This document shows positions 1 to 64,000 of a stretch of 64,000 nucleotides of DNA, in pieces (the first letter of the stretch is position 1; each line of letters begins with the position of its first letter). Below the pieces are notes generated by a model, which was given only the letters and a program-made list of their open reading frames with translations, made no database searches and was not told the origin of the DNA. The stretch is from contig JBKEDB010000013.1 of assembly GCA_047975195.1 (NCBI GenBank), forward strand, positions 4,106 through 68,105. Direction: 5' to 3'. This stretch comes from Cumulibacter sp. (GTDB lineage: Bacteria > Actinomycetota > Actinomycetes > Mycobacteriales > Antricoccaceae). Both the position numbers and the translations under genes were made by a program.

Positions 1-3000
1 GGGATATCGGCCAGGGCGGCATCAATGCGGACGTCGAGCGCGGTGAGGTCGCGAGTGTGTGCGTCGACCGAGCGCTGCGCCGCGAGTACGGCATCCGCAG
101 CGTCGCCAGCACTATTTGCCATCTGTAGCAGGGAAGTGCGCTCGCGCGCTTCCGCCATCACCGAATCGATCTGCGCGCGGCGGGCGACTATCCCTTCGGA
201 GAGTCGGTCGATGGCGGCGGGCTCGTCCGCCGATTCGAGCCGAGCGGTCAGGTAGGTAAGTTGCGCTACGTCTGTCCGCTGCAGCGCCGAGAGTGTCTCG
301 AGCGTTGTTACCCGCTCGTCGAGTTCCGCGCCGAGGGAGCGCTGTAGGTCCCGGATCGCCTGGTCAGCGAGAGCGGACGGCGCGGAATCGCCGCGCCGTG
401 TGCGCGCGTCAGCGATCTCACGTAGCTGGACGGCAGTTAGGGTGCGGTGTTCCGCGTGCGCGTCGAGCGCGGCGATCGCATTGGCGTGCGCGGCGTGAAC
501 CGTGGCGCTCGACGCTAACTGCTCAGCGGTTGCCGTGTGCTCGGCTACGGCGGCGACCGCTGCGTCGAGACGTTCGACGATCGCGCTGAGGCGCTCGGTG
601 TCGACGTTGGTGTGCTCGGCGCCGATCCGGGCGGCGACGCGCTGCAGCATGGTGTGGGTGTTCTCGACGACGAGAGCCTGCTGCTGCGCCTGCGCGGCTG
701 CTTCGGTCGCTGCGTCAGCGGCAGTGCGTAGGGCGTTGATGTGTTCGTGAGTGCTCGGGCTGTGCAGGGCGCGGGTGGTGAGACGTTGCTGCGCGGCGAA
801 GGCTGCCCGCGCGTGCTCGTTGGCTTGGTGTGCCTCCTGTTGCGCGAGGGCGTTCCGCTGTGTGGCGCGGTGGGATTCGAACTCCGCGATGGCGACCGCG
901 CTGTGCCGTTCGAGCAGTGCGAGCGCATTGTCGAGGTCATTGCGCTGGGCCCGCAGCTGGGTGGCCGCATCCTCGACGATGACCAACGCGCTGATCGGAG
1001 GCAATGTGGACTGAGGCGCCCGCGCCGAGTCGGCGGCGCGTGCGGCGTCGGAAGCTAGATTGGCCGCGCCGCGGTTGAGTGCGTCCATCCGCGCGATGAT
1101 CTCGACGAGGGCGGTGGTGTCGATGCCGTCACCGACCCGGGTGCTCAGTGCACGGGCATCCTCGAGCACCGACGTACTGTCGGCGATGATGCTGCGCGCG
1201 GTGTCTCGCGCCTGCTCGCTACGCGCGGCGAGGTCGGCGATCGGAATCGCCTTGTTCGCTACTTCGAGCGCGTCGCGGACTTCTGCGAGGTTCTGCGAGG
1301 CGGCATCGATTTCCGCACTCAGCGCAGTCCGCCCGCGCACGGAGTGGACGGTACGGACGGCATCGTCAATCCGTGCGGGGTGAGGTTGTTCGATCAGCCG
1401 GTTGGTGCGGCGGCTTAGGGTCTTGGCACGTTCGAGACGCCGTTCGGCGGCCGCTGCTGCGTTCCGGGCCGCGTCGAGCGAGGTGAGCGCGTTCTCGATC
1501 TCGACGCGCGCCGCAGGGTGGGAAGCCAGATATGTGGCCAATCGCGGTTGCAGACCGGCCGTTTCGGTGCGCAGTTGTGCAAGGTCGTCAGCGATCGTGT
1601 CCGCGCGTTCCGACTCCTGGGTGAGTAATGTGGCGATCGAGTTGACGGTGAGCGAACCGACCTTCTCTTCAGGTAGGTCCAGAACGCGCGTGGCGTCGTC
1701 GGTGTGCGCGATTCGTGCCCGCGCAGCGGCCACCTCGCCGCGTAGATACGCGGCTACCCTCTCCGGGGTCTGGTTGAGTCGCCTGGATTCGGACTCGTTC
1801 ATCGCGTCGATCGCGGTACGTGGTTGGCCCTCGCCAAGCGCCGCGTCCACGGCGGCACGAAGGTCGCGTAACTCCTCCGGCACGGTCTCGTCGGCCTCCG
1901 TGGCCTGTGTTGCCGCGATGACATCGAGCCAACGGTGCAGCCGTTGTGCCCGCCGGATTGCCTCGCCGCGAACCATCATGTCGTTGCGCGAGAGACCTTG
2001 CAGTGTCGTCTGTAGGGTCTCGACTTGCTGTCGAGGGGTGCGATCGAGTTGCGGATTCGCGCGATGTGCGCGCTGTCGCGCATCTTGCGCCTCGCGCTCG
2101 GCCTTCTGTAGGGCGCCTCGAACCTTCTCCACCTTTGCCGGAGCGCGTTCTTCGGCGATCTTGCCTGCGCGTTCGGCCGGTCCGATTCCAATGGCCGAGG
2201 CAACTGCCGCGAGCGCCGAAACCGCAGAGCGTCCGGTGAGCACGTCGGCGATCGCAGTGACAAACGGAGCGGTGGAGAAGCGCCCGAGATAAAACAGCCG
2301 AGACGCGACTCGTCGTACCGCCGGGTCGGAGGTCGCCGTTGCGGCAGGGGCTACGGTTCCCGCTGTTGACTCGGACGCCGCGGGCTTGCTGGTGACGTCT
2401 CGTTCGGATTCCGCGGTCTGCTCGGCTATGACCGGATCGAGGTCGGCGATCCGGGCCAAGATCTCGATGTTCCGGTCAGTGACCTGGCCGGCCACCAGGT
2501 CACGGGCCATTCCCGGCTGCGCGGCCTCCTGCACGGCGACCAGAGACTTCCACTTGTCCGGGCGAGCGAACCGGTCATGGAACTTACGCAGTTCGTTGGT
2601 CATTTCGACCGACCGCTCGCCTTGCCAACCGAGGCCCGTTGCAGACGCGCCGGCGAATAGTGCAGCGCCGATCGCGGAGCTACTCATGCCGCCGGCGGCC
2701 ATCATCGTCGCGGCGATTCGGCTGGTGAATACGGAGATACCTGCGGCGAAGTAGCGCCCGGACGCGAAGTCAGACAGTCCAGCGGTGAGCCGCGCACCGT
2801 TCTCCGGATGAGACTGCAGCACGGCGAGTTTCTGCTGGACTCGCTCTTCGAGTCGCTGCTGCAGCCGGATCGCCTCTTCCCGGTCGGGACCGTTGGAGAT
2901 TTCGTCAAGGGACGTAGCGATGTGTTCGCCGTATCGGGTTGCGATGTCGGCGACGGCGTGGTCGACCTCGCCGATGGCCAACCGAATCTCGCGCCGTAGC

Positions 3001-6000
3001 CGGCGAAATGGATTCAGCCGAGTGAACAGTGGCGCCGACACGATTTGTGCGGTGACGTCGAGGACCTTGTCGAGAGCCTGCTCAAGGCGAGCGGTATCGA
3101 TCGTCGGAGCAACCACAGAGGTGCCGGGCAGTGCGGCGCGTGCGCGGTCGGCGATCGCGGCGAGTTCGGTATGCAGCTCGATATTGTCCGCGTCGTCCTG
3201 CAACAGCGCGGTGATCTCGGCGATCCGTTCGGCGTCGGCCTCCTGCTGCTCGGCCCGCCGCAGCAGCAACTCGATTTGTGTGCGTTGAGCTTCGTACGCG
3301 TCTTTGGCAGCCACGTCGGTGGCGACCTGGCGTGCTCGAGCCTTCTGCGCCTGGACCCGGTTTTCTCTTTCCGCTTTCGTGCGGTCGATCCCCGGATCGC
3401 CGCTCAAACCGACCTTGCGCAGCAGCCCGCCGCCGATCGCACCGGCAACGAGGTACCCGGCCGACGCGACGCTCATCGCGACGGACTGGGTCGTCGACAT
3501 CTGGATCACGTCGATCACGTTGTGATCGGTGAGCACATCGGCGATGGGGAAGACGCCAAATGCCATCGCGCGGGCCAAAGCGCCGCCCATTGCCTTGAAC
3601 CGTACGGTCGACGCGCTGGCAATCTTGTCCAGCGAATCGACGTCCCGGCCAGGGGAGCTCTCCCGCTGACGCGCGATGTGTTCATCTACTTCGGCCTGCC
3701 CGCGCGCGTGCGCGTCAGCGAGCGCGCGAAGTCTCGCCTGGGCCTGTGTGCTGTTCGTGGACTCATCCGCATGCGCGCCAGCCAGGGACTCGCTCTCAGC
3801 CAGCGCACTGCGCACGTCGTGCAGCTCCTTGCGCAACTGTCCTGCCTGGCGGTCCTGGTCGGCAGTGCGCGGATTGCGGTCATTGGCGGTTCGGGTGTTG
3901 TCGGCGGCGCTGTGAAACTTTCGGATGTCCGCGATGACCGAGAGGGCGGTGGCGACAGCGCCGCCGGCCGCGGTGGCGATGAGTATCGGGACGGTGTCGA
4001 TAGAGCCGAGTGACATCGCCGCGCCTACACTCGCTGCGGCAGGGATCGCCTGCGCCGCCAGTGCTTTGACGGTGAACTGGCGAACCGGAGCGGGGGTGTC
4101 CGGGATAGCTCCGTTCTCGTTGGTGTTGAACGAACGCACAGCGTCCTTTAACCGAGAACTGCCATCTAGGTCCGGAATCCCCTGTAGGCGAGCGAAGTAC
4201 TGACTGACCGTATCCGGATCGAGATTGCCGTCCGAGTCGCGGTTGACGGTGAGATCGAGGCCGAGCGCGGTCAGTTCGGCGGCAACGGCGGCGCGGGCCG
4301 CAGCGCGATGACGTGGCTTGAGCGCCTCGAGGTCATCGAACCGCAGGAGCAATCCAGCGAGCCGGCCGATATCGCGCGGGCTGAGTGATGGATCGGTATC
4401 GGTGGCCACCTGAGAAATGACCGAAGGGACTTGCTGGTGCGGGTCGTCGGTCAGTAAGTCTTCGGAGTTGTTCACCGCGTCCGGCTCAAGGGTAGCGCTT
4501 GCGCGCGCAATCCCTTGTGCGATCACGATGGGTACGTTGGCGGTGGACAGATGCGTCGAGAGCGTGATGTCCACGACTGCCTCGATCGCCCGCTCGGCGC
4601 CCCTGCCCTGCATGCGGACGGGATCCGAAATATGAGTGCGGGCGATGTCGTCCTCGATTGACGCGACGGAATCGGTTGAGGTGTCGACCGTCGACAGGTT
4701 AATCGTCAATGAGCGGGTCGGCGAGGACACCGTGAGTCGAACGGTGCTGTCATCGCTGGCCGTGTGAGTGATCGTCATCCCGAGTGCTCGAGTAAGCCGA
4801 TCGAGCACGGACGCGCCGCGGCGCGGGGTGTCCTCCACCAGTGCGCGAAGCGCCGCGGGGGTGAGCGTCCCGCCATCATCTGGATCAATCGTTAGGCCGT
4901 GCTCAGCCAGTTGGCGATCAGGCGGTCGACTCGGGCCGGGTTCGGGATCATTGTTCGGGAGTGTTCCTTCGCGCCCACCCGACCCAGGCGTGCCACCGAG
5001 TAGTTCTCGGTGATACTCGACGATCGCGACCGCCTCAGCCGCGAGGGCGGGATACCGGGCGCGCGCGGCGGCCTCGATCTCCTGTCGCATCAACGAGCGG
5101 TGCTCGTCGGGTGCGAGCACCGTCATGAACGGCGCGAGGCGTGGATCGCTGGCCACCATTGACGCGAACGCCGCGCGTGCGTCTGGATTGCTGGCAACGA
5201 CATCGACGTGGGGCGGATGAGCGGCGAGAAACTCCGCGCGGGCCGCGTTGCGTGCGCTGAGAATATCCCGGCGTAGCTCGGGCGGCGCGGTCGCGGCAGT
5301 GTGGCCGGATTCGTCGAGCATGGTCCGCGCCAACTCATCGGCCCGTTGGTTCGCCTCACCTTCGACGTGGCTGCGCAAGGCGGCGACCTCCCGCGCGAAC
5401 TGGCGGCTTAGATCGCGGCGGTGCCGTCCGACGAACTCGCCGTCTTCGAGCATGGCGGCGTAGCCGTCCTTCAGTTCCAGCCCCGTCCGTCCTCGCATCC
5501 CATCGAGGTTCGCGACCGCAGAGCCGAGCCCGAGCGGATGAGTAATGCCGATCGGTAGCCCGGTGTGCTCGACTTCGAACTCCGTCGAACTCGGCGTACC
5601 ACCCAACTCGGTCCAGCGGAATTCAAGGCGCCCGTAGCCACGCTCGCTCTCTGGGCGAGGGTCGCTGTCGGCGACCGTTTCCAAAAAGCGCAACCGCAAG
5701 TGCTCGAACAGGCGGTTGGTGATCGCATGGTGTAGATCATCGTGGTGCGCGTCGAACTCGGCATTGTCGGTGAGCGCCGTTGCCGCCTGGGCCGCCAACA
5801 CCTGTTGTGCGGCCTCGTGATCGGCTCGCTGCTGGGGAGTCGCGCCGGGTGGTGGCGGGTCGGCCAAGGAACTCAGGTGCTGGGTGATCTGACTGATGAT
5901 GTCGTTCTTGGTGCGTGTGCCGGCTAGTGAAATTCCAAGATCGGCAGCGATCTGTCGCAGCGCCGGGGCGCGGTAGCTGGCGAGTGCATTGGGATGGGTG

Positions 6001-9000
6001 TTATGTCCGCGTCCGGAACGAGGATCGATCGAGCCGGGCGTGAGATGTGGATTTCCGAGGAGTTCGAGGACTCCGGGTGGACCGGCGGTCGTCAGCGCCT
6101 GGTTCAGGTCGGCCCGTCGCGCGGCGACTGTACCGTCCAAGTCGATCTGCAGGTCGGTGGCAATGCCCTCGTGTTCCTGCGCGGTACGCCGATGCGCGTA
6201 CGCCTCCTCTTGGGCGTTCTGCGCGGCTGCGCGCAATTCCGCGCTGCGAGTCGGGTCGGTTTCGGCCGCAGCGGCGGAAGTCAGCCGCTCCGACTGGCGC
6301 TGGGCTGTTTCCGCGTTCGCGATGGCTTCATCCTGTAGTGCCCGGATATCAGCGATCTGGGTGGCGAGGCGCTGACGCACGGATCTGTCGAGCAGCACCT
6401 CGTCGAGCTGCGGGAGCTCCTCATTGACGATTGCGTTCGCGATGCGTGCGAGTGCGTAATCCGCGGACCGGACCGGAACGCTCTGATAGGTCCCAGAGGT
6501 GACGACGCCGTGATCGGCATCCAGCGCCGTGAGCAGCGGATGGCCGGTGTTCGGAATATGTGTTTCCCACGGCGCGATCTCGTTCGCGAGCACGTGCGCC
6601 TGCGCCTGTGTCATGCCCTCGCGCATGGCCGCGATCTCGGCGTGTTCATGGGCGATGAGGTCGAGATCGGTATCTAGGTGGCTGGTGTCGCCGATTGCGA
6701 GGCGGAGCCACGCCTCCGCGACGTTCACGTCCCCAGCAAACGGTAGTTGGATCTCGCGGCCGTTGAAACTATGCGTGATGATGTCCCGGAACAGATGCAT
6801 CTTGATGTCCTGGATCATCCGCATCGTGACCGGGACCGGACCGTCCGCCGTGGGGATCTGCTGACCGTCAAGAGTCGCGGCAATGCGCAGCGCATCATCT
6901 GTCAACGCCGCGATCATCAGTCGCCCCCGCTCGGCGAGCTCGGCCTGCGCGCGATCCGGCGGCGCGGGCGTGGTCTGGTTGGTCCCGCCTGATGCGATCT
7001 GGGTTAGCCGTGGTGAGTTTGATTCGGCGACGGATTCGGCGCGCTCGTCACGCGCCGCAGTGCTGTCGATGTCGCTGGTGGCAGGCGTGGCGGGATTCGC
7101 TTCCTCGGTAACGGAGGCCGACCGCTCGGCAGGCGATGACGCACTCTGGGTGTCGGTTCTGGAGTCCGAGGTGTGCTGTCGTGGCGAAACCTGATCCGCG
7201 ATCCTAGCCGCAGCGCTCTTGCGCGCATCCCTTTGTTGCGCAGCTTCCTGGCGCGTCGCGGGCGCTGGTCCATCTGCTGCAGCCTGGCTCGTCAGGTGCT
7301 GCAACACGGTTACTTCGGCTACCTGGTGGGTAAGTAGATCGACATCGGCTTGGGTCGGGTCTCCACCGATGAGCCGTGCGTACGCCTCTTGCGCCGCGGT
7401 AACCGCGTGCTGCCCATCGCGCCTCACCGAAGAATCGGCCGAGAAAGTGTGCGACATCGCCGCGCTGATCTGAGTCGGCGTCAGATTGATCCCGTGAGTA
7501 TCAAAGTCGGCCGTCTGTAAGCTGTCGGCAGCCAGCCGGACGGCAGGCGGCACCACCGGCACGTTGAACGCGATCATCGGGCTAATCATCGATCCGAGGC
7601 GCGATCGCAGCGATTGTTGGGTGTCGGCGCGAGCCGTGCTGTCCGAGGTCGTCGTAACGCCGGGGGTCGAACTGTGAGCGGCTGGGCTGGCGACCGCATC
7701 TGTCTGCGTGTTCGGCCGGTCAGCGGCGGTGTTGTCCTCGGCGGTGGACGTGCCGGACTGCTCATTCGGCGTGGCCGCTATTGACGAATATGAGCCGCCC
7801 TCGTTCGCTGCTGATTCGTCGACCTGCGTGTCGACCTCTGACGATTGGTTGGCTACCGCCGGGTCGCTGGGCGTGGCGTCGGGATCTGTCGCCCTCAAGG
7901 CAGTCTCCGCAGAACTGTCCGCGGCGGTGGCCGATTCTTCGGTGGAGTTCTGCTCGGAGATCGACGTGTGCTCGGCAGAGGTGTGTTCGGAGGTGCTGGG
8001 CTCCTCGACGGCGTTCGATTCGACGGTGCTCGTTGCTTCCGACGTGACGTCGGTGTTCGCGCTGGCCGCGACCTCGGTGGCCGCGTTGCTGTTCTCGCCC
8101 GCGGCGTTGTCGGGCGCCGCATTGGCAGCTGCGGTGTCGCTCGCCTCCGCGGTAGCGGCGGTGCTCTCGGCGTTGGATGCCGGCGTCGAGCTCGTCGTCT
8201 CTGATGAGGCGGATTCTGGTGATGTGGTCTGTGATGACGTGGTTTCTGCCGACGTCGATTCGGTCGCGTTCGAACTCGATGTTGCGTTGGACTGCGAGTT
8301 GGTCTGCGATGACTGGCTACCGGATTGAGTGCTGCTTTGGCTGCTTGAGTGCGATCCCGAGCCGGTCCCGGCCTGTGTCGACTGACTGCTCGGTGTCGAC
8401 TGACCGCTTGGCGCAGCCTGGCCGCCCGGTGCGGCGGCGACCGCGCCGCTCTGCTGTCCGCCGTCGCTGGCGCTGGAGGTGTCCACGGATTGAGCCGCCG
8501 GCGTACTGGAGGAGTATTGCGTAGCGGATCCAGAATCTGTGGCGGTCGAACCTTGGGCACCAGCTTGTGACGCCTGGCCGCTGGTCTGTGCGGACGATTG
8601 CGTGCCACTGTTGCCTTGCGACGATGCGCTGCTTTGCGTCGAACTCTGCGACTGTCCGCCGTTCTGTGTCGCGCCGTCCGGGTTCGTGCTCACCGAGGGC
8701 TGCCCGGCGTTGCTGGGCTCGACACTCGGGGCTGCTGTGGTCGAGGGGCTGGGCGCGGTGATGTCGGCAGCCATCGAGGTGGCCGCAGTCCGCAGGTTGG
8801 TCATCGTGTCGGGTGAAAATGGACTCGCCGTGTTGTATCGCCCGGCCGCGGTCGCCGCCGCGCCAAGCAGAGCATCAGGGCTGAACGCTGCCGCGAGGTC
8901 CCAGTTCCCATATACCGCGCCGTTTGCGATATAGCTGCCGGTAGGGGAGGCCAGCATGTTCGTACCGGCAGAGATTGCCAGGTTAGTCATGTGCTGGCCG

Positions 9001-14545: not shown

Positions 14546-15967
14546 TTAGCCGCTCGCCCGCGCGGACACTGGATCTAGCGCGGGTCCCTCGGGAATCCTG
14601 GCTACGAGCGTTGCGGGCATCGTCACGGGGCTGACTTGATCGAGACCTAACGCGGCCGCGGCCTGCTCTCCGGGCACCGCGAATCGCACGCCCTCATCCG
14701 TCACCAGGTATAGCGCGCCGTCGGTCGCGGTCGGCGATTGCGCAGAACGCACATATACCGCGTGCCCGCCGCGTACCAGCACCTGATCAGCCAGCACGGT
14801 GCCGTTGCTTGTGCGCTGCGGAGTCGCGAGCGCGTACTGATCGTCCTCGGATGACGGGTCGACCGCGACGTCGAGTTCGGCGGAATTGCTGCCGAGCGAT
14901 GCGCACACCGTGGAACTGGCGCTGGAAACCTGCGCGGGCGTGGGGATATCGCGGGGAGCATCGTCAAATGACGACGGCGGCAGATCCTCACGTGGCGCGG
15001 CGGTCACCACGGCGTTGTCGACCTCGAGCGCCGTGGGGCTCTTTCCGTCGTACGCCGCCGAAGTCCCGGGAGCGGACAACGTCACGTTCGCTTCAACCTC
15101 GCTAATGTTGCGCAGATCATCCTTGCGGACCAAGTAGAACTGTTTGGTCGTCGCGTCGACCAGGACTTGCCCGACCTTGTATTGCTTCACCGCTGATGAG
15201 GATTGGCCCGCGGAGGAGGTCGCGAGCGGTTTGATTTCCTGCCCGACCGGCAAACTGTCCAGCAGAGCTGGACCGACCTCGATCTGCGGCGCATCACGCA
15301 ATCCGAGCGCGGTGATCGCAGGGTCAGGGTCCGGGAGTAGGAAACGGTGCCCATGCCACACCAGGTACACCGCGTCGGAGTTCATATCTGCCAGGAGCAG
15401 GCTGCCGTCGCCGATCGAGTTGCCGCCGGGGTCTGATTGACCGACCAGCAGCGTCGTGCGTGGGGTCAGGTCGCCAGTCTCAGTCTTGGTCATACCGCTG
15501 CACATCACCCACGGATCGGCGAGGAAGCTGTCCGGCTGCGGGATCGAATCCGGTGCTCCGGCGATGCCCAGTCGTGGGCCGCGGGGAGCGCCAGCCAGTG
15601 AGGCTTGCGATACCGACACCGGGGTGGGATTGCCCACCAGCAGGGCAGCCGACGCGTAGTTGAGGACCGGGTGTAACGCGAACTCCCGCGTCTGGGGATC
15701 CTCGAGCCACGCGTAGGTCGCGCCGGTCTCCTCCTCGAGGAAGACCTCGCCCGCGTCCTTCCACGTCGTGTTACCGCCGCCGTTGATGACGCCGATGACT
15801 CCGGAGACCGCCACTGCGAGGACGGCGACCATCACGCTGCCGAACATCGCACCGCCCAACCTGCGCAGCGGAGTCTGAGCGGGGTCGGTCTCCCGCAGCA
15901 CGAGCCCGGAGACAACGCGGCGAAGACTGAATTGGTACGACTGGAACAGATCGCGTTTGGTTGCCAC
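14546..15967 (-). CDS. eccB: ESX core component EccB
   Basis: The N-terminus 'TKRDLFQSYQFSLRRVVSGLVLRE' followed by a single TM helix and a large extracytoplasmic domain of about 400 aa is the EccB signature layout. It follows eccD after a 3-nt gap. Confidence 0.9.
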   Translation of the reverse strand: MATKRDLFQSYQFSLRRVVSGLVLRETDPAQTPLRRLGGAMFGSVMVAVLAVAVSGVIGVINGGGNTTWKDAGEVFLEEETGATYAWLEDPQTREFALHPVLNYASAALLVGNPTPVSVSQASLAGAPRGPRLGIAGAPDSIPQPDSFLADPWVMCSGMTKTETGDLTPRTTLLVGQSDPGGNSIGDGSLLLADMNSDAVYLVWHGHRFLLPDPDPAITALGLRDAPQIEVGPALLDSLPVGQEIKPLATSSAGQSSSAVKQYKVGQVLVDATTKQFYLVRKDDLRNISEVEANVTLSAPGTSAAYDGKSPTALEVDNAVVTAAPREDLPPSSFDDAPRDIPTPAQVSSASSTVCASLGSNSAELDVAVDPSSEDDQYALATPQRTSNGTVLADQVLVRGGHAVYVRSAQSPTATDGALYLVTDEGVRFAVPGEQAAAALGLDQVSPVTMPATLVARIPEGPALDPVSARASG

Positions 15968-15970
15968 CCC

Positions 15971-17413
15971 TCAGCCCCACAGTCCTCGAACGTACGAGAA
16001 CAGGCCGACCACCAGGCACATGATCGGCACGATCGCCAGCGACGCCAGTATGTCGATGATGTCTGCGATTCGGGCGACGTACGGCGTAGGTTGCCGCGTG
16101 TGGAAGTAACGGCCCACGGCGATCAGCAGCAGTGCTAGTAATGCGAGCGCTGGTATGGCAATTGTCGCCCGCTGTTCGGCGTCCAACTCCGCAATGAGTG
16201 AAAAGGCCATGAGAGCAAGTGATCCTGCACCGCTGACGAGTAACGGAACGCGGTGACGCGCGGTGGGGAACAACCGTGCTCGAAGCAGAACGGTGACCGC
16301 CACGAGGGCGACGAAGATGATCGCCGAGGTACGGCCGGAACCCAGGAGCAGCAGGCTGCTAACGAGCGAGACCGCGGCCGATCCCATCAACAACCCGGTC
16401 AAGATCTCGTCCGAGCGGCGAACGGTGCCGTGCACTCGTTCGATCGGGATCTGCGGTTCGTCGGCCAGCAATTCATCGGTGCTCGTCGGCAGCGCCGGTA
16501 CGGGAAGTTTGCCCAATCGGATCGACAGGATCGGGAACGCGGCGGTGAAGATGGTCACCGTCGTGATGGCGATCGCTGCGGTGTCCGCCGCATCGATGTG
16601 ATCGGCCAGTGCCAGCGAGCAGGCCAGCAGGCCGACGAGCCCGATCCACGCGGTCGCGATGAAGTACTGGATTTGCTGCGCGACCAGCAGGATGGAGAGC
16701 ATTGACGCCACGACCAAACACCCGCTGGCCAGGATGTACTGCCACGCATCGAAATCAGCGAATGCTTGGTCCCCGCCGAGCACGACTAACCCGCCGGCTG
16801 CGGCATACAGTGTGCCCATGCTCGCGCAGGTCACCGCCGACGCGGTATCGCCAGGTTGGGTGCGTGAAAGGCCATAAGCGGCGAATAGCAGTACGACGGC
16901 GATAGCCAACGCAATCAGGCCAGGGCTTCGCCATGAGGGTCCCGACAGCATCAGCCAGAACAGCCCCATGAGCAGGCTCAGCGCGCCAAGTAGAAGTCCG
17001 GTGAGATGGGTGCGAGATCCAGACCATGGGCTCGTCGACTTACGAGTGCCGGTCGCTATCGCGTCCACAACGTCGTCGTAGTCGACTTCCGGCCATTCGG
17101 TGAATCGCCCGACCATGTGAAGGACTTCGCCGTCGCGTACTTGCTGATCTTCCAGCGTGCGGTCGTGATCGATGGGCGTACCGTCGGCGCGGTGCAGAAC
17201 CCAGCCGCCATCTCGCTGAGCGTCGTCTGCCGCGGATTCGCCTGCGGCGGTGATTAACGACAGCATCAACTCCGCGACCGGCACGGACTGCGGGAGCGCG
17301 ATGTCGATTCTGCGTTGCGGTGCAGCTACCGTAATTCGGGCTAGGTCATCTGAAACTGCGCGCGTCACGGGTGACTCCATGAGATGAGGGGTCCTGGCTG
17401 GCGTGGCTACCAT
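15971..17413 (-). CDS. eccD: ESX core membrane component EccD
   Basis: The ubiquitin-like N-domain 'ARITVAAPQRRIDIALPQSVPVAELMLSLI...DGEVLHMV' is followed by about 11 hydrophobic helices. Start chosen at ATG 17413 (GAGAGGGG upstream). Alternatives are 17380, or 17632 as in the track. Confidence 0.85.
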   Translation of the reverse strand: MVATPARTPHLMESPVTRAVSDDLARITVAAPQRRIDIALPQSVPVAELMLSLITAAGESAADDAQRDGGWVLHRADGTPIDHDRTLEDQQVRDGEVLHMVGRFTEWPEVDYDDVVDAIATGTRKSTSPWSGSRTHLTGLLLGALSLLMGLFWLMLSGPSWRSPGLIALAIAVVLLFAAYGLSRTQPGDTASAVTCASMGTLYAAAGGLVVLGGDQAFADFDAWQYILASGCLVVASMLSILLVAQQIQYFIATAWIGLVGLLACSLALADHIDAADTAAIAITTVTIFTAAFPILSIRLGKLPVPALPTSTDELLADEPQIPIERVHGTVRRSDEILTGLLMGSAAVSLVSSLLLLGSGRTSAIIFVALVAVTVLLRARLFPTARHRVPLLVSGAGSLALMAFSLIAELDAEQRATIAIPALALLALLLIAVGRYFHTRQPTPYVARIADIIDILASLAIVPIMCLVVGLFSYVRGLWG

Positions 17414-17433
17414 AATGGCACCCCTCTCGGACC

Positions 17434-20400
17434 GTGGAGCTTTCCGCCCGTCGAAGGAGATACCGCTTGGGAACGTTGATTGTTCGCCGTCAGCCGCGAC
17501 GGGAGGCTCCGGAGCTTCCGACCGGCGAGGTGGTGATCGACCCGCCCCCAGAGATTCCGCGCGACAGCGGGAAAAACTGGTCGCAGATGCTGATGATGCT
17601 GCCGATGCTCGCCGGCGCCGGTGCGATGGCATTGATGTTCAGCAGCCGCGGCGGCGGTGGACCGATGGGGTACGTGTTAGGTGCGTTGTTCGGGCTGTCA
17701 GCGCTCGGCATGATCGGTGTCGGCCTGATGCAGAACACCGGCGGCGGTAGCAAGCGTGAGCGCACTGCGCAGCGGCGCGACTACATGCGTCACCTTGCCT
17801 CGCATCGCAGCAATGTTAAGAAAACGATTACCCAGCAGGCGAAGGCGATGTTCTATCGCCACCCGGAACCCGATCAACTCCTCGTCACGGCGGCGAGTTA
17901 TCGGCTATGGGAACGCCGCCGCGAGGACGCCGACTTCGGCGCCGTGCGGCTTGGACTAGGGCCGCAACAACTCGCGACGCCGCTGATCACGCCGCAGACC
18001 AAACCACTGGATGAACTCGAACCCGTGTGTGCCGCGGCCCTTCGAAAGTTCGTCAACACCTACGCAAATGTGCCAGGGCTGCCAATAGCGATGGCGCTCA
18101 ACGGGTTCAGTCGCGTCTACATCACCGGAGCGGACGAGGACGCACGCGCGATGGTGCGCGCGCTATTGGCGCAAACCGCCGTGCACCATTCGCCGGACGA
18201 CGTGATGATCGCGATGTGTGTGGGGCATGAGGAGCGAGCGAACTGGGAATGGGCGAAGTGGCTGCCGCACGGATTCCATCCCGAGCGTGAGGACGCCGCC
18301 GGCAATCTACGCCTCGTTGCGCCGAACATGCCCTCGATCGAAGCGATGCTGGACGACATCCTGAGCGTGCGGCCTCGCTTCAATCCGGCCGGAGGGCAGG
18401 CGCAGATCGCCGGCCCGCACCTGCTGGTCGTCATCGACGGTGGCAATGTGGCCGGCTCCAGTCACCTCATGGCCGATTCTGGCCTCGAGGGCGTCACCGT
18501 GATCGATCTCTCCACTGCGCCGCCGCGGATGCTGGAGAGTTCCATGCTCGTGCTGAATGTGGACGAGAATCGGACGGTTCGCAGCCGTACCGACGATGTC
18601 GAGTCTAAGCTAGGCATCGCCGACCGGTTGAGCCTCGCCGATGTCGAGGCGCTCGCGCGTTACCTGGCACCTCGTCGGATGTCGATTGGGTCGGTCGGGG
18701 ACAAGGCGATGAGCTCGGCGATGGGCCTAGGTGAGCTGCTTGATCTCGGCGACCCTTACAACTACGACGTCACTCGCGGCTGGAAACCGCGCGCCAACCG
18801 TGATCAGTTGCGAGTGCCGATCGGCATCGGTCCGGACGGTCGACCTGTGGATCTGGATATCAAGGAATCGGCGCAGGACGGGATGGGTCCGCACGGGCTG
18901 CTGATCGGCGCGACCGGTTCGGGAAAGTCCGAACTGCTGCGAACGTTGGTGCTCGCCCTCGCAATCACGCACAGTTCGGAGAATCTGAACTTCGTGCTCG
19001 TGGACTTCAAGGGCGGCGCGACGTTCACCAAGCTGGACCGGCTACCGCATACCTCTGCGGTCATCACGAACCTGTCGGACGAACTGCCGCTGGTTGACCG
19101 AATGGTTGATGCGATCAACGGTGAGCTGCTACGCCGTCAGGAGCTACTACGTACCGCCGGCAAGTTTTCCAGCCTGCGCGATTACGAGAAGGCCAGACTC
19201 GCCGGCGCACCGCTGGATCCCATGCCCAGCCTGCTGATCGTCTGTGACGAGTTCTCTGAGCTGCTGTCGGCCAAACCGGACTTCATCGACATGTTCGTGC
19301 AGATCGGCCGCGTCGGCCGGTCGCTGGGCGTGCACTTGCTGCTCGCGTCCCAGCGGCTGGAGGAAGGGCGCCTTCGAGGCCTGGACACGCATCTGTCTTA
19401 CCGAGTATCGCTACGCACGAACTCGGCGTCCGAGTCGCGAGTCGTCATCGGAGCCCCCGACGCGTTCGAACTTCCGCGTGCCCCGGGACACGGCTATATC
19501 AAGTTCGGCACCGACCCGCTCGATCGCTTTCGCGCCGCGTATGTCTCGGGTATGTACAAGCGAAAGAAGGCCGGCCAGGCTGCCGGCGGAACGCCGAGCG
19601 AGGTAGCGATTCTCGCGTACGACACGCTTTACCACGCACCCAAGGTCGAGACCGAACCGACGACGGACATCGAGGAGAAGCCCGACGATCCGGACGAGGG
19701 CGTCGGTGAGAGCCTGCTCGACATCGTCGTTGACCGGATCGAGGGACGTGGCCCGGAGGCGCACCGGGTGTGGTTGCCGCCGTTGGCCGAGCCTCCCACT
19801 TTGGATCAGCTGCTGCCGGGGCTCTCCACTGACCCGCAGTATGGGTTGACGGTCTCGGGATCCGACCTCCGCGGCACGCTCCGGGCGAACGTCGGAGTGA
19901 TCGACAAACCCTTCGAACAACGTCGCGAAACTCTACAGATCGACCTCACCGGAGCCGGTGGGCACGTCATGGTCGTGGGTGCGCCACAGTCCGGGAAATC
20001 CAACTTCCTGCGCTCGATCGTGTGTGGGCTAGCGCTGACGCACACCCCAGCGGAGGTTCAGTTCTACGGTTTCGATTTCGGCGGCGGCGGACTGGGCGCG
20101 TTGCGCGAACTTCCGCATGTCGGCTCGGTTGCCTCACGGCGCGACACGAACACGGTGCGGCGCACCATGGCCGAGTTGAAGCAATTGCTGGAGATGCGTG
20201 AGGCGCTGTTCGCGCAGTACGGCGTGGAGAATATGGCCGCATATCGACGGGCCAAGGCGCGCGGGGAGTTCGCCCAGGACCCGTACGGCGATGTGTTTCT
20301 GGTCATCGATGGTTGGCAGACCGTGCGCAACGATTTCGAACCGATCGAACCCATCTTGAACGAGATCGGCACCCGGGGCTTGTCGTACGGGATCCACTTG

Positions 20401-21441
20401 GTCGGTTCGGCGTCGCGCTGGATGGACCTGCGATTGGCGCTGCGCGACATGTTCGGCACCAAGTTCGAGTTGCGCCTGGGCGATCCCGGAGATTCAGTGC
20501 TGGGGCGTCGCGTCGCCATGAACGTGCCCGATGACAAGCCAGGCCGCGGGCTCACCGACGACCTGCTACACATGCTGACGGCTATACCGAGAATCGATGG
20601 CGTGCAGGAGGTGGACTCGCTACCGGACGGTGTTGCCGACCTGATCGCGCGCGTGAAGGAAGCCTGGCCGCACCCGGGTGCCCCCAGTGTTCGGCTGCTG
20701 CCGCCTGAGATCGGCTATGCGGCAGTGCCAAGCGATCCAGCCCGCGGTGTGTCGATCGGCTTGTCCGAGACCGACCTCGGACCGGTGTACGTGGACGTCC
20801 TCAACGAACCGCTACTTGTGGTCTACGGCGACAGTGAGTCGGGTAAGTCGAACCTGCTACGGGTGATGGCGTATCGGGTGATGGAGCAGTACTCGCCGGA
20901 CGAGGCCAAGATCATCATCATCGACCCGCGCCGGTCGCTACTTGGCGAAGTTCCGGAGGACTACCTACTCGCGTACGGGACGACGTCCGATCACGCCGGC
21001 AAGATGAGTGAACAATTGTCGCGTTCGCTGACCAGACGATTGCCCGGCAGCGACGTCACGCCAGAGCAATTGCGCAACCGAACCTGGTGGAGCGGCCCGG
21101 AACTTTTCTTCTTCATCGACGACTACGACCTCGCGAGCACCGGGTCACCGCCGCCACTGCAACCACTGGTGGACTTCATGCCGCAAGCGCGTGACATCGG
21201 TCTGCATCTGACTGTCACCCGCCGATCCGGTGGCGCCGGACGGGCGCAGTACGAACAAATGCTGCAGCGCATGAAGGAGTTGGCCGCGCCCGGAATCGTG
21301 ATGTCCGGCACCCGCGACGAGGGTGCGCTGGTGGGCACGGTGCGTCCCGAGGCATTGCCGGCGGGGCGCGGTTATTACGTGACGCGACGTGAGGGAACCC
21401 GCCTCATCCAGATCGCGTGGAAGCCTCCCGCAGACCTGTAA
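17434..21441 (+). CDS. eccC: ESX core FtsK/SpoIIIE-type ATPase EccC (single polypeptide, three ATPase domains)
   Basis: Two N-terminal TM helices. Three Walker A sites: GATGSGKSELL, GAPQSGKSNFL and GDSESGKSNLL. Walker B is LLIVCDEFSEL. An alternative start is TTG 17467, preceded by AAGGAG (17454-17459). Confidence 0.95.
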   Translation: MELSARRRRYRLGTLIVRRQPRREAPELPTGEVVIDPPPEIPRDSGKNWSQMLMMLPMLAGAGAMALMFSSRGGGGPMGYVLGALFGLSALGMIGVGLMQNTGGGSKRERTAQRRDYMRHLASHRSNVKKTITQQAKAMFYRHPEPDQLLVTAASYRLWERRREDADFGAVRLGLGPQQLATPLITPQTKPLDELEPVCAAALRKFVNTYANVPGLPIAMALNGFSRVYITGADEDARAMVRALLAQTAVHHSPDDVMIAMCVGHEERANWEWAKWLPHGFHPEREDAAGNLRLVAPNMPSIEAMLDDILSVRPRFNPAGGQAQIAGPHLLVVIDGGNVAGSSHLMADSGLEGVTVIDLSTAPPRMLESSMLVLNVDENRTVRSRTDDVESKLGIADRLSLADVEALARYLAPRRMSIGSVGDKAMSSAMGLGELLDLGDPYNYDVTRGWKPRANRDQLRVPIGIGPDGRPVDLDIKESAQDGMGPHGLLIGATGSGKSELLRTLVLALAITHSSENLNFVLVDFKGGATFTKLDRLPHTSAVITNLSDELPLVDRMVDAINGELLRRQELLRTAGKFSSLRDYEKARLAGAPLDPMPSLLIVCDEFSELLSAKPDFIDMFVQIGRVGRSLGVHLLLASQRLEEGRLRGLDTHLSYRVSLRTNSASESRVVIGAPDAFELPRAPGHGYIKFGTDPLDRFRAAYVSGMYKRKKAGQAAGGTPSEVAILAYDTLYHAPKVETEPTTDIEEKPDDPDEGVGESLLDIVVDRIEGRGPEAHRVWLPPLAEPPTLDQLLPGLSTDPQYGLTVSGSDLRGTLRANVGVIDKPFEQRRETLQIDLTGAGGHVMVVGAPQSGKSNFLRSIVCGLALTHTPAEVQFYGFDFGGGGLGALRELPHVGSVASRRDTNTVRRTMAELKQLLEMREALFAQYGVENMAAYRRAKARGEFAQDPYGDVFLVIDGWQTVRNDFEPIEPILNEIGTRGLSYGIHLVGSASRWMDLRLALRDMFGTKFELRLGDPGDSVLGRRVAMNVPDDKPGRGLTDDLLHMLTAIPRIDGVQEVDSLPDGVADLIARVKEAWPHPGAPSVRLLPPEIGYAAVPSDPARGVSIGLSETDLGPVYVDVLNEPLLVVYGDSESGKSNLLRVMAYRVMEQYSPDEAKIIIIDPRRSLLGEVPEDYLLAYGTTSDHAGKMSEQLSRSLTRRLPGSDVTPEQLRNRTWWSGPELFFFIDDYDLASTGSPPPLQPLVDFMPQARDIGLHLTVTRRSGGAGRAQYEQMLQRMKELAAPGIVMSGTRDEGALVGTVRPEALPAGRGYYVTRREGTRLIQIAWKPPADL

Positions 21442-21623
21442 TTCCCGTGTCGTGCGGCGACGATGTCGGATCCGCCTGAGGCGGACGGAAACGTCCGGTG
21501 AACTTCTTCGCAAGCACGCCGCCGCCGTCCAGGACGCTCTGTATGTTGGGGAACGGCTCGGCGGGCGGTGACGTCCCACACGCGGTTGCCGACGAATTCA
21601 GATGATGTGGCGAAGGAGTAATT

Positions 21624-22361
21624 GTGGGCGATTTCGACCTGCCCGGTATCAAGGTGGAGTCCCAAGCATTGATGAACTTCGCTCAGGGCGCCTCCGAGGA
21701 TTACCAAACGCATGGCACGACGATCTCCGACAACTTCTCGAAGTTGGGCATGAAGGTTGGACTCAGCGGATTGCCGTCCGCAGCGTTGCTGGCCACCTGG
21801 AACAACAACGTGATGCTCGCGACGTCGAACTTCCTGATGGACGTGAACTACGGACTCCAGGCCGTCACGACGGGCGCGGTCTCTGTCGCGGCGATCTACC
21901 AGGAGAGTGACACCGACGCCGAGGCGCAGATGAACGCCGTGAACTCCGCGTTCTACCCGGTCTCCAGTGATCAGACACTCAGCGCGCAGCGAGCTGAGCA
22001 GCAGGCTGCGGCCGAACAGAACGGTGAGCAGACCGAGCAGGAGATCCTGAACGAGGCGGCCAACACCTCGATCACGGAGTCGTATGTCCCGACCGCCCCG
22101 GTGACGTCCTCGACGAACGCGTGCCGCCCGGCGGATCCGTACAGCGCTCAGGGTGCCGAGTCGCTGGTGGACCAGCACCAGGCCGATGATCAGGACGATC
22201 AGCAGAACGGTGGGCACACCCACTACGACGAGTACGAAGCTCCGGAGGACACTCCGGAGGGCGCCAACGTGCCAGGCGCGCCTGAGGCAGAACAACCTGA
22301 CGAGGTGATTCTTGCGCCGGGGGCGGAGCCATCCGGGCCGGATCCGACGGCAGTAGCGTAA
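21624..22361 (+). CDS. PE-like / ESX secretion-associated protein with a YxxxD motif
   Basis: GTG start after GAAGGAG. The helical N-domain of about 100 aa ends in 'AAIYQESD' (YxxxD, 21897-21911), followed by an acidic, Gln-rich tail. It lies directly downstream of eccC and upstream of the WXG partner. Confidence 0.7.
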   Translation: MGDFDLPGIKVESQALMNFAQGASEDYQTHGTTISDNFSKLGMKVGLSGLPSAALLATWNNNVMLATSNFLMDVNYGLQAVTTGAVSVAAIYQESDTDAEAQMNAVNSAFYPVSSDQTLSAQRAEQQAAAEQNGEQTEQEILNEAANTSITESYVPTAPVTSSTNACRPADPYSAQGAESLVDQHQADDQDDQQNGGHTHYDEYEAPEDTPEGANVPGAPEAEQPDEVILAPGAEPSGPDPTAVA

Positions 22362-22374
22362 GGGGCGATCAACA

Positions 22375-24363
22375 ATGTCCGATAACTTCGGCGCGCCCGA
22401 TCCCGGTGCCGGGGCGTACGAGCCCGGGGTTCCAAGCCAGAGTTACTATCCGTCCTACGGTGATGCGCCCGCGCCGATTCCGGCCAATCAAGACCTGCAG
22501 TACGGCGACATCAACATGCACTACGTGGCGATCACGAAGGAGGAGCCGGACACCATCTGGGACGCGGGTTGGGCCTGGGGCCAGATCGGCACCGCACTGA
22601 CCTCAGGTGCCGACGCGATCCGGCAGCAGGGCATCACGCTGTCTTCGAAATGGGAGGGCGCGGCAAAGGAAGCCTTCCTGATGAAGGTCGGCATGCTCAC
22701 CGCAGTGCTGGATAACTGGGCTGAGAAGGCGAACGCCAACAAGTCTGCGCTGTGTTTCAATCTGTACGGCGAAGTCGTTCGCAAACGTAATGCGATGGTC
22801 ACCTTGTGGCAGGAGTACAAGGAAAGGTCTGACACGCTGCGTTCGGAAGAAAACGCGAATGACAGCATCGGGGAACTCGGCAACGACATTGTCGAAGCTT
22901 TTGGCGGCAAGGATCGCCTGGCGGAGAACCTGGAGCACTATTCGAGGCGCTCGCGGGAAGAAATTCTCACGCCGATGTCGACGGCGTACGACACTGCCTT
23001 CCAGTCCATGAGCACGGGTGCGGTCTACCAGGGCCCCAAGGACGCGCTCGTGAAAGAGTTCACGGCACCGGGAGTCGGCCCCGGCCCAGGTGCGCCGGGC
23101 GCTCCCGCGGCTCCGGGTGCACCTGCCGGAGCCGCGCCGCCCGCGCCCGGGGGGTTGAATCAGCCATTGCCGGGGGCCGTGCCTACGGCTGCGCTGATCG
23201 GCATGTACGGACGCCCGCAGTCGCCCGACGTCGGGCAGATTCGCGACCACATCATGGCGGGTTTCCGCCAGCCGCCGACGAATCCGCTCAACGAACAGGC
23301 CATGCGCGACGTGCAGCAGCACATGCTCGATCATCTGCCTGCACCCGAGGCGCCGGAAGGAATCGCCACTCCCGCGATCGCGCCCCCGCCGGTCGCTCCG
23401 GCCTTACTGCGTCCGACGAGCTCTGCTCCGGCGAACTCCGCGCAAACCGGCCGCGGTGCGGCCCCGACAGCGCCTAATCTTTCCGCCGGCAGCGCCCGGC
23501 CGGCAGCGCCCGGGATGCCCGCGGGCCTCAATGGTCGCGGCGCGGCGCCTGCGGCGCCGGGCATCGGTGGCCCGGGGGCTGGGACCCGACCGCCGACAGC
23601 ACCAGGTCTTGGCGGGCGCGGGAGCGCCAGCCCTGCTGCGCCGCCCTCGCGATCCGGCCTGGGTGCCGGCTCACCCGCCCTTGGTGGGCGCTCCGGGGCG
23701 CCCACCGCACCCGGCGTTGGTGGTCGACCAGGTGCGCCTGGCGTTGGTGGTCGGCCAGGCGCCCCCGGTGCCGGTGGTCGCCCCGCGGCACCTGGTCTCG
23801 GTGGACGGACTGCAGGTGGCCGACCAATCACGCCGCGCACGTCGCCTAACGTGCCGACGTCGCTGCAGGGCCGTCCGACGGCGCCCGGCATCGGCGCGCG
23901 CCCCGGCGCGAGCGGCAAACCCGGCGCGACCGGCAGAGCAGGAATTGGCAGTTCGGCGTCGCCACGGCTCGAGTACGGCACGCCCAAGGGCTCCGGGGCA
24001 TTGGGCGGGCGCTCCACTGCGGTACCGACGTCACGGCAGGCCAACGCCGAAGCGGCGCGTCGCGCGCTGCGTGCGTCGCTGACAGGGCGCCCCAACGACG
24101 TTGCCGGGCATCCGCAGGCCGGCGGAGGCGCGACATCCCAGCGCCAACCCGCGACCCAGCCGCACCAGGCCCGGAGGGCAGACCGTAGTCCGCGGACTCG
24201 CTCGGAGGAGAAGCCGGATGGGCAGGTATCGACGGAACTGGCGTTGGTCGGCGGCACCGAGTTGTTCGAGGCGGACGGTGCCGGTGACGGCGTCATCGCG
24301 GCGCGCACGCCTCACGAGCGCGTGACGCGATCCGGCCCCGCAATCGGCGCCAAGCGAGACTGA
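22375..24363 (+). CDS. PPE/EspB-like WXG-containing protein with a long Pro/Gly/Ala/Arg repeat tail
   Basis: N-domain 'WDAGWAWGQIGTAL...LSSKWEGAAKEAF' (W-E-G). The tail of about 400 aa has many 'GGRxGAPG' repeats. It is paired with the preceding YxxxD protein. Confidence 0.75.
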   Translation: MSDNFGAPDPGAGAYEPGVPSQSYYPSYGDAPAPIPANQDLQYGDINMHYVAITKEEPDTIWDAGWAWGQIGTALTSGADAIRQQGITLSSKWEGAAKEAFLMKVGMLTAVLDNWAEKANANKSALCFNLYGEVVRKRNAMVTLWQEYKERSDTLRSEENANDSIGELGNDIVEAFGGKDRLAENLEHYSRRSREEILTPMSTAYDTAFQSMSTGAVYQGPKDALVKEFTAPGVGPGPGAPGAPAAPGAPAGAAPPAPGGLNQPLPGAVPTAALIGMYGRPQSPDVGQIRDHIMAGFRQPPTNPLNEQAMRDVQQHMLDHLPAPEAPEGIATPAIAPPPVAPALLRPTSSAPANSAQTGRGAAPTAPNLSAGSARPAAPGMPAGLNGRGAAPAAPGIGGPGAGTRPPTAPGLGGRGSASPAAPPSRSGLGAGSPALGGRSGAPTAPGVGGRPGAPGVGGRPGAPGAGGRPAAPGLGGRTAGGRPITPRTSPNVPTSLQGRPTAPGIGARPGASGKPGATGRAGIGSSASPRLEYGTPKGSGALGGRSTAVPTSRQANAEAARRALRASLTGRPNDVAGHPQAGGGATSQRQPATQPHQARRADRSPRTRSEEKPDGQVSTELALVGGTELFEADGAGDGVIAARTPHERVTRSGPAIGAKRD

Positions 24364-24425
24364 TTGAGGTCAGAGCGCGGACGATGTCTCGTTAGGATAG
24401 TGGCGTCCATCGCAAAGGATTTCAC

Positions 24426-25928
24426 GTGACAGATCGTCAACAGCAGGCACCAGACGCCGTATTGCGCGCGCCGCGGCCGGCGGCCGAGCCGGTCGCGGCC
24501 CCGACCGAGGCGCGCTCGGAAGGTACCGCGCAGCGACCTGCTGAAGCGACGCCTGTTCCGGCTGCCGGGCAGCAGGAATCTTCGCAGCGAGAGGTCATCC
24601 AGGGACGGCGCACCGAGGCCAACACCGTGACGGCCTCGGCGTCCGCATCGTCTGCCGCGACATCCCCGATCGCACGTCGCCGCGAGGCCGCGCAGCGGTC
24701 ATCGCGTGAACTCGCCGAACAGCAGGCGATCGCGGCGGCAGCGAAGAACGCCGCACCGCCGGCCGACCCGCAGGACGATCAACGGGTGATCGAACCGCCG
24801 GTCGAAATCCGCCAACGCCGATTCGGCACCGTTCATGCCGGACAGGTCATCACAGCTGAAGGCGCGATCGTCGCTGTAGCGGCGGTTTCTCGAAGTTCGA
24901 TGGTGACCTTGTTATCGGTGGCAGCGGTCTCATTGATCGCGCTCGCCATCTGCTTCGTGCGCATTGATGGGCGATGGCTGTACGAATGGCTAGGCACCGC
25001 GGCGCGGTATCTCGCCCGGCGTCGCGTCACTGCCCTCGACGCGGCTTCACCAGGTTCAGCGATCCTGTCCGCAGTTGCGCACGGGGGAGCCTTGCGTAGC
25101 CTCGACGTCGACGGCCGTGGGGTTGCGGTGCTCACTGACTCGACCGGGTTCGCCGCGGTGCTTGAGGTGGCTCCCAGCGAGCGTGCGGATCTGAGCCGTG
25201 AACGAAGCCTGCCGTCGCTGGCTGAACTCTTGCCGCACAACGAAGCCGGCGATGTACCGATTTCGGTCCAACTCATCACGCACGTTGTACCGGCGCCGAA
25301 TGTCGCGGCTCTCGACGACGCCGCCGCCAACTCTTACCGAGAGTTGAGCGGGGGCGCCATTCCCGCTCGACGCCGCACCTGGGTGTGCGTACAGGCGATG
25401 TTTTCTGCCGATGTTCCCTCGCCGGCGACGGTGGAGCGGTCACTGCTGAACGCGGTACGGCGGGTAGAGCGCAGGATGCGCAAAGCCGGATTCCGGCCGC
25501 GTGCGCGGACGGTTCGTGAAGCTGCCGAGGATCTGGCTACGTTGATCCGGATGGATCCGGCGCAGCCAACGGGGACGTTGCGCGAAGGCTGGCGTCAATG
25601 GCAGGCGGACACTGCGATGCACGTGACGTACGGCGTGCGCGAATGGCCAGCGCTCTGCGAACGGGAGACCGCCAGTGCGTTGATCGAAGGCATCGAGTCG
25701 GTGCCCGCATTGGCCAGCACCACCTCACTGGCGGGACGCCGCGTTGGTGACTGCGTGGATGTGGAGGCGGTCATCCGATTTACGGTGCGAGAAGACTCGA
25801 CGCAGCAAACCGTCGACGGAAGCCTGCAACGAGTGCTAGCTCAGTCCGGAGCCGATCTGCGCCGACTCGATGGTGCACATCGCTTCGGCGTCGGTGCGAC
25901 GCTACCCACCGGCGGTTTCGCGATATGA
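24426..25928 (+). CDS. eccE: ESX membrane component EccE
   Basis: Disordered N-terminus, then two adjacent TM helices 'AIVAVAAVSRSSMVTLLSVAAVSLIALAICFV' followed by 'RIDGRWLYEWLGTAARYLARRR', then a cytoplasmic domain of about 300 aa. This is the typical EccE layout and position. Confidence 0.75.
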   Translation: MTDRQQQAPDAVLRAPRPAAEPVAAPTEARSEGTAQRPAEATPVPAAGQQESSQREVIQGRRTEANTVTASASASSAATSPIARRREAAQRSSRELAEQQAIAAAAKNAAPPADPQDDQRVIEPPVEIRQRRFGTVHAGQVITAEGAIVAVAAVSRSSMVTLLSVAAVSLIALAICFVRIDGRWLYEWLGTAARYLARRRVTALDAASPGSAILSAVAHGGALRSLDVDGRGVAVLTDSTGFAAVLEVAPSERADLSRERSLPSLAELLPHNEAGDVPISVQLITHVVPAPNVAALDDAAANSYRELSGGAIPARRRTWVCVQAMFSADVPSPATVERSLLNAVRRVERRMRKAGFRPRARTVREAAEDLATLIRMDPAQPTGTLREGWRQWQADTAMHVTYGVREWPALCERETASALIEGIESVPALASTTSLAGRRVGDCVDVEAVIRFTVREDSTQQTVDGSLQRVLAQSGADLRRLDGAHRFGVGATLPTGGFAI

Positions 25929-26662
25929 CCGATAAATTCGCGGACGTACGCCGCATGGTCGATATGAATGCGCCCACCCAGGTGCGGGGGGTGCGCACTA
26001 GTAACGAGGTGCTGGGTGGGGTGGAGTACACCGCCGGGGGCGCCGGCATGATTCTCGGTCGCGAGCCCGGCGGTCAGCTCGCGGTGCGCGAACTGTTCAG
26101 CAGTGAGCCACGCGAGATCCTCGCCGTCGGCACGATCGGGCTGGCCAAGGTTCTGGCCTTCCGTGCCTTGGCATTGGGAGCTCAGGTATGGGTGGAGACC
26201 CGCCGCGTCGCGGCCTGGGATGCGTTCATCCGAACATCCGCAGGTGCATCCGGCGCGATTCGAGTAGTCCGCGAGTTTCCTGATGCGCGATTCGCCAGCG
26301 AAGATCGCCCCGTGTTCGTGCTGGTAGACAGCGACTCGTCGCTCGCTGAAGATGACCAGGTAGGACTCTCGTGGACGACGGTATTGACGCTATATTCGCA
26401 ACTTACGCCGTGGAACGTCCCAGACCTGACCTACGCGGACCTGGCGATCCTGCAGAGATTGACCCCTGCCGAAGCGCGGCTGGCGGCCGGGAGGATCAGG
26501 GGAGGCGACCTGGCGCAGCGGCTCGAAGCGGTCTCTCATGAGGGGATTGGGCTGCTGTCCGGGAACAACCTGGACGTCGTCACCCTTGAGTTGACGGCGG
26601 TCGAGCGTTACATGATCGGGGACGTCAGCCGAACTCGCCGCCGTGCTGCTGCGCGGGATTGA
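25925..26662 (+). CDS. Hypothetical ESX-linked protein with degenerate P-loop-like strand motifs
   Basis: Its ATG overlaps the eccE TGA (ATGA at 25925-25928). 'ILAVGTIGLAKV' looks like a decayed Walker A and 'PVFVLVDSDSS' like a Walker B strand. Composition is protein-like. Confidence 0.6.
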   Translation: MTDKFADVRRMVDMNAPTQVRGVRTSNEVLGGVEYTAGGAGMILGREPGGQLAVRELFSSEPREILAVGTIGLAKVLAFRALALGAQVWVETRRVAAWDAFIRTSAGASGAIRVVREFPDARFASEDRPVFVLVDSDSSLAEDDQVGLSWTTVLTLYSQLTPWNVPDLTYADLAILQRLTPAEARLAAGRIRGGDLAQRLEAVSHEGIGLLSGNNLDVVTLELTAVERYMIGDVSRTRRRAAARD

Positions 26663-27047
26663 GGTCGATGAATTCCAAGCGATACTGGCGAACCTGACTC
26701 GCCGGCACCCAACTGCGGTACACACCGCGCTCGACGCGTTCTAGGCCTGCTTCGGCGGCTGCGGGCGCGTCGTTGGCCAACGACTCTACGAGCAGTTCGG
26801 AGGGTTCGGTTCGCTCGTCGAGGATAGCCACCGGTACGTCACCAACTTCTCCGATCGGCCGCACATAGTGGATCCTGTCGCACTCGGCCAATGGAACTTC
26901 ACGCACGAACTCCTCGCCAATGGGTTCGAACCCCTCACCGTCGCGCGGACTGTGCAGGCTGACGAGCTGTTCATCCTGTCCCAGATAAATCGCGGCGTCA
27001 TACTCGGTGCCGAGATAACTGGCGACGATGCGGGCGCGGGCAATCAT
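26625..27047 (-). CDS. Hypothetical acidic 140-aa protein, last gene of the espI-like operon
   Basis: Its ATG overlaps the upstream stop (ATGA at 27044-27047). Composition is diverse and non-repetitive. No motif recognised. Confidence 0.6.
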   Translation of the reverse strand: MIARARIVASYLGTEYDAAIYLGQDEQLVSLHSPRDGEGFEPIGEEFVREVPLAECDRIHYVRPIGEVGDVPVAILDERTEPSELLVESLANDAPAAAEAGLERVERGVYRSWVPASQVRQYRLEFIDLNPAQQHGGEFG

Positions 27048-27982
27048 CGCTCACCATGCCCGAATGTGGACGCCTGCACCTCATCGGTGCGAGCAATGAG
27101 TCGCCAGCCGCCGGCAGCCAGGTCGAGCATCGCGATTCGGCGTTGACCTGTTTCGCTGATCTCCCACAGCTCGGCGCCGGTCGGCAGCGGCGCGCAGTTT
27201 GCCTTGAATTCGCGGATGACCTGCGTGGGCGCCGGCCCGAACCCGAGCCCCACAAAGGGCGGCTCTTCGATAACTGAGCCGCCGACCAGGTCTCGCGCGG
27301 CGGCCGTCTGACCGCCGTACGCGTCCGCGTAGAGACAGAGTGCCAATGGACGCCAGCGTAGTGCGAAGGTGGCGCCGTACGCGTCGAGGTAACGCTCCCT
27401 CGGTAGGCCGAGGTCATCGACCAGAACGCCCGGATTTCTGAGATGTTCGACGTGCCAGTAGAACTGGCAGTATCCCGATACCGTGCGCACGCGGGCTTCG
27501 ATCATGGCCTCTACATCGGCCGGCGCGATGACCTTCTGCAGGACTAGATCGAAACGCCCCTCGGGTGTATCGAGTAGCTCCATCGGCGGTGCGGCCAACC
27601 GTGCGAGCATGCCCGACTCAAAGTAGAACGCGACGCCGAGTCCGGGGTTGATTGCCAGCCCGAACGCCGGGTCGGGCCAGGCGGCGGCGAGATCATCCAG
27701 CCGGACAATGATGCCGTGCGTCAGGTTGCCCGACGCCGCCATCGCCATGGCTTCGAATGAGGTGTACACGACAACGAAGGTTCGTTCGTCGTCGGTGTAC
27801 GTGGGCCATCGGCTCGGTTCCTCCTGCTCGAAGGCCTCCGGTGTAGTGGGCATGACGAACTGTGCGGGCATCAGCAGCCCGTAACAGCGGGCGATATCTG
27901 CCGCAGCGAACGCTTCGGTCAACTGCTCCTCGAACTCGCTGGATGCCTGCCAGGGCAGGTGCGTCCGGATCGGCCCGGTCAT
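27044..27982 (-). CDS. SseB-like N-domain protein with an unknown C-domain
   Basis: 'FVVVYTSFEAMAMA...GLAINPGLGVAFYFE' resembles the SseB family. The start at 27982 forms an ATGA overlap with the upstream stop (27979-27982). The track ORF begins at 28003. Confidence 0.65.
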   Translation of the reverse strand: MTGPIRTHLPWQASSEFEEQLTEAFAAADIARCYGLLMPAQFVMPTTPEAFEQEEPSRWPTYTDDERTFVVVYTSFEAMAMAASGNLTHGIIVRLDDLAAAWPDPAFGLAINPGLGVAFYFESGMLARLAAPPMELLDTPEGRFDLVLQKVIAPADVEAMIEARVRTVSGYCQFYWHVEHLRNPGVLVDDLGLPRERYLDAYGATFALRWRPLALCLYADAYGGQTAAARDLVGGSVIEEPPFVGLGFGPAPTQVIREFKANCAPLPTGAELWEISETGQRRIAMLDLAAGGWRLIARTDEVQASTFGHGER

Positions 27983-29334
27983 CGTCCGCCGTGCAAGGAG
28001 CATCCGAAGGCCAATGACGACAACGCGTGCCCGGCCTGCTGGGTAACTGGTTGCAGGCTGTCGAAATCAATGTAGCCGCCCGGCGAGATCGCCGGGTCGG
28101 TGGGAATGCAGACCACCGCATGGCATATCTGTTCGAGCCCGCGCTTGGTCTCTGCGACGTTGATCACGGGCTGGTCCGGCACATTGCCCATCACCACAAT
28201 TGAGCGGCTGGCGAGTTCGCCGTGCCCAGTCGCTGCGAGCCAATCGAGTGCGTTGTGGGCCGCGAGTACGCCGTCCACACTCGCCGACGTCGCGATCACC
28301 AATGCATGTGAGGCCTCGATCACGCGGCGCATGAGCGAACCGGCGATGCCGGTCCCGCAGTCGGTGACGGACACCGGGAAGTAGCGGTACAGGGCGCGCA
28401 CGGCCGCGACGTAGGTTTGCTCGCCGAACTCAGCGCTTTGTGCTGGGTTGCGCCCGGACGGCAGGATCCATACGCCGTCGTTCGTCCGGGCGATCACGCC
28501 GCGCAGCACATCCAGCGTGCCGGGATCACCCATGGACGCGATGTCGTGCGCGGAGGCGATCGGTGGCGTACCGAGTCGCAACAGAAGCGATCCGTACGTG
28601 GTGTCGGAGTCCAGGAGTAGCACGGGTTCGGCGCGCACGCGGGCGATGGTGCGCGCCAGCAGGATCGCCGAGGTCGTCTTGCCCACGCCGCCCTTGAGGC
28701 CGACGACGCTGATCCGCCGTGGCGTTTCGATCATGCTGGCGAGCGCATCCGTGGTGGTGTTGGCCGGAAGTTCTGCCGGTACCGGTCGCCCGCGCCCGAA
28801 CCAGCGTCGCTTCGGGGGACTGATGTCGGTGAGGTGTGACACCCGCGGGTCGAGATGCGGGGCGGTCGGGCGGAGATCGTCGGCTCGCCGATCGCCCTGT
28901 GCTGCATTACCCGGCTCGGTGAACTCGTGATTTATCGGATCCTGAGCGGCACCTGGGACGCCGTTGTCGTGATCGTCGAAGCCGCGTCCGGGCGCGGCGT
29001 GCTTCGGTCCAGATCGTTCAGTCGGCGCCGGGGGAGTCGCGCGTGGCGCGGGCGGCCGTAGCCGATTCTGTGGTGCATTCTCGGGCTGACGGGGGACCGC
29101 GCGCTGCAGGACGGCGTCAAAATCCGAGGGTTCTGCAGCCCCGCCTGACTGGTGCGGCGCGCCGTCGGGCTGAGGTGCGGGCGGCGCGGTCGGCGGGGCG
29201 GTGGGCGGCGGTCCCGGCGTAGACGTGTCCTGCAGGTCACCGTCGTACGCCCGGCGCGAACGTGGGGGTTGAAGCGGCGACGGCGGACGTTCGGAGCCCG
29301 TGGGGGCGTGATTCCCCTCAGGCGGTTTCGTCAT
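27979..29334 (-). CDS. EspI-like protein: Pro-rich disordered N-half plus a ParA/MinD-type (CpaE-like) ATPase
   Basis: Deviant Walker A 'VVGLKGGVGKTTSA' and 'LLLDSDTTYGS'. The N-half is Pro/Ala-rich (PPPTAPPTAPPAPQP). Start chosen at ATG 29334 (GGGAAG upstream). Alternatives are 29430 and 29532. Confidence 0.8.
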   Translation of the reverse strand: MTKPPEGNHAPTGSERPPSPLQPPRSRRAYDGDLQDTSTPGPPPTAPPTAPPAPQPDGAPHQSGGAAEPSDFDAVLQRAVPRQPENAPQNRLRPPAPRATPPAPTERSGPKHAAPGRGFDDHDNGVPGAAQDPINHEFTEPGNAAQGDRRADDLRPTAPHLDPRVSHLTDISPPKRRWFGRGRPVPAELPANTTTDALASMIETPRRISVVGLKGGVGKTTSAILLARTIARVRAEPVLLLDSDTTYGSLLLRLGTPPIASAHDIASMGDPGTLDVLRGVIARTNDGVWILPSGRNPAQSAEFGEQTYVAAVRALYRYFPVSVTDCGTGIAGSLMRRVIEASHALVIATSASVDGVLAAHNALDWLAATGHGELASRSIVVMGNVPDQPVINVAETKRGLEQICHAVVCIPTDPAISPGGYIDFDSLQPVTQQAGHALSSLAFGCSLHGGR

Positions 29335-29503
29335 GCGCTTCCCATCGAGTGGTTGGTGACTGCACGCTCGATCATAGGCGTCGATAGCGTCGGGGTCAGG
29401 CCGCTTGATCTGTGGCCTGCCTGACTGCATGGCACACGGCGATACCCGCTGCAATAATCGCAGTCGATCCCCACGAGCCTCTACGAGCCGAAGAGCGGAG
29501 CCA

Positions 29504-31201
29504 ATGGCGCAGACAATCCAGGTGGACCCCAACAGCCCCGGTTGCTATGTGAACCTCGCTGAAGCGATAGCGGAGGCGCCTACGGGCTCGACCATCCGAA
29601 TCGCTGCCGGTGAGTACCCAGAGAGCATTCGCCTGGACTCCAAGGTGCTCATCCTGGAGGGCGAACCTCTCGCCGAGGGTGGTGATGATCAGTCGTCCTT
29701 GACGACCAGAATCGTCGGCGGTGGTGGATGGGCGCCGATCGTCGAGCAGACCGGTGGCGAGTTGACCCTGCGCCATATCGTGGTGAGTGCTGCGGATGCC
29801 GACGCGGTGAAGGTCGTCGAGGGGACCCTCACGGTGGAGTCGTCGGTGTTCACCGCACGATCGGGTAACGCATTGCGGATCTCCGATGGCTCGACGTTCT
29901 CAGGTCGCGACGTGACCTTGGAGAATTCCCAGGTGGGGCTGGTCGTAGAGGACGCCGAGGGCGAGCTGATTGACGCGCACATCCGGGAGATTGGCGACGA
30001 TGGCGTCGTGGTGCGGCTCGGAGCTTCGCCCACGCTGCGCAACTGCAAGATCGCCAACGTCGGTGGTCGCGGAATCTATGTGTACGAGTCGGCCAAGCCG
30101 GTCGTCGAGGGCTGTGAAATCACCGGCAGCCGTGCCGAGGGAATCGCGATCGCCCAGGGTGGCGCGCCGACGCTGAACCTGTGCAGGGTGATCGGGGCGG
30201 GGTCTTCGGGAATTAGGTTCGGTCCCGGTACCGCAGGACAGTTGCGCAATTGCACCACCGAGCGTTGCAGCGCGCCCGAGATCGATATCGCCCAGGATGC
30301 GGACGTCGAGCGGATTGATACGAACGCGAAATCGGCAGGCTTGGGTGCCGTGGAGGCACCCAAGGGCGACCCGCAGCGAGTCGAGTCGCTGCTCGCCGAA
30401 CTCGACGGCATGGTGGGGTTGCACGGGGTCAAGGCCGAGGTCAGGTCGATTATCGACGAGATCCAGGTGAATGAATGGCGCCGTGCCGCTGGGTTGAGCG
30501 TAGGCGGCATGTCGAACCACCTCATCTTCGCCGGTGCGCCGGGTACGGGTAAGACGACAGTGGGGCGCATCTACGGTCAGCTCCTCGCAGCCCTCGGGGC
30601 GCTTCCGGGCGGACCGCTGAAGGAGGTCTCGCGTCGCGATCTGGTCGGGCAGTACGTCGGGCATACCGCAGAGAAGACCGCCGCTGTGTTCGACGAGGCC
30701 AAGGGCGGCGTGGTGTTTCTCGACGAGGCCTACACGCTCACCAGGCAGGCTGGCGGCGGCAGCAACGACTTCGGTCAAGAAGCCGTCGACATGATCGTGA
30801 AGCTGATGGAAGACATGCGTAAGGACATCGCGGTGATCGCTGCGGGGTACACGCACGAGATGCGTGACTTCCTCGATGCGAACCCCGGCCTTGCCTCCCG
30901 CTTCGTGAAGACCATCGAGTTCGAGAACTACGATGCCGACGACCTCACCAAGATCATCACCGGGATGATCACCAGCAACGACTATGCGATCGCCGACGAC
31001 GCCGTGGGGCTATTGCGCGACTACTTCGAACGGATTCCGCGGGATGAGAACTTCGGCAACGCGCGAGACGCGCGCAAGTTGTTCGAGAAGCTCCGCAAGG
31101 TCCAGGCTGGTCGGTTACGGCAGCTGGCGAGTCGTCCGGAGCTGAGCGAGCTCATCACGATCACCTCCGCGGACGTACAGGAAGCGACGAGTACGCCGTA
31201 G
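29504..31201 (+). CDS. EccA-like CbxX/CfxQ-family AAA+ ATPase fused to an N-terminal right-handed parallel beta-helix domain
   Basis: ATG 29504 follows GGAG. Residues 1 to about 290 show PbH1-like repeats (e.g. 'GRGIYVYESAKPVVEGCEITGSRAEGIAIAQGGAPTLNLCRV'). The C-half has 'HLIFAGAPGTGKTTVGR', 'VVFLDEAY' and 'IAAGY...ANPGLASRF', typical of CbxX/EccA. Confidence 0.85.
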   Translation: MAQTIQVDPNSPGCYVNLAEAIAEAPTGSTIRIAAGEYPESIRLDSKVLILEGEPLAEGGDDQSSLTTRIVGGGGWAPIVEQTGGELTLRHIVVSAADADAVKVVEGTLTVESSVFTARSGNALRISDGSTFSGRDVTLENSQVGLVVEDAEGELIDAHIREIGDDGVVVRLGASPTLRNCKIANVGGRGIYVYESAKPVVEGCEITGSRAEGIAIAQGGAPTLNLCRVIGAGSSGIRFGPGTAGQLRNCTTERCSAPEIDIAQDADVERIDTNAKSAGLGAVEAPKGDPQRVESLLAELDGMVGLHGVKAEVRSIIDEIQVNEWRRAAGLSVGGMSNHLIFAGAPGTGKTTVGRIYGQLLAALGALPGGPLKEVSRRDLVGQYVGHTAEKTAAVFDEAKGGVVFLDEAYTLTRQAGGGSNDFGQEAVDMIVKLMEDMRKDIAVIAAGYTHEMRDFLDANPGLASRFVKTIEFENYDADDLTKIITGMITSNDYAIADDAVGLLRDYFERIPRDENFGNARDARKLFEKLRKVQAGRLRQLASRPELSELITITSADVQEATSTP

Positions 31202-31235
31202 GCCCGCACGCCGCACTGCAGCGGCTACCAACAAA

Positions 31236-31280
31236 CCTCAAGGGCCGCTCTCGTTGACGAGAGCGGCCCTTGAGGTTTTA
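31236..31280. terminator. Intrinsic terminator between the convergent eccA-like and M23 peptidase genes
   Basis: Perfect 18-bp stem cctcaagggccgctctcg / cgagagcggcccttgagg with loop ttga, followed by ttttat on the + strand. Confidence 0.75.
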
Positions 31281-31302
31281 TACGGCACGGTGTTGTGCAG
31301 GG

Positions 31303-32529
31303 TTATTCGACCGCGATGCCGCGCTCGGCGAGCCACACCTGCGGGTTCTCGCGCGCGCCGTACATCCCGTTCGTCACCTCAAAGTGCAGGTGCGGTCCGG
31401 TGGAGTAGCCACGGTTGCCGACATCGGCGATGTGCTGGCCAGCCTTGACCTTCTGCCCATCACTGACGAAGTACTCGTTGATGTGGCCGTAGACCGTCAC
31501 GTCGCCGTTCTCATGCTGAATGTAGACCGCGAGACCGAAGCCGGTCGCTGGGCCGGCGCGCATGACGGTGCCGTCGCCGGCTGCGAAGATCGGCGTACCG
31601 ATCGAGTTCGCCAGGTCGATACCCTCGTGGAAAGTGCCCCAGCGGGCGCAGTAGCAGCTGGTGAGGGTGCCGTCGACCGGTTTTGCCCACTTGCCCTTGA
31701 CCTCGCCGGTGATCTTGTCCTTTGGCGTGCTGGCAGCGCTGGGGGCGTCGCTGGAGGTCTGCGGAATGCCCGCTTCGGCCTGGAGCGCGTCCATCTTGAC
31801 CTGCGCCGCGGCGAGTTTGGCCTGGCTGTCGGAGGAGACCTTCTGAGCCTTCTTGGACTGCGCGGCTGCCGTTGCTGCGGCCTCGTCGGCCGACTTGGAC
31901 GCAGCCTGCTGAGTCGCCTTTGCGGCGAGCATCGCGTTGATGTGCTTGAGCTGATAATCGGTCACGGTGTCGCCGAGCACAGCCTTATCGATGAACTCCT
32001 GCGGACCATCGGAGGAGAGCAGCGTCTGCTCGGTGAGGGACATCGGGCCCTGCATGTACATATCGGCGGCGACGGCGTTCGCCTGGTCGGTAGCGGCCTC
32101 AGCCTCAGCCGTGGCCTCCGCGAGGGCCTTCTTGGCCTTATCTGCCTTCTCCTTGGCGAGGCTCGCCTTGCCCGCAGCCTGGTTCGCCGCATCTGCGGCG
32201 GCGAGCATTTCGGCGTTGAGCTTCTCGATCTCGAGCTGCAGTTGGCTGACCTCGGGTGAGTATTGGCCGCCCGTGCCGCCGGTCGCTCCGTTGGTGTCGC
32301 CCGTGCCGGTGCTGCCGTCGCTATATCCGGTGCCGTCGCTATATCCGGTGTCCGCGTCGCCAGTTGCGCCGTAGCCGCTGGACTGATCGTCGTATTGGTA
32401 CTGGCTGTTGTATCCGTACTGATCGGACTCGGAACCAGAAGACGGGGCGGCGCTCGCGGCGAGCGGGGTGCTCAGTGCCACCGTGGTGGCGGCGAGCGCA
32501 CTCACGATCGCCATCTTGCGTCGATGCAC
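31303..32529 (-). CDS. Secreted M23 (LytM-type) peptidoglycan endopeptidase with a coiled-coil N-region
   Basis: Signal peptide 'KMAIVSALAATTVALSTPLAASA'. M23 metal motifs 'FHEGIDL' and 'GPHLHFEV'. Ala/Lys/Glu-rich coiled-coil middle. Confidence 0.9.
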   Translation of the reverse strand: MHRRKMAIVSALAATTVALSTPLAASAAPSSGSESDQYGYNSQYQYDDQSSGYGATGDADTGYSDGTGYSDGSTGTGDTNGATGGTGGQYSPEVSQLQLEIEKLNAEMLAAADAANQAAGKASLAKEKADKAKKALAEATAEAEAATDQANAVAADMYMQGPMSLTEQTLLSSDGPQEFIDKAVLGDTVTDYQLKHINAMLAAKATQQAASKSADEAAATAAAQSKKAQKVSSDSQAKLAAAQVKMDALQAEAGIPQTSSDAPSAASTPKDKITGEVKGKWAKPVDGTLTSCYCARWGTFHEGIDLANSIGTPIFAAGDGTVMRAGPATGFGLAVYIQHENGDVTVYGHINEYFVSDGQKVKAGQHIADVGNRGYSTGPHLHFEVTNGMYGARENPQVWLAERGIAVE

Positions 32530-32991
32530 TAGGTCGGGTCCTTACGTTGATTCGGTTCCTCAGCAGCGAGACAAACGATAACGGACAGATAAAGACTGTC
32601 AACAGTCTCTACCCGGCCGCACTCCCGGAGTTCAGTTATCCACAGGGATAACCGGCAGCCGGCTTACAGCGTTGTGGATCGATTCGAAGGGGCCACGACC
32701 CACTGCGTAACGATCCGGTAACACGGTAGTGCGCTCGGGCCGACAGGTCGAGCGATCGGGGCATAGGTAACACTCTGTACCCCGCCCGTTCGCCCGTCGT
32801 TCACCCCCTGTTGTCCCTGCTGACCTGGGGTTTCGGGGAACTTGATGATTCGGATGCGACGTGCGGCACATTTTCGGTGAACGGGTTTGCAGTTCACACC
32901 GACACGATGTAAACCCGTAAGATTCGACGGGTCATCCGTTCGCCGTCACCTGCGCGTGATCCTTGCGCACCGACCACCGTGGAGCATCTCG

Positions 32992-33936
32992 ATGGCCGCT
33001 GGACTTGCCGCGTTACTGGACGACATCGCCGCTTTCGCGAAACTCGCCGCCGCGTCGCTTGACGATATCGGTGCGGCAGCCGGCAAGGCGAGCGCGAAGG
33101 CAACTGGCGTCATTATCGATGACGCCGCGGTGACACCGCGGTACGTCGAAGGCCTGGCGGCCGAGCGAGAGTTACCGATCATCAAACGCATCGCCGTCGG
33201 CTCGATCCGCAACAAACTCCTCTTCATCCTGCCGATCGCGTTGCTGCTGAGTGAGCTCCTGCCGTGGCTGCTCACGCCGATCCTGATGTGTGGCGGTGCA
33301 TATCTCGCCTACGAAGGCGCCGAAAAGGTCTGGGAGTGGATTTCCGGACATGGCGCGCACGCGCCTGCGGATGGAACGGCGGCCAAGGCCACCCAGGTCG
33401 ACGAAGACAAGATTGTGAAGAGCGCCGTGACCACCGACCTGATTCTCAGCGCTGAGATCATGGTGATCGCGTTGAACGAGGTCGCTGACCAAGCGTTGTG
33501 GATGCGAGCGATCATCCTGGTCGTCGTCGCGTTGCTGATTACTGTGATCGTCTACGGCGCGGTCGCGCTCATCGTCAAGATGGACGATATCGGGCTCAAG
33601 TTGGCCAGGCGCGAGGCGGCGTTCTCGCAGAAGCTCGGGCGCGGCATGGTCGCCGCGATGCCGAAGGTCATGAGCGTGCTGTCCACGGTCGGAATAGTGG
33701 CGATGCTGTGGGTTGGCGGGCACATTCTCTTGGTAGGTGTCGACGAACTCGGCTGGGGATGGCTGTACGACCAGGTGCACCACCTCGAGGAGGCCGTGCA
33801 CGGCGTCGCCGGCATTGGCGGATTTCTCGACTGGCTCATCAACACCATTGCCTCCGCCATCGTGGGCCTCATCGTCGGCGCAGTGCTCGTGGCGATCATG
33901 CACCTCATTCCGCGGCGTGCGAAAGCAGCCCACTAA
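32992..33936 (+). CDS. DUF808 (YedI-like) inner-membrane protein
   Basis: 'LAALLDDIAAFAKLAAASLDDI...IIDDAAVTPRYV' matches the conserved DUF808 N-terminus and is followed by TM helices. ATG 32992 lies 7 nt after GGAG. Confidence 0.8.
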   Translation: MAAGLAALLDDIAAFAKLAAASLDDIGAAAGKASAKATGVIIDDAAVTPRYVEGLAAERELPIIKRIAVGSIRNKLLFILPIALLLSELLPWLLTPILMCGGAYLAYEGAEKVWEWISGHGAHAPADGTAAKATQVDEDKIVKSAVTTDLILSAEIMVIALNEVADQALWMRAIILVVVALLITVIVYGAVALIVKMDDIGLKLARREAAFSQKLGRGMVAAMPKVMSVLSTVGIVAMLWVGGHILLVGVDELGWGWLYDQVHHLEEAVHGVAGIGGFLDWLINTIASAIVGLIVGAVLVAIMHLIPRRAKAAH

Positions 33937-34100
33937 TCGAGCGTTGTGTCGCGACTATCGAGGCGTGCGGGCGGTAATCGGATCGATCGCGTCGATGGCG
34001 TGGATCCTGGAAACTGGCGGCGGTGTGCGGGGCCTGCCAGGCGGGGGCGCTGGGGCATAGAGTGGATCAGGCTCCATCGTCGGACGCTGAGGAGAAGCGA

Positions 34101-36698
34101 TTGAGCACCACCAGCACTCCGCCTACTGAGACGGCAATGCGTCGGGCGCTTGCCCGCGTCGAACGCGGCAGCACGATTGATGAGGTTGAGGCGGAGATTC
34201 TGCTGCACGCCCGTGGCGCCGACCTGGAGCGACTCAGTGCGGCAGCATCCCGGGTCCGCGACGCTGGGCTCGAGGCCGTCGGCCGTGCCGGCATCCTCAC
34301 CTACAGTAAGAAGGTTTTTATCCCGGTTACGAGGCTGTGCCGCGACCGGTGCCATTACTGCACGTTCGCGACCGTCCCGCACCGCGTCGAGTCCATCTAC
34401 CTCTCACCCGACGAGATCCTGGATATTGCGCGTGAGGGTGCGGCGATGGGCTGCAAGGAAGCTCTGTTCACACTGGGTGATCGACCCGAGGACAGGTGGG
34501 ACGCCGCTGCGCAGTGGCTGGATGAAGCCGGCTACCCCGACACGCTCTCTTACGTGCGCGCGATGGCGATCCGGGTGCTGGAGGAAACGGGGTTACTGCC
34601 GCACCTCAATCCAGGCGTGATGTCCTGGCAGGAGTTGCAAAGGCTGCGTCCGGTAGCGCCGTCCATGGGGATGATGTTGGAGACGACATCCCGGCGGCTG
34701 TACGAAACGCCGGGCGAGGTGCACTACGCCTCGCCCGACAAAGATCCCGACATCCGGATTCGGGTACTCGAGGACGCTGGCCGATCCAACATTCCGTTTA
34801 CTACCGGCCTGCTGATCGGCATCGGCGAGACGTACGCCGAGCGCGTCGACTCAATTTTCACCCTGCGCCGCATCGCCCGCACCTACGGCGGCATCCAGGA
34901 AGTGATCATCCAGAACTTCCGCGCCAAGCCCGATACGGCGATGCGCAATGAACCGGACGCCGACATCCGGGAGTTCGCGGCGGCGCTCGCGGTCACCCGC
35001 GTGCTGCTTGGGCCGAAGATGCGGCTGCAGGCGCCACCGAACCTCGCACCCGACGACCTGAAACTGCTGCTAGACGCCGGCATCGACGACTGGGGCGGTA
35101 TCTCCCCGTTGACCCCGGACCACGTGAACCCGGAGTATCCGTGGCCGCAACTCGACGAACTGACCGCGTTCGTTGCCGACCAGGGATTCACCCTGCGGGA
35201 GCGGCTGACGATCTACCCCGAGTACGTCGCGCGGCGCGAGTCCTGGCTTGACCCTCGGCTGTTCGCGCACGTCGACGCCCTGGCCGATGACTCTGGGCTC
35301 GCCGTTGCTGACGCGGTCGTGCAGGGACGAGCGTGGCAAGAGCCGCCGTCCGCGATGGTCTCCTCGGGCCGCGTGAACCTGAACAGCGACATCGACAGCG
35401 AGGGGCGACTGACCAAGACCCGCTCGGACTTCGACGGCGTGTACGGCGACTGGGAGGAGATCGGCCGCGCCGTGACCCAACCTGCGCCGCGTGGATCGTC
35501 GGGGTCGATTCGCCCTGAGTTTGCGCAAGCGCTCTCGGCCGCGGAGAGTCGGCAATCGGCGATCAGCGATGCCGAAGCAGCAGTGCTCTTTGATGCGCAG
35601 GATGGCGCCGAGATCGATGCCTTGGTCGGTGTGGCCGATGACTTGCGCCGCGAGGTCAACGGCGATGTCGTCACCTACATCGTCAACCGGAATATCAACT
35701 TCACCAACGTCTGTTACACCGGCTGCCGATTCTGTGCGTTCGCGCAGCGACGAACCGACGCCGACGCGTTCACGCTGTCACTGGAACAAGTCGCTGACCG
35801 GGCGCAGCAAGCGTGGGAAGTCGGTGCCACCGAGGTGTGCATGCAAGGTGGCATCCACCCTGATCTGCCCGGTACGGCGTACTTCGACATCGCCCGGGCC
35901 GTGAAGGAGCGGGTGCCGCAGATGCATGTGCACGCGTTCTCGCCGATGGAGGTCATCAACGGCGCAAGCCGCACGGACCTATCTATTAGCGACTTCTTGG
36001 CGGCGGCGTCCGAGGCCGGTGTCGATTCCTTTCCCGGTACGGCCGCGGAAATCCTTGACGATGAGGTCCGCTGGGTGCTGACCAAAGGCAAGCTGCCGAC
36101 CGCGCAGTGGATCGAGGTCGTCACGGCCGCGCACCGGCAAGGGCTGCCCACCACGTCCACGATGATGTACGGGCACGTCGATCATGCCGGGCACTGGCTG
36201 GCGCATCTGCGGCTGCTCGGCCGGCTGCAGGACGAGAACGGCGGCTTCAGCGAGTTTGTGTTGCTGCCCTTCGTGCACTCGTCCTCACCCATTTACCTGG
36301 CGGGTCTCGCGCGGCCCGGTCCGACCAAACTGGAGAACCGGGTCGTACACGCGATGTCGCGGATCCTGCTGCACGGCAAGATCAACAACATCCAGACGTC
36401 CTGGGTGAAGACCACCGAAGACAGCGTGCGCGATCACCTGCGCGGCGGGGTCAACGACATCGGCGGCACGCTGATGGAGGAGACGATCTCGCGGATGGCC
36501 GGTTCGGAGTCGGGGTCGTTCCGCACCATCACCGAACTTGAGCGCATAGCGGCCGAGGCTGGGCGCCCGGCTCGCCAGCGCACCACCGAGTACGGCGAGG
36601 TGTCGGCGGAGCGTCGTGCGGTGGCTGTGCAACACGACGGCGTCTTGCCGGGGGATCTGCTGCGGCACATCCCCGTCGCCGGCGTCGTCTCTCGCTAG
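34101..36698 (+). CDS. fbiC: FO (7,8-didemethyl-8-hydroxy-5-deazariboflavin) synthase, fused CofG/CofH
   Basis: Two radical-SAM cysteine motifs, '[10 protein letters not shown]' and '[10 protein letters not shown]', in a protein of about 860 aa. Start uncertain: TTG 34101 after GGAG, or 34023, or 34137. Confidence 0.9.
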
Positions 36699-36726
36699 CG
36701 TCAACCGCCTACTGGCCGTTAACGCT

Positions 36727-37344
36727 TCAGCAGGTGTAGACCGACACGGCCCAGTCCGCATCCTCGCGCCACGGCTCTAGCTGCCAGGTCGCAAACCGAT
36801 GTTGCAGTTGGAGCCCGATTGCGGCGGCATCGGAGTCTTGCGTCGATACGGAGTAGTCGCGACCGGTGGCGAACCCGGTGACGATCCGTCCGCCCTCGCG
36901 CAACAACGTGCGCAGATTGGCCAGCACGTCACGTTCCGTGCCCGGTGCGAGGTAGACCATGACGTTGCCGGCCAACACGATGATGTCGAACGACGTCGGC
37001 AACCGCGCCGATCCCAGCGCGCTCGGGCTGAGCGTGAGAAGGTCGTGCGCCAGCAGCGGCAGTCCCGGGTACCGTGCGCGTCCGACCGCGATGTGTCCGG
37101 CGTCCTTGTCGACACCCGCGACGTGGTGACCGGCGGCCGCCAGCGCTGAAGCGACTCGCCCCGCACCACAACCGGCGTCCAGAATCGCGGCGGAGCGCTC
37201 GGCGATCGCGTCGATGAACCGGGCCTCGCCGGCTGTGTCGGCGCCGGAGTCGTGCAGGCCGGTGAACCGGTCGACGTACGCCTGCCAGCGCGATCCGTGC
37301 GCGATGAGTTCGTTGTCCCAGCGAGTGGGCTTAGAGTCGGTCAT
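36727..37344 (-). CDS. Class I SAM-dependent methyltransferase
   Basis: Motif I 'ILDAGCGAGRV'. ATG 37344 after GAGGA. The longer track ORF (to 37533) would run through the tRNA gene on the opposite strand. Confidence 0.8.
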   Translation of the reverse strand: MTDSKPTRWDNELIAHGSRWQAYVDRFTGLHDSGADTAGEARFIDAIAERSAAILDAGCGAGRVASALAAAGHHVAGVDKDAGHIAVGRARYPGLPLLAHDLLTLSPSALGSARLPTSFDIIVLAGNVMVYLAPGTERDVLANLRTLLREGGRIVTGFATGRDYSVSTQDSDAAAIGLQLQHRFATWQLEPWREDADWAVSVYTC

Positions 37345-37443
37345 CGCGTGATCCTCACTTGGTCGCCAGGCGACCCCCGAGCCGCAGCGGAGGTCCGTGC
37401 AGCCGCCCAAGACGGCGTTGAGTATGATGTCTACTGCGTCACT

Positions 37444-37517
37444 GCGGGCGTAGTTTAATGGTAGAACTTCAGCTTCCCAAGCTGATAGCGCGGGTTCGAT
37501 TCCCGTCGCCCGCTCCA
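37444..37517 (+). tRNA. tRNA-Gly (anticodon CCC)
   Basis: 74-nt cloverleaf. Acceptor GCGGGCG/CGCCCGC. Anticodon stem UCAGC/GCUGA with loop UUCCCAA. T-arm GCGGG-UUCGAUU-CCCGU. Encoded CCA. Confidence 0.9.
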
Positions 37518-37595
37518 CATAATGAAGCCCCATATCCGAGCGATCGTCATGATCCGCCGGACATGGGGCCTCATCGCTTCTGGCAGGGGCCGGGG

Positions 37596-38489
37596 CTACT
37601 TCTTCGTGGTGCCGGGAAGCAGTCCGGCATCGATCACCGACTTCACGAACGGCCGTACGGCGGCGAAGAACTCGTCCGCGTCGTCGACGTTCGCCCAGAT
37701 CGACGCGGCAGCGTCGTCTGTTTGGTCTTCGATCAGGTCATACAACTGTGCTCCCGCGGCGGTGAGCCGCTCGGCGTCCGCTTCCAGCAGCCCGCGGGTC
37801 CGCAGCCTGTCGGCCGCCGCCTCCCAGGCCTCATCGCCCCACGCGCGGGACGACTTCGTTGCGTCCTTACTCAGCGCGCCACCGCCGACCGAGGGGTCGG
37901 GGTGCTCGGCGGTGTGCAGCACGAGTGCCTCGACCGGCGGCAACTCGTGGGCGATGAGAGCACCAATGTGTCCGTCGCCGCGCCATTCGCGCCAGGTTGC
38001 CGTCGCCTGCCAGAGAGCGACATGCGGCTCTGAGTGGCGAGCGACGTCGAGGTTCGCGGCGCCGAGCGCCCGCCCGGCCTTGGTCGCGTTCGAGAGGATC
38101 CCGTTCAGCCGGTCGACTACTCGTGGCAGTTGATCGCTGCCGAGCAGGTCGCCGAATGCGCCGGTAAGCGCCTTGTCGGCGATGCGTTCGCGGGCTGCCA
38201 GCAACTGCGCCGGGGTGTGGCTGGACAGCGCATCCTGCCAACCCTTCTCGATCACTGCCGGGTTCCAGTTGTAGAAGGCGGCAGCGACGACGGCGGGCGA
38301 GCAAGCGCCGAGTGGCGCTCCCCGGAAGCCGACGTAGGAGCCGTAGAAGTTCAGCCCCTCCGCTTTCGACACCTCCGCGACCTGCGGGCCGAAGTACGCG
38401 ACGATGTGCAGCGGTTCGAGGGCTTGGTATGCCTGGCGGGCGTAGCCGCGGGCACGTTCGTTGTGGCGGAGGGTCATGCGATGCTCCAA
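37596..38489 (-). CDS. Conserved hypothetical protein (helical; no motif recognised)
   Basis: 297-aa ORF with normal composition and a GC-rich third position. The start could be 38477. Confidence 0.6.
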   Translation of the reverse strand: MEHRMTLRHNERARGYARQAYQALEPLHIVAYFGPQVAEVSKAEGLNFYGSYVGFRGAPLGACSPAVVAAAFYNWNPAVIEKGWQDALSSHTPAQLLAARERIADKALTGAFGDLLGSDQLPRVVDRLNGILSNATKAGRALGAANLDVARHSEPHVALWQATATWREWRGDGHIGALIAHELPPVEALVLHTAEHPDPSVGGGALSKDATKSSRAWGDEAWEAAADRLRTRGLLEADAERLTAAGAQLYDLIEDQTDDAAASIWANVDDADEFFAAVRPFVKSVIDAGLLPGTTKK

Positions 38490-38568
38490 TGCGACGAGCG
38501 GACGGATAGCCCCACCTAATCACGACTTCGCGACCGTGAGCAGGTCGTGGCGGTCCGGGCGGGCTCGG

Positions 38569-39696
38569 CTACAGGTGCTTCTGAATGTCCGGCAGTGCCT
38601 GCGCGAGCACGTCCAATCGCGCGCGGGTGCGATCGGGTTCGCCGACGAGCGCCAAGTTTGCCATCCCGGCGTCCCCGCGTGCTATCCCGGCCGCGATGCG
38701 CTCGCAGGCCAACGCCATCCGCCGCTGTGCCGCGTGCGCGACGCTTAGCACCGACACCCCGCCGTACGACGCGGCGAGCAGCGACAGCCGCTGTGCCAAG
38801 AGTTCCGGGGCGAGGCCGTGGTACAGCGGTATTGCCGTCCACGCCAGGAAGCCGAGGTCGTCCATCGCATCACCCGGCCCGGCCATATCCCAGTCGAACA
38901 ATCCACTGGCCCGATCACCGTCGAATGCCCAGTTGTAGACGCCGGGGTCGTTATGGCAAATCACCTCATCGCTGCCCAGTGTGCGCTCGCCGTACCGCCA
39001 CCGCCGCGGACCGGTCGGGCGAAAGGACGCCATCGCCTCGTGCAACGCGCGAAGCGCGGCGCCGCACGAGGACACCTGCGCGTCGGTGAGCAACTCGTCA
39101 TCCGGTGCAACCGTGCGCCCAGGTATATAGGTAAGGACCTCGCGGCCGCGTTCATCGATGCCGATCGGAGTCGGCGCGAGGTGCAATGGCCGCAGGTGTT
39201 CCAGCAACTCGTGCACTACCGGCGTCCAGGGTCCCGTCGGACGGCGCACAGTGGATCCGATCCGCACGGCTCCGTCTGTCGCGCCACCGGCGAGGGGCTC
39301 GCCATCGAGCAACCGGTCACGCAGTTCGGGTAAGAACGCGCGATCGGCGTCAACCCAGTCAACGACGTCGAGTTCGTCGGGTCCAACCCACCGCAGCGCG
39401 GAGTGCTCGCGCGCGATCGGATTACCGGCGGCGAGCTCGGCGTACACGGCGATCAGGCGTATCGCTGGACGTGGCTGCGCCGACGCGTCCAATTGGTCCA
39501 GCACCCGCACGGTGCAGCCGAGCTCTTCGGTGATCTCTCGGACGGCCGCGTCGGCGAGCGCCTCGCCGGTCGCTACCTTGCCGCCGGGAAGCTCCCAGCG
39601 TCCGGCGAGTTCAGGTGGGTACGCGCGTTGCGCGGCCAGGACCTCACCATTCGCGATGATGGCGACCGCAACAACGAGCTGTTCGCGCGTGGACAT
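38569..39696 (-). CDS. NUDIX hydrolase (MutT-like) fused to an aminoglycoside-phosphotransferase-like kinase domain
   Basis: NUDIX box '[23 protein letters not shown]'. C-half has '[11 protein letters not shown]...[11 protein letters not shown]' (APH/kinase catalytic and DxD-type motifs). Confidence 0.8.
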
Positions 39697-39774
39697 TCAC
39701 TCACGTTAATGACTCGGGCAGCCGAGTGCGTAGGTCGGTGTGGTGCATGGAGCCGCACTCAGTACGCTGGGCGA

Positions 39775-40353
39775 ATGCTGCTGTCAGACCGTGACCTGCG
39801 TGCCCGCATCGACCGAGGTGAACTAGGCATTGAGCCGTTCGATGAGGGACTGATCCAGCCGTCCAGCATCGACGTACGGCTCGACCGCTTCTTCCGGGTG
39901 TTCAACAATCAGAACTACACCCATATTGACCCGGCGCAACAGCAGGACGACCTCACCAGCAGCGTCGAGGTCCCCGAAGGCTCGCCGCTCGTCCTGCACC
40001 CCGGCGAGTTCGTGCTCGGCTCGACCCTGGAGGTCATCTCGCTGGCCGAGGATCTCGCGGGACGGCTGGAGGGCAAGTCCAGCCTCGGCCGGTTGGGGTT
40101 GTTGACCCATTCGACCGCGGGGTTCATCGATCCGGGATTCTCCGGACACATCACCCTCGAACTGTCGAACATGGCGAATCTGCCGATCACGCTGTGGCCG
40201 GGGATGAAGATCGGCCAACTGTGCGCATTCCAGCTCAGCAGCCCCGCCCAGCACCCGTACGGATCGGAGATTTACGGATCGCGGTATCAGGGCCAACGTG
40301 GACCGACCCCGTCGCGCTCGTCGCGTAACTGGCGGGTCTGGCCGACGATCTGA
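39775..40353 (+). CDS. dcd: dCTP deaminase
   Basis: 'MLLSDRDL...[10 protein letters not shown]...[11 protein letters not shown]...GFIDPGF.G.ITLE' is the canonical Dcd sequence pattern. The in-frame ATG at 39775 gives 192 aa. Confidence 0.9.
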
Positions 40354-40620
40354 GCAGGTGTCGCTCGGGCGGAACGCAGAAGCCACCTGCGGACGGACGC
40401 GTGCAGGCATGCGGACTACCGTTGAGGCCCACCGGCTCGCGCGCGTTCGCTGAGTGATCGTCACAGTCGCGCCGCGACGCTTCGCGGGCACGAGTTCGTA
40501 TATAACGATCGTTCGCCCTAGCCAAGTCCGGTGTGCATGGTCGAGAATCACGGCTAGTGACTGTCCGGCAGAGCGCCGGCGGCAGACGAGCCGCAGTGCG
40601 CGGCTGGAAGGGAACACCTG

Positions 40621-42147
40621 GTGACGTGGTACTCCTATGCCCAGACCGACCCGGACCGTGCGGCGTTAGTCGCCGACGATGTGCGGGTGAGTTTCGGTGA
40701 ACTCGACGAGCAGGTCAATCGGATCATCAATTCGCTCGACTCACTGGGCGTTGGCCGCGGTGATGCGGTCGCGATCGTACTGCCGAATGAGTGGGAATAC
40801 CTGCCCCTCGAGTTGGCCTGCCTGAACACCGAGCGGTACATCGTCCCGGTCAATCGCCACCTGACCGCGCCCGAGATCGCGTACATCCTCAGTAATGCTG
40901 AACCCAAATTGGTGCTGACCAACGCCGACCTGCTTCCCGTGGTGCGCGAAGCGGCCGCGGAGGCCGGGTTGCCCGGCACCGATCGGATCTACACCACCGG
41001 TGATCCGAATGCTCCGACGGCGTGGGTGAGCGCATGGCAGAACTCGCCCGCCGACGCGCCGAAGGACCGGCTCGCGGGCTCGGTCATGTTCTACAGCTCG
41101 GGCACGACCGGCAAGCCGAAGGGGATTCGGCGCGCGTTGAGCGGGCTCACCCCCGAACAGGAGCACGAGGTCGGCAGGCAGACGTGGGGGCTGCTCAACT
41201 TGACCGAAGGGCCGGGTGTGCACGTCGTCGCGGCGCCGTTGTACCACTCGGCGCCGAACGGTATGGCGCTCGGCGCACTCGGTCGCGGCGTCACGTTGGC
41301 ATTCCCGGCGATGGGCCGATTCGATCCGGCCGAGTTCCTATCGTTCATCGAGCGGGTCAAGATGACCGAATCGTTCATGGTGCCGACGATGTTCCAGCGG
41401 CTGCTGCGCCTACCGGACGACGTCCGCGCGGCATTTGATTCCTCGTCGCTGCGTGCGGTGGTGCACGCCGGTGCGCCGTGTCCGGTACCGACCAAGCACG
41501 ACATGATCGCGTGGTGGGGCCCGGTGCTGGAGGAGTTCTACGGCTCAACCGAGAGTTCCGTCGTCACGACGGTGAGTTCGAAGCAATGGCTAGAGGCGCC
41601 TGGCACGGTCGGGCAGGTACGCCCAGGGTGGCGGATGGAGATTCGCGGCGCCGACGGCAAGCCCGTCGCGCAGGGCGAGGAAGGGCTGATCTTCAGCATC
41701 GGCAGCGCACCGTTCGATTACGTCAAGGACCCGGAGAAGACCGCCGGCACGTGGGAAGGTGAGGCGCTGCTGATCGGCGATATCGGCAAGGTCGACGAAG
41801 AAGGCCGGCTGTTTGTGCTGGACCGCCGTACTGACCTGATCCTGTCCGGTGGCGTGAACATCTACCCGGCCGAAATCGAGTTCACCCTCGCAGAGCATCC
41901 GTCCGTGATCGACGTCGTGGTGATCGGCGTACCTGACGAGGAGTGGGGCCAGAAGGTCGTCGCGATCGTGCAGCCTGTGGAAGGTGCGGACCGTTCGGCG
42001 CTGTCGGAGGAATTGGTGGAGTTCTGCCAAGGCCGGTTGGCGAAGTACAAGCAGCCGAGCCGCATCGACTTGGTTGACGAACTGCCGCGGATGCCCACGG
42101 GCAAGATCAGCCGCTCGAGGGTGCGCGAGTCATACGTTCCGCGTTAA
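40621..42147 (+). CDS. AMP-dependent acyl-CoA synthetase/ligase
   Basis: AMP-binding motif 'FYSSGTTGKPKGI', 'YGSTE', and the C-terminal 'PRMPTGKISR' lysine motif. Confidence 0.85.
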   Translation: MTWYSYAQTDPDRAALVADDVRVSFGELDEQVNRIINSLDSLGVGRGDAVAIVLPNEWEYLPLELACLNTERYIVPVNRHLTAPEIAYILSNAEPKLVLTNADLLPVVREAAAEAGLPGTDRIYTTGDPNAPTAWVSAWQNSPADAPKDRLAGSVMFYSSGTTGKPKGIRRALSGLTPEQEHEVGRQTWGLLNLTEGPGVHVVAAPLYHSAPNGMALGALGRGVTLAFPAMGRFDPAEFLSFIERVKMTESFMVPTMFQRLLRLPDDVRAAFDSSSLRAVVHAGAPCPVPTKHDMIAWWGPVLEEFYGSTESSVVTTVSSKQWLEAPGTVGQVRPGWRMEIRGADGKPVAQGEEGLIFSIGSAPFDYVKDPEKTAGTWEGEALLIGDIGKVDEEGRLFVLDRRTDLILSGGVNIYPAEIEFTLAEHPSVIDVVVIGVPDEEWGQKVVAIVQPVEGADRSALSEELVEFCQGRLAKYKQPSRIDLVDELPRMPTGKISRSRVRESYVPR

Positions 42148-42210
42148 CCCTGCCGCCCAATCGGTCGTCGACCCGCGCCATCCCCGTAAGTTCGTCCATT
42201 TCGCGAACTC

Positions 42211-42260
42211 GCGGGGTAGTGGGTAACGCTATCGAGCGATAGCGTTACCCACTACCCCGC
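42211..42260. terminator. Very long perfect hairpin between convergent genes
   Basis: gcggggtagtgggtaacgctatcg / cgatagcgttacccactaccccgc: a 24-bp perfect inverted repeat separated by 2 nt, in the 122-bp gap. Confidence 0.6.
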
Positions 42261-42269
42261 AGATCGCTC

Positions 42270-42815
42270 TTACGTGGGGTTGCCGGAGCGGTCGACGCGT
42301 ACGGCATCGCGGTGCGTGCTGATCCTGGCGACGTAGCCCTTCCAATTCGCGTCGATACCGCCGCGCTCGTCAGCCGTGGTCTCCCGGACCACCTTGCCGG
42401 GCGAGCCGAGAACCATCGAGTTCGCCGGGATCACGGTTCCCTGGGTGACCAACGTGCCAGCTCCGATGATCGATCCGGAACCAACGACGGCGCCGTTCAT
42501 CACGATGGCGCCCATGCCGACGAGGACGTCGTCCTCGATGGTGCAGCCGTGCAGGATCGCGTTGTGTCCGACCGCGACGCGTTCGCCTACCGACAGCGGG
42601 AACCCTGGGTCGGCATGGCAGGCCGTGCCGTCCTGAATGTTCGAACCGGCGCCAATCGTGATTGGCGTGGTGTCGGCGCGTAGGACGGCGCAGTGCCACA
42701 ACGATGAGTCGGGACCCATCGTTACCGCTCCGGTCACAATGGCCGTGGGTGCGATGTACGCCGACTCGTCGATCTGTGGCGTGCCGGTATCGATCCGATA
42801 AATGTGCTCAGGCAT
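42270..42815 (-). CDS. Gamma-carbonic-anhydrase-family / left-handed beta-helix (hexapeptide) protein
   Basis: 'AYIAPTAIVTGAVTMGPDSSLWHCAVLRAD...IGAGSNIQDG...VGHNAILHGCTI' has the hexapeptide repeats and His ligands typical of the family. ATG at 42815. Confidence 0.85.
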   Translation of the reverse strand: MPEHIYRIDTGTPQIDESAYIAPTAIVTGAVTMGPDSSLWHCAVLRADTTPITIGAGSNIQDGTACHADPGFPLSVGERVAVGHNAILHGCTIEDDVLVGMGAIVMNGAVVGSGSIIGAGTLVTQGTVIPANSMVLGSPGKVVRETTADERGGIDANWKGYVARISTHRDAVRVDRSGNPT

Positions 42816-43020
42816 GCGCCTGATTCTGCCCGAGGTACCTCCACTGGCTCGCCGGTGGCCCCACCGGTCGTGAATTCGAGCGCGGCTCTCGTTTCTTGTC
42901 CTGGCTGGGTCGGCGAGCGGTCGGTTTCCCGCGCGCTGGTCGGTCAACGACCGGCGGTGCTCCAACGACGACGGGCGCCCGCCGGCCGAAGCCGAGGACG
43001 CCCGTCGCGGGTGCGGTTTA

Positions 43021-46000
43021 TTACTGTCCGGACTTGTAGCTGCCCTTGACGGACGACTTGTAGGTGCCGTCCTGGCCCGATCCGGCCGGCTTGGCCGGTG
43101 CTGCCGGCGGAGCCGGCTGCGAATCTGCGGCCGTAGCCTCAGTTTCCGGGGTGGCAGCGGAGTCGTCCGCGGCGTGCCTCGGTCCGGGAGCGGCGGCCGT
43201 TGCGGCCGCGGGCACTGGGGCGCTCGCGTCCGGCTCGTCTTCCGCGGCCGCGTGACGACCGCCGGTCGACTCGCTCGCAGGTGCGGCTTCGGCCTGGGGC
43301 TCCTCGGTCGCCGAGGCCTCAGGTGTCGCGGCCTCAGGTGCCGCTGCTTCGGGCGCTGGCGCCTCGGCAGCCGGTGCCGGGGCCGCCGCAGGTGCCGGTG
43401 CAGCAGCGGGCGCCGCCGGGGCCTTCTTGGCGTACTTCGACAGGTCGGAGTTGCCGTACGACCCCTTCACGTCTGACTTCGGCAGCGACGCCGGAGCGCT
43501 CGCGGCCGTCGTCTCCGTAGCCGGTGCCGCAGGTGCTTCGGTAGCGGCATTGTCGGTGGTAGGCGCTTCGGCAGCCGCAGCTTCGGGAGCAGGAGCCTCG
43601 GCAGCGGGCGCGGTGGCCGGTGTGGCCGCATCCGGTGCCGCCGGGGTCTTCGTGGCGTACTTCGACAGGTTCGCAGTGCCGTACGACCCCTTGGCGCCGC
43701 CCGTGCCCTTCGGCGCGGCCGGTGGCTGCGCTGCTGGAGCGGACGGCGTAGCCGTAGCCGATGCTTCGCTGGCGGGACCTGATGCGTCGGTAGCCGGGGC
43801 ATCACCCGCCGGAGCAGCAGGCGCCTTCTTCGCGTACTTGGCCAAGTTCGATGAACCCGAGCCGTACGAACCCTTGGCGCCCGAGCCGTACGACCCGGTT
43901 GGCTTGCTAGCCGCGACCTCGTCGGCAGGAGCCTCATCGGCAGGAGCCTCGGCGGCCGTTGAGGAAGGCGCTGCGCCATCGCTCTTGGCGTATTTGGCCA
44001 AGTTCGATGAACCCGAGCCGTACGAACCCTTACCGCCGGAGCCGTAGGAGCCCTTGGTTCCCGAACCGTAGGAGCCCTTTGGCTTCTCGGTCTCCGCGGC
44101 GGGCTTATCAGCCTCTGCAGGTTTGCTTGCGGCACCAGCAGCACTGCCGGAGGCGTACGACGTTGCCTTGCCGCCAGAGCTGTACCCGCCAGCTTTGCCG
44201 CCCGATGAGTAACCACCGGCCGAACCGCCCGAGGAGTATCCGCCCGAACCGGTCTTGGGACCGCCGGAGGAGTAGCCGCCCCCACCGGAGGAGTAGCCGC
44301 CTCCCGCGGGCTTCTCCGCGGCGGGTGCCTCGGCCGGCGGTGCTTCGGGCGTCGCGACGGACGCCGTTGCTCCGGTGTCTTCGCGCTCGGCGACAGCAAC
44401 CGCGGTCGCCGCGGCGACCGGGGCAGCCACGGCCGCCGCTGTCGCTGACTTCACTGCCGTCGCGAACCGCGCGGCCGACTCGGCAACGCCCGCCGACGCC
44501 ACAGCGCCCACCGGCGCCAGCTCACGCTTGGTGGCGCCCGCCATCGAACGCTGCATGATCTGCGCGACGTCGAGGACCTCAATCTCCTCACGCGCCTCAC
44601 CGGATTGCTTGCGTGCCGTCACGGCGTCCGACAGCATCGTGATGCAGAACGGGCAGGCGGTCGACACGATGTCCGGATCAAGTTCGAGCGCCTCATCGAC
44701 ACGTTCGACGTTGATCCGCTTACCGATGCGCTCTTCCATCCACATCCGAGCGCCGCCAGCGCCACAGCAGAAGCCCCGGTCCTTGCAGCGGTGCATCTCT
44801 TCGGTCTTGATACCGGGAACGCCAGCGAGTACCTCGCGCGGCGGGGTGTAGACCTTGTTGTGGCGGCCGAGGTAGCACGGATCGTGGTACGTGACCTTGC
44901 TGTCGATCGGGGTAACCGGAGTGAGGCGACCCGACTCGACGAGGTGACCGAGCAGCTGCGTGTGGTGCACGACTTCGTAGTGACCACCGAGCTGCGGATA
45001 TTCGTTCGCGAGCGAATTGAAGCAGTGCGGGCAGGTCGCGACGATCTTGCGGGTGCCCTCAGCGCGGTTCTCGAATACGCCGTTGAGCGTCTCGACGTTC
45101 TGCTGAGCCAGACCCTGGAACACCAGTTCGTTGCCGAGGCGGCGCGCCGGGTCGCCGGTGCACGTTTCTCCCGAACCCATGACCCCGAACGACACACCGG
45201 CCAGGTCCAGTAACTCCGCGACCGCGCGCGTGACCTTCTTGGAACGGTCCTCGAGCGCGCCGGCGCAACCGACCCAGAACAGGTACTCGACGTCGTCGGG
45301 GATTTCCCCCTCGATCTTGCGGACGTCGAAATCGAGGCCGGTCATCCAGTCTTCGCGAGCGGATGCCGACATACCCCACGGGTTGCCCTTGCCTTCGAGG
45401 TTCTTCAGCATGACGCCGGCCTCGGACGGGAACGCCGACTCGATCAGCACTTGGTAGCGGCGCATATCCAGGATGTGGTCCACGTGCTCGATATCGACCG
45501 GGCACTGCTCAACGCAGGCGCCGCAGGTGGTGCAGGACCACAGCACGTCCGGGTCAATAACACCGTTCTCTTCGGCGGTGCCGATCAACGGGCGCTCGTG
45601 CGCGGCGAGGGCAAGTACATCCAGACCCTCCAGCGCGTTGGGGTTACCGACCTCTTCGCCCATCGAGTCGCGTCGTCCGCCTGCCTGCAGGTACGGTGCC
45701 GTCTCGTACATGTGGTCGCGCAGGCCCATGATCATCAGCTTCGGCGACAGCGGCTTACCGGTGTTCCAAGCCGGGCACTGCGACTGGCAGCGACCGCACT
45801 CGGTGCAGGTGGAGAAGTCCAGCAGCCCCTTCCAGGTGAAGTGCTCAATCTGGGAGACGCCAAACAGGTCTTCCTCGGGATCGGATTCCTCCAGATCCAT
45901 GACCTTGCCGTCGCTCATCATCGGCTTCATATCGCCCAGCGAGTTGCGGCCGTCGGCGTTGCGCTTGAAGAAGATGTTGAAGAACGCCCACAGCCGGTGC

Positions 46001-46734
46001 CAGCCGATACCCATCGCGGGTTGGCGGGACAGCACGAAGAAAAATGTCCAGGACGTCATGATCTTGATGAACGCGATAAGGCTGATGAGCACGCCTGCGG
46101 TCGACCAGTTCACGCCGATCGCTTCCCATAGGTTCGCGATTGCGTGCGAGACCGGAGCGGTCCACACCTGAAGGGTCTCTTCGCCGGCAGCATCCGCGCG
46201 CACGATGCGGAACGAGCGGATGAGCATGATGGTCAGGCCGATCGTGAAGACGACCGCCTCGACGAAGTACGCCTGCCAGAAGGTGGATCCAGCGAACCGC
46301 GACTTGCGCTGCGGGTCACGCGGGTGTGCTCGCTGCCGGAAGATGATGAGCGCGACGATGCCGAAGATCGTGCCCAGCGCGAGGATCTCGGTGACCAGCG
46401 ACAGTCCCCACCAGTGGCCGATGATGGGGAGGTGGAAGTCAGGGTTGAGCGCCTCGCCGTACGCCTCGAGCAGCGTCAAGAAGAGGCCGAAGAACCCGAG
46501 GAAGGTCAACCAGTGAGCGAAACCGACGAAGTTCCACTTGAACATCTTGGTATGGCCAACAGTCTCGCGGGCCAGCGTCTTGGCCCGCGCGCCCTTGTCA
46601 TAGCTTCTGGTGCCGTCGGGCTGGCCGTACTTGAAGATTTTCCAGACGCTGCGAGCCTTGCCCACGAACAGCGCGATCGCTGTGACCGTGAACAAGACCG
46701 CGACGACGAAGAAAAACCAATTTAAGGCAGTCAT
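43021..46734 (-). CDS. Membrane-anchored Fe-S / CCG-domain (heterodisulfide-reductase-like, Rv0338c-type) oxidoreductase with a low-complexity repeat tail of about 500 aa
   Basis: N-terminal multi-TM domain. Two 4Fe-4S motifs: 'CTECGRCQSQCP' and 'CTTCGACVEQCP'. Two CCG-type motifs: 'WVGCAG...' and 'RGFCCGAGG'. ATG 46734 is preceded by GAGAGGA; the track ORF starts at GTG 46779. Confidence 0.9.
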   Translation of the reverse strand: MTALNWFFFVVAVLFTVTAIALFVGKARSVWKIFKYGQPDGTRSYDKGARAKTLARETVGHTKMFKWNFVGFAHWLTFLGFFGLFLTLLEAYGEALNPDFHLPIIGHWWGLSLVTEILALGTIFGIVALIIFRQRAHPRDPQRKSRFAGSTFWQAYFVEAVVFTIGLTIMLIRSFRIVRADAAGEETLQVWTAPVSHAIANLWEAIGVNWSTAGVLISLIAFIKIMTSWTFFFVLSRQPAMGIGWHRLWAFFNIFFKRNADGRNSLGDMKPMMSDGKVMDLEESDPEEDLFGVSQIEHFTWKGLLDFSTCTECGRCQSQCPAWNTGKPLSPKLMIMGLRDHMYETAPYLQAGGRRDSMGEEVGNPNALEGLDVLALAAHERPLIGTAEENGVIDPDVLWSCTTCGACVEQCPVDIEHVDHILDMRRYQVLIESAFPSEAGVMLKNLEGKGNPWGMSASAREDWMTGLDFDVRKIEGEIPDDVEYLFWVGCAGALEDRSKKVTRAVAELLDLAGVSFGVMGSGETCTGDPARRLGNELVFQGLAQQNVETLNGVFENRAEGTRKIVATCPHCFNSLANEYPQLGGHYEVVHHTQLLGHLVESGRLTPVTPIDSKVTYHDPCYLGRHNKVYTPPREVLAGVPGIKTEEMHRCKDRGFCCGAGGARMWMEERIGKRINVERVDEALELDPDIVSTACPFCITMLSDAVTARKQSGEAREEIEVLDVAQIMQRSMAGATKRELAPVGAVASAGVAESAARFATAVKSATAAAVAAPVAAATAVAVAEREDTGATASVATPEAPPAEAPAAEKPAGGGYSSGGGGYSSGGPKTGSGGYSSGGSAGGYSSGGKAGGYSSGGKATSYASGSAAGAASKPAEADKPAAETEKPKGSYGSGTKGSYGSGGKGSYGSGSSNLAKYAKSDGAAPSSTAAEAPADEAPADEVAASKPTGSYGSGAKGSYGSGSSNLAKYAKKAPAAPAGDAPATDASGPASEASATATPSAPAAQPPAAPKGTGGAKGSYGTANLSKYATKTPAAPDAATPATAPAAEAPAPEAAAAEAPTTDNAATEAPAAPATETTAASAPASLPKSDVKGSYGNSDLSKYAKKAPAAPAAAPAPAAAPAPAAEAPAPEAAAPEAATPEASATEEPQAEAAPASESTGGRHAAAEDEPDASAPVPAAATAAAPGPRHAADDSAATPETEATAADSQPAPPAAPAKPAGSGQDGTYKSSVKGSYKSGQ

Positions 46735-46866
46735 CACGATCCTCTCGGGTTCCGAAGCAGGATACTCTGCGGTATTCACCGCAAATACGCTGCGTTCGGC
46801 TGGCCATCCACAACGTTCATCTGCTGGTTAGTGCTCGGTACGGGTGAACCCGCTACGCTCAGCGTA

Positions 46867-47067
46867 ATGAGAATCTCACGCAAGACGCTGAGTTTCGTCG
46901 CACTTGTGGCGAGCATGTTGTACGGCGTCGGCTTTACCGTCGTCGACGACAAGGCGACATATGCGCCGATTGGTGGCGTGATCGTGGCGATTGCCTGGGT
47001 CGCGGTGGGTGTGTTCGGCCGCGACGACGGCGCTACCGAGCGCAAGGACTCCGCTATCGAGCAGTAG
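46867..47067 (+). CDS. Small two-TM membrane protein (hypothetical)
   Basis: 66 aa from ATG 46867, with two hydrophobic helices (FVALVASMLYGVGFTVV; IGGVIVAIAWVAVGVF). Support is weak. Confidence 0.4.
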   Translation: MRISRKTLSFVALVASMLYGVGFTVVDDKATYAPIGGVIVAIAWVAVGVFGRDDGATERKDSAIEQ

Positions 47068-47123
47068 TTACCCGCGGGAGCTGACTGGCTGATCCGGGCG
47101 GGAGCGGCGCCGGTGAACGGCGC

Positions 47124-47834
47124 GTGAAGCATGCAGACCGATCAGACAATTTTGTCGATTCGGGCCTTCAGAATCGCTACGGTCGGCGCGTGACCGACCT
47201 GCAGGAGTACGCGGCGACGTACTACGACTTCTCCCGGCCTACCGATGGCGTAAAGCACCGGGTCGATAGTTGGCGTGACTGGGTGATTCGCCGACAGATT
47301 CGCAGCCGGTTGCCGCGACGTTCGCGGAGGCGATTGCTTGACGTAGGTTGTGGCCTCGGACTTTTCCTCGAGTCCATGAGCGATGAGTTCGATCTGTGGG
47401 GCCTGGATGTGTCCGAGTACGCGATCGCGCATTGCCGCCAGCGACTGCCGGACGCCACGTTCGACTGCGGGTCGCTGTCCGACGGAGTCGGTTTCTCGGT
47501 GAAGTTCGACGTTGTCACCGCGATCAACGTCTTCGAACATCTCCATGATCCGGCGCGAGCGGCGGACGCCGTACGCCGCCGGATGACGACGGGTGGATTG
47601 TTGATCACGCACCTGCCGACCATCGGCAACCGGCTGCAACGCGCGCTGTATCGGGGCAGTTACGACCAAGACCCCACGCACATCTACCGGCCGTCTGGCG
47701 CAGCCTTCACCGAGTTGATCAGCGCGGCCGGATTCACGTGCGTGGCCTCGGCGTACGCCCCGTTCGTACCGATGCCGGTGCTGCGTCGGGCGCCCGCCCA
47801 CCCGGCGTTCTTAGCCGTTTTCGAGGCTGCGTAG
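47124..47834 (+). CDS. Class I SAM-dependent methyltransferase
   Basis: Motif I 'LLDVGCGLGLF' and post-I 'LWGLDVS'. Confidence 0.8.
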   Translation: MKHADRSDNFVDSGLQNRYGRRVTDLQEYAATYYDFSRPTDGVKHRVDSWRDWVIRRQIRSRLPRRSRRRLLDVGCGLGLFLESMSDEFDLWGLDVSEYAIAHCRQRLPDATFDCGSLSDGVGFSVKFDVVTAINVFEHLHDPARAADAVRRRMTTGGLLITHLPTIGNRLQRALYRGSYDQDPTHIYRPSGAAFTELISAAGFTCVASAYAPFVPMPVLRRAPAHPAFLAVFEAA

Positions 47835-47882
47835 CGCGTCCGGAGGGTTCCGGCCGTGTGCCGCTGCCGATACGTTTGAGGT

Positions 47883-48755
47883 ATGAAGCCTGATTTGTAC
47901 GTGCACGCAAACGGTCTTGAGTTCGCGTGCTTGGAGCGTGGCACGGGACCATTGGCGCTGGTGCTGCACGGATTCCCGGACACTCCGGTGTCGTTCATCC
48001 CGTTGCTGGAGGCGCTCGCGGACGCGGGTTACCGCGCCGTTGCCCCGTGGATGCGTGGCTATGCGCCCACGGCGATTCCCGACGACGGCGACTTCTCGGT
48101 AGCGGCGTTGGTCGCGGATGCGAGTGCGCTGCACGAGGTACTCAACGGCGACGAGCATGCGGTGATCATCGGCCACGACTGGGGCGCGAGCGTGTCGTAC
48201 GCCGCCGCCGCGGCCAACCCCACGCGGTGGTCAAAGACGGTGGTGATGAGCGTGCCTCCGCCGCCGTACACGATGCAGGTGTTGCAGGAGTATGACCAAC
48301 TGAAGCGCTCCTTTTATATGTGGCTGTTCCAGTTGGGCATTGCTGAGAAGATGGTGACCACCCGCGATGGGGTGTTCATCGAGCGGCTTTGGCGCGACTG
48401 GTCGCCTGGTTTTGATCCCACCGAGGCGCTCACGCACGTGCGTCGAAGCCTGGCCGCGCCGGAGAACCTGACCGCGGCAATTGGGTACTACCGCGCATCG
48501 TTTGGTGCGTTCCGCCTCGGAGCGCCACGGCCGGCGATAGCGCCGGTGCCGCCGCCGACCTGCCGCCAACCGGGGCTGTACCTGCATGGGGCCAACGACG
48601 GCTGCATGGTCGCCACGCCGGAACTACTGGGAAAGATTGTGACGAACTTCGGTGAGGGATCAGCGGCCGAGTTCGTGTCGGACGCCGGTCACTTCCTAGT
48701 CAACGAGCAGCCGGCGGCGGTCAGCGAACGCATAGTCCGATTCCTGCACAGCTGA
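47883..48755 (+). CDS. Alpha/beta hydrolase (epoxide-hydrolase-like)
   Basis: 'LVLHGFPDTP' oxyanion motif and 'IGHDWGA' nucleophile elbow (Asp nucleophile type). Confidence 0.85.
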   Translation: MKPDLYVHANGLEFACLERGTGPLALVLHGFPDTPVSFIPLLEALADAGYRAVAPWMRGYAPTAIPDDGDFSVAALVADASALHEVLNGDEHAVIIGHDWGASVSYAAAAANPTRWSKTVVMSVPPPPYTMQVLQEYDQLKRSFYMWLFQLGIAEKMVTTRDGVFIERLWRDWSPGFDPTEALTHVRRSLAAPENLTAAIGYYRASFGAFRLGAPRPAIAPVPPPTCRQPGLYLHGANDGCMVATPELLGKIVTNFGEGSAAEFVSDAGHFLVNEQPAAVSERIVRFLHS

Positions 48756-48781
48756 CCTGATTGCCGCCGAATGCTCGCCGA

Positions 48782-49183
48782 CTACGCCGAGGCTGTGGGG
48801 TCCATCCACATGATTTCCCAGATGTGCCCGTCCATGTCGGCGTACGAGCGGCCATACATGAACTCGCCCATCTCCTGAGTACGCCCATTCGTTGCGCCGG
48901 CCGCGATGGCGGCGTCGACCAGTTGGTCGACCTCATCGCGGCTGTTCGCAGTTAGTGCAGTGAGGACCTCGTGGGTGCCGGGTTCGGCGGTGGCGCCACT
49001 GTGGAAGGTAGCGAAATGGTCGCGGCCGAGCAGCATCGCGAACAGGTTCTCGCCGAGGACAAGGCTGGCCGCGACACCTTCCTGGCAGAATTCCTCGTTG
49101 AACGAGTACCCGAGCTTGCCGAAGAACTCCCGGCTGCGCTCGACATCAGCGACTGGCAGGTTGACGAAGATCATGTGATGCAT
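48782..49183 (-). CDS. VOC (glyoxalase/bleomycin-resistance fold) family protein
   Basis: 'IFVNLPVADVERSREFFGKLGY' is a typical VOC N-terminal beta-alpha-beta unit. 133 aa. Confidence 0.75.
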   Translation of the reverse strand: MHHMIFVNLPVADVERSREFFGKLGYSFNEEFCQEGVAASLVLGENLFAMLLGRDHFATFHSGATAEPGTHEVLTALTANSRDEVDQLVDAAIAAGATNGRTQEMGEFMYGRSYADMDGHIWEIMWMDPTASA

Positions 49184-49314
49184 GGTGTTGTCTCCTTAGT
49201 TTGGTGCGGGGCCGGGTGCCCCGTTCTGCTTGGGGATGTCTGCCCCGCTCACAGAGGTAGACGACGCCGAGACCGCACACTCATCGGCATCTCGAAAAAT
49301 GTTCTGCGGTGCCG

Positions 49315-49380
49315 CAAAAAACGCAGTCCCCGCGGCTGCCCATCGCGTATAGAACGATGAGCGGCCGCTGGGACTGCGTC
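49315..49380 (-). terminator. Intrinsic terminator downstream of the acyl-CoA synthetase gene
   Basis: On the minus strand: stem acgcagtcccagcggccgc ... gcagccgcggggactgcgt followed by TTTTTT (rc of aaaaaa 49316-49321). Confidence 0.65.
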
Positions 49381-49444
49381 TTTAGTCGTGCCTCGGGCAA
49401 TGCCCTCCCGTTGCACCCCTGTTTCGGGTGCGACCCGGGTCCGG

Positions 49445-51025
49445 TTACGCCGTGGGCAGCTCGAGTCCGCCCTCCGGGGCGAGTTCGGCGGCACGGTTGC
49501 GCAGCAGTTTCTTGTCGATCTTGTCCAGCAACCCCGTTGGCATCTCCTCAACGAAGTACACCTCGCGCGGCCGCTTGAAATCAGCGAGTTCGCGCGCGCT
49601 CGCGTCCAGCACCGCCGTTCGGACTTCGTCTTCGCTCATTGACGCTTGATCCAGCAGCTTGATGAAGACCACCGGCACCTCGTCCAGCATCCGGTGCGGC
49701 GACGCGATCACGGCAACGCTGTGTAACTGACCTGGCGCTGCGAGCATCACTACCTGCTCGACCTGCTTCGCCGACACATTCTCGCCGCCGACGCGCAGTA
49801 CGTCTTTGTCACGGTCGGCGAAGTACACGTAGCCTTCCGCGTCGATCTGTACCCGGTCACCGGTGTGGAACCAGCCGTCGGCGGTGTACGCCTTCGCATT
49901 GGCCTCCGGATTGTTGAAGTAACCCAGCGCGAGTTGGACGCCGCGGGTTCCACGTACGTACAGGTCGCCGATCACTCCCGGTGCGGCGCGTTTGCCGGAC
50001 TCGTCGATCACCGCGATCTGATAGCCGGGGGTCACCGATCCGATCGATCCCTCGGGAGTGTCGATCATCAGGTCCCGGCGCAAGACGTGCGAGACGGTCT
50101 CGGTCATGCCGTACGCGCTGAAGGTCGGCACGCCGTAGTGCTGTTCGATCAGCGGCAGCCGCGCCCCGTGGCTGAACAGGCGCAGGTTGTGCTTGGGCAC
50201 CGGCTGCGAGGACAGTGCCTGGTGGGAGAACGCCTGCATGCTGCATACCGTTACGTTGTGACGCAGTACCACGTCCCAGAAGGTCGACGCCGAGAACTTC
50301 GGCTGTAGTACGACCCGGCCGCCCGCCCAGATCATCGGCCACACATTCCAGCCCTGCGCGTGGGTATGGAATAGCGGCATGTTGGTCAGGTAGGCGTCCG
50401 CCGGAGTGATCCGCAGGTTGTCCGACACGGTCCGGGCGCCCCACAGGAAGTTCGCGTGCGTGTGGATCACGGCTTTCGGGCGCGCCGTCGTCCCGGACGT
50501 GTACTGAATTCCCGCCGGCATCAGTGGATCAGGTGCGCGCAGGTCGAAGTCGTCGTTGTGACTCAGTAACTCGTCGAAGTCCTCGCCGATCACGATGTAC
50601 CAGCCGAGGGTCGGCGTGTTGGCCTTGAGTTCATCGAGCAGGTGAGGCTGAGTGATCGCGCCGACGGCGCCGCTGTGCTCGGCGAAGTACGTCAACTCGC
50701 CGCCACGGGTGCGGGTGTTGGTGGTGACCGCGATCGCGCCCAACGTCGCGCAGGCGTACCAGGCGAGCATCATTTCGGGGCAGTTGTCGCTATGCACCTG
50801 GATTCGATCTCCGACCTGCACGCCACGTGCGCGCAGTCCGTTCGCCGTACGGCGGACGTCGGACCAGAACTCGGCGTACGTCCAGCGACGTTCGTTACCG
50901 TCGCGGGGTACCCACACCAGGAATTCGTCGTCACCGGAGTGCTCGGCGCGATAGCGCAGTAGCCACGGGACGTCACGCCCGAAGAAGGTTTCGTCGTCGA
51001 AATCCAGGTTCAGGGCGGGCATCAT
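49445..51025 (-). CDS. AMP-dependent acyl-CoA synthetase/ligase
   Basis: 'IQYTSGTTARPKAV' AMP-binding motif, 'YGMTE', C-terminal 'MPTGLLDKIDKK'. Start at ATG 51025 (MMPALNLDF...). The longer track ORF (to 51337) is Arg/Ser-rich junk and overlaps map. Confidence 0.85.
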   Translation of the reverse strand: MMPALNLDFDDETFFGRDVPWLLRYRAEHSGDDEFLVWVPRDGNERRWTYAEFWSDVRRTANGLRARGVQVGDRIQVHSDNCPEMMLAWYACATLGAIAVTTNTRTRGGELTYFAEHSGAVGAITQPHLLDELKANTPTLGWYIVIGEDFDELLSHNDDFDLRAPDPLMPAGIQYTSGTTARPKAVIHTHANFLWGARTVSDNLRITPADAYLTNMPLFHTHAQGWNVWPMIWAGGRVVLQPKFSASTFWDVVLRHNVTVCSMQAFSHQALSSQPVPKHNLRLFSHGARLPLIEQHYGVPTFSAYGMTETVSHVLRRDLMIDTPEGSIGSVTPGYQIAVIDESGKRAAPGVIGDLYVRGTRGVQLALGYFNNPEANAKAYTADGWFHTGDRVQIDAEGYVYFADRDKDVLRVGGENVSAKQVEQVVMLAAPGQLHSVAVIASPHRMLDEVPVVFIKLLDQASMSEDEVRTAVLDASARELADFKRPREVYFVEEMPTGLLDKIDKKLLRNRAAELAPEGGLELPTA

Positions 51026-51204
51026 GTCCGGCAAGGGTGTCCTCCAGAGGTGAGATCGTGCACTGTTTCTATCACCACGTCCCGAGAGACTGGTAACGAT
51101 GATCACCGCTGGACGACGGACTGCGAGAGAATGACGCGAGCCTGGTTTCGCTTTACGTGGGCGAGCAGCAGACCTGAGCAGATGACCCGAAAGAGCAGAA
51201 CGAC

Positions 51205-51972
51205 ATGATCGAGATCCTCTCGCCGCGCGAGATCGAGCAGATGAGGCCGGCGGGCGCATTCGTCGGCAAGGTGTTGAGCACGCTGCAGCGGGAGGTCCGC
51301 GTCGGCGACAACCTGCTGGAGATCGATGCCCGCGCACACGAGATGATCCGGGAGGTAGGCGCCGAGTCGTGCTACCTGGACTACGCGCCGTCCTTCGGCA
51401 GCGGACCCTTCGGGTTTGTCATCTGCACTTCGGTCAACGACGCCGTACTGCATGGCAAACCGCGCGATCAGAAGGTGCAGGACGGTGACCTCGTCACCCT
51501 CGACTTCGCGGTGTCCATCGATGGCTGGGTATGCGATTCGGCCGTCAGTTTCAATGTCGGCACGCAGCGCGAGGAGGATCAGAAGATGATCGCTACAGCG
51601 ACCGAAGCCTTGCACGCGGGAATTGAGCAGGCGCGAGTCGGTAATCGAATCGGCGACATCTCGCACGCCATCGGCGCGATCATGCGCGGCGGCGGGTACG
51701 GCTTCAACACGGACTTCGGCGGCCATGGCGTGGGCAGCACCATGCACGGCGATCCGCATATCCCGAACAGCGGTCCGCGCGGGCGGGGGATGAAGCTCAA
51801 AGAAGGTCTCGTCATCGCGATCGAGCCTTGGCTGATGGCTGGCACCAACGACCTGATCACCGATAAGGACGGCTGGACGTTGCGCAGCGCGGACGGCTCG
51901 CGTACGGCGCATGTCGAGCACACGGTCGCGATCACGAAGTCCGGTCCGATCATCATGACCTCGCGCGACTAA
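51205..51972 (+). CDS. map: Type I methionine aminopeptidase
   Basis: Metal-ligand blocks 'VTLDFAVSIDGWVCDSA', 'GGHGVG', 'VIAIEPW' and 'HVEHTV'. 255 aa. Confidence 0.9.
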   Translation: MIEILSPREIEQMRPAGAFVGKVLSTLQREVRVGDNLLEIDARAHEMIREVGAESCYLDYAPSFGSGPFGFVICTSVNDAVLHGKPRDQKVQDGDLVTLDFAVSIDGWVCDSAVSFNVGTQREEDQKMIATATEALHAGIEQARVGNRIGDISHAIGAIMRGGGYGFNTDFGGHGVGSTMHGDPHIPNSGPRGRGMKLKEGLVIAIEPWLMAGTNDLITDKDGWTLRSADGSRTAHVEHTVAITKSGPIIMTSRD

Positions 51973-52088
51973 CGCCGCTACTTCCCGCGCTCGTTCGGGG
52001 ACGGACAACCGCGACTGATCCACCCGAAACGACCACAGATCTGTCGCGGGTCCTTAGGGCGGCTAACGGTGTGCGGCACAATGGCCGA

Positions 52089-53306
52089 ATGACCACCTCC
52101 GAGGCACCCGCGATCGGGGCGGGTCCGATGCGTCGGGCGCTGGTGGTCCTCTGCATCACCGAGATTGTCGCCTGGGGTGTGCTCTACTACGCGATGCCGG
52201 TCGCCGCCGAGCCGATGGCGGACGACACCGGCTGGAGCCAATCGTCGATCTTCGGTACGTACTCGGCGGGCCTGGTGGTCAGTGCGTTCATCGGTATTCC
52301 GCTGGGTTGGCTGCTCGAGCGCCGGGGCCCGCGCCTGCTGATGACCGGCGCTTCGATTCTCGTCGTGCCGTGCCTGATCATCGTCGCCACGGCCACCTCG
52401 ATCACCCAACTCGCCATCGGCTGGATCCTCGCCGGACTCGTCATGCCGGCCCTGTTCTATCAAGCCGCTTTCACCGCGTGCACCGGGTGGATGGGGGAGA
52501 ACCGAGTGAAGGGCATCACGGCGGTCACCGTCGCTGGCGGAATCTCCAGCACCGTGTTTGCGCCGCTGACCAGTTGGCTGCTCAGCGAATTTCACTGGCG
52601 CACGATGTGGCTGATTCTCGCCGGTGTGCTCGTGGTGATCTTGGTTCCGCTGCAGTGGTTCTGCCTGAACCTGCCGTGGACGCCGGTGGCTAAGGCGGAT
52701 GCCGTGGCGATGCCGGTTGGGCGGATCGTGCGTACGCCGCGGTACATCGCGCTGTCGGCGTCCATCACCGTGTTCATCTTCGGCGGGTTCGCCGTATGCC
52801 TGACGATTGTGTCGCTGATGACCGAGCGCGGGTTCTCGCATTCGTTCGGTGCCACGGCGCTCGCGCTGATCGGGGTCGGCCAACTCGTGGGCCGCCTCGG
52901 ATATGGTCGATTCGGTCACGGCCGCGCGCGGATGGTCCGCAATATGGTGATCGTCTGGACATTGGTCCTGAGCACCGTGCTGGTAGCGGTGGTGGAGCGG
53001 CCGGTGTGGGTGTTGATCGTCATCGTCGTCCTGCTGGGAGCGGCTCGCGGCGCGGGGACCCTGATGCACGCCACGATGGTCGTCGACATCTGGGGCCCCG
53101 AGCGGTACGGCGCCCTCATCGGAATTTTCACGATGCCGATCACGCTGGCGCAGGCGATAGCGCCGTGGGCCGGTGCGGCAATGGCGGCGCAGCTGGGCAG
53201 CTTCCGCGCGATGGACCTAGTGATTGCGGGATTGATCGCGGTTTCCGCGGTGGGGATCTACTTCAGCAGCCGGGTTCGGGCGCCCGCAGCAGAGGTCGCG
53301 CGTTAG
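52089..53306 (+). CDS. MFS transporter
   Basis: About 12 hydrophobic helices over about 405 aa. A Gly/Arg-rich loop 'GRLGYGRFGHGR' sits after TM8. The start could be GTG 52071. Confidence 0.75.
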   Translation: MTTSEAPAIGAGPMRRALVVLCITEIVAWGVLYYAMPVAAEPMADDTGWSQSSIFGTYSAGLVVSAFIGIPLGWLLERRGPRLLMTGASILVVPCLIIVATATSITQLAIGWILAGLVMPALFYQAAFTACTGWMGENRVKGITAVTVAGGISSTVFAPLTSWLLSEFHWRTMWLILAGVLVVILVPLQWFCLNLPWTPVAKADAVAMPVGRIVRTPRYIALSASITVFIFGGFAVCLTIVSLMTERGFSHSFGATALALIGVGQLVGRLGYGRFGHGRARMVRNMVIVWTLVLSTVLVAVVERPVWVLIVIVVLLGAARGAGTLMHATMVVDIWGPERYGALIGIFTMPITLAQAIAPWAGAAMAAQLGSFRAMDLVIAGLIAVSAVGIYFSSRVRAPAAEVAR

Positions 53307-54332
53307 CTACTTGGGCTCGAGCGTGAGGGAGTCGACTTCTTCAATCGCCTCATCGCAGGCGGCGCTCATGGTGCGAGTCGCCGTACCGCCTTCTTCGGGG
53401 ATCTCGACGGTGTAGTTCGCATCGATCATCGCGCCGGCGGTGGGCGTGCATGCGATCTGATCGGTGCCCTTGCCGGACCACACGCCATCGGCCAGCTCGA
53501 GGGTCATCGTGAGGCCGCTTTCCTCCACGGTGAGTTCGCAGGTCGTGTCGGTGCAGTCTTCGATCGTCCAAGTCTGCGGTTTGGTGAACGCCTCCGCTCC
53601 CTCGGTGCGCGGCGTACCGCCGAGCTGACCGGTGGTCGGTCCGGAGTAACTGTCGATAGTCCCGTACACGGAGTAGGTGCCGGCAATCGCGGGGGTTGCC
53701 GCTGTTGGCGATGATTCGGACTGGCCTGACGACTCGCTTGATTCGGCGTCGCTAGAGGGCGATCCGCCGGACTCAGGTGCCTCATCCGACTCGTCGGCGC
53801 GCTCGGCGGCGCTGGGGGGCGGCGGGTCGCCCGCCGAGGTGTCGTCATCGGACTGGATGAACAGGAAATAGCCGCCGACCGCCACGATCGCGACCACGAG
53901 GACGGCGGCGATGCCGATGATCCAGCCCTTCGCGCCGCCTTTCTCGCCATTGCCGGGTTCGTCCGGCGATGTCTCGCTCCCCGATGCGCTGCCGAACGGG
54001 TCCGGGGCGCTGTGGAAGGAAGTCGGCGGGGTGGTGTGGATGAAGTACTCGGGTTCGCCCGCTTGAGTAGTGGGCTCGTGCCCCGCGGCTTCTTGATCAG
54101 CCGAGTCTTGATGAGTGGCGCCTTGAGCTGCCGGCGGCGTGGGCTGGGGGGCCCATTCGGGCTGCGCGCTCGATCCGCTGGGCGCGGTTGGCGGGCTTGC
54201 GGCTGACGCATCCTGGGGTGAGCCCGAGGAGGGCGCGCTGAGGGGAGGTTCAGGCGTCTGTCCCGGCTGTCCAAACTGGGAATTCTGCGGCTGCCCACTA
54301 TCTGGTTGCTGTCCGTCGCGTGGGTCAGTCAT
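53307..54332 (-). CDS. Single-pass membrane protein with a Pro/Gln/Ser-rich cytoplasmic N-region and a small Cys-containing ectodomain (hypothetical)
   Basis: ATG 54332 after GAGAGGA. TM 'WIIGIAAVLVVAIVAVGGYFLFI'. The C-domain of about 130 aa has 4 Cys. Confidence 0.7.
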   Translation of the reverse strand: MTDPRDGQQPDSGQPQNSQFGQPGQTPEPPLSAPSSGSPQDASAASPPTAPSGSSAQPEWAPQPTPPAAQGATHQDSADQEAAGHEPTTQAGEPEYFIHTTPPTSFHSAPDPFGSASGSETSPDEPGNGEKGGAKGWIIGIAAVLVVAIVAVGGYFLFIQSDDDTSAGDPPPPSAAERADESDEAPESGGSPSSDAESSESSGQSESSPTAATPAIAGTYSVYGTIDSYSGPTTGQLGGTPRTEGAEAFTKPQTWTIEDCTDTTCELTVEESGLTMTLELADGVWSGKGTDQIACTPTAGAMIDANYTVEIPEEGGTATRTMSAACDEAIEEVDSLTLEPK

Positions 54333-54503
54333 CGCTGTCCTCTCAGGGGGCGGGGAGGGTCGTCGGCGTACGGCGCACTTGGCGGTGGCCTGGTCTATCG
54401 GAGGGACGAACCCGCCGGTACGTTCCAGCCCGACCCCAGTAGCCGAAAAAGTCTCTGCGCGCGGGAATTACGGCACGGACGTGCGCGTTGTTACCAATGT
54501 AAA

Positions 54504-54546
54504 GTTGAGCAAGAGCGACTCAAGTCTTTGAGCACTCACTCGCTCA
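54504..54546 (+). promoter_or_regulatory. HspR operator(s) (HAIR) upstream of dnaK
   Basis: GTTGAGC-N7-ACTCAAG (54504-54524) matches the consensus CTTGAGT-N7-ACTCAAG. A weaker TTGAGC-N8-GCTCA follows at 54528-54546. The site lies 50-95 nt upstream of the dnaK ATG, and hspR closes the operon. Confidence 0.75.
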
Positions 54547-54598
54547 CCTCACGAACTACGCAACAACTCGCACCACCCTAGTCAAAGGAGCATCACCC

Positions 54599-56452
<1,854 letters not shown>

Positions 56453-56532
56453 TACGGGTCTGCTGAAGCCCACCGCGATGCCCGGCCTGTCGGGCCGGGC
56501 ATCGCGGGACATCATCTGCATTGAGGAATGAC

Positions 56533-57165
56533 ATGGACCAGAATCAAGATCCGGCCGGCACGTCCCCAGACAACGGCGAGCAGGAGCCGATCGTCATCCG
56601 CGACAAGCGCCGCGTGAATGACGTTGACGGCGCTCCCCGCACCCCGGATGAGACCCCCGATTCGCCGGAGGGCTCGGCCGCGCCTGAGGGTTCGGCTGCC
56701 GAGGACGCCGGCGTGCTCAGTGAAGGAGAGCTCGGCGAGATCGACCGGCTCACTAAAGAATTGGCTGAGCGGACCGGCGACCTGCAGCGGGTGAACGCCG
56801 AGTACGCGAACTACCGCAAGCGCACTGACCGTGAACGCGAATCGCTCATTGCGATGGGGCAGTCGTCGTTACTGGGCACGTTGTTGCACGTGCTCGATGA
56901 CATTGACCGCGCGGATGAACACGGTGACCTGACCGGTGGCTTCAAGAACGTCGCTGACGCGCTGCGCAAGGTGCTCGCCGACGTGGGCCTGGAGGAGTTC
57001 GGCGCCGAAGGCGATGAATTCGACCCGCAGATCCACCAGGCCGTATCGCAGTTGCCATCCCCGGATGTGACGTCGGAGGTGCTTGCGGCCGTGATGCGCA
57101 AGGGCTATCGGCAGGGCGAGCGCGTGCTACGTGAAGCGATGGTCGCCGTCAAGGTTCCGCAATAG
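56533..57165 (+). CDS. grpE: Nucleotide exchange factor GrpE
   Basis: Follows dnaK. 'LQRVNAEYANYRKRTDRE' and the C-terminal beta domain 'GYRQGERVLREAMVAV' are typical GrpE. ATG 56533 after GAGGAA. Confidence 0.9.
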   Translation: MDQNQDPAGTSPDNGEQEPIVIRDKRRVNDVDGAPRTPDETPDSPEGSAAPEGSAAEDAGVLSEGELGEIDRLTKELAERTGDLQRVNAEYANYRKRTDRERESLIAMGQSSLLGTLLHVLDDIDRADEHGDLTGGFKNVADALRKVLADVGLEEFGAEGDEFDPQIHQAVSQLPSPDVTSEVLAAVMRKGYRQGERVLREAMVAVKVPQ

Positions 57166-57471
57166 GTCGCATCCGGTCGGCGATGGCCATCTGGACGCGT
57201 CGGGTGAGTCTCCCGGTCGTCGAGGACGCGAAGAACGAGCCAGCGGCGCCGTCGCAGGACTCAATGTCGGTGGCCGATTTCAGCAACGGACGAAGGATGG
57301 AGTGAACGTGCACAGCTTGTATCGAGGAGAGCCACGAATGATGACGGCGTCGTACAACGAAGTCACTGTTCGTTCGATGAGCGCGTCCCTCGCTAGTTCG
57401 CTTCGGTCGACGTCCGCTGACGAGGCTTTGTTCCTCGCCTACGGTACGGAAATACGACAGGGATCTTAGGT

Positions 57472-58452
57472 ATGAGTCAAAAGGACTACTTCGAGAAGGA
57501 CTACTACGCCGCTCTCGGGGTCGAGAAGGATGCGAGCGCCGCCGATATCAAGCGGACCTACTGCAAGCTCGCTGGTGACCTGCACCCGGACAAGAACCCG
57601 GGAGACGCTGAGGCCGAGCGTCGCTTCAAGGAGGTCTCCGAGGCGTACGGCGTACTCGGTGATGCTGAGAAGCGCGCGGAGTACGACGAGGCGCAGCGCC
57701 TCGCTGCGAGCGGATTCTCCGGATCGGGTGGCTTCCCTGGCGGATTTGGCGGCGGCCACCCGGGCGGATACTCGCAGGGGTTTAGCGCCGAGGACCTATC
57801 CGACATCTTTGGCCGCACCCGCGGCGGTGCCGGCGGGCCGGACCTGTCCGATCTGTTGGGCGGGATGTTCGGCGGCGGTGGCGGCGGGTTCAACCAGCAG
57901 CCGCGACCCACTAAAGGTGCCGACGCCGAAGCCAGGGTGTCGCTGAGTTTCGACGATGCGGTCAGCGGAGTCAGCCTGCCGCTGCGTACCTCGGGACCGA
58001 ACGGCACGCGGACCGTGACCGTGAACGTCCCGGCCGGGATTAACGACGGTCAACGATTCCGGGTGAAAGGTAAGGGCCAGCCCGGGAGCGGGGGTGCTCC
58101 GGCCGGCGACCTACTTGTGCGAGTGAGCGTCGAGAAACACCCGGTTTTCGGACTCGATGGCAACAACCTGACGGTGACCGTGCCGGTGACGTACGCCGAA
58201 GCCGTGCTGGGCGCCAAGGTGAAGGTGCCGACGTTGGATAAGCCGGTCACGCTGCGCGTGCCACCGGGCACACAGAACGGCCGCAAACTGCGTGGCCGAG
58301 GCAAAGGCATCACCACGAAGAAGGGGACCGGCGACCTGATCGTCACGCTCGAGATCGTCGTCCCGCAGAACCTCTCGGCGGACGCCGAGGAGGCGCTGAA
58401 GAAGTACGCCGAACTGCAGTCGGGTGACCCCCGCGAGCACCTGGGCGTGTAA
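57472..58452 (+). CDS. dnaJ: J-domain co-chaperone (DnaJ/CbpA-like, class II: no zinc-finger domain)
   Basis: J-domain 'DYYAALGV...DLHPDKNP', a G/F-rich region and the C-terminal substrate-binding domains. There are no CxxCxGxG repeats; the protein has a single Cys. Confidence 0.9.
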
Positions 58453-58516
58453 CAGTCGACGAGAGATCGGCGTGAGGGGTCGGCATCATGCCGGCGGAAC
58501 GAAAGGATGGGGCGAG

Positions 58517-58960
58517 ATGGCGAACGAATACGACCGGAGCAACGGCGTTCCGCCTGTCGAAGCGGTCGCCGAAGACGCGCCCGTCTTCGTGATCTCCGTG
58601 GCCGCCGAACTCGCCGGCATGCACCCGCAAACGCTGCGCCAATACGACCGGGTGGGGCTGGTCTCGCCCGGTCGCACGGCCGGCGGCGGACGTCGGTACT
58701 CCCCGCGAGATGTCGCGACCCTGCGGGCGGTGCAGCAGTTGAGCCAGGAGGAGGGCATCAACCTGGCCGGCATCAAACGGATACTCGAGTTGGAAAATCA
58801 GGTTGCTGCACTGCAGCGTCGGGTCGAGGAACTCCTGGTCGAGATCTCGGCGATTGATATGCGCGCGGCTGCGGCCGAGGCCGCTGTGCACGTCTCGTAC
58901 CGCCGCGATCTTGTGCCGTTCAAGTCGATGTCGTTGGTTCCGCGCGGCTTCTTCCGCTGA
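58517..58960 (+). CDS. hspR: MerR-family heat-shock repressor HspR
   Basis: HTH 'FVISVAAELAGMHPQTLRQYDRVGLVSP...RRYSPRDV'. It is the last gene of the dnaK operon. ATG 58517 after AAAGGA. Confidence 0.9.
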   Translation: MANEYDRSNGVPPVEAVAEDAPVFVISVAAELAGMHPQTLRQYDRVGLVSPGRTAGGGRRYSPRDVATLRAVQQLSQEEGINLAGIKRILELENQVAALQRRVEELLVEISAIDMRAAAAEAAVHVSYRRDLVPFKSMSLVPRGFFR

Positions 58961-58978
58961 GCCTTTGCATTCCAGTTC

Positions 58979-59054
58979 GCTGAAAACGCAGAGCAGGAGG
59001 CTGCTTGTCGGCTATGCGTGGATGAGTCGCTTCTGAGGCTGCGTTTTCAGCGAG
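58979..59054 (+). repeat. 76-bp palindromic-ended repeat, copy 1
   Basis: gctgaaaacgcag...ctgcgttttcagcgag. The 13-bp terminal inverted repeats are GCTGAAAACGCAG / CTGCGTTTTCAGC. Identical to copy 2. Confidence 0.9.
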
Positions 59055-59147
59055 GAAGCTCCGGGGTCCCGGCGCGGGCGCGGGGGTTCTTCCGTTGAGC
59101 CTTCGCGTTCAGCCTGCAGATCTGCGTTCAGTCTCCGCGTTCGGCCT

Positions 59148-59223
59148 GCTGAAAACGCAGAGCAGGAGGCTGCTTGTCGGCTATGCGTGGATGAGTCGCT
59201 TCTGAGGCTGCGTTTTCAGCGAG
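59148..59223 (+). repeat. 76-bp palindromic-ended repeat, copy 2
   Basis: Base-for-base identical to 58979-59054 and offset by 169 bp. The flanks are only loosely similar. Confidence 0.9.
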
Positions 59224-59292
59224 TACTCCCAGGGCTCGGCGCGGCCGAGTGCCGGGACCCTGTTCACGCGGCGACGTTCCCCAGGTGGCGGC

Positions 59293-60117
59293 TCACTCGA
59301 TGACGCGGTCGCCGCGGGTGTAGACGTTCAAGGTGTCACCGCGGTTGAACCCGACCACGGTGACGCCGACGTCCGCCGCTAGCTCGACGGCCAGCGCCGA
59401 CGGTGCCGACACGGCCGACAGCACCGGGATCCCCGCCATGGCGCATTTCTGTACCAGCTCGAACGACGCCCGACTGGACACCTGCAGCACCGAGCCGGTC
59501 AGTGGCAATCTGCCATCGAGCAGCCCACACCCGATCACCTTGTCGACAGCGTTGTGGCGGCCGACGTCCTCGCGCACGCAGGCCAGGTTCTGGTCCACCA
59601 GCAGCCCCGCGGCGTGCACCCCACCGGTCTTGTCGAACACCCGCTGTTCCTCCTGGAGCCGCCCCGGTAGGGCGAGTAATTCCGCGAGAGTCACAGCGCC
59701 ACGATCGCCAGCGACGGGATAGGCAGATTCCTTCTGCACCGTTTCGATCGACGCCGTACCGCACACGCCGCAGCTGCTGGAGGTGTAGACCTGCCGCTGC
59801 TGCGAGGCGGCGGGGGGTGTGACACCATCCGCCAACTTCACATCGATCACGTTGTAGTCGCGGTAGCCATCGGCGCCGATCCCGGAGCGGTAATCCATGG
59901 TTCGGATCTGCTCGCGCCGCGTGATCACCCCTTCTCCAACGAGAAACCCCGCGACGAGTTCGAAATCGCTGCCGGGGGTGCGCATAGTGACCGTGAGAGG
60001 TTCACCGTCGATTCGGATCTCGAGCGGCTCCTCACCGGCGAGTACGTCCGGGCGTTCGCGAGCGGGTATACCCGTGCCGAGGCGCATTACCCGCCACGGT
60101 TTCGTTACGCGTGCCAT
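59293..60117 (-). CDS. fdhD: Formate dehydrogenase accessory sulfurtransferase FdhD
   Basis: 'SSSCGVCG' active-site motif and 'GGVHAA...GRHNAVDK'. ATG 60117 (MARVTKPW...). The track ORF extends artificially to 60549. Confidence 0.9.
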   Translation of the reverse strand: MARVTKPWRVMRLGTGIPARERPDVLAGEEPLEIRIDGEPLTVTMRTPGSDFELVAGFLVGEGVITRREQIRTMDYRSGIGADGYRDYNVIDVKLADGVTPPAASQQRQVYTSSSCGVCGTASIETVQKESAYPVAGDRGAVTLAELLALPGRLQEEQRVFDKTGGVHAAGLLVDQNLACVREDVGRHNAVDKVIGCGLLDGRLPLTGSVLQVSSRASFELVQKCAMAGIPVLSAVSAPSALAVELAADVGVTVVGFNRGDTLNVYTRGDRVIE

Positions 60118-60171
60118 CGATGCCCCCTCAGTTCGACGCCTGCCCTTGCATAGCCTAGTTACGCTGGTGGA

Positions 60172-62481
60172 ATGGGCGAGGAACCACTGAAAATTGGCAA
60201 GCGCAAGACCAGCGCGGTCGGTATCCCAGGCGTCGCGCATGCGATGCAGCACGTACTGCGTGAGATGGGGCCGGTGCGCGGGGCGAAGGGGCTGCTGAAC
60301 CTCAACCAGGTCGGCGGATTCGACTGTATGAGCTGCGCCTGGCCCGATCCGGAGGCCGGTGAACGAAGCCACGCCGAATTCTGCGAGAACGGCGCTAAAG
60401 CCCTCGCCAGCGAAGCGACCCGCAAGCGGATTACCCCGGAGTTCTTCGCCGAGAAAAGCATCAGTGAACTTGCGCAGTACGACGACTATTGGCTCAATCG
60501 GCAGGGACGCCTCACCGAGCCGATGATCAAGGAGCCCGGTGCGGACCACTATCGCCCGATCTCCTGGGATGCTGCCCTGAGCCGGATCGCGGAGCAGATT
60601 CGCGCCCTACCGGACCCGAACCGTGCCGCCTTCTACACTTCCGGCCGTACGTCGAACGAAGCGGCCTTCCTGTACCAGCTGATGGTGCGCGGCATCGGCA
60701 CCAATAATCTGCCGGACTGCTCCAACATGTGCCACGAGTCCTCGGGTGAGGCGCTCGGGCAGACCATCGGCATCGGGAAAGGGTCAGTGACCCTGCACGA
60801 CGTGCATACTGCGCAACTGATCATCATCGCTGGGCAGAACGCGGGCACGAACCATCCGAGGATGCTCACCGCCCTGGAGCAGGCAAAGCGTTCGGGCGCG
60901 GTGATCGTCGCGGTCAACCCACTTCCCGAAGCGGGCCTGACTCGCTATCGCAACCCGCAGACGGTGCGCGGTATCGCCGGGCGCGGGACCGTCCTTGCCG
61001 ATCACCACCTGCAGGTCAAGCTCGGTGGTGATCTCGCGCTGTTCCAGGGATTGGGCAAGGTCCTGGACGAGGCCGAGCAGGCCGGGCGCCGCACCCTCGG
61101 CATGAGCAGCGTTTTCGATCACGACTTCCTCGAGCGATACACCGACGGAAACGAGCAATATCTGGAGAACCTGCGATCAACGTCATGGGCTTCGATCGAG
61201 GAGGCGTCCGGCCTGAGCGAGTCCGATATCCGCGTCGTCGGTGAACTGTTGCTCGCCTCGAACCGCACAATAGTCGCGTGGGCGATGGGGTTGACCCAAC
61301 ATCGGCACGCCGTACCGACGATCAAGGAAATCGTGAACGTCGTACTGCTGCAGGGAAACCTGGGCCGAGAGGGCGCAGGTCTGTTGCCGGTGCGTGGACA
61401 TTCCAACGTGCAGGGTGATCGGACGATGGGCATTTTCGAGAAGATGCCCGAGCCTTTCCTGGATCGGTTGGATGCCGAGTTCTCGTTCACCAGTCCACGC
61501 GAGCACGGCTATGACACCGTGAACACGATCCGCGCGATGCGCGATGGCGAGATCGATCTCTTTATGGCGATGGGCGGCAACTTCCTCAAGGCCTCCCCGG
61601 ACACCGCGGTGACTGAGGCAGCGCTGCGATCTTGCGCTATGACCGTGCAGGTGTCGACGAAGTTGAATCATTCGCATCTCGCTCCGGGCAGTACGGCGCT
61701 GATTCTGCCGACCTTGGGACGATCCGATGCGGATCGGCAGGCCTCGGGACTGCAGCGCGTCACGGTCGAAGATTCCATGTCGATGGTGCACGCATCCCAG
61801 GGGCGACTTGCCCCGCCGAAGGGTGACCTACTGTCGGAGGTCGCGATTGTCGCTCGACTGTCCGCGAAACTCTTCGCCGATCCTGCGGGAGGCACGATTG
61901 CCGGGGCGCCGGTAGCGGACTGGTCGGGGCTGGAAGCCGACTACGCAAAGATTCGCGAACACATCTCTCGGGTTGTCCCGGGGTTCACCGACTACGAGGA
62001 GCGGGTCGCCGAGCCCGGCGGTTTCAAACTGCCGCACGGCCCGCATGACGTTCGGACGTTCACCACACCGTCATCGAAGGCGCGCTTTACTACCAGTGAA
62101 CTGTGGTGGCCCGAGGTGCCGCAAGGGCGGTTACTGCTGCAGACGTTGCGTTCGCACGATCAGTACAACACGACTGTGTATGAGAACGAGGACCGTTACC
62201 GGGGAATTCACGGCGGCCGAAGGGTAGTGCTGGTGAACCTTGATGACCTGCGCGTGTTGGGTTTTGCCGACGGTGATGTCGTCAACCTGGTCTCGGAGTT
62301 CAGCGACGGTGTGCAGCGGCGGGCTGACGGGTTTCGTGTCGTCGCGTACGACACTGCGCGGGGGTGTGCGGCGGCGTACTTCCCGGAGACGAATGTGCTG
62401 GTTCCGTTGGATTCCACGGCCATCGACTCCAATACGCCCACCAGTAAGTCGATCGTTATCCGACTCGAGCCCGCCGCGTGA
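60172..62481 (+). CDS. FdhF/YdeP-family molybdopterin oxidoreductase
   Basis: 'GGFDCMSCAWPDP' N-terminal Cys motif, 'CSNMCHESSG', and about 770 aa as in YdeP-type enzymes. It is divergent from fdhD. Confidence 0.85.
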   Translation: MGEEPLKIGKRKTSAVGIPGVAHAMQHVLREMGPVRGAKGLLNLNQVGGFDCMSCAWPDPEAGERSHAEFCENGAKALASEATRKRITPEFFAEKSISELAQYDDYWLNRQGRLTEPMIKEPGADHYRPISWDAALSRIAEQIRALPDPNRAAFYTSGRTSNEAAFLYQLMVRGIGTNNLPDCSNMCHESSGEALGQTIGIGKGSVTLHDVHTAQLIIIAGQNAGTNHPRMLTALEQAKRSGAVIVAVNPLPEAGLTRYRNPQTVRGIAGRGTVLADHHLQVKLGGDLALFQGLGKVLDEAEQAGRRTLGMSSVFDHDFLERYTDGNEQYLENLRSTSWASIEEASGLSESDIRVVGELLLASNRTIVAWAMGLTQHRHAVPTIKEIVNVVLLQGNLGREGAGLLPVRGHSNVQGDRTMGIFEKMPEPFLDRLDAEFSFTSPREHGYDTVNTIRAMRDGEIDLFMAMGGNFLKASPDTAVTEAALRSCAMTVQVSTKLNHSHLAPGSTALILPTLGRSDADRQASGLQRVTVEDSMSMVHASQGRLAPPKGDLLSEVAIVARLSAKLFADPAGGTIAGAPVADWSGLEADYAKIREHISRVVPGFTDYEERVAEPGGFKLPHGPHDVRTFTTPSSKARFTTSELWWPEVPQGRLLLQTLRSHDQYNTTVYENEDRYRGIHGGRRVVLVNLDDLRVLGFADGDVVNLVSEFSDGVQRRADGFRVVAYDTARGCAAAYFPETNVLVPLDSTAIDSNTPTSKSIVIRLEPAA

Positions 62482-62621
62482 CCAGTGAGTCCCTCGCAAT
62501 TCGGGGTCGATCGACCGCGAAACCGTATCTCAACTGTGAGTTGATGTGCCGTATAGGCACAAAATCTCACACGCGACACGGATCCCGTCGGCGCGAACAG
62601 TGTTACCGGCGACGCCCGCTT

Positions 62622-64000
62622 TCAGAGCACGAAGAAGTTGGATTGCGCTTCGGTGACCTTCAGCGATCCGTCGCTGTCGCCGACCGCCAGGGACGCCATG
62701 ATTGCTGCGTGCGACGTATCGGTGTAGTACTGCCACTCGAACTGGCACACGAGGTCGTCACCGCAATGCAGTGACGGGAGCGACGGTGCTTCGATCTGGT
62801 CGAAGAACGCGATGAAACCGTCGTACCCTCCGGTGAGGGTTTGCTGTAGTTCGGGTGAGATCAGTTGCCAGGCCGCTTCGGGATCCTCCGCACCGCCGAC
62901 GAGGACTTGCGTGACGACCTCCTCGGCCTGCTCGGCTGGAGGTAGTGACTTTTCGGGTGACTCGTCCGGATCGCTATCGCCGGAGTCGTCCTGGGTTGAC
63001 TCGGTGCCCGATCCGCTGGCCTCGGCGGTCGGTTCGGTGACCCACCGCAGGCCGTAGCCCACCGCGAGCATCACCAGGCCGACGATCGCGACCAACCACC
63101 ACGGCGATCGCCGCGGCGCCTGAGGGCGCGTTCGGGCGCGAGGATTCGTCGGTGCTTCGGCGGCCGGTGCGGCGACTGGGTCAGCCGAGCCGGGCGCGGG
63201 ATCGCCAACGCGAGGGGCCGCAGACGGCGGCGGCATCCGCGTCGGCGGCGCCAATGCGCGCACCGTCCCAGCAGCCTCCATCCGGGCACGGCCAAGCGGC
63301 TGCTGCGCGAGTTTGCGTAGTACGTCGTCCAATGCATCGACTGCCTGCAGTGCAGTCATCCGGCGAGTGTCATCGGGAGCCATCAATCCGTCGATGACCG
63401 CCGCGAGAGGTCCCGCTGCGCACATTGGCTCACGCTGCGCGTTGCCGATGCGCTGTAGCAAGACCAGCGTGGGTCCATCGCCAAACGGTAGATACCCCTC
63501 CACGGCGTGGAACAGCGTCGCGCCGAGGCCCCACGCGTCGGCGGCTGGTCCGGCTGGCCGACCGCGAACGACCTCCGGTGGCAGGTACGCCGGAGTGCCG
63601 GTGATGAAGCCCTCGGCGGTGACGTGCGGATCACCGTCGGCGCGAGCGATACCGAAGTCGCTAAGCAGTGCCTCGTCCTGTGCGCTGAGCAGCAGGTTGC
63701 CCGGTTTGACGTCTCGGTGCACGATCCCGAGCGCATGCGCTGCGGCGAGCGCCGAAGCGGTTTGGGCACCGAGACGTGCGACCCGTGCCGGGGGCAGCGG
63801 GCCGTGGCTGAGCACGGACGACAGCGCCGGACCGTCGATGTAGTCCATGATCAGCCACAGGTCGCCGTCGGCGGAGATCAGATCGTGAATGGTGACCGCA
63901 TTCGGATGACGTAACTGCGCAGCCAGGCGAGCCTCACGCGTCTCGAGATCACGGTCGACCCCGACGGATGATCGGATCTGCTTGATCGCGACCTTGCGTT
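62622..64000 (-). CDS. Ser/Thr protein kinase (Hanks type); the N-terminus lies beyond the window end
   Basis: 'HRDVKPGNLL', 'DFGIA' and 'GTPAYLPPE'. The frame stays open upstream of the track start (63848): rc of 63849-64000 reads '...KVAIKQIRSS...LRHPNAVTIHDL...LWLIMDYIDG'. One TM helix and a small C-terminal ectodomain. Confidence 0.9.
   Translation of the reverse strand, partial: RKVAIKQIRSSVGVDRDLETREARLAAQLRHPNAVTIHDLISADGDLWLIMDYIDGPALSSVLSHGPLPPARVARLGAQTASALAAAHALGIVHRDVKPGNLLLSAQDEALLSDFGIARADGDPHVTAEGFITGTPAYLPPEVVRGRPAGPAADAWGLGATLFHAVEGYLPFGDGPTLVLLQRIGNAQREPMCAAGPLAAVIDGLMAPDDTRRMTALQAVDALDDVLRKLAQQPLGRARMEAAGTVRALAPPTRMPPPSAAPRVGDPAPGSADPVAAPAAEAPTNPRARTRPQAPRRSPWWLVAIVGLVMLAVGYGLRWVTEPTAEASGSGTESTQDDSGDSDPDESPEKSLPPAEQAEEVVTQVLVGGAEDPEAAWQLISPELQQTLTGGYDGFIAFFDQIEAPSLPSLHCGDDLVCQFEWQYYTDTSHAAIMASLAVGDSDGSLKVTEAQSNFFVL

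Follow-up and report, generated by a model that had tools for sequence, protein, structure and literature searches.

A half-megadalton protein encoded at the edge of an ESX-type locus in Cumulibacter is a predicted type VII secretion substrate

Described substrates of type VII secretion systems (T7SS) include CpnT of Mycobacterium tuberculosis, with fewer than 1000 aa, and PPE_MPTR and PE_PGRS substrates of up to ~3700 aa in the same species. The C-terminus of CpnT is described as the TNT NAD+ glycohydrolase (PMC8092274). Chaperoning of Esp substrates has been assigned to, or proposed for, the YbaB-fold proteins EspH, EspD and EspL (PMC6109436). T7SS toxins have helical trafficking domains to which small WXG100 partners bind (bioRxiv 10.64898/2026.08.24.746431). 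In Schaalia odontolytica, the Esx substrates AesA and AesB are encoded in the Esx cluster, AesB consisting of a helical N-terminus and a Gly-rich disordered region (PMC13622651).

The window analysed here is a 64,000-nucleotide stretch of DNA from a Cumulibacter species. A first-pass annotation had proposed that a giant ORF on the minus strand fills its first 9.8 kb, open from ATG 9839 down to position 3, and translation of the reverse complement bore this out, with 3279 codons and zero stops. The remaining five frames of 1..9839 contain 48–96 stops each, with 337 codons as the longest open stretch, and the probability of 3279 stop-free codons arising by chance, considering base composition alone, is ~8e-34. 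Over most of the ORF the GC content at codon positions 1/2/3 is ~0.7/0.5/0.75, the same as in eccC, eccB and eccD; the sole departure, at positions 1 and 2, is in a Ser/Thr-rich stretch. The codon-position pattern, together with the stop-free length, identifies the ORF as real coding sequence and not a high-GC artefact. It is absent from the ORF track for the reason that had been supposed, namely that ORFs running off the source go unlisted. A small detail to be corrected is the distance to the preceding gene, given as 8 nt: the upstream TGA lies at 9850–9852, leaving a gap of 10 nt (9840–9849).

The features of the region are as follows, with the basis of each assignment in brackets.

11585..12031, minus strand: YbaB/EbfC-like gene, first of the cassette (Pfam PF02575, E=3.4e-11)
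9850..11448, minus strand: upstream partner gene, 532 aa (translation, homology)
3..9839, minus strand: giant ORF, residues 1–3279 of 5223 (no stop, coding GC3 pattern, MFV0532601.1, L002:1485-17156)
8805..9839, minus strand: conserved N-terminal module, aa 1–345 (family alignments)
9345..9779, minus strand: WXG100_2 domain (PF25547), aa 21–165, with W74-E-G76 (Pfam)
9321..9482, minus strand: hydrophobic helical hairpin, aa 120–173, predicted membrane segment (hydropathy)
7440..8804, minus strand: Ser/Thr/Gln/Ala-rich low-complexity linker, aa 346 to ~800 (composition)
6540..6917, minus strand: orphan alpha+beta domain, aa ~975–1100 (alignment A3, AF2)
5880..5984, minus strand: weak Rho_N/SAP-like helix-extension-helix motif, aa 1286–1320 (sub-threshold Pfam, a hint only)
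2172..4076, minus strand: four moderately hydrophobic Gly/Ala-rich segments between charged helices (hydropathy, alignment A7)
3..1892, minus strand: start of an Ala-rich, Pro/Gly-poor helical region, aa ~2650–3279 (periodicity), which continues to ~aa 4870 beyond the window

The window ORF is identical (100%) to residues 1–3279 of GenBank MFV0532601.1, a partial hypothetical protein of 4648 aa from a Cumulibacter sp. MAG (Geodermatophilaceae). GenBank already holds the gene, as two partial "hypothetical protein" entries, and it was thus missed only by the ORF track of the window. Leftward extension, as the first-pass annotation had suggested, recovered the C-terminus: the whole gene is present at positions 1485–17156 of the Logan contig SRR30067233_105766 (locus L002), with 5223 codons and a TAG stop. 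Positions 1–11323 of L002 match positions 11323–1 of the window at 99.956%, and the protein from this independent assembly shows 6 substitutions across 4648 residues, with zero indels. The 15.7-kb gene encodes a product of 5223 residues, ~551 kDa and pI 4.9; the first 9.8 kb of the window represent the front 63% of it, the remaining 1944 codons lying to the left. Searches revealed no internal protein repeats or long-period autocorrelation in the giant, no DNA tandem repeats of note inside the ORF, and no terminator-like site after its stop codon. The break of the MAG assembly within the gene, which produced the two partial entries, is what could be cited in favour of a chance frame, an assembly chimera or a decaying pseudogene, a reading to which we give almost no credence in view of the chance probability, a codon-position GC typical of coding DNA, the same uninterrupted 5223 codons in a second assembly, and a collinear orthologue in C. 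manganitolerans. The giant ORF is intact and coding.

The giant gene is the last of a three-gene, same-strand cassette that starts with the YbaB-like gene and continues with the WxG partner gene. In the partner protein, a ~100-aa helical WxG N-terminus (NPWGEDSDGQEF) precedes a tail rich in Gly, Ser, Ala and Pro; this N-terminus is homologous to a 107-aa protein encoded at the equivalent place in Sphaerisporangium dianthi (E=2e-10). The motif PWGxDxxGxxF is present in the partner and in small proteins encoded upstream of short toxin-like relatives of the giant, one of which is a Pfam WXG100 match. The cassette adjoins mycP, esx, eccB, eccD, eccC and eccE; with EccB, EccC, EccD, EccE, MycP and two WXG100 genes encoded within 16 kb, this is a full ESX-type locus. 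One of its esx genes encodes 99 aa. On the far side, all four genes beyond the giant stop codon (L002 17195-20153) run in the opposite direction, none with a recorded Pfam match, and there is no same-strand immunity gene directly downstream.

The only part of the giant common to its whole family is aa 1–345, with invariant residues that include W34-P35, F114, A115, E117, Y120, K122, S124, N126, E219-E220, E223-E224 and D228 (alignments A1, A4 and A5). Residues 21–165 match Pfam WXG100_2 (PF25547) with E=1e-17 and 64.9 bits (cutoff 27), covering positions 6–146 of the 150-position profile. The source name of PF25547 is CpnT-like N-terminal, and the giant relatives are named "CpnT-like N-terminal domain" proteins in UniProt and NCBI. 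The WxG motif W74-E75-G76 was located by regular expression; the family consensus at this place is GWxxP, in which the Trp and the Gly before it are majority residues, the motif Gly is not, and none of these columns is invariant. Helix 2 of the giant does not end in a canonical YxxxD/E export motif, and the only YxxxD/E in its N-terminus, Y83-N-F-S-E87, comes right after the WxG and is not conserved. In the partner N-terminus, as read from the translation, neither YLTDS nor YAADA fits YxxxD/E. The conserved F114-A-x-E117-x-x-Y120 is located where an export signal would be expected; variant export signals have been reported for AesA/AesB. The adjoining hairpin, aa 120–173, retains the motif YxKISIN..AF across the giant family and reaches a Kyte-Doolittle 19-residue mean of 2.38, on the basis of which it is predicted to insert into a membrane.

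When aa 1–1200 were used as a query against 1.84 billion representatives, ~260 proteins were retrieved at E<=1e-3, nearly all via the N-terminal module. The module is encoded in 61 other species, with a product of at least 2000 aa in no fewer than 46 of them. PF25547 was matched in 13/13 of the giant relatives scanned. The YbaB-like gene lies 0.8–1.9 kb upstream of the giant in 56/61 species loci, the partner gene was detected by tblastn in ~24 loci, and six loci of the Geodermatophilaceae type, three from named genera and three from MAGs, have the order eccC-eccD-eccB-mycP-ybaB-giant. Dozens of species in the Geodermatophilaceae and Streptosporangiaceae carry the cassette, with a protein body that differs between genera. 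Among the 13 relatives scanned, known polymorphic-toxin domains were recognized as Gln_amidase (2/13) and YwqJ-deaminase (1/13), mostly internal in the giants and C-terminal in the shorter proteins; DUF6782 is also found in the family. One feature of polymorphic toxin systems (Zhang et al. 2012), a conserved N-terminus for trafficking followed by effector parts that vary, is seen across the relatives. Full-text literature searches found no paper describing the giant subfamily, and this family of giant actinobacterial proteins has hardly been studied.

Behind the N-terminal module, the linker is almost free of hydrophobic residues (S57, A39, T29 and Q21 in the 200 residues of aa 401–600) and does not align to the C. 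manganitolerans orthologue. The orphan domain that follows contains the motifs IKxHLF, AEAWxRL, D..LL.HE.AE and EAH..AN..W, and the residues K1013, H1015, W1044, R1046, D1058, H1064, E1065, E1068, H1082 and W1091 are invariant in alignment A3. Its AF2 model has a pLDDT of 88 and a pTM of 0.83. Searches of Pfam, NCBIfam, PDB sequences, PDB folds and BFVD yielded no match for the domain; in the fold search with the model of aa 965–1120, the best E-values were 0.43 (PDB) and 0.15 (BFVD), at TM-scores of at most 0.29. Ntox28, with its [DN]HxxE motif (Zhang et al. 2012), was considered and rejected because the motif spacing differs and there is no Pfam match. In short WXG100_2 proteins the same domain occupies the C-terminus (in P0123 it comes after PT-TG) and is followed by a same-strand ORF of 77–80 aa, which would correspond to the usual toxin-immunity layout. 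Homologues of these small ORFs were not detected by tblastn in the window or in L002. The orphan domain represents a widespread actinobacterial family in toxin position, with neither a Pfam model nor a structural neighbour, and is a separate lead.

The motif at aa 1286–1320 was matched to Pfam Rho_N at E=1e-4 and 22.6 bits, under the 24.9 cutoff, and the Rho_N/SAP-like identity was not adopted. The Gly/Ala-rich segments (aa 1922–1976, 2079–2144, 2361–2405 and 2515–2556) reach hydropathy values of 2.06 and are all kept in the C. manganitolerans orthologue (alignment A7); AF2 assigned helical secondary structure to this region with low confidence, and the model of aa 1100–2299, built from a two-sequence alignment, had a pLDDT of 42.6 and was uninformative. 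The long helical region has a hydrophobic periodicity of 3.4–3.6, with similarity peaks at offsets 7 and 14, and in all ~2800 residues of the body are mostly helical. The C-terminal ~230 residues form a separate unit after a cluster of four Cys and an acidic Pro-rich linker. A likeness between aa 1640–1880 and this C-terminal domain, suggestive of duplication, was a visual impression and was dropped (blastp E>1). Although the C-terminal end does lie outside the window as previously stated, no polymorphic-toxin domain of the kind implied is recognisable there: the last 1944 residues have no Pfam match (E<=0.1) and no PDB sequence match (E<=1). The giant body is common only to C. manganitolerans (49% identity), and the failure of a contig scan with aa 2080–3279 to find any relative agrees with a body specific to Cumulibacter.

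Taken as a whole, these observations are best explained by a real Cumulibacter gene whose product is a predicted substrate of the ESX-type (T7SSa) system encoded next to it, a reading to which we assign a probability of roughly 60%. It is the WXG100_2 N-terminus, the conserved cassette and the adjoining ESX genes that make an ESX substrate the best interpretation, and the WXG100_2 match, the full locus and the recurrence of the cassette also support the earlier proposal that the ORF encodes a candidate T7SS substrate of unusual size or a factor associated with the apparatus. Under this model, the YbaB-like protein would serve as a cytosolic chaperone, and the partner N-terminus would pair with the helical N-terminal domain of the giant, giving a secretion-competent bundle recognised by EccC. 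After export, the hairpin (aa 120–173) and a Gly-rich segment (aa 250–268) might anchor the protein in a membrane, with the 450-residue Ser/Thr/Gln-rich linker spanning the wall; the orphan domain, the four Gly/Ala-rich segments, the ~2800 mostly helical residues, the four-Cys knot, the acidic linker and the ~230-aa C-terminal domain would then be displayed outside the cell. Secretion and function are predicted here from gene context and domain content, and anchoring, wall spanning and surface display from hydropathy and composition. Antagonism of other cells, or contact with them, is the most likely role, and the protein would be a multi-domain effector rather than a classical toxin with a C-terminal active domain.

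Such a classical polymorphic toxin, in which a T7SS trafficking domain and filler deliver a C-terminal toxin neutralised by the product of an adjacent immunity gene, is suggested by the Gln_amidase and YwqJ-deaminase domains of family members, by the conserved N-terminal module joined to variable bodies, and by the separation of the last ~230 residues from the rest. We consider it quite unlikely, given the 1944 C-terminal residues devoid of Pfam or PDB sequence matches, the opposite orientation of all four downstream genes, which have no recorded Pfam match, and the mostly internal position of recognisable toxin-type domains in the giants. Slightly better, although still improbable, are the prospects of a structural ESX component, a membrane-anchored stalk or fibre through the cell wall instead of a released effector: in Geodermatophilaceae the position of the gene, at the edge of the ESX locus, is fixed, the hairpin is strongly hydrophobic and accompanied by further hydrophobic segments, and ~2800 helical residues are suited to a long rod. 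Unlike core machine parts, however, only the first ~345 residues are conserved between genera, with a body found only in C. manganitolerans; the relatives bear toxin-type domains; and the solved ESX core complexes of EccB, EccC, EccD, EccE and MycP need no such component (PMC11217815).

A cytoplasmic or membrane-associated coiled-coil scaffold, encoded beside the ESX genes and not handled by them, would account for a long, Ala-rich, helical protein that has no enzymatic signature over most of its length; it is highly improbable for a protein with an above-threshold WXG100_2 domain, encoded 10 nt downstream of a WxG partner gene in a cassette conserved beside ESX genes. Bolder than the preferred ESX-substrate reading, and doubtful, is the idea that the YbaB-partner-giant cassette defines an undescribed T7SSa cargo class: a half-megadalton, hairpin-anchored, long helical surface fibre with internal effector domains, whose Gly-rich hydrophobic segments would insert into the membrane of a target cell. 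Its logic would resemble that of MARTX-type multi-effector toxins, placed in a type VII system of a Gram-positive organism. The candidate internal effector here is a confidently modelled fold that matches no solved structure.

The gene is already deposited and its N-terminal domain belongs to a known family (PF25547). If exported, at 5223 aa against the ~3700 aa of the M. tuberculosis PPE proteins, the giant would be among the largest T7SS substrates proposed, which raises the question of how an EccC-centred pore handles a 551-kDa cargo with hydrophobic hairpins. Conservation of the cassette across no fewer than 56 environmental species of actinobacteria makes this question a general one, and it can be tested in cultivable carriers such as C. 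manganitolerans, Modestobacter, Blastococcus, Nonomuraea and Sphaerisporangium.

Among described systems, the mycobacterial ESX-1 Esp trios EspD-EspC-EspA and EspH-EspF-EspE have the same gene logic as the cassette, in that a YbaB-fold protein is encoded together with a small helical WxG protein and a larger substrate. Pfam scans found no similarity to the EspA, EspE, EspC or EspF families in the cassette, and the giant, with its hydrophobic hairpins, is more than 10 times longer than the large Esp partners; the likeness is one of operon logic only. In the LXG-Lap systems of Bacillota and EatA-TapA1/TapA2 of the M. abscessus ESX-4, small helical partners encoded with the toxin bind its helical N-terminal trafficking domain. 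The loci of the short relatives of the giant are arranged exactly as partner, toxin and small ORF. The giant itself has no LXG domain (Pfam scan at E<=1) and its locus is T7SSa (EccB, EccD, EccE, MycP), not T7SSb; it differs from the LXG and EatA toxins in that no immunity-like gene follows it and its toxin-position domain is internal (aa ~975–1100). By description, the 532-aa partner is like AesB, with a helical WxG N-terminus, a long disordered-looking Gly/Ser-rich tail and an adjoining second protein with a helical N-terminus, but the GYNVP motif of AesB is absent from it, and nothing giant-sized is described for AesA-AesB (PMC13622651). Like CpnT, the giant starts with a WXG100-like helical domain, continues with hydrophobic helices and ends in a variable part, and both are genetically linked to WXG100 genes and ESX systems. 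Pfam scans of the full protein detected neither TNT nor another known toxin domain, and the giant is distinguished from CpnT by its 5223 aa and by a conserved N-terminal module reaching ~aa 345. Finally, like the PE/PPE giants, which are T7SS cargo as the Cumulibacter protein is predicted to be, it joins a small helical N-terminal domain to a very long, compositionally biased C-terminal part; in contrast to them it has no PE/PPE domain, is ~40% longer, and carries a non-repetitive helical body instead of short tandem repeats.

Translation of the reverse complement of 3..9839 yields 3279 stop-free codons from an ATG at 9839 to window position 3, confirming the minus-strand frame of at least 3279 codons proposed in the first-pass annotation; that the ORF track skipped it for want of an in-window stop also holds, as the ORF listing leaves out frames running off the source. 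The remaining five frames of the same DNA contain 48-96 stops each, with a longest open run of 337 codons, and on base composition alone the chance of an equally long stop-free run is ~8e-34. Spurious long frames are common in high-GC DNA. However, GC at codon positions 1/2/3 is ~0.7/0.5/0.75 over most of the ORF, as it is in the nearby eccC, eccB and eccD, and the frame is therefore coding rather than spurious. The preceding gene lies on the same strand, as had been described, but the gap between its TGA (9850-9852) and the ATG of the giant gene is 10 nt instead of 8 nt.

When residues 1-1200 were searched exhaustively against 1.84 billion representative proteins, a 100% match of 4648 aa (P0001) was retrieved. 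It is GenBank MFV0532601.1, labelled 'MAG: hypothetical protein, partial [Cumulibacter sp.]', from a genus placed in the Geodermatophilaceae. The window ORF corresponds without a mismatch to residues 1-3279 of this entry. The same 90% cluster includes a 5223-aa protein (P0152) from the Logan assembly of SRR30067233 and a partial protein of 568 aa (P0151, MFV0535716.1) that equals residues 4656-5223 and is encoded on a different contig of the same MAG; the MAG assembly therefore broke inside the giant gene. The two 'partial hypothetical proteins', MFV0532601.1 and MFV0535716.1, correspond to residues 1-4648 and 4656-5223 of a single 5223-aa protein. On Logan contig SRR30067233_105766 (L002), which matches window 11323-1 at 99.956% over 11,323 nt, the gene is uninterrupted at 1485-17156 (15,672 nt) and ends in TAG, so that the window holds its first 63%. 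The C-terminus, which the first-pass annotation had placed beyond the window edge, was thus recovered by leftward extension. The product has a computed mass of 551 kDa and a pI of 4.9.

The surrounding genes make up a complete T7SSa (ESX-type) locus.

Genes of the ESX locus (window coordinates)
15971-17632, minus strand: eccD
14546-15967, minus strand: eccB
14055-14441 and 13708-14007, minus strand: two WXG100 genes
12031-13533, plus strand: mycP, flanked by the WXG100 genes and the YbaB-like gene
11585-12031, minus strand: YbaB/EbfC-like gene
9850-11448, minus strand: partner gene, 532 aa
from 9839 leftward past the window edge, minus strand: giant gene
17434-21441, plus strand: eccC, right of eccD
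24426-25928, plus strand: eccE
to the right, plus strand: SseB-N, ParA-like and beta-helix/AAA genes

On L002 the four genes after the giant stop lie on the opposite strand, without a Pfam match on record, and are followed by ordinary metabolic genes; the giant is therefore the final gene of the ESX locus on that side. Directly past the stop (L002 17195-19675, minus strand), three adjoining genes of 201, 199 and 428 aa, without Pfam matches on record, look like paralogues with alike C-terminal ends (AAYFDLAL, HAAYFDLALE and HAAYIDQVRR). The partner consists of a ~100-aa WxG helical domain fused to a ~430-aa tail that is rich in Gly, Ser, Ala and Pro and contains PMMPP(S/A)G repeats, and DNA tandem repeats occur at 10290-10363, 10496-10538 and 11002-11067. 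Between eccC and eccE, a 662-aa ORF (22375-24363, plus strand) has sub-threshold PPE and WXG100_2 similarity over its residues 57-122 (E ~0.01-0.02) and may encode another ESX substrate with a helical N-terminus; the 245-aa ORF ahead of it (21624-22361, plus strand) gave no match. At 27044-31201, genes for an SseB N-terminal domain protein, a ParA/MinD-like ATPase and a beta-helix + AAA/AAA-lid ATPase flank the locus, and their domain content invites the conjecture that they are accessory factors with EspI-like and EccA-like roles. With its longest-ORF start, GTG 17434, eccC would overlap the 5' end of the divergent eccD by ~200 nt (17434-17632), and its true start probably lies further downstream.

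The N-terminus of the giant is a T7SS-cargo domain, and past residue 165 neither Pfam nor NCBIfam gives an above-threshold match.

Anatomy of the giant (positions in the 5223-aa protein)
aa 21-165: WXG100_2 domain (PF25547), Pfam E=1e-17, 64.9 bits against a cutoff of 27
aa 74-76: WxG motif, within the WXG100_2 match
aa 120-173: strongly hydrophobic helical hairpin, Kyte-Doolittle up to 2.38
after the hairpin: acidic helix EEVAEEVFID and Gly-rich hydrophobic stretch (aa 250-268)
aa 346 to ~800: Ser/Thr/Gln/Ala-rich low-complexity linker
aa ~975-1100: compact alpha+beta domain; K, H, W, R, D, HE..E, H and W residues invariant
aa 1286-1320: Rho_N/SAP-like motif, sub-threshold match
aa 1922-2556: four moderately hydrophobic Gly/Ala-rich segments with charged helices between
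aa ~2650-4870: Ala-rich, Pro/Gly-poor region with helical periodicity
aa 4863-4966: all five cysteines (L002 16071-16382, outside the window)
last ~230 residues: separate C-terminal block of ordinary composition

No sequence repeats were detected in aa ~2650-4870. Four of the five cysteines are arranged as C-x7-C-x-C-x7-C directly before an acidic Pro-rich linker and could form a metal-binding site or a disulfide knot. The sole PDB sequence match, a weak one, covers aa 1544-1666 (window 4841-5209, minus strand), which resemble the tube initiator gp17 of cyanophage Pam3 (PDB 7yfz; E=1e-5 with a 201-aa query, 28.9 bits) in an alignment that passes partly through low-complexity sequence; AF2 confidence is low in this segment.

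The domain at aa ~975-1100 (window 6540-6917, minus strand) has motifs conserved in actinobacteria (IKxHLF, AEAWxRL, D..LL.HE.AE and EAH..AN..W), and no Pfam or NCBIfam model corresponds to it. It is the C-terminal domain of two short WXG100_2 proteins, P0094 (409 aa) and P0140 (339 aa), follows a PT-TG pre-toxin domain in a further relative (P0123) and lies internally in six more large members of the family (1219-3506 aa); a profile search added 24 small stand-alone proteins (P0153-P0176) of Streptomyces, Nonomuraea and Nocardia that contain it, all 'hypothetical' and none (0/24) with a Pfam match. P0094 and P0140 are each preceded by a small helical protein of ~105 aa, with a Pfam WXG100 match in one of the two, and directly followed on the same strand by a 77-80-aa ORF; this succession of partner, protein and small ORF is a textbook T7SS toxin-immunity layout, and the domain and the small ORF may represent a new toxin-immunity pair. 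The two downstream ORFs have in common weak motifs only, Y.F/L.GD.S and WPxR, and no homologue of them is detectable near the giant in the window or on L002. The AF2 model of the domain, built from a 12-sequence alignment, is confident (pLDDT 88, pTM 0.83) and has no fold neighbours in PDB (best E 0.43) or BFVD (best E 0.15), with all TM-scores <=0.29. Its position and conserved polar residues suggest that it probably represents an undescribed family of toxin or enzyme modules.

With the aa 1-1200 query, some 260 representative proteins are retrieved at E<=1e-3. They include many giants, 3100-5009 aa long, in Sphaerisporangium, Nonomuraea, Blastococcus and Dactylosporangium, which the sources label 'WXG100-like domain-containing' or 'CpnT-like N-terminal domain-containing'. 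By alignment, the family as a whole shares only the first ~345 residues, and the body is common only to the C. manganitolerans orthologue (P0002), which is collinear with the giant at 73% identity over 1-359 and 49% over 741-2992, the linker being unalignable. The orthologue is 2877 aa long in UniParc and stops where the alignment stops, and is probably truncated too. When GTDB species were scanned with one genome each, the N-terminal module turned up in 61 of them; a YbaB-like gene lies 0.8-1.9 kb upstream at 56 of the 61 loci, and ~24 have, in addition, a detectable homologue of the partner N-terminus between that gene and the giant. The encoded protein reaches at least 2000 aa at no fewer than 46 loci, the lengths being in part lower bounds as several ORFs extend past the 10-kb flank. 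The order eccC-eccD-eccB-mycP-ybaB-giant is retained in six loci (Modestobacter, Blastococcus, one Geodermatophilaceae MAG and three Actinomycetota MAGs), most with detectable esx and partner genes. The cassette of YbaB-like, partner and giant genes beside ESX core genes is thus conserved; in Sphaerisporangium dianthi it is tight (143, 107 and 3691 aa), and its 107-aa partner shows homology to residues 1-100 of the Cumulibacter partner (E=2e-10, common PWGxDSxGxxF). All 13 giants scanned with Pfam contain WXG100_2, and toxin-type domains are present among these relatives: a Gln_amidase papain-fold toxin in two, a YwqJ-type deaminase in one and, besides, DUF6782 in one. In giants the Gln_amidase-like region is placed internally, whereas shorter members have it at the C-terminus.

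An artefactual ORF is excluded because two independent assemblies and the C. manganitolerans orthologue agree; the gene is intact and conserved. The first-pass annotation had anticipated a polymorphic-toxin-type C-terminus, but the last 1944 residues match no Pfam family and no PDB sequence and no same-strand gene follows the stop, so that a classical C-terminal toxin with an adjoining immunity gene is disfavoured. Of its two proposals for the protein's role, a large substrate or an apparatus-associated factor, the WXG100_2 domain and the cassette favor the former, whereas a conserved component of the ESX machine is disfavoured by conservation that between genera is limited to the N-terminal module. 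The same domain and cassette contradict an unrelated cytoplasmic scaffold. We consider the giant to be an ESX cargo with an effector role, with a probability of roughly 0.6.

Public databases already contain the sequence of the giant, split into two partial 'hypothetical protein' entries, and Pfam has a curated family for its N-terminal domain; the protein therefore belongs to a known kind of T7SS cargo, in which a WXG100-like trafficking domain is combined with a small partner. The searchable literature yielded no account of the giant subfamily, of the conserved YbaB-partner-giant cassette, or of the 5223-aa Cumulibacter protein, the longest family member seen, and its unmatched internal domain. 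The protein offers a testable lead on the size and hydrophobicity limits of T7SS cargo, and the aa 975-1100 domain one on a new toxin-position domain.

If published analogues are a guide, the YbaB-like protein would serve as a chaperone for the giant, as the YbaB-fold proteins EspH, EspD and EspL do, or are proposed to do, for Esp substrates (PMC6109436). The WxG hairpin of the partner would pack on the helical domain of the giant to give a secretion-competent bundle, and EccC would then export the complex; in LXG-Lap and EatA-TapA a small partner packs on a helical domain in this manner (bioRxiv 10.64898/2026.08.24.746431), and AesA-AesB of Schaalia form the same kind of bundle (PMC13622651). 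More speculatively, the hydrophobic hairpin might anchor the giant, the Ser/Thr/Gln-rich linker might cross the wall, and the helical body, hydrophobic Gly/Ala-rich segments and internal domain might act on neighbouring cells; such anchoring and fibre details are far less probable than the cargo role itself. The partner has 532 aa in Cumulibacter, compared with only 107 aa in Sphaerisporangium. Although the GYNVP motif of the Schaalia effector AesB is absent from the Cumulibacter partner, the layout of AesB, a helical N-terminus followed by a Gly-rich disordered region, is like that of the partner.

Follow-up and report, generated by a model that had tools for sequence, protein, structure and literature searches.

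The T7SSa of non-mycobacterial actinomycetes (Newton-Foot 2016; Dumas 2016) comprise EccB, EccC and EccD, MycP and the EsxAB pair, and have neither PE/PPE proteins nor EspG. Systems of this kind include the cluster of Micromonospora lupini, the one that holds Thermomonospora curvata EccC, and the Esx system of Streptomyces. Earlier work lists the core cluster, in Micromonospora as well as in other actinomycetes outside the mycobacteria, under ESX-4 or ESX-4-like (PMC4182475, PMC4791881, PMC4779608), and published descriptions cover neither accessory genes (PMC4791881, PMC4779608) nor a giant neighbouring gene. Mycobacterial ESX-4, regarded as ancestral, also lacks PE/PPE and EspG and has the gene order eccB/mycP/eccD/eccC/esx (PMC4779608). 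ESX-1 adds EspL, with a YbaB fold, EspI, which joins a proline-rich region to a ParA-type ATPase, EccA, with its AAA+ module, and proline-rich substrates of the WXG superfamily. T7SS polymorphic toxins, targeted by a helical N-terminal domain and preceded by partner genes, include the LXG/Lap proteins of Firmicutes, EatA/TapA1-2 of mycobacteria, where Tap/Lap-type partner genes lie upstream of the toxins (PMC13444075), and the WXG-type type VII toxins and giant multi-toxin proteins already noted in actinobacteria (PMC3482391).

We analysed a 64-kb window of Cumulibacter DNA, the whole stretch visible to us, whose positions 1-31201 hold a T7SS locus. The locus has eccB, eccC, eccD and eccE, and so a full membrane machine, together with a single mycP, two esx genes and EspL-like, EspI-like, SseB-type and EccA-type AAA+ genes; nearly every gene of this set listed in the preliminary description was found where it had been placed, and reading frames are intact in 17 of 17 locus genes. 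Starts were trimmed for EccD, EccC, the AAA gene and the ParA-like gene. eccB (14546-15967, minus strand) was identified by Pfam (8e-84) and TIGR03919 (286 bits against a cut-off of 154), and eccD (15971-17413, minus) by a YukD ubiquitin-like domain and the EccD membrane domain; placing its start at the ATG at 17413 gives 480 aa, matching related locus L011. eccC (17467-21441, plus; TIGR03924 947 bits, TIGR03925 869 bits) codes for one polypeptide of 1,324 aa with a canonical Walker A motif at residue 481, and is 100% identical to a database protein of that length. eccE (24426-25928, plus) scores 33.1 bits against 23.7 for Pfam EccE, and 107.8 bits for TIGR03923, whose cut-off is 108. In the esx pair, the ~109-aa WXG100 protein (14055-14384, minus; Pfam E 2e-12; TIGR03930 53.6 bits, over the cut-off) has W-K-G and a C-terminal Y-N-Q-A-D (YxxxD) export motif, and the 99-aa protein (13708-14007, minus; Pfam WXG100 E 5e-6, slightly under the gathering threshold; TIGR03930 E 9e-8) has W-E-S instead of W-x-G, so that one member of this EsxA/B-type pair carries the YxxxD signal. 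Gene coordinates and strands bear out the reported divergence of eccD-eccB-esx from eccC: the order is mycP(+), esx(-), eccB(-), eccD(-), eccC(+), unlike that of mycobacterial ESX-4, to which the window also adds eccE and the EccA-type, EspI-like and EspL-like genes.

The accessory set, cytosolic in its EccA-type, EspI-like, EspL-like and SseB-type members, recalls ESX-1 in content. The EspL-like gene (11585-12031, minus) has a YbaB/EbfC fold (Pfam YbaB_DNA_bd E 3e-11) and keeps its position in all related loci. The EspI-like gene (27979-29334, minus; Pfam CbiA/AAA_31/ParA and NCBIfam), which probably starts at the ATG at 29334, encodes a protein whose N-terminal half is rich in proline and whose C-terminal part is a P-loop domain of ParA/MinD type (KGGVGKT). 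The EccA-type gene (29504-31201, plus; Pfam Beta_helix, AAA and AAA_lid_6) encodes Walker A (GAPGTGKT) and Walker B (VVFLDEA) motifs, and TIGR03922 covers only EccA positions 273-551, at 223 bits, under the cut-off; as had been stated, TPR is missing, and a right-handed beta-helix occupies the N-terminus in its place, a form of EccA already noted (PMC11513918). Unlike ESX-1, the locus has no TPR domain, EspG or PE/PPE, and its EccC is undivided. Sequence searches of the locus found no EspG or PE/PPE, in line with the preliminary description, although a 662-aa gene (22375-24363, plus) is faintly similar to PPE (E 0.013) and to WXG100_2 (E 0.02). Its product begins with a helical, WXG100-like region and continues into a long tail rich in Pro, Gly and Ala, with a conserved motif at the C-terminus; it is a candidate T7SS substrate comparable to the proline-rich substrates of ESX-1, and Pfam labels its Cryptosporangium and Micromonospora homologues WXG100_2. 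A 532-aa gene (9850-11448, minus), without a Pfam or NCBIfam match, encodes an N-terminal domain of ~110 aa with a PWGxDxxGQxF motif and then a Gly/Ser/Pro-rich tail. In relatives, proteins of 111-123 aa encoded between YbaB and the giant gene are homologues of this domain, which tblastn matched at that position in L001, L003, L004, L006, L007, L009 and L011, and which makes the 532-aa protein a candidate targeting partner or substrate. The remaining genes are an SseB-N-domain gene (27044-28003, minus; Pfam SseB E 2e-10) and a 140-aa gene (26625-27047, minus), both conserved in relatives, whose copies of the latter carry Pfam UCP033725; a 245-aa gene after eccC (21624-22361, plus), conserved there in close relatives, whose product ends in an acidic tail and in which no domain was recognised; and another 245-aa gene after eccE (25925-26662, plus), conserved by alignment and synteny, which has no PDB or Pfam match and follows eccE in every relative whose retrieved sequence extends there.

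We compared nine related loci, from a metagenomic Cumulibacter-like relative, Klenkia, Blastococcus, Micromonospora and Cryptosporangium. Gene order, orientation and accessory genes were the same in all nine, which span several actinomycete families, so that the layout, previously taken to be non-canonical, is a recurrent one with an already catalogued core. EccC identity runs along the taxonomy from 87% down to 59%; by group, it is 85% in Cumulibacter, 72% in Epidermidibacterium, 63-65% in Klenkia/Blastococcus, 59-60% in Micromonosporaceae/Cryptosporangium (59% for Micromonospora EccC), 51% in Nonomuraea, 45-49% in Streptomyces, 28-33% in mycobacterial plasmids and 24-25% in Bacillus EssC. 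Against PDB, EccC scored 1,272 bits with T. curvata EccC and 604 bits, about half, with EccC5, and EccD matched no mycobacterial chain at E 1e-5. The shared layout, and identities that track taxonomy, thus mark the locus as a vertically inherited "ESX-4-like/ancestral" T7SS, the link to ESX-4 being one drawn from published descriptions. Furthermore, the earlier remark that no mobility genes are present holds: the ORFs scanned include no integrase or transposase, G+C is even across the locus (0.63-0.69), the sole tRNA sits 6 kb outside it, and the flanking neighbours are housekeeping genes (fbiC, dnaK-grpE-dnaJ). In our judgement the locus is probably a chromosomal, vertically inherited T7SSa of a Cumulibacter-like member of the Geodermatophilales, with the architecture conserved among non-mycobacterial actinomycetes.

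One flank is occupied by a giant gene on the minus strand, whose 5' part fills positions 1-9839. From the ATG at 9839 the frame runs without interruption through 3,279 of 4,648 codons as far as window position 1, past which the 3' end is situated. A database protein of 4,648 aa from an independent assembly is identical over all 3,279 residues, so that the gene, described as longer than 9.8 kb, is real and in fact extends to ~13.9 kb. Residues 21-165 form a WXG100_2 domain (Pfam E 1e-17) that includes a hydrophobic helix at ~122-150, and a YxxxE at residues 83-87 lies outside the canonical position after helix 2. A low-complexity, Ser/Thr/Gln-rich region follows at ~350-760; the rest is Ala-rich, with several hydrophobic segments by hydropathy, and is predicted to be mostly helical in the part modelled (941-1900). 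Beyond WXG100_2 there is no further Pfam domain except a weak Rho_N match. Used as a query, the N-terminal 345 aa retrieved 439 representative proteins, 31 of the best 150 having at least 3,000 aa. The WXG100_2 module is here fused into a 4,648-aa protein, which sets the window apart from described non-mycobacterial T7SSa. From its N-terminal domain and gene linkage, which are what point to export, the giant is probably exported or anchored by the adjoining T7SS.

The preliminary description had suggested an undescribed ESX subtype specialised for very large substrates, and its overall interpretation is partly supported. The Ecc proteins belong to a catalogued clade with the same gene content in the nine loci, and so the subtype is not new in that respect, but we did not find the clade's full accessory set, giant neighbour or dead mycosin described in the literature. 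A distinct, as yet unnamed subtype adapted to substrates of several thousand residues, in which the dead mycosin, beta-helix EccA, SseB and YbaB factors would all be parts of a size adaptation, seems to us rather unlikely. It would fit an accessory set unlike those of ESX-1 to ESX-5, passed over in 'ESX-4-like' classifications, and the comparison of flanks, in which a large WXG100_2 gene accompanies the layout at the giant's position in every related locus. Likewise, a 19,673-aa gene adjoins YbaB and a T7SS core on a Streptomyces plasmid. However, the architecture is widespread, vertically inherited and catalogued in its core (PMC4182475), one locus of the same layout has merely a 1,344-aa gene at this position, and in Micromonospora the counterpart of the giant's N-terminus is a separate 663-aa gene. 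Moreover, the mycosins of Micromonospora and Cryptosporangium are intact, so protease inactivation does not go hand in hand with giant substrates, and the machine itself bears no sign of size-related modification.

The several hydrophobic segments mean that the giant could be an integral membrane or envelope protein and not a released substrate. That it is a membrane-anchored structural component, such as a wall-spanning or surface fibre, possibly belonging to the apparatus as EsaA/YueB do in the T7SS of monoderm Firmicutes, is a minority possibility in our estimate. The conserved hydrophobic helix right after WXG100_2, a feature that differs from T7SS polymorphic toxins, agrees with such a role, as do the Ala-rich composition, the predominantly helical modelled part (941-1900), the long Ser/Thr-rich linker and the fixed place beside the core genes. 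Furthermore, Pfam/NCBIfam domain searches recognised no toxin domain or immunity gene in the giant or elsewhere in the Cumulibacter locus. On the other hand, giants of related genera share only the ~350-aa WXG100_2 N-terminus, are unalignable past it and range from 1,344 to 6,327 aa, which is unusual in an apparatus part, and in one Klenkia terrae assembly the giant gene is apparently rearranged while the core is intact save for an N-terminally truncated eccE. As in polymorphic toxins, this extreme divergence follows a WXG100-superfamily N-terminus with two small genes immediately upstream; moreover, the giants of Micromonospora and Blastococcus contain toxin domains, those of relatives being of deaminase, glutamine-deamidase and calpain type, and SUKH-3 immunity genes occur in the Micromonospora and Cryptosporangium loci. 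The giant differs from the described T7SSa toxins in size, at 4,648 aa against their typical 400-1,000 aa.

The mycP gene (12031-13533, plus; Pfam Peptidase_S8 1e-25; TIGR03921 209 bits, cut-off 278.75) is the one S8 gene within the 64-kb window, and encodes a protein of S8 fold that starts with a signal-like segment and carries a membrane helix at its C-terminus. Residue-level alignment to subtilisins agrees with the earlier claim that MycP is inactive, predicting a pseudo-protease that carries Ser, Gln and Ala (VAVV-S-TG, G-Q-GT, GT-A-IA) at the triad sites of Asp, His and Ser, and Asp at that of the oxyanion Asn. A triad residue is missing in ~36 of 124 aligned MycP sequences, which include the window protein and its 120 nearest homologues, and the S/Q/A pattern is common to seven homologues (62-100% identical, the window's own counted), indicating long-term retention of an inactive mycosin. 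MycP is under purifying selection, like EccB and EccD, with dN/dS values (0.23 for MycP, 0.21 for EccB, 0.19 for EccD, 0.26 for EccE, 0.09-0.26 over the components) that are approximate because dS is near saturation between the two genomes compared. Whereas Micromonospora, Cryptosporangium and locus L009 have two mycosins, the window lineage has this dead one; a second, active mycosin could lie elsewhere in the genome, beyond the visible 64 kb. A non-catalytic mycosin is likewise retained in the T7SS with laboratory-inactivated MycP1 or MycP5 (van Winden 2016, PMC5082899), but here catalysis was lost naturally, with every triad residue replaced, and such losses occur in varied forms across a clade. 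It is very improbable that the dead mycosin, together with W-E-S in one WXG100 gene, marks a decaying, non-functional relic, given the intact frames, the Walker and P-loop motifs kept in EccC, the AAA+ protein and the ParA-like protein, the low dN/dS, the conserved S/Q/A pattern and the finding that mycobacterial secretion proceeds without mycosin catalysis (PMC5082899).

In the vertically inherited T7SSa that we favour, the machine would export the nearby WXG100-superfamily proteins, namely the Esx dimer, the 662-aa and 532-aa proteins and the 4,648-aa giant, and MycP would serve only as a structural cap stabilising the complex, as catalytically inactive MycP1 and MycP5 do (PMC5082899). The WXG100_2 N-terminus of the giant would be its targeting domain, probably presented as a helical bundle with the ~110-aa domain of the 532-aa protein and the YbaB-type protein, which by analogy would parallel the LXG/Lap and EatA/TapA arrangements. 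The hydrophobic helix past this domain may hold the giant at the membrane or envelope, and its role may be an envelope or surface function, or antagonism.

Seventeen genes in the left 31 kb of the window form one set. At the window's left edge lies a giant gene on the minus strand, whose ATG is at 9839 and whose 3,279 uninterrupted codons run off the edge, followed by a 532-aa gene (9850-11448, minus), a gene for a YbaB-fold, EspL-like protein (11585-12031, minus) and mycP (12031-13533, plus), which codes for an S8 peptidase with a C-terminal membrane helix. Two WXG100 genes (13708-14007 and 14055-14384), eccB (14546-15967) and eccD (15971-17413) are on the minus strand, and eccC (17467-21441) is on the plus strand, so that the eccD-eccB-esx group is divergent from eccC, as the preliminary description had it. 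Between eccC and eccE (24426-25928, plus) lie a first 245-aa gene (21624-22361, plus) and a 662-aa gene (22375-24363, plus) with a WXG100-like N-terminus. A second 245-aa gene (25925-26662, plus) comes directly after eccE, followed on the minus strand by a 140-aa gene, an SseB-domain gene and the EspI-like gene for a proline-rich ParA/MinD-type protein, and on the plus strand by the EccA-type gene for a beta-helix-AAA+ protein (29504-31201). Family searches thus recovered the whole inventory first listed for this locus, namely eccB, eccC, eccD, eccE, mycP, the esx pair, an eccA analogue, and EspI-like and EspL-like genes.

EccB, EccC and EccD pass their curated thresholds (EccB, TIGR03919, 286 bits against a cut-off of 154; EccD, TIGR03920, 207 against 95; EccC, TIGR03924, 947.5 against 509, and TIGR03925, 868.7 against 347), as does EccE in Pfam (33.1 bits against 23.7), EccE being borderline in TIGR03923 (107.8 against 108). 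EccC is a membrane FtsK/SpoIIIE ATPase of three P-loop domains, seen as three FtsK_SpoIIIE stretches. The two WXG100 genes are an adjacent pair; the member at 14055-14384 passes the cut-offs and carries WKG and YNQAD, a YxxxD signal, and in the 99-aa member at 13708-14007 W-E-S replaces W-x-G and the scores fall just under the Pfam and NCBIfam cut-offs. EccC, the EccB, EccD and EccE proteins and a WXG100 pair with one YxxxD/E member identify the locus as a T7SSa system. An exact-sequence look-up with EccB gave no match. A suspected frameshift in the gene after eccC was ruled out, since a GTG at 21624 with an upstream GGAG gives a 245-aa product as in the relatives. For the second 245-aa protein, a single-sequence AlphaFold model was of too low confidence to use (pLDDT 33), and profile and sequence searches of the PDB gave only chance-level matches.

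EspI proteins combine a proline-rich N-terminal region with a C-terminal ParA/MinD-type nucleotide-binding domain. The product of the EspI-like gene resembles them in architecture, with an N-terminal half rich in proline and a P-loop domain that carries KGGVGKT; together with the YbaB fold of the EspL-like protein, this agrees with the names first given to both genes. [quoted passage not shown] Its N-terminus is a right-handed beta-helix (Beta_helix/NosD) in place of the TPR region of EccA, which bears out the earlier remark that the EccA analogue lacks TPR; an EccA family with a beta-helix N-terminal variant has already been mentioned (PMC11513918). EspG and PE/PPE proteins, which had been reported absent, gave no Pfam or NCBIfam match among the ORFs of the locus in searches at the sequence level, and the only PPE trace is a faint match in the 662-aa protein (PPE, E 0.013; WXG100_2, E 0.02).

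The surroundings of EccC and giant-gene homologues were collected, and all window genes were compared with them by tblastn. All nine related loci (L001, L002, L003, L004, L006, L007, L008, L009 and L011) share the gene order and orientation of the window: a large gene, a small gene and a YbaB gene on the minus strand, an S8 gene on the plus strand, two esx genes, eccB and eccD on the minus strand, and eccC on the plus strand, then a gene of about 200-300 aa and a WXG100-like gene of about 600 aa. Where the fetched sequence extends so far, eccE, a gene of about 240 aa, a minus-strand gene of about 130 aa and a minus-strand SseB gene follow, and genes for beta-helix AAA+ and ParA-like proteins lie close by. 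The layout, described at first as non-canonical, is consequently not unusual among its relatives. An apparent lack of the giant, MycP and 662-aa genes in L011 was rejected, since it arises from the list of gene calls and from a gap of 200 N in the scaffold. The two Klenkia terrae assemblies, L002 and L003, are 99.9% identical; L002 is missing 2,071 bp, which removes most of a 647-aa WXG100-like gene and the start of eccE, and a small internal rearrangement breaks the frame of its giant gene. These differences may reflect either strain-level substrate decay or an assembly artefact.

To the right of the locus are genes for an M23 peptidase and a DUF808 protein, fbiC, tRNA-Gly, genes of metabolism, and dnaK, grpE and dnaJ. 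As had been noted before, the scanned ORFs of the window included no integrase or transposase, and a recent island was rejected given the lack of mobility genes, a flat G+C content (0.63-0.69) and conserved synteny. The M23 peptidoglycan endopeptidase gene (31303-32529, minus) abuts the right end of the locus; in Klenkia it does not occupy this position, which leaves a link to secretion through the wall unsupported. The only RNA gene detected in the window, tRNA-Gly(CCC) at 37444-37517 (plus), overlaps the upstream end of a methyltransferase ORF (36727-37533, minus), so that the true methyltransferase start must lie further downstream. A 642-aa ORF (54593-56521, minus; Pfam NAD-GH, E 3e-151) is exactly antisense to dnaK (54599-56452, plus; HSP70, E 4e-248); the real gene here is dnaK, with grpE and dnaJ after it, and the antisense 'glutamate dehydrogenase' match looks spurious.

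EccC identity falls from 85% in Cumulibacter manganitolerans to 72% in Epidermidibacterium, 63-65% in Klenkia, Blastococcus and Geodermatophilus and 59-60% in Micromonosporaceae and Cryptosporangium (59-87% overall to relatives of the same layout), and thus similarity follows taxonomy. Against a plasmid collection, identities were 51% for Nonomuraea, 45-49% for Streptomyces, 39% for a Nocardia plasmid, 28-33% for mycobacterial ESX plasmids and 24-25% for Bacillus EssC. In the PDB, EccC reached 1,272 bits against its Thermomonospora curvata counterpart and 604 against EccC5, EccB reached 76 bits against EccB5 and 50 against EccB1, and EccD retrieved no mycobacterial chain at E 1e-5. These scores and the shared layout place the system, as judged by similarity, in a non-mycobacterial actinomycete T7SS group, and neither the pairwise identities nor the PDB scores suggest a grouping with mycobacterial ESX-1, ESX-2, ESX-3 or ESX-5; those systems have an EspG chaperone and a PE/PPE pair, whereas the locus has no match to either at the sequence level. 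Newton-Foot et al. (PMC4791881) and Dumas et al. (PMC4779608) filed the non-mycobacterial group as ESX-4 or 'ESX-4-like, ancestral', and the relation of the window locus to ESX-4 proper rests on these placements. Strict ESX-4 has the order eccB/mycP/eccD/eccC/esx, without eccA or espI (PMC4779608, PMC4791881), whereas the window has another order and orientation and the additional eccE, EccA-type and EspI-like genes, which in the Newton-Foot model are late plasmid-borne additions. The same core cluster, with two mycP copies included, appears in the Micromonospora lupini genome paper (PMC4182475). The locus is thus a typical member of a widespread branch of type VII systems in actinobacteria that has been catalogued but hardly studied by experiment. 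Contrary to the earlier suggestion of an undescribed subtype, it is not a singular new ESX type, given nine loci of the same layout and a group already filed as ESX-4 or ESX-4-like; being ordinary for its lineage, it should not be reported as one. Its inactive mycosin and its giant WXG100_2 neighbor are nevertheless real, are traits of the clade and are the parts worth following up.

MycP has the fold and anchor of a mycosin (Peptidase_S8, E 1e-25; a C-terminal hydrophobic helix) and the conserved position in the ESX locus. Residue-by-residue comparison with subtilisins places VAVV-S-TG, G-Q-GT and GT-A-IA at Asp32, His64 and Ser221, and the oxyanion Asn is replaced by Asp; the protein scores 209 bits on the mycosin equivalog TIGR03921, below the cut-off of 278.75. 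The residues therefore predict an inactive protease, as the preliminary description had claimed. The Cumulibacter and Klenkia homologues are named in NCBI merely 'S8 family serine peptidase'. We aligned 124 sequences (the window copy, its 120 nearest homologues, P0271-P0390, and three second-copy mycosins from related loci). Triad and oxyanion residues are intact (D/H/N/S) in 75 of them, 12 keep the triad with Asp at the oxyanion position (D/H/D/S), and in about 36 one or more triad residues are missing, in diverse patterns. The S/Q/D/A pattern is common to the window MycP and seven homologues, one of which is the window's own protein and one from Cumulibacter manganitolerans; others are D/H/D/A in Klenkia, G/Q/D/P in Epidermidibacterium, G/S/D/A in Blastococcus, and D/F/D/G, S/I/D/T and more elsewhere. 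The Micromonospora copies are intact. A second, membrane-anchored S8 mycosin with an intact triad lies downstream of the WXG100-like gene of about 600 aa in Micromonospora (L007, 16583-17872), Cryptosporangium (L008, 16578-17696) and the metagenomic relative L009 (16752-17927), which pairs it with a first mycosin lacking the Ser. No second mycosin is present at the locus in the window, L001 or Klenkia, and the 64-kb window holds a single S8 gene.

Between the window and L001, both S/Q/A, dN/dS was 0.23 for MycP, 0.21 for EccB, 0.19 for EccD and 0.26 for EccE, values that are approximate since dS is about 1. Triad loss together with a dN/dS like that of EccB, EccD and EccE argues that MycP is kept for a role other than proteolysis, in line with experiments in which secretion continued with catalytically inactive MycP1 and MycP5 and in which mycosins stabilized the membrane complex (PMC5082899). 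A search of the searchable literature found no description of natural pseudo-mycosins.

The flanking gene, put at more than 9.8 kb in the preliminary description, is real and longer still: a database protein identical across all 3,279 window residues has 4,648 aa, which gives a gene of about 13.9 kb. Pfam recognizes one domain in it with confidence, WXG100_2 (residues 21-165, E 1e-17), with a W-E-G motif inside and a strongly hydrophobic helix at its end. A 400-residue Ser/Thr/Gln-rich stretch follows, and then about 3,900 Ala-rich residues with several more hydrophobic segments, of which residues 941-1900 are modeled by single-sequence AlphaFold as mainly helical at low confidence (pLDDT 46). 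Self-BLAST found no internal repeats, profile and sequence searches of the PDB gave chance-level matches only, Pfam found no toxin domain in the full-length 4,648-aa protein, and the window ORFs gave no match to SUKH or any other immunity family. The giant thus shares with T7SS polymorphic toxins the N-terminal WXG/LXG-type targeting domain, but the C-terminal toxin and adjacent immunity gene were not seen.

Each related locus examined has a large gene where the window has its giant (5,174 aa in L001, 3,580 in Klenkia, 3,677 in Blastococcus, 6,327 in Cryptosporangium and 1,344 in L009). In Micromonospora the window giant's N-terminus matches a separate 663-aa gene adjoining a 4,644-aa protein with YwqJ-deaminase, Gln_amidase and calpain-type domains, and the Blastococcus giant carries a Gln_amidase domain. 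Toxin and SUKH immunity features are present in relatives, but none was recognized in the window. SUKH-3 immunity-type genes and a small YwqJ-deaminase gene lie inside the T7SS loci of Micromonospora (L007, 7718-8461 and 19663-20528), Cryptosporangium (L008, 7145-8519) and L009 (22489-23505); such insertions, for example between eccB and eccD, do not occur in the window. The Blastococcus and window giants are alignable only over the first 350 or so residues and one module of about 130 residues. This module, at residues 962-1095 or so of the window giant (about nt 6555-6956), contains IAHEHAEIAAMREG, has no family match, and occurs twice in the Blastococcus giant of L004 (residues 841-939 and 1082-1215).

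The first 345 aa of the giant gave no matches in a word-indexed homology search, probably because Ala-rich words swamped the candidates; an exhaustive search of representatives found 439 proteins, and among the best 150 of these, 31 are of at least 3,000 aa and 93 of at least 1,000 aa, the longest having 7,568 aa. A contig scan seeded with the N-terminal alignment used very narrow patterns and found three loci (Blastococcus, Klenkia), a number that does not gauge the spread of the linkage. Plasmid NZ_CP108601.1 of Streptomyces sp. NBC_01176 has one hypothetical gene annotated at 59,022 bp (313719-372740; 19,673 aa), which adjoins T7SS core genes (EccB, EccD, EccC), a gene of the YbaB family and a small gene, an arrangement that extends the giant/YbaB/T7SS linkage to Streptomyces; by tblastn its N-terminus has no detectable similarity to the window giant. 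T7SSa toxins whose Tap partner genes lie upstream occur widely across Actinomycetota and typically measure 400-1,000 aa (Benedict et al., PMC13444075), and our literature search on giant T7SS-linked actinobacterial proteins returned nothing specific beyond PMC3482391, where very large multi-toxin proteins of actinobacteria and type VII toxins of the WXG type are described.

Together, these genes make up a complete, intact and conserved T7SSa set with cytosolic helpers. EccB, EccC, EccD and EccE would form the membrane channel and its motor, which the pseudo-MycP would cap and stabilize, and the EccA-type AAA+, ParA-type, YbaB-type and SseB-type proteins would handle substrates in the cytoplasm. 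The cargo would comprise the EsxAB pair, the 662-aa protein, the 532-aa protein and the giant, whose WXG100_2 domain may be recognized jointly with the products of the two small genes directly upstream, by analogy with LXG/Lap and EatA/Tap. The giant may act as an effector, at the surface or in the envelope, or in both capacities. Two less likely alternatives are that the giant is an anchored envelope component and not a released effector, and that the whole architecture merits a subtype name of its own, defined by giant cargo. Decay of the system is improbable, since its reading frames and motifs are intact and it is under purifying selection.

A broader reading, which we put forward as tentative and on balance doubtful, is that Geodermatophilales and allied monoderm actinomycetes run a T7SS whose mycosin has lost its catalytic site naturally and more than once, and which copes with WXG100_2 proteins 3,000-6,000 residues long (on the Streptomyces plasmid, as long as about 19,700). 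Giant export or anchoring and the 'ESX-1-like' helpers (EccE, EccA-type AAA+, EspI-like and EspL-like proteins) would then be ancestral to actinobacterial T7SS and not late plasmid-borne acquisitions, and the role of MycP would have been primarily structural from the start. The presence of EccE, EccA-type, EspI-like and EspL-like genes in a vertically inherited non-mycobacterial system argues against the published model of their late addition on mycobacterial plasmids. Furthermore, a clade of natural pseudo-mycosins under purifying selection is an evolutionary replicate of the laboratory result that MycP is needed structurally and not as a protease. Finally, the regular fusion or linkage of WXG100_2 to proteins of several thousand residues raises the question of how a machine presumed to move small helical dimers handles such cargo, for which Cumulibacter, Klenkia and Blastococcus offer culturable hosts that are not pathogens.
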